Shown here piece after piece: positions 1 to 49,367 of a stretch of 49,367 bases of DNA. The first letter of the stretch is position 1; each line of letters begins with the position of its first letter. The translations under genes and the position numbers were made by a program. Under the pieces are notes generated by a model. That model was not told where the DNA came from. It saw only the letters and a program-made list of their open reading frames with translations, and did not search any database. Source of the DNA: Catajapyx aquilonaris (taxonomy: Eukaryota); the NCBI GenBank assembly GCA_000934665.2, contig JYFJ02000746.1:62001-111367 (forward strand), written 5' to 3'.

Positions 1-1092
1 GGTAATTAACCTAACAAAAAAACATATGTTAGAATATAATGACAGTGGATTGCAGCGGACTGTCTTACCCTGTTGAGGTTTTGTTTCTGGTACTCTTGAA
101 ACCGTGCTCTGTTGATGATGTCGAATCCGTATACGTCAGCCTCGACGCGTTTCAGTTTCTCCCAAGAAATTGTTTGCATATCCTGGAACAATACAAAAGT
201 GACGGCTCATTTCTCGTTATGCCGTTGTCAAGTCGGAAACATACCAGAACGGTGAAGATGTACTCTCGTCTCTCATCCATCATGTTGGTGTCCATTGCCT
301 GAAAGTATGCACAGTCGGCTTCAGTTCTACATGCCAATACGAATTTACATAGCAGACATAGCAGAAGTCATGTAAATGATGACATAATGGAACTAACCGC
401 TTGTAGCAGCTCTTGCATTTCGTCATCACCGACGTCCACCACAAAATTCTGCACACCCTTTTTCCTGAATTCCACAAATATCTCCTGGTACTCCATTTCT
501 GCTGGATGAACTAGAACCGCGCATCCTTTCTCCTGGAGTGCTTCCATCAGTACAGTCGGCTCATCAAAAAGACCTGGAATGTAGGACACCTTTGAATGAA
601 TATTATTTTTAAACCTACACTAAGAACTGACCAGACTCCGGGTCGTAGATGAGGCCCGCTTCATCCCAATCCAAATGGTCTGCCAAGTCTGCTATGGCAT
701 CAGCCACATCATCTGTCCCTGGATGAACACCCAGTGTTAATGCCCCCAGTTTCAGTCGCCCAGGGGCAGTGCTGACCAGGGGCAGATTCAGCTGCTCACT
801 CAACGACTCAAGTTGCTCATCCAACTCCGGATCAGACGGACCCAACATGGCCAAGGTACCTTCATCCACTTCATCGCAAGCTGTAACCAAAACGACTAAT
901 TAACACCGGACATTGTTGCTTATTTTGCTGTGTTATGACCTTGCTGGTGCAGATGGAAGAAATCATCGTCTCTGACTTCGTACACTTCGACCTGAAGTCT
1001 ACTGCCTTGTAGGTCACCCCTTCTGTTGACAGCTTCCACCGCACTCTTCAGTGCTTCTTCCTGTCCTTCCTCATCTTGTCTGAAGAATCCAG
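1..1092 (-). CDS. Ionotropic glutamate receptor (kainate/AMPA-like), amino-terminal LIVBP-like domain exons; partial, continues beyond the left edge; signal-peptide exon not located
   Basis: Exons 1092-940, 880-632, 573-398, 298-245, 182-69 (next exon starts at 10), joined by GT-AG introns. They read AGFFRQDEEGQEEALKSAVEAVNRR...ACDEVDEGTLAMLGPS...LNLPLVST...GVHPGTDDVADAIADLADHLDWDEAGLIYD...REYIFTVLDMQTISW. This follows the iGluR ATD pattern (GxF..A...AV..IN; C......V.AI.GP; .P.....A..D.V....W.....IYD; Y.YIFT.LD). Confidence 0.8.
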
Positions 1093-3837
1093 CTGTGAAA
1101 CAAGATAATCGCCATATAAGTATGACTCATTTGCGAAATGCTGGTTCTCTCTCAGCTTGACGCGATTCAGGGAGGAGCTGGAGTCAGGCCAGCTGGCCCT
1201 CTTGTACGTCCTGAGTTATTTCCAGATGCGCCTTTGAGTGCTTCACTTCGCATAATCTACATACTGCTCCTTTATCCCAATCTGTCATGAGATTGTACGT
1301 CCTTTGCTGACGAGGGGTGCTACTTTTCATACCCCAGTGCAAGAAGAAAAATCCCCAAAAAGTTACTTCTTACTAATGTGTAGGGCGACGACTATTTTTA
1401 GTGTACAGTACAGTACGTGGTATGCGCATCAACACGTACACTAGTAGTTTAAAGGGTGAATGGGTGTCACACATTTAACCTTCTATAGCATGTACTATCC
1501 GAGTGATGTTTTTTTTAAAAAAAGAGAGAGAAGCCGGTGCAGTAGTCGCAGCATATTGCGACATATTCTGACTTGCTGTGACCCAAATTAAATAATATGT
1601 GAAGTGTTGATTGACTGAAAGTGCGTCAAATGTGAATGTATTATGGCCCAGCACCTGTGACCTCTCCTGGTATAGCTAATTAATGAGAAACAAATGATGG
1701 TTCAACGCTCTTGAGACTGTTATGCAGACTCTACAGTTACACACTTCCAGAAATAAGCTATAAATAGGTCTGATGTTCTATATTTGTGCTGAACTAGTAG
1801 TGGTTAGAATAATGGTGTCATTGGGGAGGGCCAATGTTCAAATTATATTACGTTTATCTCAATTCATCTATTAAAAGAGGGTAGAAATAATAATTAGTAT
1901 CTATAGATAGAAATTATTTTGTTGACTCCTCTGCTTCCGTTCAAATATGCATATTACAACGACACGGATTCTTGAATCATGTCCATGTCATCAAGGTGCT
2001 CAGGTTTCTCATATCCCGAGCTATTTTTAATAAAATTCTGGTGTAATTTTTGGCAAGTGAGGGTCAGGACCAAGTAGGTCATATGTCATTCCCACTTGTG
2101 ATCATTATGGCCAGACCAGCAGGTCATTGAATGGAGTGCATAGGATTGTAGATGTCAATAATAATTATTAGGGCATCAATAGTGATTGTATAGTGATGTA
2201 TGTGGGAGGGAAGGATTGGGGTACGACCTTACTGAAGGTCATGGGTTAGACTCGTTTGAAAATTGTTTGTGTTTGAACAGCTGACCATGAATGGACAAGC
2301 ATCTGCCGGATTAAATGCCTAACGCCATTTCCCAATCAATTGAATTTGTGGTGCATCTTAATATGACTATAATTGGGAGTACAGGTACGTGGCAAACCTT
2401 TATTTATTGGATTAGCTACACCATATTTTTAATCTTTTCCTGTGGCTATGTTTATCTTTTGCGAAACGGTAGTAAATAACTCATCACTAGAATAGAACAC
2501 TAGGTCATTATTATTTTTTTGTTGTTTCAGCTAGCACGAGTTACATAAATTGTGGCGCAGCTCCCTGACTGCTCATAATATTTTAAACATTATTCACCGC
2601 TTTGTAATACGGTTCATGAGACTCTTCCTGGGTCACATTATAATATGAAAGTGATTTGAAGCACATATTATTGGTAATGCGATGACAATCTATTGACGCC
2701 TACATTTGATATGTTTCCTTCGCAGTTATTAAATCATATTAATTAATAATTACCGTTAGCATCAAAAAATGCTGACGACACAAAATACGTTCAGTGCTAA
2801 TTTAACAGCGGACTATCCTAAAAACCATACTCTTGTGCTTATCATCTTACAGCCCAAAATACTCTAGAGACTACTAATGAGAGTGAACATGTGATTGAAG
2901 CAGCATGGTGAGCTTTTCTCGAGTAAACCGCCCAGCACTTGGAAAATGTTAGCGCTTTGGGAAGACCCAAAAATAACCAAAGTGGATCAAGGAGTTGATA
3001 TGTTGATTTATAGCTACGTTCAAGTATGCTGCTCTTTAAACTCCGACTTTTTTCCCCCCCGGCAACATGCGGCATTGTGGCGGTAGATTTACTTCGACAT
3101 ATTTCGCGTTTGCTTGAAATAGTTTTTGCGCTTTATGTGAGCCGTTGGGGAATAAAAATCAGGACTGTCTACGAAGCCAAGAGTCAAGACATTTTTGGAC
3201 ACACACATGTACCACACACAAACGATACAGTGCTCTCTGGGAAGCAGTAATAGTTGGCATTGGCATCACCTCAAAACAGCCCTGAAACCCTCTGCCAAAA
3301 ACACACCCACTCGTTTTTTTACTCACTAAATTTTGTTAACATCCCCACCGGGTTAATTGCGCTTTAATTATTTCAATATCTACTATATTGTACGTATGAA
3401 TTCCACTTTAAAAAAATTAAGATGTGAGATTATGTCGTCACTCACCGATTCTCAACTTATTAGGAAGTTTGACAAATGCTGAAGTGTGTGTGGTCCAAAC
3501 AGCAATCAGCAGGCACAAACAGAGTAGATCTTTGATGGCCATTGTGACAGGTTGCGGAGGGCCTTCGAAAAAGGCCCGTCCGAAGAAGAAGCCACCTCCG
3601 CCACTGTATCCAAAAAGCAGAAGGGTAAACCAATTTTAGCCCGGAGGCCAGTTTGGGCAAACGGAGGCGTCTCGGTTTCCATGCGTCGACGTCGACGGCG
3701 CCATCGCACAACGCGGCCCATTCAATCCAAAAAAAAATGCAATGCACGCCGGGTGTAGTATAGTCATGTGATGATAACAATATCAGTAGCTGGTCATAGC
3801 TATAGTCCAGTCGTTGGTCAGTCAGAGGAGAGCAAGG

Positions 3838-5118
3838 ATGGCCTGCAGTGCACCCATCACTTTCGGGCACAAGTGGAGATTCGGAAATCTGCAGAGCTAC
3901 CTCAAGTTCTCTGAAGTTGATTCGCATGTCCAGTCGCCATGTTATCATATCTCGACGGATCAGGAGATTGTGGCCACACAACGGATACTATTCTACCCAA
4001 AGGGAACTCAGACAGATGCTGGACAGCCATCGTTTTTTCTCAAATTGGTCAGCGGACCCACGTGAGTACAACTTGACCAAAAATCACGAGTCAGAGCAAA
4101 TGGAAATTTTTGAGCGACTTATTCTGATTTGACAGGGAAATGTCTGGTGATGTGACAATGACGTTGTGGGAGGAGACGTCGCAAGAAGTATTGATGAAAG
4201 TTACAGTGCCATTGCATTGGTACATGTCAATACCAGTGCATGTGTGCAGTTTCGACTCAGACCAGCTGGCCAATCTTGCAGGTATAGTGACACCTGCTAA
4301 TTATTTGACTTTTAAAGAGTTTAATGCAATTTTTGGTTACAGATGCAGGCCGGTCTTTGACTTTGGAATGCAATGGATCCGTGGTGTTTTCAGCTGTGAC
4401 GTGTCAGTTGGACGACCAAGTGGAGGCCTTGGAACCCAGGCCATTTCCACCAAACCTCTACGACATGCTGAGACTGGACAGGTTCACAGACGTAATCCTG
4501 ATCACGCCTCATACACACTATCGAGCTCACAGGTACACAAATGGGTACATTTTAAAAATCCTTTCCGTATTTGACCATTATAATATTTCAGACTGGTTAT
4601 GTCATCGTGGAGTACATTCTTCGCCGACATGTTTTGCGACGACGATCCTCGAAGCGGCACATGCCAGGTGTTTCTTCACGACGTGTTTGATTGGCAGGTC
4701 ATCGAGATACTCAACTTCATGTACAGAGGACACGTAGAAAATTTGCCGGTCATTGCTCGAGGCTTGCTTCCAGTTGCTTCCAGGTTCAGGATCGAAGCTC
4801 TTCAGTGCTTATGCGAATCTCAACTTACGGATGATCTACAAGGATCAGATGAGTCTGCAGCCATTGATCTGATCACCCTTGCATTTAGGTAACACGTCCC
4901 CCCCCCCCACATTATGATCCGGTTTTGATACTATTTTTGCACGCAGGTTTGGAAGTGAGCAGTTCAAAGCCTCTGCTATTACCTTCCTTCAATCAAATCT
5001 CCACCTGACTTGTCGACAAGAATGGACCGACCTTGCTCTGGTGGACCCAGTGTTGATGTACCACATTATGAATATCCTTGCCATAGAAGTCCGCAAAAAT
5101 GGGCCAGTAGAAGACTAA
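3838..5118 (+). CDS. Divergent SPOP-like MATH-BTB-BACK protein without a signal peptide
   Basis: Exons 3838-4061, 4136-4281, 4343-4532, 4592-4888, 4947-5118 splice in frame (GT-AG). MATH-like segment KWRFGN..SP..LFYPKG..SFFLKL. BTB segment FTDVILI..YRAHRLVMSSWSTFFADMF..ILNFMYRG..LLPVASRFRIEALQCLCESQL. BACK-like tail ends at TAA 5116-5118. Confidence 0.8.
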
Positions 5119-5509
5119 ATGCAGTTTACTTTTTTTTTGCACATGACTAAAATCGTACATTCCGATGCATTTGACCCCAAAGACTCAGCCTGTATTGAAA
5201 ACACTGCTTGTATATTTGCGCTGCGATCTTTTGTACTTTTTGTGATAAATCATGCTCGATATTTTAAAATCCCTCCATTTATTTGACGATTCCCACCCAC
5301 TTGCATTATCACCTGTACATGTCCGAACCATCTGAAAATCCGGAATTTATAACACTAAATTATCCAGATGGCATTCAAGCTACAGTAAGAGATTTAAAAA
5401 TGCCAGAATTTCCCATGTTTAATTGGCAAATGGACCGTTCATATTTTGAGCAACTTGCTTACTTGAGCAGACACCGAGGACCTTTTTATATGTATCATCA
5501 TGGAGCTAA

Positions 5510-6670
5510 CTACGACATGTCCTGTGAAACCTTTCTCTGGAAGTTCTGCACAGCAACCTTGAGGATCATGGCGCTGCACTTCTCCGCAAGCTCCGCCATT
5601 GCCTCCAAGTTGTTGTTGTCTATCTGCTGGCATAGACCCTGCTCGCAATTGGCCTTCAGTCGAGCCAGCTCCAGCTTGTTCGCTGCCACCAGGTACTTGT
5701 CCATGTTCTTCTCCGAGCAAAGACAAGGGTTCTGTCCAGTGTAGATGTAGTAGAGGATACCGTCCATCACGATTGGCTCGACATCTTTTATCTCGATCTC
5801 CTCAGGTTCAGACTTGAGCAGGCTCATTAGGTACGGGCTTCTGGCAGCCAATATGGACCGATGCAGCTTGTACTTCTGGTCCTCCACAACCAGAGTCACG
5901 TCGCAGAGTTCGCTTGACTTCAGGATGGCGCCCAGGTCTCCAGCCAGTTCACTGACGCCCTGGACGTTCACGGTGCCGCCAAGAGCAGAACCGGAGCTGG
6001 AAAAAAAAGACATTTACTTCCAAAAGGCAACAACGTTCATGTCTGGTTGGTGTGGTACGACGCCATTAATGGTATACCTTCCCGCAAGTATCTGTCCCAC
6101 TGGGAATTTGAGTCCGTTGGATCCGGAGGTGCTGATGTCCGGAGACATGATGGATCCTTCGCAGACGATGGTGAGCATGTCGTCCGGGAGGTAGTCGTCC
6201 TGCCTCTCCAGGATGGCGGTGAGTGGGATGAAGGTCGGGTGTCCCCAGGTGCAGAGGGTAGGGGACATGTGGCTGAAGGTGTAGGCCTTCTTGGTGGTGA
6301 CCGTGTGCAAGGGGATGTTGCCTCGACCCAGCAGCGAGAGGCGGATGGTGGTGCTGATCTCGGGCTGTCCGGAGGAGAACAGGACCAGGAAGAGGCTGAT
6401 GTGGTCCTTGCTGGCCTCCACGTTCCCTCTAGGGTAGAGGTGGAGGCGCCACAGCATGTCGTTGTCCTCCTCGGCCGAGAACACGCAGGACTTGAGCACC
6501 TGGCCCATGCTCAGGCTGTCAGCGTGACGGGGGAAGTCCTCGATGGTCCAGCTGAAGCGGTACTTCTGCTTCCTCGACTGGGTCACGCACCACGACTCGT
6601 ACACTGGGGTGTCGTCCGAATCGTCATCATCCCCCAGGCTCATCTGGTCGTATTCCCCCGTCGACACCAT
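5510..6670 (-). CDS. SPOP/Roadkill-like MATH-BTB protein without a signal peptide (closest to canonical SPOP in the array)
   Basis: Exons 6670-6078 and 5996-5510. ESWCVTQ...FSWTIEDF...LKSCVFS...WRLHLYPRG..EASKDHISLFLVL...YLPDDMLTIVCEGSI parallels the SPOP MATH domain. BTB segment CDVTLVV..YKLHRSILAARSP..ILYYIYTG..LVAANKLELARLKANCE. The N-terminus is acidic with no hydrophobic leader. Confidence 0.88.
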
Positions 6671-8411
6671 GGCTTTGTGTCTGCATAGCCACAATTTAAA
6701 ATTTTTTAAAAATAAAACCAGTATCACTCTTGACCATACACGTGCATACACTAATTAATAATTGCTCCAGCACCTGATTTCTCTGCGGTTAATTAGAAAT
6801 AATTAAACCATTTAACAATAGAATTTGCTTTCACTCCGCTATATTGAAGAGTCACCTTTCCTTCTCACTTAATCACGAAGAGTCAAATTATTGTAGGCAG
6901 ACAAGCCACTTCCTCTTCCTCAATTGTTATTGACATTCTCGTCTGATTCATCGGCTGGGTGTTGTGTCATGTCACAATTACCTACTTTTTTTGCGTTTGG
7001 TAATTTTAAGATGTGCAATTCATCAACACTTGTTTGTCAGTCAAAGTCACGATATCTCTAAAGACGCATTTCACCTCTCACGCTCAAAGCCATGTAATTG
7101 ATTCTGTATTTATTGTTGCCAGCAATCAATAAGATTAGCTAAATTAGACCTTACCTTGAGAGGGAGCAATCATACTGCATATATGTACAATTTTATGCGA
7201 AAAATAATTATTATACAGCGTCTCTTCACAATAGTGCAGTACTGATTAATTCATTGCATAATGAACTCGTTATTATGAAAAATTATATTCTTACTATATT
7301 AGTATGCTAAAGTATTATTTATTCGCTAATAATTTTTTTCTCGTGGTAACAACGTTAGAGAGTTGTTGACTTGCATCATAAACCGCAGTAGGCCACAGGC
7401 TTGTAGTAAAACGAATCAGTTGTAGTGCAGTAGTTAAACGACTGCAAGTCGTTAATAACATAAACAGTTGCACCTAAAATTTTAAACCGTTTCGTTTTCA
7501 TAGTCAGCGGAGTGTAACTTCTGTACCAAAGGATTTTGTTAAATGCTTGTGCTTAAAGGAGTCATAGAAAAAAAACTGCGTGCTGTACATTGACTTGACC
7601 TTTCCTTACGAATTTTAAGGGCTTAAACGTCACTTCATGGCACGACCAAGAGTCGTTTAACAATATAAGTGCTGCTATATTTTATGATCCTTGTGTCAAG
7701 TAAGCCTGTACTGCACGCGTGTAGCATATACATTCATTATTCTCACTTAAGAGTACAAGAGTATAATGCAGTAATAAAATATACTCACGTGACTTACATA
7801 CAAATATGAGACTATTCACTGTGAATTTAGAGACGAATGATTTAGAACTTGTATCCAATATATTGTGTAGGGAAATTTCCAAGGTAACTAACTTGCCACA
7901 ACCAAATCAACAGCAACAGAATTCATTGTTAAGTGCTGCTCGGTAATTATTATTGAGCCGCGGAGTTTGCATTTGACAGGTCCGGCTTTTATTTAATATA
8001 TGCAGAATAATCATAAAATGTACTTACTGACTTTTGGCCACCATCACGTCACGTCAGCTCTTGACAAACGGTGTCCTTCATCGACTGCAACTCATCGCCA
8101 AAAATAGTAACACTTAAATTCGAGCATGTTAGTTGACCGACTTATATATTTTTTTGAACATGAAGCCCAATGTGATTAATAGGAAGGGAATAGGATGTGT
8201 TTTTTTATTTATTTTATCTAAGAACACCAAAGCACTCACCTTTTAATAAAAATTGGGTGGCCTTCGGATATATTCCCATTGCCACGACACGCTTTCAACA
8301 ATATATTATTGAGGCAATCAGCACATTTTAAATGTTTCAGACACTATTGGTTTCAGGAGCAAGAATTCATAAAAAGCAAGCAGGACAGGTAAATATTTTT
8401 TTGGGGACTGT

Positions 8412-9473
8412 TTACAATGGCTGTACGACCGGAATGGTGTTTGAACATCGCGAGACCTGCTGATAAGTGGCGACGTCGAAACTGACAGTCACTCCTGTGG
8501 CTCCAAACTGATTCTGAAAGTTCTCCGCAGTTTCTAAAGGATACCAACCCCAGCACGGATACACGTTCTGACCCACGTTGGATTCCTCGCCGAACTTCCG
8601 GAGGAGTGTCATGGTGCGTACCAGTGGAGGTGCGGAGTAAGCCTTGTCCGGTCTGACCAAAGTGGCGTTGAACGTGGCCAGAGGCTGACCTGACCTCCCT
8701 TGCTGGCGGAGACACAGGAAGAGGTTGATGTCGCCGTTGGAGTTGTCCAGTCGGATGTACCACAGCGAGTCGTCACCATTGGGGAAGTCCATCGAAATCG
8801 GCGACTGGCTGTCTGCCGGTATGCTGTCGAACGTCCAGGAAAATGAAATGGTGTCCTCCTCCTGGTAGAAGGTCTCGCACCATTCCAAGGAGTCGAACGG
8901 ATTCCTTCCAATTTGCTGGGGAGGACGAATCACGCAGGAGGACACGTTGGATGGCACCAAGGCCAGTCTGTCCACCTTGATCAGCAGATGCAGTATGTCA
9001 TGGGTCAGGTGCCCAAGGTTGACCTGTTCTCTCTTGGCAGCTCGTGGCCACCCCCAGAGCGCGTACGGGGTGAGGTTGACCACCGGACTCTGACCTTTCA
9101 GACTGCCCTTTGACCCTCCTCTCCGGAAGTTCTTGTCCAGGATTGCGTAGCTGAATCGGGCCAGCTCCTTCGTGCTGGCTGTAGACGCCAAGGTCACGTA
9201 CAATCCCATGGAGTCACGCAGGTCAGCCGAGTCACCAGGTGGGAATATGTGGATGAACCAGGTCGTGTCGGACAGCGGGTTCAGCGGAAAGTACGGCGAG
9301 TGTATCCGACGAGGTACGTCGTGACGTTCGGCTCTTCGGCTGAAGTTGTGGAGGCTCCAGCCGAACTGGAGGCTCTCAACTGACTCCAGGCACTGTCCTG
9401 GAGGAGGCCGAAACACGCCCAGGACATCTCCAGCCAGAAGGAAAACTACGGACACAACAGTGAGGACACCCAT
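8412..9473 (-). CDS. Predicted secreted tandem MATH-MATH protein, single coding exon, 353 aa, no BTB
   Basis: Leader MGVLTVVSVVFLLAGDVLG. MATH1 FGWSLHNFS..SPYFP..WFIHIFP..LYVTL..WGWP. MATH2 WCET..FSWTF..WYIRL..LFLCL..CWGW. Confidence 0.85.
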   Translation of the reverse strand: MGVLTVVSVVFLLAGDVLGVFRPPPGQCLESVESLQFGWSLHNFSRRAERHDVPRRIHSPYFPLNPLSDTTWFIHIFPPGDSADLRDSMGLYVTLASTASTKELARFSYAILDKNFRRGGSKGSLKGQSPVVNLTPYALWGWPRAAKREQVNLGHLTHDILHLLIKVDRLALVPSNVSSCVIRPPQQIGRNPFDSLEWCETFYQEEDTISFSWTFDSIPADSQSPISMDFPNGDDSLWYIRLDNSNGDINLFLCLRQQGRSGQPLATFNATLVRPDKAYSAPPLVRTMTLLRKFGEESNVGQNVYPCWGWYPLETAENFQNQFGATGVTVSFDVATYQQVSRCSNTIPVVQPL

Positions 9474-10124
9474 ACTATCGGACAGTTCTTCTGCAACTGG
9501 AGGATGAACTAGCAGGAACAGAGGGCAATGGATTTTTTTTTTCTGGGTAGGATCGGGTTGGATGACACCCGAAGTGGTTCTTCAAGATGTCACGCCCCTT
9601 AGTGCAGGGCAGGGACTATTTGATTAACCGGACTTGGTACAACAAGAGGACATTAGCTACCACACCAAGGAGTGCTAAGGATTGATGGCCATGGCTTATT
9701 GTGCTTGGGTTGCAATGACCGTGCGGAAATTCACTCTACACGGAATTGCAAATCCAACAGGTTGGAGCCTGCAAAAAAATGGCGAAAATAATGGAATGGA
9801 CTGCTCAGAATGTGTGCTGTACAATAGATAAGGGAGTGACCAAGGTTCGTGTACCTCAGCACCTTCCGAATGGTTAATTATTATTCTGCACGATACAACC
9901 AGTTTCCGCTTTTAAGAATCATCTCGCGTACATATATGTGGTGTCCGGGTTGGATAATTATTTTCAAAGGCGGCACCCCCACACTTCTTATTAGGTAGAA
10001 AAATACTTGACCATGCAACAAAAAGAATGCAGTTTTTCTCAACAAAAAGGGAAAAACTTGCTCGACTAGAAAATTACGAATGTCACATCTATTACCTAAG
10101 ATAATCTATGAAATTGCAATTTTT

Positions 10125-12675
10125 TTAAGGAATTCGAGATCTAACGAGAATCGCGAGGGTTGGCTGCTTCTTGTTGAGTCTCCGCCATTCTTTTGTGGTG
10201 CTGATGTCTCTCATGTTGTCTGCTGCGACCTGGACGGCCTTCTCTTTCAGTTGGAATGCCTCCAATGAGTCTGCCAGCTGCAGTAATTCCAGTACATTGT
10301 CCACTCGCACTTTTCCTAGCAATATATTTTCGCAAACGGCTTCCAATTCGGTCATACCATGCTTATGGGCCAAGGTGAAAATGTCGGATGTTAAGGCTAC
10401 TGAGCCTGATTGTTGAGCATTTCTCAGGTCAGCTACAACCTGCAAAATAAGTGCAACTGTTAACAATTATTCAACACTTGCAATAGTTAAGTAGACATGC
10501 CTTTCTTCGCCATGCAGTGTCCCCTTCGTTTTGCTGACTTGACCACAGGGCAGCCAGTATTTCCATTTCCTTATCTTCTCCCAATGGAGGATCGGGTGGA
10601 CCACTGAAACACATCATATAGAGGACTGGTTATCTTGACAGCTGCATAACTCATGAGTCTCACTCTTCATTTTCGTTGCTATAAAAAGGGTCACACTACT
10701 AAATAATCATGCCTTTTCTCGTGACCTTTCCTGCCCTCCTACCGAGTTGCCATAAAAAATGCGGAAATGATATGCGACTGATGAGGCCATCATTTGTATC
10801 ATAGCATTTGCCTGCTAGTGCAAACTGTAGTCTACTATAGTTAGCGGACTGGTTGCCAATTAATATGTAGGATTTGTTTAAAAAAAAATTGTGTACCTTT
10901 GGCAGGCTGAATCGGACGAATCTGTGGCGCATGAGACGGATTCCTGAAGCCTTTGAATGTGGGCGACGATCTTGAGCTCCTTGTTTTCCTGGTATCTCTT
11001 GTCTCTGAAGATGACGTGGAAAGGTGTGGCCACCCTCCCCCAGCAGTAGAGTTGGGAAGGGTTTGGACCTGGATTTTTGAAGTAGGTGACGGTGTCGATG
11101 ACGAAGGTCCAGGGAGGATCATCGTGGTGGTCCTCGTCTTTGAAGGACACAGACACGTTGAATAGTGCCAGCTCGTGCGGTCTGGGCGTCTTCTTTAAGC
11201 AGAGATGGACACTCAGGTACAGCTCGGGACTCAGCCTCTCTCTCAGGACCCGGACCTCCGTTTCCCACTCGGTGTCCGCCTCCGTGTGCTCCATCAGAGG
11301 GATGCTGAGCCGCTTCTTCCAGTACTGCACCTCCCAGACGTACCGGAGGATAGGGTCGATTGCCTGGTAGCTGGTGTCGCATCGGACTGGAGGGTGCTCC
11401 TCGTCCACAGATGCAGGAGATGATGGTGACGATGGAAGAGGAGGCGGACATGCGGGGGTGGCCGCACACTCGCTGGTCTCACGGTACCGCTTCACTTGGT
11501 ACGACAGGGTCAGGACGTCCCCTTCCGACACGTACTCCTTCACCAGCTCCTCTCGTCCGATTTCCAAGATCCGGCCAAAGCATTTGCTGGACATGGAAGG
11601 AAATAGTGGATCAGCTGCAAAGTTCATTGATACCTTCGTGTAAATATACATTGAATGGGTTGACATATGCTTGACCTTTTACGTAAAGCGCTGAAGATAA
11701 TGCCATCAATTGCGCATATCAACTTGAAGCGGATTTATTAATGATTGCATGGTGACAGAAAAATATGTTATTGAGATTTGCTTTCAAGCGTGTTCTCCAA
11801 ATCGTGTGACCAGGCGTCATATGTTTTCGTTGTTTTTGTGCCCATTTATATACGCTTATCGTTAACACAACTGACTCCTCTGTTTCGTTTGAACTATACA
11901 GTAAGTCCATTGACTGATGGGGGTCAATATTCTTCTTTGGACTTCCGACAACAACAAGACACACCTCCCAAAAACTGATTTTACATCCCACTGAGGAAAC
12001 CGAACCAGTTCCGGAACCGGCTTACTATCTGGTTGTTCAGAGTATTGCCGATCACATAATAATCTGCTGTGCTTGGCTCTAACAGAATTCAGCTTTGGTG
12101 ACACGAAATCACGCGGTAGTGGGCCGGTTCCGAAACGGGTTCGCTTTCTGTTATTCCACGTAAATTGAGTTTGGAACTAACCTGGTTGTAAATCGAAGCC
12201 CGTAACCTCCTTGCCTCGTGTACACTTGTCCAGTCCTCTCAAAGTCCTTGTGAAATATGGAGAGCTTGTAAGTGGCTGTCTCGTGGGAGGAATCCTCGTG
12301 GTAGGAGAGACATATGTAAAAGGCAGGCACGTCTCCCATGAATCGGGCTCTTCCACGAGGGTAGACAGCTACCTGCCACTTGGTTTTTGAGAGAGGGTCC
12401 ATTGGGAACAAAGGAGAGAGAATGACGCTGTCTTGCTCTTCAGGACGCACGCTGAAGTTGTGTATGCTCCACTGGAACCTGAATGTCTCCAGGGGATCCA
12501 GTCGGACCTCGCAGTCCTGCTCCACCACTGTGTCATCGTCGGTGTTGACCTCGTAGTCGGTCAGAACTGAGGAGGAACTTCTGGGTGTCGTGGTGATGGG
12601 CTCCTCCGCAACCAGAAGGGGCAACAGCAGCACACTGCACAGCAACAGGACTAAACATAGCTCCTTCCACTGCAT
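10125..12675 (-). CDS. Predicted secreted MATH-MATH protein with degenerate BTB and BACK
   Basis: Leader MQWKELCLVLLLCSVLLLPLLVA, then a Thr/Ser-rich spacer and MATH1 (FQWSIHNFS..SPLFP..WQVAVYPRG..FYICL). Exons: 12675 to about 12182 (donor uncertain), 11614-10897, optional 15-nt exon 10678-10664, 10603-10501, 10439-10125. The last exon, LAHKHGMTELEAVCENILLGKVRVDNVLELLQLAD..LKEKA, is the BTB C-terminus plus BACK. Confidence 0.75.
11996..12148. mobile_element. Small foldback/MITE-like element in an intron
   Basis: Imperfect inverted repeats of about 34 bp: gaaaccgaaccagttccggaaccggcttactatc and ggtagtgggccggttccgaaacgggttcgctttc. No TSD confirmed. Confidence 0.5.
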
Positions 12676-13246
12676 CTCAAGCTATACTGGCGGAATGACT
12701 AATCTCCTCTGGAAATGTCTCACTGGTCGACCCTTGGCCCCCTTGCACGAAGGGTTATCCGTCAAGGGGCAAACCGTGTTAATCAGACGCCACTTTTATT
12801 GGAATTTGCTGAAAATGATCGGTTTTATTCCGTCCATTCAAACACATAATGTGATTATTTATAGGAGGCGACAGCAGTTCTATAGTACTTACAAAAGTGT
12901 CATGTTCTTTTTAAAGGAATCTGAATTTATTCAGGAAAATACATGCATTAAGAATTTCCCGAGAAAAAGTGAAAAGCAGGAATATTTAATTAATAATAAT
13001 TAGATAATGTAGTGAGGAGCTAGCTACAACAGTTGATACGACCATCTAAAATAAATGGAACATCCATCCCTTATTATCGTACAATGCTGATTAGATGCAG
13101 CTATAGCATAACGTCGTAATTTTTACAACACAGCTATGATTATACACCAATAGTATTCTGATATTCAACAAACCATATTGCTACTTTTAAAAAGCAGTTT
13201 GAAATTATTAGTTCGTAATTTAGATTGAGATACAGTTTGATTCCGT

Positions 13247-15169
13247 TCATGGTTGGTTCCCTTCCAGAGTTCTCCGTAATATTTGAATGAGCAGAGAAGG
13301 GCGGTCTGTGTCGCGCAAATTTGCAAAATCTTTTGTAGCAAACACCTGGTCGCGGTTGGCTAACAAAAATTCGAATGCTTTCTCCTTCAGCTCCATCGAA
13401 TTTGTTTCGTCCGCAGCCAGAAGAATCCTTATGGTGTCCTCCACCGTTATTTTGTCGAGCAAGATTTCCTCGCAGTCCTTTTTCAAGTCCTCCAATTGGT
13501 TCTTGTGAGCCAAGACTAACAGGTCGGACACTATGCCGACACTGTTAGGATTCTGCAGACAAAGTGATTTTTAAAAAATTGCATGCAAATTCACAGGTCT
13601 ATGCAATATTTCCCAACACGACTGATAATAATCTTACCGTGTCACCTCTGAATGCATAAGCTCCCATGGCATTTATTGATGCTTTCTTATCATCATCCAT
13701 TTCTTCGTCCTCGTTCAGGTTGTTCTTCAGAGTCGCATATAAAAAGAGGACATTTGGAGGGAAAGGATCTCCTCCAGTGGGGTTAAGGAACTCGGTGGGA
13801 ACGAGATTTGAAATATTGTTCACTATCAGAGTGTCTGGATTTTCATCCCTGTTAATAAACGCAAATTAGCAAGCATAAAAATAGGGCTGATGAAAGTATA
13901 TGTTAGCTTCTTACTTTGGAGGAGCGAGGCAGGTCTGAGTGAGGGATGGCAGGTCCTTGCAGCAAGGACTAACTTCTTTAATCCTTGTTACCTCTGTAGT
14001 GACTGTTAAGGAATCATCTCGAAGCAGACCTTCAATTTCTGAATACGAGAGTGCCCTTTCCCAACCCCAGCATGAACTGATAATGGAAGGGTTGTGCTCC
14101 TCCAGAGAATACCTCCCCATCTGAAATGCATCGCTTTAGTTAGTTGTCATGAAGCGACGTTTTACGTAGATTGCCATACCCAGTCAGGATTACGGAAGAC
14201 GCTGTTATTTGCAGTGTCGTTGGCCCAAACTGTTATCCTGATTTTAGTCAACACTTCACTGTCTTGCTCGAACGATTTCAGGCAAACCCAGAGTCCAGAA
14301 TATCTGTCACTTTCTCCGGACGTGTGCACCACCATTCTCATCCCTAAACCTGTCTCCCATTCGACAACCGGTACTTCCGATCCTTTAATCGTAGCAGAGA
14401 AAATCGTATTGTTCTCACTCCATTTCTGTGTGAAATTCTGGATATCCCAGGTGCTGCTCAGGGCTTCTACAGTTCGGTAGGTATCGCACCAATCGGTGAA
14501 GGTCTGAATATTGCTCACCTTTTGGTCGTAAAGTCCGTCTGGTGCACCAGCATATTCCGACTTGTCACTGACCTGAATCTCACTTGTAATGTGAATGGTG
14601 CCGTCGTCCCAGAGGTATTTGGACAGGGAGGACTTAGCAAGAAACTTCGAGTGTTTCTTACAGTGGCCATTTTTGTTCGGAAACTTTATCGGAGTCACTC
14701 GGACAGATGAACATTCCCTCGCAGAATTCATTATCCAGGGAAGTCCAGGTCCAGGACCGCCGAGGTCTATGACATAATTCTTGCCGCTGACACTGTGGAC
14801 ATTTCCTGTGGTGGAATAGTCGTTTGCCAGGACCCTGAAGTGGTACGTGGCCAGTTGGACATCTTTTTGCTTGGAATCGAGACACAAGGAGAGGGACACG
14901 TGGTCCTCGTTGCCGTCAGGTTCCAAACGAAGCAGCCATTTTGGAGTTGAAGAATCTGCGTCGATTGGGAAGAGTGGCGACGATATGCTCTGCCCTTTTT
15001 CGTCATCTGCTCGCATGCTGAAGTTGTGGATGGTCCAGCGGAAGAGAACAGTTTCTCTGGCTCTGGCTGGTTGGCCATTAGGGCAATCCGTACGACGGGC
15101 AGCCACACCTGATCCAAACAGCACCACTACTGAGGCTACGATTGCTACTATGCTGTGAGCACTAGCCAT
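13247..15169 (-). CDS. Family B copy 1: predicted secreted MATH-MATH-degenerate BTB-BACK protein
   Basis: Leader MASAHSIVAIVASVVVLFGSGVAA. Exons 15169-14180, 14120-13915, 13848-13638, 13552-13247 are in frame. Closely paralogous to the four copies to the right. Confidence 0.85.
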
Positions 15170-15714
15170 GTTGGAATCTATACTGTCCTCTGAGAGGCTG
15201 CAGTTGTTACTGGCGGAGGAAGAGAGATAGCTATTTTAAGATGGTGTCTTTTGAGCCCACATTATCATACATTTATTTGAAAGGTCGTGTCCCGAGGGAT
15301 GAATTCGGTCGTGGACAAAAATCCAAAGGTCCAAGGTGATTAACCTTGGACCTTTGTTTTTGGAGTCCACTAATCTCTGCGAGGTTGCAAACTGCTGTAC
15401 TAGGGGTGAAGGTGAGATATTATTTAATGATTTTCCTCTCGGTTTTTCTGAAGCGGTTATAATAACAATCAATACTGGTCATGTTATTTTATTCGTATAC
15501 AGTATTGACAATACTGTACGAATAAAATAACATGACCGGTTTATTCTCATTACGCACACATGCAATAATTACGACACCTAATATACATGGAAGCATCAAT
15601 GTGTGGGATATATATTCAGGAGGATGTCTCCGTGCTTGCGTTTCTTCTTGCGATAGAAATTGCACACTGATGATAGGAAACCAACACGCATATAATTATG
15701 TAACGTGCCTTTAA

Positions 15715-15850
15715 CCCTGTAATGCCCACTGGGTCATATCTGGCACACAACTTAGTGCAATTTTTGCAATTTTTGCAATTTTTATATTTCCTGTAAGTGC
15801 CAAATTGCTCTAAATGGTGTGCCAGATATGACCCAAGGGGCATTACAGGG
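15715..15850. mobile_element. piggyBac-type MITE (136 bp)
   Basis: Flanked by TTAA at 15711-15714 and 15851-15854. TIRs are ccctgtaatgcccactgggtcatatctggcacac and gtgtgccagatatgacccaaggggcattacaggg, with CCC..GGG ends. Confidence 0.8.
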
Positions 15851-16249
15851 TTAAACCAGCTTTCAAACGATATATAACATTAATTTTTCGGATCATTTGC
15901 CTGGGAGTTGTTTCGAGTCAAACACATGGCCTATATTAAATGAACGGAGAGTAGAACATTTTTTTTTCTCTGAATATTATCTGTTGAAATGAGGGTGAGT
16001 CTTATATGCCGTCAAATACTGTATCTTTTTTTGCAAAAAAAATCGATGACCATAACGGGCATAATATTTTCTTTAACTACCCGAGAAATCAGCTATTTAA
16101 CCAAGGGAACATTAGATAACGCTATAAGGAAATTAAGGCTAGCATCCCAAATTCCCAACCTACTAATTTTCAAAAGACATCTCTGTGATTATACCAGTCA
16201 TATTCTAATATTTAACCCACAAGTTCTATACTTTTAATAAACAATTTGA

Positions 16250-16990
16250 AATTATTGGTTATTTACGTTCGTAATTCAGGTTTAGATATCAGTTTCATAC
16301 CGTTTATCGTTGGTTCCCATTAAGAGTTCTCCAGGAAATTTCAATAAGCAGATGGTGTTCTGTGTCGCTCATATCTGGATAACGGCCAGATGATCATCTC
16401 ATCCGGAGGCACTTTCCCAGGGACGATGGGACTTGGGATCCGGACCGGATTCTTTGTAATGTTCCAGCTGGTGCGGACACGGGCCTGACAATGATGGAGT
16501 TGGAAGCCGTGGTGAATGACATGGTGGTCACCAAGGCCCCTGGGCCGGAGGGGCTCCCTCTGGCGTGCCTGCATCATCTGCTGCAAGCCATTGGTCCTAA
16601 CAGTGTCGGGATAGTGTCCGACCTTCTACTCCTGACACGAAGAAGGTCTGCTGGTCTGCTGGGCGTTTTTTTTTTTTTTTTGCTTAAAATCGTGACACAC
16701 ATAGTAGAGGTCCAGGTCCAGGTGACCATCACAACCGGAAGGTGTCAAACAGCGAAGCCTCTTTTGCACTGGAAGAACCTCGTCGATTGAAATAGTGACG
16801 ACGATATGTGCTCTTTAACTTGTTCTGCTCGAATGCTGAAGTTGTGGATGGTACATTGGAACTAAATGGTTTCTCCTGTTCCTATATAGTTGGCCGTGAG
16901 GACAATCCAAATGTGATCCAACACTTGATCCATGTAATGTCATAGCAATAGCTATGATTTTGGCATTCACAATTCTCTCTAAGGTTACAA
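16250..16990 (-). pseudogene. Scrambled family B pseudogene remnant
   Basis: 16250-16370 matches the 3' end and UTR of copy 4 (about 27705-27830). 16650-16990 is a frameshifted exon-1 remnant (TIHNFSIRAEQVKEHISSSLF). The middle is replaced by a LINE fragment and an inverted piece of the last exon. Confidence 0.75.
16372..16594 (+). mobile_element. Non-LTR retrotransposon (LINE) ORF2 fragment
   Basis: Translates to HLIRRHFPRDD...LTMMELEAVVNDMVVTKAPGPEGLPLACL. This matches the conserved (I/F)T..E...A.......KAPGPDG(I/L)P motif just upstream of LINE reverse transcriptase domains. Confidence 0.65.
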
Positions 16991-17727
16991 CTGCTGGTGA
17001 CGAAGGGAATCGGATGGCAAACCGGCTTTAAAATCTTCGGGCCACTCTATCAGGAAATTCCCGTGTCACGAGGGTTATCATCTTGGGTGAGTCTGGGCAA
17101 AAGGGAAAACTAGCAGAAAGCACTTCACACATCCAAATTTATTTATTACGTGACAGCAAAATAGCATTGCATCAACATACGTAATTATACTGCCCCTTGC
17201 CTAAAATACTAATTTGATTATATGGAAAATGGCATTTCCACATTTGTTTTATTCCACAACGCTTTGTAGAGATTACATCATATTCATGGGTTGGCAACTC
17301 ACTCCCAAGTAGGTCAAGCATTCATTAATAACATATCCTGCTTCCTGCACATTGACGAATGATGGGCACACACATCCGGTAGGCGAGTAAATAGTACCAT
17401 AGGTAGACCTTTTGGCCTGTTGAGACCTTGATTCTTGCGATGGCTATTTTATCTGCTGAATGATCATTTCCCAAAACACTTCCATCAACCAATACAAATT
17501 TTCCTAGAACCCCCTTATACAGTAGGCCTACTGAGAAAATTAAACTATATAATAATCATGCAGTCAGCAGTCCAACCTATAGCAATTTCCACAGCACAGC
17601 TGTGATTACACAACAATAAAACCTATTCTGATATTTAACACACAATTGCAACGCCTTAAAAAACCGTTTGAAATTATTGGTTATTTGTGTTCGTAATTCA
17701 GGTTTAAATACCACAGTTTCATTCCGT

Positions 17728-19622
17728 TTATGGCTGGTGCAATTCCAGCAGGGTTCTCCAGGATATCTGAGTGATCAGAGGAGGGTGTTCTGAGTCGGGC
17801 AAATTTTCAAAATCTTTTGTATCAAGCACCTGATCGCGGTTGGCTAACAAAAATTGGAAGGCCTTCTCCTTCAGCTCCGTCGAATTGGTTTCATCCGCAG
17901 CCTGCAGGATCCTTATGGTGTTCTCCACCGTGATTTTGTCGGACAGAATTTCTTCGCATACCTTTTTCAAGTCGTCCAGGTGGTTCTTGTAGGCCAGTAC
18001 TAGAAGGTCGGACACTATCCCGACACTATCAGGATTCTGCAAAAAAGACGCTTTAAAAATTGCGTCAAAATTCACACGTTTATACTGCACATGCAATATT
18101 TCCCAGCATATATTAGAAATAATCTCACCGTGTCACCTCTGAATGCGTATGATCCCGTGGCATTTATTGATACTTTATCATCTTCTATTTCTTCGTCCCC
18201 ATTATGAGTGTTATTTATAGTCGCATATAGAAAGAGGACATTTGGAGGGAAAGGCTCTGCTCCAGTGGGGTTAAGGAACTCGGTGGGAACTAGATTTGAA
18301 ATCTTGTTCACTATCAGAGTGTCTGTATCTTCCTCCCTGTTAATAAACGCAAATTAGCACTCATAGCATTATTGTATACAATGAGCTAATTACTTGGGTA
18401 TAGCAGGACATGTCTGAGTGATGGATGGCAAGTCCTTGGAGCAACTAGTAACTTCTCTAATCCTTGTTACCTCTGTAGTAACTGTGAAAGAATCTTCTCG
18501 AAGCAGGCCTTCAATTTTTGAATTAGAGAATACCCTTTCCCGACCCCAGCATGCAGCCACAATGGAAGGGTTGTGCTCCTCCAGCGAATATCTCACCACC
18601 TGAAATCATCGCTTTAGTTAGTTGTAATGAAGCGACGTTTTACGTAGATTGCCATACCCAGTCAGAATTACTGAAGACGCGGTTATTTTTAGTGTCGTTG
18701 GCCGAAACTGTTATCCTGACTTTAGCTAACACTTCGCCCTCTTGCTTGGACGATTTCAGGCAAACGTAGAGGCCAGCATATCTTTCACTTTCTCCTGACT
18801 CGTGTTTAACTATTCTCATCAGGAATTCTGTCTCCCATTCGACAAGAGGTGCTTCGGTTCCCTTAATCCGAGGTGAAACAGTCGTTTTGTTTTCATCAAA
18901 TTTCTGTGGGACATCTAGGATTTCCCAGGTGCTGCTCAGGACTTCCACAGTTTTGTATTCAGTGTCGCACCAATCGGTGTAGGCAAAAGGATTGCGCACA
19001 TTTTGGTCGAAAAATCCGTCTGGTGCACCGGCACATTCCGATTCGTTTCTGACCTGAATGTCACACAGAATGTTCAGGGTGACGTTGTCCCATAGGTAAT
19101 TGGCCAGGGAGGACCTCGGGAGGACCTCTGAGCGTCCCCAACAGAAACTACCTTCGTCCGGAAACTTTTTCGGAGTCTCGCTGCCAAATACAGAATTCAT
19201 TAATCTAGTTTGTGTAATGTACTCGTAGGTCTAATGTAAAAGAAGTTTATGACTCACCTGGTGACACTTCTGACATTTCCGGTGGTAGAGTAGTTGTTTG
19301 CCAGGACCCTGAAGTGGTAGTCGGCCAAGTGGACGTCTTTTTGGTTGGAATCGAGACACAAGTAGAGAGACACGTGGCAGCTGCCAGGTGTCAAACGTAC
19401 CACCCATTTTGGAGGGGAAGAATCTGCGTCGATCGGGAACAGTGGCGACGATATGTTATCATTGTCTCTCTCTGCTCTGATGCTGAAGTTGTGGATGGTC
19501 CAGCGGAAAAGAATTGTTTCTCCTACTTTGGCTAGTTGGCCATTAGGACAATCCGTAGGGGCAGCCAGGCTTGATCCGAACAGCAACACTACAGAGGCAA
19601 CTATTATGTAAAGACTAGCCAT
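17728..19622 (-). CDS. Family B copy 2: predicted secreted MATH-MATH-degenerate BTB-BACK protein
   Basis: Leader MASLYIIVASVVLLFGSSLA. Exons 19622-19258, 19180-18658, 18599-18394, 18336-18129, 18036-17728, all GT-AG and in frame. Confidence 0.87.
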
Positions 19623-19849
19623 GTTGGAAAATTCTGTCCTCTGAGAGGCTGCAGTTGTTACTGGCGAAGGAAGAGAGATAGCTCGTTTTAGGTTATATCT
19701 TCTGAGGGACTCATTATCAGGCAGTTCTTCGCAAGGCCGTGTCCCTAGGGACGAATCCGGCCATGGAGGATAATAATGTGGCCACTGTAAACATTTCTGA
19801 TGTTATGAAAGAATTCATGGAGCGATAATTTTGTGGTTGGTTATATGTC

Positions 19850-21010
19850 AGGATTCTCCAGGAAATTTCAATGAGCAGAGGGCTGTGTCGCGAGAATTTT
19901 CAAAATAGTTTGTAGCAAGCACGAAGCACCTGATTCTAATTGGCTACCAAAAATTGGAAGGCCTTCTCCTTCAGCTCCATCGAATTGGTTTCATCCGCAG
20001 CCAGAATAATCCGTGCTGATCTCCACTGTGATTTCGTCGAACAAGATTTTCTCTCAAACCTTTTTCAAGTCTTCCAAGTGGTTCTTGTGGGCCAGGAGTA
20101 GAAGGTCGGACACTATCCCGACACTGTTAGGATTCTGCAAACATGATACGGGTAATTGAAAAATTGTGGTCAACTTTCATAAATCCATGCAATATTTTTC
20201 AACACAATTGGAAATAATCTCACGGTGTCACCTGTGAATGCATTATTAATAATTGATGCTTTATCATCTTCTCTTTTTTCCTCCACGTTTATGTTGTTAT
20301 TCATAGTTGCATTTAGAAATATGGCAATTGGAGGGAAAGGCTCTGCTCCACTGGGCTTCAGGAACTCGATGGGAACTACAGGGTGGCCACGAAGTAAGGG
20401 GCAAATCTTTGATGAACAATAAGTCAATAAGAAAATTTAATGCAAGCAAGTGAAACTACAAGAAGACATCTACAGGGACAGGAAAAGATAGTGTATCGAT
20501 TTTCCACATAGTGGTCAACTTGGGCGCCATTCAGATCCATGCAAGCTTGAAGTCTTATTTTGAGGTTCTCGCAGGCCTTGCTGCTGATCACCACTGGAAT
20601 TGAACTGAACTCCTCAGTATAATAACTTGGCGAAGGTGAGTTAGGTTTTGAATCCTATGCTTGTACACTTGATCCTTTAAATGTCATTTATTTTGTGTGG
20701 CATCCAGGATATCCCAGGTGCCTCTCAGGACTTCCACAGCTCTGTACATAGTTAGTGTCGCACCCTATAGTCAAGAATATTGCGGAAAATAGTATGGCCA
20801 CTGTAAATATTTCCGGTGGATATGGGAGTAGCTTGGGGAGTAGTTTATGTATAGTAGTCGTTTGCCACGACCCTGAGAAATTGTAGTCGGCCAGCTGCTT
20901 GGCTCCTTTTTTATTGGAATCCAGACACACGTAGAGGGCCAGGTGACCATCGCTGCAGGCAGGTGCCAACCAGCAGAGATTCCACTTTGCAATGGAGGAA
21001 TCTGCGTCGA
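19850..21010 (-). pseudogene. Family B pseudogene: frameshifted last two exons plus exon 1/2 fragments, interrupted by a mariner fragment
   Basis: 19850-20378 aligns to exons 4-5 of the intact copies with indels. 20700-21010 holds pieces such as GHLALYVCLDSNKK and DTNYVQSCGSPERHLGYPG (out of frame), with large deletions. Confidence 0.8.
20379..20685 (-). mobile_element. Tc1/mariner-superfamily transposon 3' fragment
   Basis: Begins after TA (20377-20378) with cagggtggccac, a typical mariner-like terminus. The minus strand encodes HLKDQVYKHRIQNLTHLRQVI, then a frameshift, then TEEFSSIPVVISSKACENLKIRLQACMDLNGAQVDH. This resembles the Tc1/mariner transposase C-terminus (LK..VY.......L...I......IP......AC.....RL..C....G). 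Confidence 0.75.
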
Positions 21011-21104
21011 AAAATTGTTTTAAAAGCTAAGGCCATGTTATCAGGAGTTGCGTCACGAGGGTTTATCATACCCGGCGGGTGAGATTGGCCAAGGAGGAAA
21101 ACTA

Positions 21105-21260
21105 CACTGTATCACTCGTGAGTCTATCATGGAACATCAATTTTCAATGCTCTTGTGATGCTTTTTAGCAACGAAAAAAAGCATCACAAGAGCATTAAAA
21201 ATTGATGTTACATGAGAGACTCACCAGTGATGCTCATTTAATGTTTTGCGGTTTACAGTG
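21105..21260. mobile_element. Hairpin MITE with TA target-site duplication (156 bp)
   Basis: Termini CACTGTA..TACAGTG flanked by TA, with an internal near-perfect palindrome of about 55-bp arms. It is absent from the paralogous promoter at about 24010-24040 (ggaggaaaactagcaaaattcacttcg). Confidence 0.8.
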
Positions 21261-21685
21261 TAGCCTTGAGTGTAGCTAAATGCACTTCGAACGTCCAGGT
21301 TCATTTATTATGTGACTGAAAAATAATATTGCATCAACTAATACTGCCATTGCCAAGAAGGAACAATCTGACGGTGTGGCAAGTTACATTGCAGCATTTA
21401 TTTTATTCCACAACACTAGCTGGGTATAGAGATTCTAGCATCTAGCTTATTCATGAATTAGCAACTCACTCTCCAGCATGGCGGCAAACAATAATGTTCA
21501 TTAATAACACTATCAATGCACATTGGCGGTTGATGGGCACAGACATCTGGCATATAATTATACTGTACAACAACCATATTCTGGTAATCAACAAGCAATT
21601 GGAACTCTTCAAAAAATAGTGTGAAATTATTGGTTTTCTATGCTTGTAATTTGGATTTAGGTACCGTTTGATTCCATGTTTCTGT

Positions 21686-23585
21686 TTATGGGAGATTCCC
21701 CTCCAGGGTTCTCCAGGATATTTGAACGATCAGAGGAGTCTGTTCTGTATCACGCAAATTTTCAAAGTCTTTTGTAGCAAGCACCTGGTCTTGATTAGCT
21801 ACCAAGAATTCGAAGGCTTTTTCCTTAAGCTCCGTCGAATTGGTTTCATCCGCCGCCAGAAGAATCCTTATGGTGCTCTCCACTGTAATTTTGTCGAACA
21901 AGATTTTTTCGCAGATCTTCTTCAATTCGTCCAAGTGGTTCTTGTGAGCCAGGACTAACAGGTCGGACACTATCCCGACACTGTTAGGATTCTGCAGACA
22001 AAGGGATTTTTAAAAATGGCATGAAAATTCACAGGTCTATGCAATATTTTCTCAACACCATTGAAAATTAATAATGATCTTACCGTGTCACCTCTGAATG
22101 CATATGCTCCTGTTGCATTTATTGATGCTCTCTCATCATCTTCCATTTCTTCGACCTGGTTTTTGTTATTCTTCAGAGTTGCATATAAAAAGAGGACGTT
22201 TGGAGGGAAAGGATCTGCTCCAGTGGGCTTAAGGAACTCGGTGGGAACTAAAGTTGAAACATCAACTGTGAGAGAGTCTGGATCTCTTTCCCTGTTAAAA
22301 AGCAAAATATTAGCCCATAAATAATATATGATTCATATACATACAATATTAGCTTCTTACTTTGGAGGAGCGAAGCAGGTTTGAGTGATAGATGGCAGGT
22401 CCTTGGAGCAAGCAGTAACTTCTGTAATCCTGGTTATTTCTGTAATCACTGTTAAAGAATCATCTCGAAGCAGACCTTCGATCTGTGCGTAGGAGAGTGC
22501 CCTTCGCCAACCCCAGCATGGATAATCAGTGGGAGGCTTGTGCAGAAACGAGTGTCTCCTCACCTGCAGAGTATTGCGTTAGTTAATTGTCATGAGTCGA
22601 CGCGACGTTTGACATAGATCGCCATACCTTAGTCGTCTCGAAGACGCGGTTATTCGCAGTGATGTTGGCCAAAACAGTTATCTTGTTTGAAGCTAATACT
22701 TCGCCCTCTTGCTTGAACGTTTCCTGGCAAACGTAGAGGCCAGCGTATCTTTCACTTTCTCCAGATTCTTGCTCCACCATTCTCATCTGGAATTGTGTCC
22801 CCCATTCGACAAGAGGTGCTTCGGTTCCCTTAATCCGAGGAGAAACCATCGTTTTGTTTTCACCCCAATTTTGGGTGACGCCCTGAATATCCCAGGTGCT
22901 GCTCAGGACTTCCACAGTTCTGTATTCAGTGTCGCACCAATCGGTGTAGGCAAAAGGATTGCGCACATTTTCATCAAAAAATCCGTCTTGTTCCTTGGCA
23001 CATTGCGACTCGTGTCTGACCTGAATGTCACAGAGAATGTGCAGGCTGTCGTCGTCCCAGAGGTAGTTGGCCAGGGAGGATCTTGGGAGGAACTTTGGGA
23101 ATCCCCAACAGAAGCTATCTTCGTTCGGAAACTTTCTCGGAATCCCGCTGCCAGATACAGATTTTCAGGTGAATTGCATGCCAAATGTAAAAGACATTTA
23201 CTATTTACCTGTGGCGATTGTGAACATCTCTAGTGGTGGAGTAGTCTTTTGCCAGGATCCTGAAGTAGAAGTCGGCCAAGTGGACATCTGTTTGATTGGA
23301 ATCGAGGCACACGAAGAGGGACACGTGGTTGCTGCCAGGTGTCAAACTTAGCAGCCATTTTGGAGTGGAAGAATCCGCGTCGATCGGGAAGAGTGGCGAC
23401 GATATTTTCTCGTTGACTGGTTCTGCTCGGATGCTGAAGTTGTGGATGGTCCAACGGAAAAGAACAGTTTCTCCAGCTTTAGCTAGTTGGCCATTAGGAC
23501 TATCCGAAGCGGGGGCAGCAAGACTTGATCCATACAGCACCACTACGGCGGCAATTATCGCTACTATAATATGGGGACTAGCCAT
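21686..23585 (-). CDS. Family B copy 3: predicted secreted MATH-MATH-degenerate BTB-BACK protein
   Basis: Leader MASPHIIVAIIAAVVVLYGSSLA. Exons 23585-23209, 23147-22628, 22563-22361, 22291-22084, 21991-21686 are in frame. Confidence 0.87.
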
Positions 23586-23739
23586 ACTGTTTTCTGGGAG
23601 TCTGAAATTGGCACTGATAGAGGAAAAAGAGATAGCTCTTGTTTTAAGCGATATCTTCTGAGCTCCACATTATCAGACAGTCCGCCTCCCAAGGGTTTAT
23701 CGTCTGCGGTGAACCTGGCAATGGAGGAAACTGGTAGTA

Positions 23740-23930
23740 GACTGGCCAGTGTAGACATTTCTGGTAGTATGGAGTAGTTTACTGAGTAGTTGTTTGCCAT
23801 GAAGTGGTATAGTGGGCCAGTTGGGCATCTTTTTGTTTGGACTCGAGACACAAGTAGAAGGCCAGGTGACCATAGCTGCCGGCAGGTGCCAATCAGAGAT
23901 TCCACATTGAAATGGAAGAATCTGCGTCTA
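23740..23930 (-). pseudogene. Family B exon-1 fragment, a duplicate of the 20790-21010 remnant
   Basis: Degenerate DADSS..KWNL....GHLAFYLCLESKQKDAQLA.YHF segment, followed by the family promoter block at 23940-24120. Confidence 0.7.
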
Positions 23931-23959
23931 AAAATGGGCAACGCTATCAGGAAATTCGC

Positions 23960-24070
23960 AGAAATGTCGTGTCACGAGGGTTTATCATCCCCGGATGAGG
24001 TTGGCCAAGGAGGAAAACTAGCAAAATTCACTTCGCACGTCCAGATTCATTTATTACGTGACTGAAAAAT
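23960..24070 (-). promoter_or_regulatory. Conserved upstream block of family B genes (representative copy)
   Basis: Variants of gtcgtgtcacgagggtttatcatcc..gg.gag..tggcca..gaggaaaacta recur near 17062, 21050, 23968, 29783 and 32561, more weakly near 15283, 19737, 23690 and 12745, about 70-130 bp upstream of the ATGs or exon-1 remnants. Most copies contain GATAA on the minus strand. Confidence 0.5.
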
Positions 24071-24539
24071 AATATTTCATCAACATAATATTATACTGCC
24101 ACTGTCAAGAAGGAGCAATATGATGGTGTAGGCCTTGAGCCAGGGCCTCAAATGTAGGCTTTCGGTACCACTCGGAGGGACCGGTTCTAATGTAATTTTT
24201 TAAGCAAGGTATGGATCCCTAGAGATGGAAAATAGGTGATAGCAAGTCATAACTCTCGGCCTTCTGTCTGAAATTATTGAATTAATAACCATAACCGAAA
24301 AAATCACGCAGTTTTCATATTTTTCACAAATATCGCCCAAATTCATCAGAATATTTAGGCAAATAAATCTAATTATACTTGAGTAAGTTAATTCAATGCA
24401 TATTTAAACTAATTTAATTATTATATTTATTTTTAAATTTTAAATTTTAAATTAAATATTAGACCCAGTGAGAGCCCTCCTTGGGCCTTTTAGGGGATCA
24501 TCTTTTATTTAACCGATGTTAGCCATTGCCTATGCTGTC

Positions 24540-24705
24540 ATGGAATTGCATGGGGAATGAAACGGGAGAGCCCCGAGAAAACCCACGCGAACCCGGAGAG
24601 AACTCATCGACACTCTATCTACATGAGTATCCTTCTGTCCGACCCGGGGAGAGAACTCGGGACCTCAGAGGTGGAAGGCTGTTGCGATAACCACCACCGT
24701 GCCAC
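24540..24705 (-). mobile_element. tRNA-derived SINE-like sequence at the inner end of the Academ left TIR; 5'-truncated mirror copy at about 26921-27060 (+)
   Basis: The minus strand reads gtggcacggtggtggttatcgc..gccttccacctctgaggtcccgagttctctccccgg (degenerate A and B boxes), then gcgtgggttttctcggggctctcccgtttcattcccc, which resembles the V-SINE central domain. Confidence 0.5.
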
Positions 24706-24845
24706 TCCAATTTCAAACTAATTAGGATTATTAATTGCAATAATAAATGTACTCTTTATAATGAGAACAATGAGTCTGTTGCATTCCTCATATATTGAGA
24801 TACAATAGATTAGGACTATACGTAGACTATAATTTTCACTTACAA

Positions 24846-26510
24846 TTATTCCGAATAATAGTTGAAACATGTTACCTCTATACAATGTAGTATGTTATGT
24901 GAACATAAACACTCATCATTCACATTCGTCATCGTCATCTTCATCTGAGTAAGTGTCATCACTGTCCGCGTCTGGTTGATTTTCACAGGCGGAAGTCTGC
25001 ACATGTCAGTACACTTGAGGTCATTCAGACAGCAGGCACATGTTGGCAGTTTGCAGTTCTTAATGCAGTTGCAACCAAGTAGATCTAACACAGCCTGAGG
25101 CGCTGGCTGCCCCTCCATCCAGTCCACAACCAGTTGCTCTGATCCATCATCATGTTTTTCCAACTTCCACCCTCTCCCAATAATTGCACTAGGAGCCTGT
25201 GGATCATTCAGAAGACATCTTTTGCTTACAGCTGCTTGATAGTTCGCACGTTCGGCATGTTTCTTCAGACAGTCCCGGCAAGGGGGCAGCTGATGACTGT
25301 CTATCTCACCCTTCTTTGCGCAGAATAAGTGATATCGCAATTCATTCACGTGCTGGACAGAGGATTTTGGTACATACATCAAGCAGGTGAATTGCTCCAT
25401 CTTGCCCATCACTTCTTCTGAGAGATCCCATTCATCTCCGAGCTGTGAAAATGTTTCTTGTGTATCGGTGATGCAAGACAGGATTTTGAATGCACCTACT
25501 TTTCCTCTCCCCGCAAATGCGCTTACTGTGTCACATCCGGTGAACGTGTGGAGACCTATCACAGCTCGACAAACATTTTCACCAAGAGATGAAGCTATTT
25601 TCCCAATGTCAAGAACTCTCATGCGTATTTTAGTACCACATCTCAGAAACAATTTAGCCATGATTCTGTCGTGGAACCCCAAACACATCATAAACACATC
25701 GGTGTCATCTGAGCTTATCATGACTGCCTCATAACCAATTAACCATCATTAGCAGCGTGAGCAGCGTGCAGCAACAAACGACCATCCGCTTCTTCGTGTG
25801 TACTGTTCAGATCGGGCACTTCGTGGCTTCCGTCAGAGGTGATTTTGTAGCATTTCTTTTCGCAGTTTGCGAACAGTGTCTTATTCTTCAGTTTTACAAA
25901 ATAATCTGGTTTAATCCATTCGCTAACAAGAAAGGCGATGGGAGCTGTTTTATTCCTTACGTAGCTTAGGAATTTCCTCCACTGTCTGACAATCTGGGAA
26001 GATGAGATGCTCTGTAACTGGTGCCAAAGTTCCTCCCCTCTGTTTATCCTTTCGTTGTTCTTTATAGACGTCTCATTGTATGTGTCAAACACCACATCTA
26101 TTCTTTGACTCCTACTTCCTTCCTGCAAAGCCATGGACAAGACAGACATTGCCACCTCACCAAAGTTTGACTCTTCTCCTTTTACTCTCTGAACCAGGAC
26201 CATACCATCAATCACCGTGGCTGAATTTCCAGGGACTACCTCGGCAGGGGTGATGTTTTTCTGCAAATGTGTTGCTAAAGCAGCTTTGTTTATTTTTCGC
26301 AACAGACCTTCTGGAGTAGCTAGCGCCCATGGTAAAGGTCCTAAGGGGTGACACAGTGTACATCCGCCATTTGAAGGTTCCGATACTGTGCTGTCACAAT
26401 AATTCGGCCAAATAGTGTTTTGTCTGCTTCATTATTATTGACCTGCCGTTGCTGTTCACTGCCTTCTTCTTGGACATGTTAGTGAAGGTTTTCAATTTTT
26501 TCAGTTTAAT
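24846..26510 (-). pseudogene. Disrupted XPG/FEN1-like (PIN-fold) nuclease plus Cys8 zinc-finger portion of an Academ protein
   Basis: Motifs VIDGM, RIDVVFDTY, HEEADGRLLLHA, ISSDDTDV, HTFTGCDTVSAFAGRGK (H3TH-like), LPPC...HAERANYQ and CNC..NC..PTCAC....LKCTDMC. Frameshifts or stops occur near 26355, 25740 and 24990. No DDE transposase region is present. Confidence 0.78.
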
Positions 26511-27774
26511 CGTTAATAGGTGGATTATTCTGAAGTCGCTCAAGTTTGAAATCTGTGTATTAATAGGCCACAGCCCCCTCCTTCCTTTCCTATCCTTGTC
26601 CTAACCTTGAGGAGATGCGGGTCGGTGGGGGGTTTCTGACCCGCATCTAGGGGATAATCTATGGCGAACAGGCCCCCTCGGGGACTGCACACGACCCCTA
26701 CAACAAGAGACAATGCACCTGCACCAGTGTCCCCCCCCCCCTCTTATCCCTATCCTGTCCCTGCACCGGAGAGAGAAAAGAGGAAGGAAAAAGAAGAAGA
26801 AGAAAAAAAAATGGTGGTGTACCACCCCCCAAATAGGCCATTGATGCCTGGCAAGGGGTAAAAAAAAAAAAGCAAACAAACATTCCTACTGTTACACCAG
26901 ACTTCCCATTCAGCGCAGGTCTTCCACCTCTGAGGACCCAAGTTCTCTCCCCGGGTCGGACAGAAGGATACTCATGTAGATAAAGTGTCGATGAGTTCTC
27001 TCCGTGTTCGCGTGGGTTTTCTCGGGGCTCTCCCGTTTCATTCCCCATGCAATTCCATGACAGCATAGGCAATGGCTAACATCGGTTAAATAAAAGATGA
27101 TCCCCTAAAAGGCCCAAGGAGGGCTCTCACTGGGTCTAATATTTAATTTAAAATTTAAAATTTAAAAATATATATAATAATTAAATTAGTTTAAATATGC
27201 ATTGAATTAGGCTTATTTGTCCAAATATTCTGATGAATTTGTGCGATATTTGTGAAAAATATGAAAACTGTGATTTTTTCGGTTATGGTTATTAATTCAA
27301 TAATTTCAGACAGAAGGCCGAGAGTTATGACTTGCTATCACCTATTTTCCATCTCTAGGGATCCATACCTTGCTTAAAAAAATCACATTAGAACCGGTCC
27401 CCCCGAGTGGTACCGAAAACTTGTCCGGCTCATGGCCTAGTGTGGCAAGTTACAGTAAAACTTCTAGAAGTCGACGATGCATGACCTTGGCAGGATAATA
27501 ACACTTGTCAGGCGCTCAAATTGCCCAGTATAATTTCTAAATTTAATATCGGCCACATCATGGCGGCGTAAAGCATTGAGAAAATTAAAGACGGAATAAG
27601 GAATATGAGGTTAGCAGTTCATCCTAGTTCCACGGCACAACTGTGATTATAGTACAACAATCATATTCTGATATTCAACATAACATATTCTTTACAAAAA
27701 CAGTTTAAAATTATGGGTAATTTGTGTTCGTAATTCAGGTTTAGATATCAGTTTCATTCCCTTTATGGTCGGTT

Positions 27775-29666
27775 CTAAACATTAAGAATTCTCCAGGTTA
27801 TTTCAATGTACAGAGGGTGTTCTGTGTTTCTCAACTTTTCAAAATCTTCCGTAGCAAGCACCGGATCCTTATTGGCAATCAAAAACTGGAAGGCCTTTTC
27901 CTTAAGCTCCATCGAATTGGCTTCATCCGCCGCCTGAAGAATCCTTATGGTGCTTTCCACTGTGATTTTGTCGAACAAGATTTTTTCGCAGACCTTCTTC
28001 AAGTCCTCTAATTGGTTCTTGTGGCCTAGTACTAGCAGGTCGGACACTATGCCGACACTCTTAGGATTCTGCAAACAAAGAGATTTAAAAATTGGGTCAA
28101 AATTCAGAAGTCTAATGCAATATTTCCTAGCACCATTGGAAGTAGCCTCACCGTGTCACCTCTGAATGCATATGCCCCCAGAGCATCTATTGACGCTTTC
28201 TGATCATCTTCTTGGCTCCCGTTTTGGTCGTTATCCAGAATCGCATATAGAAAGAGGACGTTTGGAGGGAAAGGAGCTGCTCCAGTGGGCTTAAGGAACT
28301 CGGTTGGAACTACAGTTGAAATCTTGTTCACTTTCAAAGTGTCTGTATCTTCATCCCTGTTAATACACGCAAATTAGCACTCATAAAAATAGGGCTGATG
28401 AAAGTACAGTCGGCTTCTTACTCTGGAGGAGTGAGGCAGGTCTGAGTGATGGATGGCAGGTCCTTGGAGCAAGCAGTAACTTCTGTAATCCTTGTTACCT
28501 CTGAAATCGCATATAAAACATCATCTTGAAGCAGATCTTCAATTGCTGAATACGAGAGTGCCCTTTCCCAACCCCAGCATGGACCAGAAATGGGAGGGTT
28601 GTGCTGACTCAAAGAGTGTCTCCTCACCTGCAAAGTATGTCATCCTTGTTAATAATAGGTCATGATATTTGACGTAGAGTCGTAAATTCGGTCGTAGATC
28701 ATACCTTAGGAGTTGTGAAAATGCGGTTATTTGCAGTCTCGTGGGCCAAAACTGTTATCCTGTTTGTAGCCAACACATCACCCTCTTGCTTGGACGATAG
28801 AAGGCAAACGTAGAGGCCAGCGTATCTTTCATTATCTCCTGACTCGTCGTGCTCCACCATTCTCATCCTGAAATCTGTCTCCCATTCGACAAGAGGTAAT
28901 TCCGATCCCTTAATCGGAGGCGAATCAATCGTTTTGTTTTCACCCCAATTCTGTGTGACATCCTGGATATCCCAGGTGCTGCTCAGGACTTCCACAGTTT
29001 TGTAGTGCGTGTCGCACCAGTAGGTGTAGGCCAGAGGATTGCTCACCTTTTGATCAAAAAATCCGTCGGGTGCACTGGCACATTGCGACTCGTGTCTGAC
29101 CTGTATGTCGCACAGAATGTGCAAGGTGTCGTCGTCCCAGAGGTAGTTGGACAGGGAGGATCTCGGGAGGAACTTTGAGTGTCCCCAACAATGGCCCTTT
29201 TCATCAGGAAACTGTCTCGGAGTCTCACTGTCAGACACAGTTCATTTTTTTAGTCTAATGTAGGTATAAAGTAAAAGAAGGTTTGTATGACTGACCTGCG
29301 GATACTGTAGACATTTTTGGTGGTTGAGTAGTCGTTTGCCAGGACCCTGAAGTGGTAGTCGGCCAAGTGGACGTCTTTTTGGTTGGGATCGAGACACAAG
29401 TAGAGGGACACGTGGTCCTGGTTGCCAACAGGTGCCAAACGCAGCAGCCATTTTGGAGTAGAAGCATCTGCGTCGACGGGGAATAGTGGAGACGACATGT
29501 GCTCGTTGACTTGTTCTGCTCGCATGCTGAAGTTGTGGATGCTCCATCTGAACTGAATCGCTTCTCCAGATCCTAGTTGGCCATGAGGACAAATCAAAGG
29601 TGTTCCCAAACTTGATCCGATTAATGCCAGAGCAACAGCTACGACTGCTATGTTGACACTAGCCAT
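27775..29666 (-). CDS. Family B copy 4: predicted secreted MATH-MATH-degenerate BTB-BACK protein
   Basis: Leader MASVNIAVVAVALALIGSSLG. Exons 29666-29296, 29227-28705, 28627-28422, 28356-28152, 28068-27775. The stop is a few codons earlier than in its paralogues. Confidence 0.87.
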
Positions 29667-30552
29667 ATTTATGCGATCAACTATTCTCTTCGAGGTTGCA
29701 ACTACTAGTGGTGAAGCAAATCGTATAGCAAGTCCATTTTAAATGATCTATTCGGGCCGCGTTATCAGGGAATTCGCAGAAAGGTCGTGACACAATGGTT
29801 TATCATCCGGGGTGAGTCTGGTCATAGAGGAAAACTATAGCAATATGTATACTTCGCACGTGCAGGTTTATTTATTACGCGACTGCAAAACGACACACAC
29901 TGCTGCCACTTCCATAAAAGTTGCGATTTTTTAAAAGTATTTATCAACCATATTAGCTCTTAATATGAGGATGAATCGAGTCACCATCCAAGCAATTGTG
30001 AATCGCCAACAACTGAGCCCCTTCTTTTGCATCAGGATTTGCAGGTGTTAAATTAGTTATATAATATTAACATCCAATTTTTAAAACCTCTAATAGTGTC
30101 TTAGTATGTGTTTCAAAGTAACTCCTTAAAATGAGCACGTGAAATGCTATCATCTCCGGCCATTGTAACACATATCGCTATCTTATAGGGCAGACGATCA
30201 CTCCTACAGTGAAAGGCCAAATATTGATTGACATGGGCACTTTATTAACACTTTCCTGGAACGAATCTTACATGACTTTTAACCCAGTCGTTGCAGTTAT
30301 CTTCTTGTCGCCAGGCTATATAGTGTGTTTGCGGTATTATAACAAGATTCATGCGGAAAATGAAAGAGGATGTGATGGTCTGTCATAAAGCATATATTAT
30401 TTTATAACAACATGTTTGATTACAGAAATCATACGGGATGTTATTTACACAGTTATTGATATATGTTGTCAAAACAAAATAATATTTGCAAATATTGATC
30501 CCCAATAATTTACATTAATCAATTAGTATTTTGGATTGTGTAGCATTGGTTT

Positions 30553-32448
30553 TTATTCAGCATCTGGTTGTTTTTCTCCCAACACTCTCCATGATATTTC
30601 ACTGAGGAGGGGATGTTCCGAATCCCGAAGTTTTTCGTAGGCATCTGTACTCAACACCTGGTCTGTGTTGGCTAGCAAAAAGTCGAAGGTCTTCATCTTC
30701 AACTCCTCGGATTCGGTAGCATCAGCCGCCACCAGGATCCGTATGGTGCTCTCCACCGTGATTTTTTCTGACAGAATTTCCTGGCACGTCTGTTTCAAGT
30801 CTTCTAAGTGGTTGTTGTGGGCCAACACCAGCAGATCAGCTGCAATGCCGACATTAGTGGCGTCCTAAAAAAAAGAAGAAGATGGCGTCAAACACTGATA
30901 TTGAATCCTGAAATATTATTGCAAAACAATAACTTACAATGTCACCTGTGATCACAAATGCTCCATTGGCGTTCACCGATGGCCCCTCTTCCTTTTCCTC
31001 CGCTTTTTCGTCTTCGGTTTTTTGCTTCTTACTCAGAGTTGCGTACAGAAACAGGACATTTTGTGGAAGAGGTTCTGCTCCTGTGTGGTTGAGGAACTGG
31101 CTAGGAACCAAGGTTGAAATTCCCTTCACCTTCAAAGTGTCTGGGTCTTCAGGCCTGCCAATGAAATATTTAAAAAAATATTAATAACAGCACGTGAAGA
31201 GATTCCCTTTTAGTACTGCATACGTACTTGGATACAGCAATGCACGGTTGAGTGATGGATGGCAGATCCTTGGAGCAAGCAGTGACTTCTTCGATTCTGG
31301 TGACCTCAGTAGCCAGTGTTAAAGAACCATCAATAAGAAGGCCTTCAATTTCCGAATAGGAGAGTGCTTTTTCCCAGCCCCAGCAGTGACCCATTATAGG
31401 TGGTTTGTGCTCCTCCAGTGAATATCTTCTCACCTGAAAACCATCATGTTATGCATATACACAGAAAACAAAGAGACACAATCATTACCTTAGGGGTGGT
31501 GAAAACTTGATTCTTCTCAGTCTCGTTGGCCAAAACTGTTATCCTGTTTGAAGACAACACTTCACCCTCTTGCTTGGACGATAGAAGGCAAACGTAAAGA
31601 CCAGCATATTTTTCACTTTCTCCTGACTCGTGCTCCACCATTCTCATCCTGAAATCTGTCTCCCATTCGACAAGAGGTAATTCCGATCCCTTAATTGGAG
31701 GCGAATCAATCGTGCTGTTTTCACCCCAATTCTGTGTGACATTCTGGATTTCCCAGGTGCTGCTCAGGACTTCCACAGCTCTGTAGTGCGTGTCACACCA
31801 GTCTGTGTAGGCCAGAGGATTGTGGACCGTCTTGTCGAAAAATTTATCTGGTTCCTCTGCGCATTCCGACTTGTGTCTGACCTGAATGTCGCAGAGGATA
31901 TGGAGGGTGTCGTCGTTCCAAAGGTAGTTGGATAGGGATGTCCTGGGAATAAACTTTGAGTGTCCCCAGCAGGGGCCATTTTCGGCAGGAAACTGTCTTG
32001 GTCGTTCGCTGCCGAAATATACACAATTTGTTATCAAGCTGTACAGTGAATTGTTTATTATAACTCACCTGTGGCCACTGAAGACATCTCCGGAGGTGGT
32101 AAAGTCCTGTGCCAGGACCCTGAAGTGGTAGTCGGCCAGATGGGCATCTGTGTTCGTGGACTCTAGACACACGTAGAGTGCCAGGTGATCATCGCTTCCG
32201 GAAGGTGCCAACCATAGAAGCCATTTTGCGGTGGAGGAATCTGCGTCGATTGGGAAGAGTGGCGACGATATCTGCTCGTTGATTAGTTCTGCTCGCATGC
32301 TGTAGTTGTGGATGGTCCACCTGAACAGAATTGTTTCTCCTACTTTGGCTAGTTGGCCATTAGGACAATCCGTAGGGGCAGCCAAACTTGATCCAATAAA
32401 CAGCACCACTACAGAGGCTATTATTGCTATTATGTGAGGACGAGCCAT
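30553..32448 (-). CDS. Family B copy 5: predicted secreted MATH-MATH-degenerate BTB-BACK protein
   Basis: Leader MARPHIIAIIASVVVLFIGSSLA. Exons 32448-32069, 32008-31489, 31433-31228, 31154-30938, 30864-30553 are in frame. Confidence 0.87.
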
Positions 32449-32814
32449 GTTGGAATCGACTGTTTTCTGGGAGACTGAAATTGGTACTGGTGAAGGAAAA
32501 TATATAGCTCGATTTAGGTGATATCTTCTGAGCGCCTCATTATCAGACAGTTCATGCAAAGGTCGTGCCCCGAGGGCTTATCGTCTGGGGTAAATCCAAG
32601 GGTAAATCCAATGAAGAGGAAAAATAGTGCCAAAAGTATTTTACTGTAGTAAGTGCACAGTATATTCATAGTTTGCATACAGTGTGTTCCATAATGCTGA
32701 TGCATCCACCTCAGATGTTCCGACGCTATCGCAAGGAGAATGTCACAATCATGATATTGACTCAATCATAGTCCATTACACATGGCATAACATTACAAGG
32801 ACGATCAGAGAATG

Positions 32815-32815
<1 letters not shown>

Positions 32816-32876
<61 letters not shown>
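32816..32876. repeat. (TAA)n microsatellite, about 20 units
   Basis: Directly visible; it produces the spurious poly-Leu ORF 32762-33028. Confidence 0.95.
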
Positions 32877-34279
32877 TTGTACAGTATAATGTTCGCTGAC
32901 GCTTTCCCAACACTCTTTGATTTTTTACAGCAGTTAACTGACCTATTAATGGTATTTTTTAAATATAATATTTTTGAACGAGAATGAGTGCATGATGATA
33001 TCAATATTTTGACCATTAATTTTACCACCTATCGGTGATAGTGAATTTCCCTTTATTTGACTTTTACGTAATGTCCTTATAGCCACGTATAAGGTTGAAG
33101 GCGGAAGTTGTCATTTCAGTCTTAGAAATAGAGTATAAAAGAAGAAAGTGTCTTCACTTTCTTCATTTACTAATGTATAGAGCAGATGTTTCTAGATGCG
33201 CTTATTCCGTTAAGATGGTGAAATACTTTTTGCGGCATCGAAACCTTAACGGATCATGTAGTGCTTGATGTCAGTTAGGACAGTTACGCACCAGCGATGT
33301 GTATTTCTGGGGAATTACCAGTGTCCGCAAGAGAAGTCCAAAGGTCAGTTGGCACACTCTGGCAGACTCATGTGATCATAATTTATTGACAAATCTCGAA
33401 GAACTTTTTTTTTTACATATTATCCTCATAATACGATTTAGATACATCGATATTGTCAAACTGATGTTCACAAATAGCATCCTTGTTACTATGTAAATAG
33501 CTATAAGCTTGCCATTTCAGTTGCTCCAAATTTTCTAATTATATTGGACGGTAACTTACACGGCATTGCAAGAAAATAAAGTTCAATTAAGGCATCAAAA
33601 TCAGGAATGCCATGAAATACAGTTTATTGCCTGGAGTTAATTTGGTTAGCTAATTACGCGTTCAGTGGGGTAAGGAAAAGTCGAAGGACAGGAAAATCCT
33701 CATTCCCGGAACCTCTCTGCAAGATACATCAGGGAAACCCCATTTCTGAGAATCAGGAAGGTCATCATCGCGGCGAGTCCACAGAGATTAGCTGAAATCT
33801 TCAACAGAATGACGTGATCAGTGCATATTAATTATTATTGAACAGTAATGTTAAACATTACGCACATTACGCACAATAAAGTGAATCCCCTTGTTATCTT
33901 ATGCCAAGTACTTCAAAATTTGATGTCTATTTTGTTGGAGACTTTAGCCCACATATTACACATATTATTCAGATTCAGTGCTCGTTATAATCTTCTAGCT
34001 GACATTTTCTTGTGGCATTACCCTGGAAGTGTAAAGACTTCTTCACCTGCATCAGAGCTGACAATTAATTACTTGCTGATTATGAGTCATTTGTTGCCAG
34101 CTATTTCATAAGCACAATGTAATGATTGTGATGTGAACTTTAACTTAAACGAGTTATGACTACGAATCTACTGTGCATGGCCCTTCTAAAACAGCATTAA
34201 GTTGTAGGAAAATTACTGTCAGTGCTTTTAAACATTTTATTACTTTTTTACCTGTCATTACAGAGAACATCTTGAGTCA

Positions 34280-34885
34280 TTAATGAAAAGATGGTCCAGG
34301 TTTCACTGGTTCCCTAATAAAGGTCACTTGCTCCATCTTCGGCTCTATTTTGAGCAGTCCAGCACTCTTCTCCTGCTGTTGGCAAGTCATCGACTCTTCG
34401 TACCTCTGAATTGACACGAGCAAGTCGAGAGTGTCGTCACTCATGTACTTCTTCGTAGCCACATCTCTGGCGATGAAAGTGTTCCATCCCCAGGAAGGAT
34501 TGTTGGTCACGAATTTGTGGACATTCCCGGAAGAACCGGAGTAGGTACTGTTGTCTCCTTGCAAGGTGAAATTGAACAGTGCAAAATCTTGGTTATTGGG
34601 AGCGGAGAAGAGGATGAGGAAGATGCCGATGTAGGCCTCCGTTCCTGGTGTCGAGCTGGACGGGTAGACGGACAAGTACCACTTGACCTGGTCATCCTGG
34701 TTGCCAAATTCCTGAGTGTTGATCGGATCTCCGGCAACTTGACCTCGGAGGCTGAATTCTTCGATGCTAAAGCGGTACTGGACTAGGTCCTTCGCCACCA
34801 GCTGAGAAACGCACCAAGGTTCTGCGTTTGCACTCCAGCATCCGGCGATCAGGAGGAAGAAGCCGATGGTCCACATTGCTGTCAT
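34280..34885 (-). CDS. Predicted secreted single-MATH protein (201 aa)
   Basis: Leader MTAMWTIGFFLLIAGCWSANA, then EPWCVSQ..YRFSIEEFS..KWYLSVYP..YIGIFLIL..SWGWNTFI..DDTLDLLVSI. A splice acceptor sits immediately before the ATG, and AATAAA (minus) lies near 34236. Confidence 0.88.
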   Translation of the reverse strand: MTAMWTIGFFLLIAGCWSANAEPWCVSQLVAKDLVQYRFSIEEFSLRGQVAGDPINTQEFGNQDDQVKWYLSVYPSSSTPGTEAYIGIFLILFSAPNNQDFALFNFTLQGDNSTYSGSSGNVHKFVTNNPSWGWNTFIARDVATKKYMSDDTLDLLVSIQRYEESMTCQQQEKSAGLLKIEPKMEQVTFIREPVKPGPSFH

Positions 34886-35745
34886 CTAAATGTTAATTAC
34901 ACAGTAAGAAAACTGCCTGCACTTAACAAGAAGCGTACTCACTTTCAGTCTCAAGCTTTGTCAGGGCAATGCGAATCAGTGTTGATTTCCTTCGGTTTTA
35001 TTTGAGGTGTGAGTGGCAACCGTCATAATTTTTATATCTTTTAAGACCACGGGTTATGTGTGCCGAAGAAAAAGACAAGTGAGATAGGAGAAAGAAAAAT
35101 TATTGCCCTCTTGACCTTGCTGTCAGGAGGGACTTGCTACATGATTATTTATTTCCTGATTGTGTCCATCATACTGTTCTGATCCATGGTTCTCAAAGTA
35201 CAAGACGTCCTAAAAACCGAACAAAAATGACATGCAAAAGTTTTACTACTCAATGATACTTACTTTATGTATAGCTGAGTACGCGCTAAAACCTAAAAGG
35301 TTTGAGAAACATTTTGTAGATCAAGAGCTGTAAGACTAATCCTTCACATTTTGGCTGCAAATCCAGCAAATGTCACTTGATGTATGATTTAGAAACATGA
35401 ACGCACTAAAATGCAGATCGATCAGAGTCACATTTGATTGATTTGGAATTATGAGGCTTTGTATAATCAGAAGATTGCATTATCGCATTATGGATATTAT
35501 CCAGTATAGGATTATTTTCCAAGGGTTTTTCCAAGGGATTATAATTGACCTATAAAAGTTATCTGACTCTCTATCACCAGAAAGTGCAGTTTGAGGACAA
35601 TGTTACACAGTGTCTAATTTTAATTCTTCACCAAAATGTGACTAGGTCATCTACGGAATGTAAATCGGCATTAAATATGCTTCAAAATATTTTATTACAT
35701 TTTAACGACCAGTAAACTCTAACTGATAGTCAGAAAAAGTACATA

Positions 35746-36333
35746 TCAATGTTTTACAGGATCCAGAGAAAATGCAAGTTGTTCTGGCTTCTTGGGCATC
35801 TGGGCCAACCCACCATACAACTTCTGAGGGCAACTGGACGCCTCTTCGTACCTCTGGATGGACACAACCAAGTCTAGGGTGTCCGCAGGGAGGTATTTCT
35901 GGGTAGCCAATTCCCTGGAGATGAATGTGTTGTACCCCAAGCAAGGAGCGCTGACCTTAAACTTATGCGCTCTTGTGGAGGCTCCCGTGAATGTGCTGTT
36001 GTCTCCTATCAGGGTCAAATTGAACAGAGCGAAATCTTGACCCTCAGGGGCTGTCTTGAGGCAAAGGAAGATACCGATGTGATCTTCAGTCTCTGGGCTG
36101 GTACTAGTCGGGTAGAGAGACACGTACCATTTGATATTATCATCCTGGCTGTTCAACGACGGAGAATGAATTGGGTCTCCTGGAACTTCTCCTCGAAGGC
36201 TAAAATCCTTGACGCTCCAGCGATACTCGACCAGGTCCTTGGTCACCAGTTGGGTCACGCACCATTCTTCGGATTGAGAGCTCCAGCAGCCTCCGAACAG
36301 CAGGAGAAAGCAGAAGAATGTTTGAGAAGTCAT
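35746..36333 (-). CDS. Predicted secreted single-MATH protein (195 aa), paralogue of 34280-34885
   Basis: Leader MTSQTFFCFLLLFGGCWS, then EEWCVTQ..YRWSVKDFS..KWYVSLYP..IGIFLCL..PCLGYNTFI..ADTLDLVVSI. AATAAA (minus) lies near 35691. Confidence 0.88.
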   Translation of the reverse strand: MTSQTFFCFLLLFGGCWSSQSEEWCVTQLVTKDLVEYRWSVKDFSLRGEVPGDPIHSPSLNSQDDNIKWYVSLYPTSTSPETEDHIGIFLCLKTAPEGQDFALFNLTLIGDNSTFTGASTRAHKFKVSAPCLGYNTFISRELATQKYLPADTLDLVVSIQRYEEASSCPQKLYGGLAQMPKKPEQLAFSLDPVKH

Positions 36334-36990
36334 CTAAGGGTGAGAAGCCTTCATTAATATCAGAGAACAATTATTTTTCATATAATGCAGCACAAAATAT
36401 TATTGGCCTTTCCGAACTTGTATATTCGCATGATTCAGTTTTTATTGTGCCTTTTTGTGCTTTTTCAAATGGATTATGAAAAGCCTTTCAATTTGCTTTC
36501 TGTTTTCGCAAAGGTGTAAGTGCCAATCTGCACATTATCTTCACCTTTAAGACCTGGAGTTACTTTATCTAAGAAAAGATAATTGGCACGATGGTGCATA
36601 ACAGGATTATAACAAGATTTGTCCCTCTTGACCTATGCAGTAAAAGGATCAGTCATTTTTTATCATGAAATAAATAATATATTAGGATATTATGGCACAA
36701 GGGTTATAACCAGAAGGTATGAGGCAAACGGACCTGTACAGAGTTCACCTGTACCCATTAAAAAAACTCGAAACAGAAGCAGACGGATAACTTACGTGTA
36801 CTCTGATGGCGTACAGCAAATACTCGTCTACAATAAAGACGATTTGGACTCGACCGCGCAACAGATCGATACTTATTATTTGAGTCGCACATGTTTCAGG
36901 ATGCCAACACTGCGGAATCATCAACAGGCAAAATATATTATGAAAGGAAGTAAAATGTCTTTTTATTATTATTATTATTTTCTATAGAAA

Positions 36991-38484
36991 TTATGAATCT
37001 GGGGGTGGGGTGCAAGATTGTGTCTTTCTCAGAAGCAACTGGCTCAGAATGTCCGGATTCTCCTGCAAAAGGACCCAGTCAGATGTGCGCATGAGCTCTT
37101 CCACGTTGCTCTCCAGAAGATCCCAGGCTTTGTTCATCAAGCTGCTGTCGCGAGACGATGACTTGTGGGCTAAAACCAGGTATCGAATGACGTTGTTCTT
37201 CGACATTGAACTCTCCAACTTCTTCAAGCACAACGACACTAGATTTCTCATCCCAAATCGTTCCGCAGCTTGAAGAGTTTCTTGTAGGTACTCCGTCGGT
37301 GGCTTCCCGGTGTACACGTACCGTAGAATCTGACACACAAAAAAAGGAGTTGTCAATGTCATAAGTTGATGTCAATTTAATTGTACAAGGGTCGAATCTT
37401 GTGCAAAATTTGACAATGATTTACCTGCTCCATGGCTTCTGCTGTAATACCTGAGAGAATAGCTAGCCTTCCATCCAGCTCTTCTTCTAGTGCCTGCCAA
37501 AGCTCAGGGCTTCTGGAGGCCAGCACTGCCCGATGGACAGCGAAACTGTCCCTTCCAGCGTAGATGGTCAGGTCGCTCCAATTTCCGCTTTGAAGAAGGG
37601 CGTTCAGGAATGGACATTCTTCTGGAGGAACCACGTCTGAGGACACCTCCGTTCCTTGCATCTGGTGGTTCAGACTGGGAGGCTGTGAAGCCCTACCCCC
37701 GACACATGTGGACTTCTGTTCCATGACCCGGATGTTTGCCACCACTGTGATCACATCCTTATCCTCTTCTCTGAAATAACCAAACGCGTCATTTTTGATT
37801 GCATATGGCTCGCTGGACACGTGCTCAACGTTTTTCAATATTTATGTCAGTTATGTCCACTGTATTACAATCACTTTAAAAAAAAAAATCCACTGACCTA
37901 TTATAGAGACGGTTGGCATCCTACCTGCAGACGCAAGCACAGTCAAATAAAAAATGCACTCGCCTTGACATGAAGAATGAAAACGGTAGGATGGATCTGG
38001 AGGCCTTGTTGAACAGCTCTTCTCTTTGCGAGAACGAATACCAACCCCAGCAGTTTTGAGACTGAGTGAAGGCCCTGCCTTCGTTGTCTTTGGTCACCAG
38101 AGTCCCTTCGGAGGGCTCTATGCTCAGCTTAAACTGGGTGATTACCGGTCTTGGAAACTCCTCCAGAGGATGTCCTCTCAGGCAAAGAAACAGGGATATC
38201 ACCTCTCCGTTTGTGTCCCTGTGTCCTCTAGGGTATAGAGACAGGTACCACCGAGAACCATCCGGACTTGAGGACGAAAAAGTAGGCGATTCAACATCCT
38301 CTCCTTTTTTCTCTGCCCTTATGCTGAAATTGTTCACTGCCCACTTGTACGTCAGCTGTGCCACAGTGTGATAACCTGTGCTGCACCAGTCGTCCACAAC
38401 GTCGGTGCTGCTGCTGTCTCCGTACGTACAACTCACTCCGAGCACCAGGCTCAAAAGCGCTAGATTCTCAACTCCGACCCTCAT
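36991..38484 (-). CDS. Predicted secreted MATH-BTB-BACK protein
   Basis: Leader MRVGVENLALLSLVLGVSCTYG. Exons 38484-37964 (GC donor), 37770-37425, 37329-36991. BTB segment WSDLTIYAGRDSFAVHRAVLASRSP..ILRYVYTG. Confidence 0.82.
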
Positions 38485-38846
38485 CTTTCTTAGATGAGAT
38501 CCACTTCCAGAGTGTAGTAAGGAAATAAAAATGTGGGGGGATGTCACCTTCGGACACTGTTTATCTGTCTGACCAAAGACCACCAAGTATTGGCTGACCT
38601 CGCGGGTGACTTTTTTATTGAAATACTGCCCCCCCACGATTTCTGGTTCTTGCACGTTGCGTTGTTTCGGACACGATTTGAGAGGTCAGGAAAGTTCAGG
38701 CCTATTTATAGAGTTCAAGGAGTACTTGTGAGATAAACTGGAGAAAAAAAAGATCAGCAATAAACACATAGTGGAAACTATCAATATCTGTATATATTTG
38801 CTCGTGTATAGTATATAGGGAGAAGGGAAAATATTTATTCGGGAGA

Positions 38847-40222
38847 TTACAACTTTGATTTCTGTTTTTGTATGATTAGCTTAAATATCTCGTGAGCCAC
38901 TTGAGGAGAGCTGATCAGAAGGGTCTTCCATCCCTGAGTTCTGGTGACTTTCTCGTGATTTTGCAGGACGAATTTCCAAGCCGTTTTCTCCAGGGGATCC
39001 ATGTCGTAGAAATGGGAAATTGACAGGATCTGAGCAGCTGTTTGTATGTCCAGCCTTTCCTCCAGCAGTTCTTGAATCGCGGAGGCCATTCCAGTCACAT
39101 TGAATCGAGACGACAGCTCAAGAAGCTCCACAATGTTGTCTTCGGTTGCATCTGAAGGCTTCAAAACTCCGGAGTAGACGTAGTGCAAGAAAATGCGAAA
39201 GTTGTCCTCCTTTACTTCTTCCAGCACTCTCTTGTTGCCAGTACCACTCAATTCCCAAGCTGGAATCCGGCTCTCCAGGATAGCCCTATGAGCCTTGAAC
39301 GTCGTGTTTTCAACCTGAAATTAAAAATATAATAATTATGTAATTTAAAATTGCCTGGTAAGCATCCATATAGTTTGTGCTTACAATTATGTCGATATCG
39401 CTGAGAGATTGTGTCTGCAATGCCTTTTCCATCCTCTCTTGAGTGTTCTTGCATTCAGTCTTCATCACATAGTCCATACTAGGACCATCCTCGCAGTTGC
39501 TCATCTGGTAGTGATGCAATATGCTCGTCTCGATGGTGAGTGTGTTGTCAGAAGACACGTACTTCAACATCAGTTTCCTGTCTACAAACAGATTCCATCC
39601 GACGCATCCTCCAGTCAGCTTCTTTGGCCTTTTGGACCACCGGAAGTAGCGTGGAAGATAGATTCTTCCTCTTTCGACAACTGGAGGTGCAGGCAGGGTC
39701 ACGTTCAGTTCAACACTGTACGTCGCTTTGCTGCTTCCGGATGCTAAGCACAAGAACAAGCCAGTCGTGTTCGTCAGAGTTTCCTAAAGTTAGATTAATC
39801 CAAGTTATACATTGGGAGTAAACGGGCTAATTAGGTCATGAAGTCTCGTGAATAAATTGTAATGACTTACCTCTATGTGAAGATGCTTGGTGTCAGTTTC
39901 CGTGTCCTTTGCTTGCTGTCCAGAAAACGGTCGGAACAGAAGTTTCCAATGGAAATGGTAATTCGAAGTGGGACGAATTGGGAAGCTGGGAGATGCCAGC
40001 TGCTCGTTATGCATGGTCAGATTATGGATGACCCAAGTCATCTGCAGGTATCGTTCGTAAGGGGAGGTCCAACATTCTCCAATTTCGGAGGTAGACACTT
40101 CGGCGTCAATTTTCAGGATAAGACACGCCATCTGAAACCCACAACGTGTCCTGATGATAGCCACAGATTGTTGCACACACGGTACTTACCAATAGCAAGA
40201 CTCCAATATACCATAGTTTCAT
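38847..40222 (-). CDS. Predicted secreted MATH-BTB-BACK protein
   Basis: Exons 40222-40190, 40131-39871, 39783-39385, 39314-38847. The spliced leader peptide is MKLWYIGVLLL/MACLILKIDA. BTB segment LSDIDII/VENTTFKAHRAILESR..FLHYVYSG. Confidence 0.82.
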
Positions 40223-40448
40223 TTTGAAGATGGAGTGCAGTACTGGCGGTTGAGGCTTCGGTGTCGGAACAGCAGCAAATGTTACGAAATCGCTTCATAT
40301 ACTGATTACTATGTAATCCGCTACCAAGGAATCCAAAATAACTGCAACGTTAACATGTTGTAATCGCAACGTTTTATTGTTCAATTGTGGAAATTCTTAA
40401 GACAATAGTTCATTGAACAGGATACAATGGGTGTGAGTATCTGTTGCT

Positions 40449-41892
40449 TCAAGATGCATCTTTTGCATAGAACAGGTCATCAACAACAGGAAGAACATGA
40501 TGGGTGTAGTTCCTGGCTCCCTTTTCCGTGAAAACATTTCCACCCCCTTTTCTAATCTCCCTAAGACGCTGCAACTCGTACAGCACCTCCCCAATAAAAG
40601 TCGGCTTCTTCTTCATCAGCATGTCCCATCCCTCAGAGGTCATGACCTGATCCGTGTTGTCCAGAACAAACAGCATGGCCAAGTCCTTTGCTTCTGTCGT
40701 GTTGGACATCTCCGCCACGTCCAATATGTGAGCCGCAGTGTCCACTCTCAGGCCTTCAATCAGCTTCTTCCGCAACTCAATCACCAGCTCAGTCACCTGC
40801 ATCACTTCTGCCAGACCAATCAGCTCTGCAGATATCTTCTCAACAGGTGGGAGGTGACCAGTGTACAAGTAAATCAGGAACTGCAAAATTAAATCAGGGT
40901 CAAAAAAAAGTACGCTGCATTTGACTGAATGGCGCATACCCTTCTGGCAGAGTCGGGCTTTGTCTTGACCAAATTGGCCTTGCCCTTTTTTAACAGACGT
41001 TCCAAAAGACCAGGTTGACGTGCTTGAAGAACCACTTTGTGGGTGGGAAGTCGCAGAGATCCAACCTGTTTGGACAAGGTTAAAAACTGGTTTAAAAAAA
41101 AACTAGAACAGGTGCACAGATTAACAATTAAATCAGACTTGAAATTGGCTGTCGGAGTAGAGGCCCTTCTTTAAGGCTGTTTCTAGTCGCCAACTGGTCC
41201 TCCTGCATTCCAAGCGGTGGATCTCTTCAGCAGCGTGCAGACACGATCGAGAGGGCATGACCTGGGTCACTTTCACCTCAATAAAGAGCATGAAAAATAG
41301 TTAGGTCTACACTGTTTTAGTGGTTTCCGGCAACAATACCTTGAAGTGCAGGCTGTCATCCTGTTTTAGATGGTCCCTGAAGAGCCTGGTACGTCCAACA
41401 AATGCGGGCCATCCGATGCACTCTCCTTTAGTGAAGTCGTGGTCACTGCTCATGGGTCGTACCAGGTCTGACCCTCGACCATTGGCCTCCAGAGTGATGT
41501 GAACCCTAGCCACCTGCTGGTTCGACGGTGCGTAGGACAAGCAGGTGAACACTGACAAGTAGTCCGGACCCGCTTCCACCGAACCCTAACAAATAACAGA
41601 GTTATAGCGCACACAACAATACACTGGAAAGAGTGCACCTTACTAATGGGAAGACCACAAGTCGCCATCGAGAAACAGCTGCGTTCAGGGAGAACTCTGG
41701 CGACTGTATGCTCTGTCCAACACCCTCAGCTCTGATGGTTAAGTTGCCAAGGACCCACGTGAATTCCAGGACACGCGGTGAATACTCGGTGACACACGGT
41801 ATCGCAGCCCATGAAGTTGTCTCCGTCAAAGACCGGCTGAAACCCAGCACAAACGCGAAAAGAAATGCACCAGAAAGAAGCATATTGGACAT
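40449..41892 (-). CDS. Predicted secreted MATH-BTB-BACK protein
   Basis: Leader MSNMLLSGAFLFAFVLGFSRS. Exons 41892-41644, 41585-41340, 41276-41139, 41065-40940, 40880-40449. BTB segment YSDSQFQ/VGSLRLPTHKVVLQAR..FLIYLYTG. Confidence 0.82.
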
Positions 41893-42056
41893 GTGCACCA
41901 ACTTGTGCACCAACTGGAAATAAAAAAGGGGAGGCCTTCAATGCATCTTAGGGGTTTTGTTTGCGCACATAGCTAATGACGCGCGTGAATTCCAGACAAG
42001 AGAAAAACAATGTTGTCGAGAAGCTTGAAATTTTTTTATTCGAGCATGTTTACACG

Positions 42057-44094
42057 TCATTCCGAGTTGTTTGTCGGAGTGTCCGGTATGCCGGGCGTCA
42101 TCGTGGTGACGTCAGCTTTGTTGCTGAGGTCCACCATCCTCCGGAATGCTTCGGAGGCCAGATGCGGGGCTCCCTGGACCAGCACCTTCCATCCCTGGGT
42201 CTCCATCACGCCCTGGGTGTCCTCCAGCACCACGGCCCATGCTTTCTCCTTCAGGTCATCCAGATGGTGGGCATCGGCCACCTGCAGGACTCTGGCGGCG
42301 CTGTCCACATTCAGCGCCTCTTCCAATGTCCGGGTTGATTCCTCAAGCAATCCGGACACCTCAAACCGCTTGCAGAGATTCAGCAGACCAGACGTGATGT
42401 TGGACGCCTTTGGAACCGTTCCGCCGTACACATACCGAAGAAGCTGGAGCACATCTGAAGCGTCGGCGTCTGTCAGTGGCAAACCATGTCCTGACTTATT
42501 TGGGGACAGTTCCTTCAGCAGCTTTGGAATCCGGACGGACAGGATGGCCAGATGCACCCGGAACTGTCTGTCGCCCACACTGAAGGAGATATCGCTGACG
42601 TTCCGGGTGTCATCCTCCAGCTCCTCTTTCAGACGACGAGATGTCCACAGACACTCTTGCTGCTCGCCGTTCCTGTCAGAATATTCTTTTCCAGGGCTGG
42701 AACATACCTCAACGTCGTCCAGCACGTCGATGCTGGCCACAATCTGCACCGAAAACATAAATATTTAGTGGTTTTTCTAGTAATTTATGTAAATACAGTC
42801 AAACGTGGTGAGATTGTGCCAGTTGGGGTGAGATTGTGCCAGTGCATTTTTTTTGGACAACATTGCGCCCTACACCGAATTTTACTCATCGTTGCCAACT
42901 TTGGCCATCCCTCAGTGTAGTGAAACATCCCCACCAGTGTACGCCACTGTTGTCCAAAAATCCGCTGGCACAATCTCACCCCCAATTGACGGGTAATTTA
43001 AGAAAATTAAATCTTCCACTAAGATTTACTCAATGCATTTTGAACGTCATAACTATTAAGGTTTCATCAGTTGAAAGTTTGTAACCGGATCCAAAGGTCA
43101 CATGAATGGCAGAGTTACGAAGTTGATAGTACCGTAAAAGGTCACACAGCTGGTAATTTGCATTTTTTATGATAATCAGTTGAACTTTTCCTCCCTTAAA
43201 AGTACGTGAACTGTTCATGAACCTAGTCCAAACTCCAGATTTAAAGGTTGATCTTTCGTCATAATGTTTTAAATAAACTATTTTTCTCCCCTTGGAAATA
43301 GTTGATATGTCAAACCTTAAGGTGTCCCTGGTTGAGATGCTGAGAGATGACCTTCCTCCTGGGTAGAAACTCCTTCCAGCCCCTGCAGTTTCCTTGCCGG
43401 AACATGGATGGATTTGGCGAGAACTTGGAGGCCACTTTGGCTTTTGTGTTGTTGTAGTTTGGCAGGGCAGACAGAGTGAAAAGGACTCTCTGTGGGTATT
43501 CTTTGGCTCGGTTTAGGCACAGGTAGAGTCCTATCCATCTCTGATGAGGCTTTCCTTTGGAGCTGGGTCGACGTGTGTCCTCTGACCTCAGCTCATCGCA
43601 CCTGGCCAGACACATGTCAACCCAAGATGAACCCTTAGACATACTTCCCATGCACACATCCTGACACTGCTTCATCATCACAGGGCTGGAGAAACCATCT
43701 TCTTCCTACAACAATATGTCATGAGGTTCATGCAAAGTTTTCAAAAAGGTCAAACAACTTGCCTTCTTGTCCACTGCATCTTCAACAGCCAGAGAAGGAT
43801 AGAGGACAATCTGCCAGCTGGAAGGATTCTCGTGGTCGTGGAAGTTTGGTGACCTTATGCTCTCTGACCCCATCTCACCGCGCATTTGGAACTGTCCGAT
43901 TTCCCATAGAAAGTGTATCGGAGTCTTCTCAGTGCTTGTCACGCATTGCTCCTGGTCCAGATAGCTTCCAAACACAGGTGCAAGGAAGAGCAGAATCTGA
44001 CATATTTTGAATGAAAAAAATAATAATTCAGATGAAAAATTTTAGGTTTTGAACCTCACTGAAAATTTCGACTTACCCAACACGAGGACCACAT
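42057..44094 (-). CDS. Predicted secreted MATH-BTB-BACK protein with a Cys-rich insertion in MATH
   Basis: Exons 44094-44077, 43996-43763 (GC donor), 43705-43316, 42743-42057. Leader MWSSCW/ILLFLAPVFG. BTB segment VSDISFSVGDRQFRVHLAILSVR..LLRYVYGG. Confidence 0.82.
42796..42993. mobile_element. TA-flanked MITE in an intron
   Basis: Imperfect TIRs cagtcaaacgtggtgagattgtgccag and ctggcacaatctcacccccaattgacggg, with subterminal ttttggacaaca/tgttgtccaaaa inverted pair and TA on both sides. Confidence 0.7.
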
Positions 44095-44318
44095 TTTGCC
44101 AGTGACTTCTCCGAGTTAATTACACAATCAACCCCGCCTTTTTTGTTTTCCATCAGACGAAAACTCCCCGATCCTTCCACCAGTCAGCGCTTGGCTCTCA
44201 AAAATTCTGTAATCAACTCCTCCTCCCCCCAAAAAAACATCTAGGAATTTTATCTGTAGTGTAAACAATCAGGAATTTTATTTCCACGCAAGATACACAT
44301 ATCTTTCAGATGGATTCT

Positions 44319-46429
44319 TTAGCCCCTAATGGAATTTCCCCCTTTGGGTCTGCCCATCAGCCTCTGGAATACCAGAGATGCCAACTGCGGCTCCTCGTTC
44401 AACAGCTGCTTCCAGGATCTGGAGGCAAGGACCTCTTCGGCCCGGTTGTCCAGATAAGTCCAAACTGCCAGCTGCAAACGAGGCAGCACAAATCTGTTGG
44501 TCATGCTCAGGAGAATGGCCGCTGTGTCATCTTGGAGGTCCTCAACCAGCAGATCCTCCATGGTCACCACGTGGTTGTTCATGCGGTACTGGGTCGCAAG
44601 GGTCAGAAGGTCAGGGTCCAATTTCGACAGCGGAGGAATGGTGCCCGAGTACATGAACACTAGAAACTGATTACATTTAATTAGCGTAATGCTGACCACC
44701 TAGAAACTCTGCAAATACCGTACCTGCTGGATAGCCCTTATAGAGATAGAGCCGTTTAACACTTCGTCGATTTGTTGCGCGATCATAGATTCGTAAAATG
44801 AAGGACTTCGAGCCCAAACGATAGCTCTGTGCACAGGAAACTCGTGTCCGGACATCTGAAATAATTACCGTACATAACCATCATAGCAGTTTGCTGCAAT
44901 ACACTGAAGAGTGGAAAATGCCAAAGGCTCTATAAGTGCCAGAAAATTAGAAATTGCGATTCTGCGTGCAAAAGTGACCTGCCCAGTCTCGTGCAGGAGG
45001 TTCAAAGTGCAAAAAAAAATCCTTCAAGATTTTTGGCACTTTGAGCCTTTAAAATTTCCACTCTTCATTTATGCACTAGAAATGATGACTAACTTGGAGG
45101 CCATAGTCAGCAAACTCTCTGTTGATGACCAGTTCTTCCTCCAGCATTTTGGCTGTTGTCTCGCATTCCTGGTAACGCTCGTCTTTGTGCGTGTGTTCCG
45201 GTACAGATCCTGGACAGATGTTTCTCTCCTCTATTCTTTCCACCACGATTTGAACACCCAAAGCGCCATTTGTCAAATATTCCTTTAAAAAAATAGTATC
45301 TACAAATGGGTCTAAACACATGTTGTTGTGAGACTTACCCTTTCCAGCCTCACCCTGTCAATAAAGTTGGGCCACCCCCAACAATCGGATGAAGCAAAAG
45401 GAAACAATCGCAGCATGTTCTTCATCACGTTCTGCACTGAGCTTCCAAGGGTCGAGTACAGACTGACGTTGAACGTTGCCCTTTCGAGACGCACCTCTGA
45501 GTACTTCAGACAGACGAAGATACCAACATAGTCGCTCTGGGAGTCCTTCCTTCCCTATTCATCAAAACCCATTTAATTGTGTCAATCTGTGTCAATAAAA
45601 AATACTACAGGAGTAATTATCCTGCCAAGTTATTTCCCTTCATACAGTGGAGCTGGAAAAGTTGCATACTTGACAGGGGCGGGCGTCTAGCCACTTAAAA
45701 TTCGTTTAGAATTATTGTGCAATGTTACACAATCACAGATCGTTTAATTTAGGGGATTTACTTCTAGTAATTAATTGCAGTTAACTGATAAACTCCCGTC
45801 ATGACTCGAAGGATTGTTATAATATGATTTTTTTAAATGAGCACAACCGAGTGCGCAACACAGTTCGCGCAAATTGTTTCCAACATAGGGCCAACTTTTG
45901 CGATGTTGCCAAGGCTCTAGAATGAACAGTAGAGGCTACATGAGGAGTAACTGTGGCAACGTTGTTGTTGTTGCTCGAGTGTGGGTTGCGCTTGTTAAAA
46001 AAATCATCTATAGTTTAAGTAATTCAGGGCAATTTTACCAGTCGCCAGTACCTGTTGGTCATACTTCTCTCATTAACAAAAAGTTGTAACTGAAATATGC
46101 AATTAGAGCTTTCTAAGAAGCACTCTTGCATTGCAGTTTTGTTTTTTTGCTAATGACGACAGAGCAGACCAACTGATTGATTGCCATACCCTTGGGTACA
46201 AAATGACGTTCCAGCGTGTCTCTTGTCGTTTGTCGTAGAACGATGGTGAGTTGATGGCCTCTCCTCTGTCTTCAGGACGAAGAGTGTAGTTTTGGATCAC
46301 CCACTCGAAATGGATCTGGTTAGCCCTCAGCACAGTCTGGCACGACGGCACCTTCCCCCATTTGATGCTAGCCGGTACACCCACGAAAAACGACATCAAA
46401 AGCACCGAAAGAAGAAGACGACCTTCCAT
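44319..46429 (-). CDS. Predicted secreted MATH-BTB-BACK protein
   Basis: Leader MEGRLLLSVLLMSFFVGVPA. Exons 46429-46190, 45554-45339, 45282-45093, 44855-44724, 44666-44319. BTB segment FADYGLQ/MSGHEFPVHRAIVWARSP..FLVFMYSG. Confidence 0.82.
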
Positions 46430-46606
46430 CTCGATCAGAAGCCAACGAGCAAGTACATCGAATCAGGTGTGTGTGTGAGAGAGACAAAGGTGTCAGGAAG
46501 TGTTAGGTACGCAATGTAAACAACCCATTATCATTTAATTCCCCGAACCCATTGTGGGAATGTTTCTCTTTATTTGGAGCTTCTAGGAAATTCGCGTTTC
46601 TGCGAA

Positions 46607-48317
46607 TTACAGCTGGGATTTCACGATTTTGGCGAACATCTCTCCAACCACCTGGGGACGTGTCAGGACCAGGTTTTTCCAGTAAGGCGTGTCCAGCACC
46701 TCATGGGCGTGGGCCACCACAAACTTCATGGCCTTTGTCCTCAGCTCCTCTGCACCTGTCTCATCAGCCACCTGAAAAGCAGAACATCTACCTAAATGTC
46801 AAGAGCAATGGACAAACATATCCTGGCGCTATTATCAAAATTAGCTAGAAAAAACGCTCGCTTCGTGCGCATTTTTCTATGGAGAAACACTCGCTTCGCA
46901 CGTTAATGTTTTATTTTTCTCTAGCTTTCACCTTGATAGAGTGCTGATGCTTGTGTAGCGACAGGACATTGCATATACGAACCTGAAGAAGGTGGCCAGC
47001 ATTTTCCACAGTGATGGTGGGTATCAGTGCCTTTTCGCATGTACGCTTCAGGCCAGGTATGCCATACATGTGGGACAAAACCAACAGGTCAGGGGTCAGC
47101 TTGCCCAGTTTCTCGACATGACCCAAGTAAAGGTACAGGATCAGCTGAAAAAACCAATGTCTGATTAAGTATCTCTGAGGAAATCATCTACACTTTTGGC
47201 GCATCGTACCTGCTCTGCTACTTCGTCAGTCACGTTTGCTATGGTGTAAGTGTCACCTGAACCAATCTTTTCGATGGCCTCCCACAATCCAGGGCTTCGG
47301 GCGTACAAGATGACCTTATGAACAGGAAAAGTGCGGTTCCCTGCCTTGATCTTGAAGTCGCTGAAGTTGCCTGAATCCACCAGGTTGTCGAAGCCCATCA
47401 AGGGAATGTTGCATTCAGGCCAGTTGGTGTGAGGAGCCTTGTTGTCTCCCTGAATTAAATTTAAAAAAATATATATTTAGCATTTTAAAATGATGACGTC
47501 ACTGAAGCCATATTGAAGTGTGACGTCACTGTTTCATGACGAAATGAAAACTTGCCTTCAGACCAGTTCCAGAGAATAATTCAGGCAGAGTGGCGTTTGA
47601 GGAGCATTCTGTGACCTCCTTTGTCCTGCCCACCTCGACCTGCATGACCAGGGTGTCTTTTGGCAAGAAGTTCTTGATGAGCTCAGCCCTGCTGATGAAG
47701 TTGGCCCAACCCCAACATTCGCTGACACCCTTTTCCTGTCCTGAGAACTTGACCAGACGCTCCAGCTTCTTCTCGTATGACCTCTTGTTGGATGCTGTGA
47801 CTGTGGAGGACTCATCTTCAATTGGTCTTGATGGCAGGTTGACCATCACGGTGGCTCGCTCCTCAGGTCGGACAGTGTACCTTGAAAATGAACACACAGT
47901 CAGACACAACCTCAACAGGACCATCACACATACGTACTTGAGGCAGACAAAGATGCTGAGGAAGTCGTGTCTGGCGTCGGTGGATCCCTGAGGATACAGC
48001 TCGACCATCCAGGCGCTTTGGGAGGAGGCGTCGTGGAACACTGGGGACGTCATTCCTTCACCTTTGACCTCTCCTCTCATGGTGAAGTTGGTGAGGACCC
48101 AACGGAACCTGAAGGACTCTGGTTGCACCTTAGTTTCGCACCATGTCTTCTCCTCCGTTTCGTCCATGTTGGTGGCCGAGGTGGTGACGGTGTTGCTGGT
48201 GGCGCTTGTGGTGATGGTGGTGCTGTCACCGGTGCCACCGATGGTGCACTGGCTCTCTCGCCATTGGGTGGACAGCAGGAGGATGTTGAGAAGAATTGCC
48301 TTGACTACACTCGCCAT
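46607..48317 (-). CDS. Predicted secreted MATH-BTB-BACK protein with a Thr-rich N-terminal spacer
   Basis: Leader MASVVKAILLNILLLSTQWRESQC. Exons 48317-47938, 47880-47556 (GC donor), 47449-47210, 47144-46983, 46771-46607. BTB segment FSDFKIKAGNRTFPVHKVILYARSP..LILYLYLG. Confidence 0.83.
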
Positions 48318-49367
48318 CTTTCACTTCTGGAGGGTTCTGAACAGCTACCAGGTCTCCACAGTATTGAAGTGTGTTGGAGGAACCCAAGGAGAGCTCAGGA
48401 TGATGGTGACGTCGGCGTCGGTGGAATGCGCATACTTCTGCAGGCCATTGTTCTTGTCGATTTGCCGAGAAAAACATCCATTGCATTCCTAACTCACAAA
48501 AATACGTTTTTTTCTTGAAAACATGCGGTCAAAGGCGCGCATCTTGAGCATTACACTATCACAAAAGGCTTAAAAATTCTCGTACATGGAGAACTGATAG
48601 CGATGTTGTTGCATAGCTGGTGTAATCATTGACGTCGGATGCAAATATTTGACAAAAAAAATATTTCGGACGCCTATGGAGTTATGCCGCTGTCTACGTC
48701 ACAAGGACATAGCTGATCGAGAATGTTGGTTATTAGTCTTATTACGTACGTAAGAGGGCCACTACTAAACTACACTAAAACAAAGTGCATAGCAATGTGT
48801 AGAATTCTTGTTGGCCGTAAATTGATATTATCTCGTTGTAAGTGACGTTCAAACGACGGACGTCACATCCAGTATGCACTGGAATATCCTCACCTGCTCA
48901 AAAGTAACTCCACGTGTACCTTGACTTTTAATTTTTAATTTTTTGTTAATCATTAATTAATTACTGTAACATACAAGTAGTTCACTTTTCTTATACCCTG
49001 CAATATTGAGTCCAAATGAGAATAAGTTATAATTGTATTTAAGATGGTATCATTTTTAATTGAGTACATAATGTATATTATCTCTTCCTGACCTATTTTT
49101 GAGAGCTGCTATTGCTCACTGTGTCCAGCTTTTGACTGACTTGGTAGGCTAAATAATGACAGTTACTTAAAAGCAAAAAGAGGTCTCCAGAAATTCTTCC
49201 AAGCTTGCTGAGAAATCTTGTTTGGTACAAATCGATGCATTTTAAAGCAAGATATATTTGTCACCTCATCGCTTATCTAATACATATTTCCAGACCTATA
49301 TCTGTCTGTCTGTCTCTCTGTCTGTCACCTAAACAGATCGATACGGAGGCCTCCACATATGCCCCAT

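Follow-up and report, generated by a model that had tools for sequence, protein, structure and literature searches.

A tandem array of leader-bearing MATH genes suggests SPOP relatives turned into extracellular binding proteins

Fifteen consecutive minus-strand genes (g1-g15) fill positions 8412-48317 of the window, the 49,367-nt stretch of DNA analyzed here, and each encodes a SPOP-type MATH domain preceded by a hydrophobic leader without charged residues. The array genes are live and under purifying selection, as seen from dN/dS for g3-g7 and from RNA for g6-g10, and their sequences suggest SPOP relatives turned into extracellular binding proteins. An earlier note had read the array in this way, and its overall reading is partly supported. 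The literature searched describes no leader-bearing SPOP-like array; leader-bearing relatives, from a mealybug and from transcriptomes, are already present in databases.

Results

Organization of the array

Genes were counted by scanning the minus strand with a relaxed motif for the start of MATH, which placed the N-terminal MATH exons of g1 to g8 at 9365, 12477, 15043, 19508, 23459, 29552, 32325 and 34777, and those of g9 to g15 at 36225, 38349, 40041, 41763, 43912, 46309 and 48107. The scan also matched a neighboring gene at 6556, which was kept out of the array count; seven other rows (1120, 6457, 11111, 26798, 26811, 35099 and 40886) were dropped as second-domain or low-complexity matches. 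Together with a leader scan (15/15), it confirmed the claim of 15 consecutive same-strand genes with leader and MATH domain, and the ends first proposed for the array were exact, 8412 being the g1 stop and 48317 the g15 ATG.

5510..6670, minus strand: leaderless SPOP-like neighbor; MATH exon 6670-6101, BTB and short BACK exon 5959-5510; Pfam MATH_2 5.8e-20, BTB 6.2e-25
8412..9473, minus strand: g1, single exon, 353 aa, leader-MATH-MATH; open frame from ATG 9473 to stop 8412; Pfam MATH_2 5e-09
10125..12675, minus strand: g2, divergent, group A-like (ORF homology; Pfam MATH_2 and BACK_BPM_SPOP/BACK); leader and MATH1 N-half 12154-12675, MATH1 C-half and MATH2 10881-11678, BACK 10128-10466; splicing approximate, spliced model (score 299) unreliable
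13247..15169, minus strand: g3, 541 aa, leader-MATH1-MATH2, 70-aa module, BTB C-half/BACK, from spliced alignment to the RNA-supported g7 model; five exons, 15169-14785, 14697-14180, 14120-13915, 13848-13638, 13552-13247; intron 1 could be read through, as the frame stays open; Pfam MATH_2 1.6e-12, BACK_BPM_SPOP 33.7 bits (over cut-off)
16748-16861 and 23782-23892: further decayed copies (tblastn/blastp)
17728..19622, minus strand: g4, 536 aa, architecture as g3; exons 19622-19258, 19180-18658, 18599-18394, 18336-18129, 18036-17728
19852..21011, minus strand: decayed copy of group A type, fragmented across three frames, no leader exon (tblastn with g7, blastp)
21686..23585, minus strand: g5, 537 aa, architecture as g3; exons 23585-23209, 23147-22628, 22563-22361, 22291-22084, 21991-21686
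27775..29666, minus strand: g6, 532 aa, architecture as g3; exons 29666-29296, 29227-28705, 28627-28422, 28356-28152, 28068-27775; intron 29228-29295 bridged by an RNA contig
30553..32448, minus strand: g7, 544 aa; exons 32448-32069, 32008-31489, 31433-31228, 31154-30938, 30864-30553; 4/4 introns RNA-supported, joints refined to GT..AG, translation open
34223..34885, minus strand: g8, single exon, 201 aa, leader-MATH; Pfam MATH_2 6.7e-14; stop 34280-34282, AATAAA 34241-34236, poly(A) site 34223
35746..36333, minus strand: g9, single exon, 195 aa, leader-MATH; Pfam MATH_2 5e-13; RNA contig over 35677-36333
36991..38484, minus strand: g10, 401 aa, leader-MATH-BTB-BACK; exons 38484-37964, 37770-37425, 37329-36991; intron 1 GC-AG, both introns bridged by an RNA contig, translation open; Pfam MATH_2 2.5e-18 and BTB
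38847..40222, minus strand: g11, intron-split leader (exon 1 40222-40190, exon 2 40131-39871), MATH C-half about 39783-39385, BTB-BACK 39314-38847; approximate model with approximate inner splice sites; Pfam BTB 2.7e-11
40449..41892, minus strand: g12, leader and MATH N-half 41892-41644, MATH C-half 41585-41340, BTB and BACK about 41276-40449; approximate; Pfam MATH_2 partial, BACK_BPM_SPOP under cut-off
42057..44094, minus strand: g13, intron-split leader (exon 1 44094-44077, exon 2 from 43996), MATH C-half 43540-43316, BTB-BACK as one exon within 42057-42764
44319..46429, minus strand: g14, leader and MATH N-half 46429-46190, MATH C-half 45554-45339, BTB about 44840-44724, BTB C-half/BACK 44666-44319; approximate
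46607..48317, minus strand: g15, leader, stretch rich in Thr/Ser from a 27-nt repeat, MATH 48317-47541 (one probable intron), BTB 47449-46983, BACK 46771-46607; approximate

Three architectures were found. BTB and BACK are absent from g1 (leader-MATH-MATH) and from g8 and g9 (leader-MATH), whereas g10-g15 encode leader-MATH-BTB-BACK. The third, in g2-g7, consists of leader-MATH-MATH, a 70-aa module unrecognizable as BTB, and a BTB C-half/BACK, so that g1-g7 each carry two MATH domains. The BTB N-half of g3-g7 is unrecognizable: exon 4 of group A, tested as a BTB, gave an hhalign probability of 0.2%, and Pfam also finds no BTB there. Across the array, Pfam detected MATH_2/MATH, BTB and BACK_BPM_SPOP, and no protease domain. 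Pseudogene pieces and one transposon interrupt the array. Protein divergence between paralogs is 27-39% within group A and about 75% across groups, with a mean column identity of about 25%; composition is without structural-protein bias, and repeats are absent except for the short Thr/Ser repeat of g15.

Leaders and predicted topology

Leaders were called by a simple and crude rule-based scan (hydrophobicity and the -3/-1 rule) and are predicted. An uncharged h-region of 9-21 residues was present in 15/15 array genes versus 0/1 for the neighbor, whose N-terminus (ATG 6670) is acidic and has no h-region. In 13 of the 15 genes, the first in-frame Met past the upstream stop opens the leader, whose Kyte-Doolittle maximum over 10 residues is 2.43-3.60; in g11 and g13, the Met lies on a mini first exon with a GTAAGT donor (ATGs 40222 and 44094), and an in-frame stop precedes the g13 ATG by 24 nt. 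The first exons of g13 in one spliced model were rejected, because that model had skipped the leader. The leader Met is the first in-frame ATG in all 13 single-exon leaders, and one RNA contig runs unspliced through the g7 leader to 32483, 35 nt 5' of the ATG; both observations bear out the proposal that the leaders are N-terminal. The contigs cannot define the 5' ends of transcripts: those of g6 and g10 fail to reach the ATG by 29 and 50 nt, and that of g9 ends on it, so an upstream exon is possible for these three genes.

A candidate cleavage site was found in 14/15 leaders by the simple -3/-1 rule, and these 14 have c-regions rich in Gly, Ser and Pro. When the N-termini were inspected by eye, subtracting the charge before the h-region from the charge behind it gave zero or a negative value in 13/15 genes, which points to an orientation that places the body in the lumen; in g3 and g14, the flank that follows the leader is positive. 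The uncharged stretch spans 18-21 residues in g2-g7, a length also compatible with an uncleaved signal anchor, and the h-cores of g9, g10 and g15 have just 9-12 residues. The nine well-modeled proteins agree with the earlier note that transmembrane segments are absent: they contain no second hydrophobic segment (KD19 maximum outside the leader <=1.21), and none of them has a KDEL/HDEL end or a GPI-like tail. In g15 and g2, the leader is succeeded by a stretch rich in Thr and Ser. Potential N-glycosylation sites are scarce, at 3-10 sequons per roughly 540 aa, which counts against a luminal or secreted protein; three sequon columns are common to the paralogs, and one of these is also present in SPOP.

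Transcription and selection

Spliced, polyadenylated contigs cover g6-g10 and bridge seven canonical minus-strand introns; all expression evidence comes from one public RNA run of undeclared kind. The 3' end of g8 is marked by a contig with a poly(T) loose end, whose poly(A) site falls 13-18 nt past the AATAAA. The five close paralogs g3-g7 are intact (532-544 aa), with pairwise dN/dS of 0.26-0.58; by region, mean dN/dS was 0.21 in BACK, 0.54-0.56 in the MATH domains and 0.37 in the leader.

Relationship to SPOP

Judged from sequence and fold searches, the array genes are SPOP-derived, as had been proposed. Matches in the PDB sequence search were SPOP in 19/19 cases, with no meprin or TRAF chain at E<=1, and the g13 BTB-BACK exon aligned with SPOP residues 197-356 (phmmer, E 2.6e-15). 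An AF2 model of g9 (mean pLDDT 85.2; block means of 89-98 across residues 31-160) was searched with Foldseek, and among the matches listed within ranks 1-50 all were SPOP MATH domains. For the AF2 model of the g13 BTB-BACK, all matches among those listed through rank 17 were SPOP; SPOP came nearest, then KBTBD and KLHL proteins. In a phylogenetic tree, one branch (SH-aLRT 76) had the 18 leader-bearing MATH domains of the array all on the same side, and the neighbor joined canonical SPOP. The neighbor gene is likely of the ancestral type and serves as an internal control. The sequence search gave no sign that the MATH domains group with meprins. A database search found no ortholog over 36% identity.

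Cysteines, groove and CUL3-contact motif

At SPOP positions 89 and 130, 16 of the 19 MATH domains in the window have both cysteines and three have neither (g8, the first MATH of g1, and the neighbor), with none having one alone; because co-occurrence among paralogs is partly inherited, these are not 19 independent events. The second MATH of g1 carries the pair, as does g9, the sister of g8 (56% identical). Among 256 library domains, both cysteines occur in 6, one only in 34 and neither in 216. Flanking cysteines on both sides were found in 15/19 window domains versus 18/172 leaderless library domains; the neighbor lacks the C-side one, and MATH1 of g3 and MATH1 of g5 each miss one. In the g9 model, positions 89 and 130 fall on two strands (85-94 and 131-139) that are not known to be neighbors in a TRAF-type sheet, and this counts against a disulfide between them. 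The paired array-specific cysteines hint at a luminal or extracellular life.

At groove positions 87, 123 and 131, most domains carry an aromatic residue, the SPOP groove residues being those given in a review (PMC9690554). Invariant positions numbered 2/11 in the groove versus 50/129 in the rest of MATH (P=0.125), and 3/11 versus 56/133 in a second comparison (P=0.24); in both comparisons, the groove was not significantly more variable than the remaining MATH. The CUL3-contact motif phi-x-E, as described in PMC3616122, could be aligned in four BTBs, where it falls in a gapped loop; g10, g13 and g15 have another residue in place of its Glu, and g14 retains it as I-D-E. Loss of this Glu in 3/4 BTBs, and the lack of a recognizable BTB in group A exon 4, suggest that the CUL3 role is weakened. 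No basic NLS-like C-terminal tail was found in the nine well-modeled proteins.

Discussion

Comparison with known systems

The array proteins are most like SPOP/SPOPL (Roadkill, BPM; CUL3 adaptors), which have the closest MATH fold and sequence, the same domain order, mostly the same groove aromatics and, in group B, a BTB with a short SPOP-type BACK. They differ in having a signal-type leader where SPOP has an acidic or Ser/Pro-rich start, Cys in place of D130 along with extra cysteines, loss of the phi-x-E Glu in 3/4 alignable BTBs, and architectures with a double MATH and an unrecognizable BTB N-half (g3-g7) or without BTB/BACK (g1, g8, g9). They also lack a basic C-terminal tail like the SPOP NLS described in PMC9690554.

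The best functional analog is LGALS3BP (90K/Mac-2 binding protein), characterized in PMC6026745 as a secreted BTB/POZ-IVR glycoprotein forming dimers, rings and chains outside the cell. Like the array proteins, it has a signal peptide and an N-terminal recognition domain followed by BTB/POZ and IVR/BACK, but its recognition domain is SRCR instead of MATH. LGALS3BP was absent among the Foldseek matches listed for the BTB-BACK model, and since the array BTB-BACK is nearest to SPOP, the array would represent an independent secretory recruitment of a BTB-BACK protein. BTBD17 is also secreted. Meprins alpha and beta also have a MATH domain, one active in the secretory pathway or extracellularly, but they are astacin metalloproteases with MAM, MATH and AM, and the array proteins have no protease domain. 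BPEPs (Brassicaceae PSV-embedded proteins), compared by description only from PMC3664471, have a signal peptide plus a tandem pair of MATH domains and reside in a secretory-pathway compartment. The same layout is seen in g1 and, for g2-g7, over the N-terminal two thirds, but BPEPs are plant-specific, vacuolar storage-associated and without BTB/BACK.

Lineage-specific MATH-BTB expansions that are large, fast-evolving and tandem have arisen from a SPOP-like ancestor in nematodes (BATH), rodents (TDPOZ) and grasses (BPM-like), and these are cytosolic CUL3 adaptors that are not known to carry leaders. Thomas (2006) reportedly proposed that such families track changing targets, for example pathogen proteins. 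Strongyloides and arachnid relatives in our library are leaderless, unlike the array. Among the best 150 library relatives, a hydrophobicity filter flagged 10, of which six were judged true leaders directly before MATH and one was ambiguous. Leader-bearing SPOP-like database proteins include Planococcus citri XP_065224717, XP_065222966 and XP_065205262 and transcriptome proteins P0043, P0050, P0099 and P0129. Like the array proteins, these have a hydrophobic leader directly before MATH and then (MATH-)BTB-BACK, but they are only 25-33% identical to window proteins; P0050 shares 33% identity with g10 in an alignment that starts at residue 8. Their records bear no annotation beyond 'speckle-type POZ protein-like'. 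Of 10 leader-bearing library domains, nine have neither Cys89 nor Cys130, one has one only and none has the pair. The leader-bearing library proteins fall in separate clades, mixed with leaderless proteins, and SPOP-like leaders were probably gained more than once. The literature searched, including an LGALS3BP-directed search, yielded no described leader-bearing or secreted SPOP-like MATH-BTB protein; the earlier statement that no secreted SPOP-type expansion had been described holds for the literature, but undescribed leader-bearing relatives already exist in databases.

A working model and its alternatives

We favor, as somewhat better than an even prospect, a lineage-specific family that expanded in tandem from a SPOP-type MATH-BTB-BACK gene once this had acquired an N-terminal ER signal sequence; the family would encode secreted multivalent binders. 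The leader would bring the nascent chain into the ER, most likely followed by cleavage, and the MATH domain would fold in an oxidizing compartment, where the family-specific cysteines (SPOP positions 89 and 130 and the domain flanks) may stabilize it. Export as soluble proteins would follow, retention as type II surface proteins being less likely. Separated from cytosolic CUL3, the proteins would have given up the ubiquitin-ligase adaptor role, and the SPOP-like aromatic MATH groove could bind short exposed motifs of extracellular targets. The conserved BTB/BACK tail, where present, would join subunits for multivalent binding, as in LGALS3BP with MATH replacing SRCR, and the MATH-only g1, g8 and g9 may serve either as competitors or as monovalent or bivalent binders. 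Duplication, coupled with rapid divergence of MATH, would create a repertoire, and this would fit recognition in immunity, mating or matrix.

Bulk proteins without a recognition role, whether secreted or vacuolar (such as storage, egg-coat, cuticle or adhesive material), would use MATH and BACK for packing only, as proposed for BPEPs: the leader and tandem MATH of g1-g7 match the layout given in PMC3664471, groove positions show no preferential diversification, and tandem amplification can serve dosage. We consider this unlikely, given that paralog divergence of 27-39% in group A and about 75% across groups exceeds what dosage copies need, that the aromatic groove residues are retained, and that composition shows no structural bias, the short g15 Thr/Ser repeat being the sole repeat. 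It is quite improbable that the proteins are effectors exported in saliva, venom or a parasite secretion that enter host or prey cells and hijack the host CUL3 ligase to destroy host proteins. Group B does keep a complete SPOP-like BTB-BACK, g14 keeps phi-x-E, viruses subvert CUL3 by means of BTB proteins, leader-bearing SPOP-like proteins are encoded by Planococcus citri (a sap-feeding mealybug), and named relatives come from parasitoid wasps and Strongyloides. However, the Glu is gone from 3/4 alignable BTBs, the BTB N-half is unrecognizable in the five best-conserved, expressed genes, and 3/15 genes are without any BTB; the extra paired cysteines suit extracellular life better than a reducing cytosol, the mealybug proteins lack the array cysteines and lie in a separate clade, and relatives of the transposon point to marine animals and to no known parasite.

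We likewise give little credence to membrane-tethered intracellular adaptors, in which an uncleaved leader would anchor MATH-BTB to the ER or a different organelle, facing the cytosol and still serving CUL3. The neutral or acidic flank in 13/15 genes favors translocation of the C-terminal body, and the Gly/Ser/Pro-rich c-regions, the small -3/-1 residues in 14/15, the 9-12-residue h-cores of g9, g10 and g15, the array-specific cysteines and the Glu loss all argue against such anchoring, even though the 18-21-residue stretch of g2-g7, the basic residues after it in g3 and g14, and the SPOP-like BTB-BACK of group B would suit it. An annotation artifact or a dying family, with untranslated hydrophobic starts and many pseudogene copies, is very improbable: despite the decayed copies (19852-21011, 16748-16861 and 23782-23892) and the approximate splice sites of g2 and g11-g15, a leader is present in 15/15 genes at about 25% mean column identity, the leader Met is the first in-frame ATG in 13/13 single-exon leaders, an in-frame stop lies 24 nt upstream of the g13 ATG, an RNA contig crosses the g7 leader, introns are canonical with a poly(A) signal, and dN/dS is 0.37 in the leader and 0.26-0.58 overall.

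If the favored explanation of secreted multivalent binders is true, an intracellular ubiquitin-ligase adaptor family would have been recruited into the secretory pathway, independently of LGALS3BP.

Array of leader-MATH genes

A motif scan with frame inspection located 15 N-terminal MATH exons in 8412-48317, all on the minus strand, in agreement with an earlier note that had placed 15 same-strand leader-MATH genes there (leader: an N-terminal hydrophobic signal-type stretch). We numbered the genes g1-g15 upward along the window and sorted them by layout from Pfam matches and a blastp comparison of every minus-strand frame with seed exons. BTB was absent from g1, g8 and g9.

Features of the array and its surroundings (window positions)
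6670 to 5510, minus strand: neighbour gene, MATH-BTB without a leader, just outside the array
9473 to 8412, minus strand: g1, 353 aa in a single open frame, with two MATH domains behind the leader
Minus strand: g2-g7 (group A), leader-MATH-MATH, then a 70-aa exon that is conserved, then a final exon carrying C-terminal BTB helices and a SPOP-type BACK
Minus strand: g8 and g9, single-exon leader-MATH, 201 and 195 aa
Minus strand: g10-g15 (group B), leader-MATH-BTB-BACK
19852-21011, 16748-16861 and 23782-23892, minus strand: decayed group A remnants, fragments in differing frames without a leader exon
24846-26428, minus strand: pair of open frames for a transposon-like protein, adjacent to each other (299 aa and 229 aa) and located between g5 and g6

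The decayed group A remnants lie between the genes, indicating birth-and-death turnover in the array. On the plus strand, a further BTB-encoding frame was found at 4584-4892 (Pfam BTB, 2.9e-10), which makes the region around the neighbour a BTB gene neighbourhood. Neither transposon-like frame had a Pfam match. The 299-aa frame had 118 relatives at E<=0.001, with up to 66% identity, some of them named 'Tesmin/TSO1-like CXC domain-containing protein'; the hosts were marine (sea spider, dog whelk, amphioxus, sea anemone, crab, fish and coral). Upstream of g7, an (AAT)22 microsatellite occupies 32811-32876.

Gene models and selection

The window has the marks of eukaryotic DNA: its genes are spliced, with introns of the GT-AG type that are 55-193 nt long, and a poly(A) signal, AATAAA, is present. 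Only one public sequencing run, X1, whose kind is undeclared, shared words with the window stretch. X1 contigs skip seven stretches with minus-strand ends GT..AG, once GC..AG, and one contig ends in poly(T) at 34223, 13-18 nt past AATAAA. These intron-type skips and the poly(T) end after AATAAA indicate that the X1 contigs represent processed RNA. The contigs yielded complete models for two genes, g7 with 544 aa and four introns and g10 with 401 aa and two, supported g6 intron 1, and covered g8 and g9; among the 10 genes in the stretch compared with X1, g11-g15 had no usable cover, which has no bearing on their expression. An RNA contig spans the first intron of g10 (37771-37963), whose ends are GC..AG, and GC donors may occur in the g13 and g3 models too. 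At 42807-42927 and 45829-45968, X1 contigs showed 90-95% likeness, several loose ends and odd joints (42851/42927 on opposite strands; 45871/45941 with non-canonical AA..CA ends); these contigs probably derive from paralogs elsewhere in the genome or are chimeric.

A custom spliced aligner reproduced g7, which then served as the template for g3-g6. Each of these four genes was modelled intact in five exons (532-541 aa), with canonical introns falling at matching positions. The models of g2 and g11-g15 came from distant templates and contained spurious micro-exons and one wrong first intron; their exon ranges are approximate only. Nine models (g1 and g3-g10) were taken as firm. Pairwise dN/dS (Nei-Gojobori) among g3-g7 was 0.26-0.58. 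By region, it was lowest in the last exon (mean 0.21) and highest in MATH (0.54-0.56), with 0.37 in the leader. This pattern indicates that g3-g7 are working genes.

Ancestry of the MATH, BTB and BACK domains

When the first exon of g3 was searched against all PDB chains by phmmer, each of the 19 matches at E<=1 was SPOP. Pfam MATH_2/MATH was found on the N-terminal exons, and the g13 BTB-BACK exon matched SPOP residues 197-356 (E 2.6e-15). In g10-g15, a BTB after MATH was recognized by Pfam BTB, by alignment to the SPOP BTB and by a fold match. The Pfam family BACK_BPM_SPOP (PF24570) scored 33.7 bits in g3, above the cut-off of 27.4, and 20.7-23.4 bits in g2, g12 and g13, below it. An AlphaFold2 model of g9 had a mean pLDDT of 85.2, with block means of 89-98 for residues 31-160, falling to about 52 in the leader; SPOP MATH was found in all Foldseek matches listed within ranks 1-50, with a TM score of about 0.85 and an rmsd of about 2 A for the predicted fold. 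The predicted BTB-BACK of g13 matched SPOP first, then KBTBD4, KBTBD2 and KLHL11 among the Foldseek matches listed, an order that separates the array BTB-BACK from the LGALS3BP/BTBD17 family and confines the resemblance to layout and a putative mode of action. Together, the PDB matches, the g13 BTB-BACK alignment and the fold matches support the SPOP ancestry proposed in the earlier note.

A profile of ten leader-MATH exons was searched against 1.84 billion representatives and returned 2248 proteins at E<=0.001. The best 150 of these 2248 were SPOP-like MATH(-BTB) proteins, none more than 36% identical to a window protein. The named relatives were arthropods and Strongyloides. Neither the first exon of g3 nor g9 had a match in word-indexed searches for homologs, and a profile of the BACK alignment found no relative in metagenome contigs. 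A quick maximum-likelihood tree of 68 MATH domains, built without meprin or TRAF sequences and containing several long branches, placed the 18 leader-bearing window domains on one side of a branch with an SH-aLRT of 76, and 17 of them at 87, which is modest support. The neighbour joined canonical SPOP in this tree.

Meprins carry a MATH domain in the secretory pathway. Pfam scans of the exons found no astacin protease or MAM domain, and the PDB search with the g3 first exon found no meprin chain at E<=1; both results argue against an extracellular MATH of the meprin type.

N-terminal leaders

The hydrophobic stretch opens with the first in-frame Met after an upstream stop in 13 genes. For g11 and g13, a mini exon (33 and 18 nt, respectively) that ends in GTAAGT carries the Met, and the hydrophobic stretch resumes in the next exon. 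Leaders were called by a rule-based scan of our own rather than by a trained predictor. All 15 genes showed an uncharged h-region of 9-21 residues, and 14 of them a candidate cleavage site with small residues at -3/-1, consistent with the hydrophobic leader ending in small residues that the earlier note had described. Neither feature was found in the neighbour by the same scan. A cleavable signal peptide sits at the true N-terminus and consists of an n-region, an h-region some 7-15 residues long and a polar c-region whose -3 and -1 residues are small; by the rule-based scan, the leaders are of this type. One g7 contig runs unspliced through the ATG and on for another 35 nt in the upstream direction; the contigs do not define 5' ends. 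At 48170-48225 in g15, a 27-nt tandem repeat (2.1 copies) encodes a Thr/Ser-rich stretch right behind the leader, a possible mucin-like linker.

In 13 of the 15 genes, as judged by eye, the segment following the h-region is neutral or acidic compared with the N-flank. Taken with the positive-inside rule, this suggests that the protein body is sent into the lumen. No second hydrophobic segment was present in the nine firm models (KD19 at most 1.21 outside the leader), in line with the earlier note, which had seen no transmembrane segment, and none of these models had a KDEL-like or GPI-like end. The uncharged stretches of g2-g7 are long (18-21 residues, c-region included), a length that would equally suit an uncleaved type II anchor.

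Paired cysteines and the MATH groove

We numbered MATH positions by a protein carrying the vertebrate SPOP sequence in our library, the set of relatives from the protein database profile search. The groove residues named in a review (PMC9690554) are mostly still aromatic in the array, and D130 is replaced by Cys in nearly every array domain. Cys at SPOP positions 89 and 130 was found at both positions in 16 window domains, at neither in three and at one alone in none; among 256 library domains, 6 had both, 34 had one and 216 had neither. The window counts come from paralogs and are not independent. Within the array, g8 lacks both cysteines and its sister g9 has both. A second Cys pair flanks MATH; of the 19 window domains scored, 15 have both members, as do 18 of 172 leaderless library domains. 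The C-side member is missing from the neighbour and from SPOP, and two domains break the flanking pattern. The paired gains fit disulfides, and would thus point to an oxidising compartment.

Few sequons for N-glycosylation were common to the paralogs, and variability at groove positions did not significantly exceed that of other MATH positions. One library protein, P0007 (Apolygus lucorum KAF6203297, 1721 aa, multi-MATH), has Cys at both 89 and 130 in several domains and holds five of the six library domains with this pair. Its N-terminus has no leader, and the model may be incomplete.

CUL3-contact features

The CUL3-contact motif phi-x-E lies in the BTB alpha3 region, according to a published account (PMC3616122). 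The corresponding site, in a gapped loop where the register is uncertain, reads L-D-G in g10, L-S-P in g13, I-G-S in g15 and I-D-E in g14; of these four genes, g14 alone retains the Glu in this alignment. M-x-E is kept in the cytosolic relatives P0021 and P0058. In g3-g7, the exon expected to hold the N-terminal half of BTB showed no BTB by hhalign (probability 0.2%) or Pfam. The exon 4 module of g3-g7 is conserved among the paralogs; a search of the ESM Atlas with this 72-aa module gave no usable match. A basic C-terminal tail was absent from the nine firm models. The N-terminal leader and the missing basic tail argue against cytosolic or nuclear residence and CUL3 binding, as far as sequence can speak to these. 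The array is SPOP-derived, yet it fails or leaves open several features that define a CUL3 adaptor.

Leader-bearing SPOP-like proteins in other animals

Among the best 150 library proteins, a hydrophobicity filter flagged 10, and six of these were judged to have true leaders directly before MATH, three from the mealybug Planococcus citri and three from transcriptomes. One more library protein has a leader after an internal Met.

Leader-type library proteins
P0015, P0068 and P0124: Planococcus citri
P0043, P0050, P0099 and P0129: others

Leader-bearing SPOP-like proteins are therefore not unique to this genome. Those in the library lack the cysteines of the array and fall in other clades, among leaderless proteins, suggesting that leaders were gained repeatedly. 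The Planococcus citri proteins are dense in N-x-S/T sequons. All leader-type library proteins are annotated only as 'speckle-type POZ protein-like'.

Discussion

SPOP-type MATH-BTB proteins are textbook intracellular adaptors. To our knowledge, CUL3 has been the sole frame for interpreting their biology, from cancer mutations and phase separation to the expansions in plants and nematodes. Full-text literature on MATH-BTB or speckle-type POZ proteins and secretion yielded no description of a secreted SPOP-type family, in agreement with the earlier note, which knew of no described expansion of this kind.

The sequence is best read as pointing to entry into the secretory pathway, and the array proteins are very likely targeted to the ER. 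That they are secreted, CUL3-independent, multivalent binders is a further step, which we consider reasonably probable. The earlier observation is confirmed, and the earlier interpretation is supported in part, as to SPOP ancestry and leaders; the export, assembly and ligand of the array proteins are inferences. Three rival readings each seem improbable. The leader could serve as a membrane tether with the protein body facing the cytosol, opposite to the lumenal orientation suggested by the leader flanks. Alternatively, the proteins could be effectors directed at a host, or could make up bulk secreted material.

In layout and likely mode of action, the closest known system is LGALS3BP, described in PMC6026745 as a glycoprotein that is secreted, combines a recognition domain with BTB/POZ and IVR, and forms rings and chains outside cells. 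Plant BPEPs, as portrayed in PMC3664471, have a signal peptide and two MATH domains and belong to the secretory pathway.

One may speculate that CUL3 adaptors were re-routed to secretion repeatedly in invertebrates, given the mealybug and transcriptome proteins, and that the array is a new class of extracellular receptor, in which a disulfide-stapled SPOP-type MATH domain on a self-assembling BTB/BACK scaffold provides diversified multivalent recognition, for example in humoral immunity or in gamete or self recognition; we hold this broader proposal tentatively. These results also draw attention to database records under the name 'speckle-type POZ protein-like' whose proteins probably do not act as ligase adaptors. 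If secretion and multivalent binding are true, both the peptide-binding groove of MATH and BTB/BACK as an assembly module would be reusable outside the cell, and the array would be a second, independent extracellular BTB-BACK oligomer beside LGALS3BP. It would also give invertebrate biology an extra candidate recognition family. The array bears on research into SPOP/CRL3, BTB assemblies and the recognition families of invertebrates.
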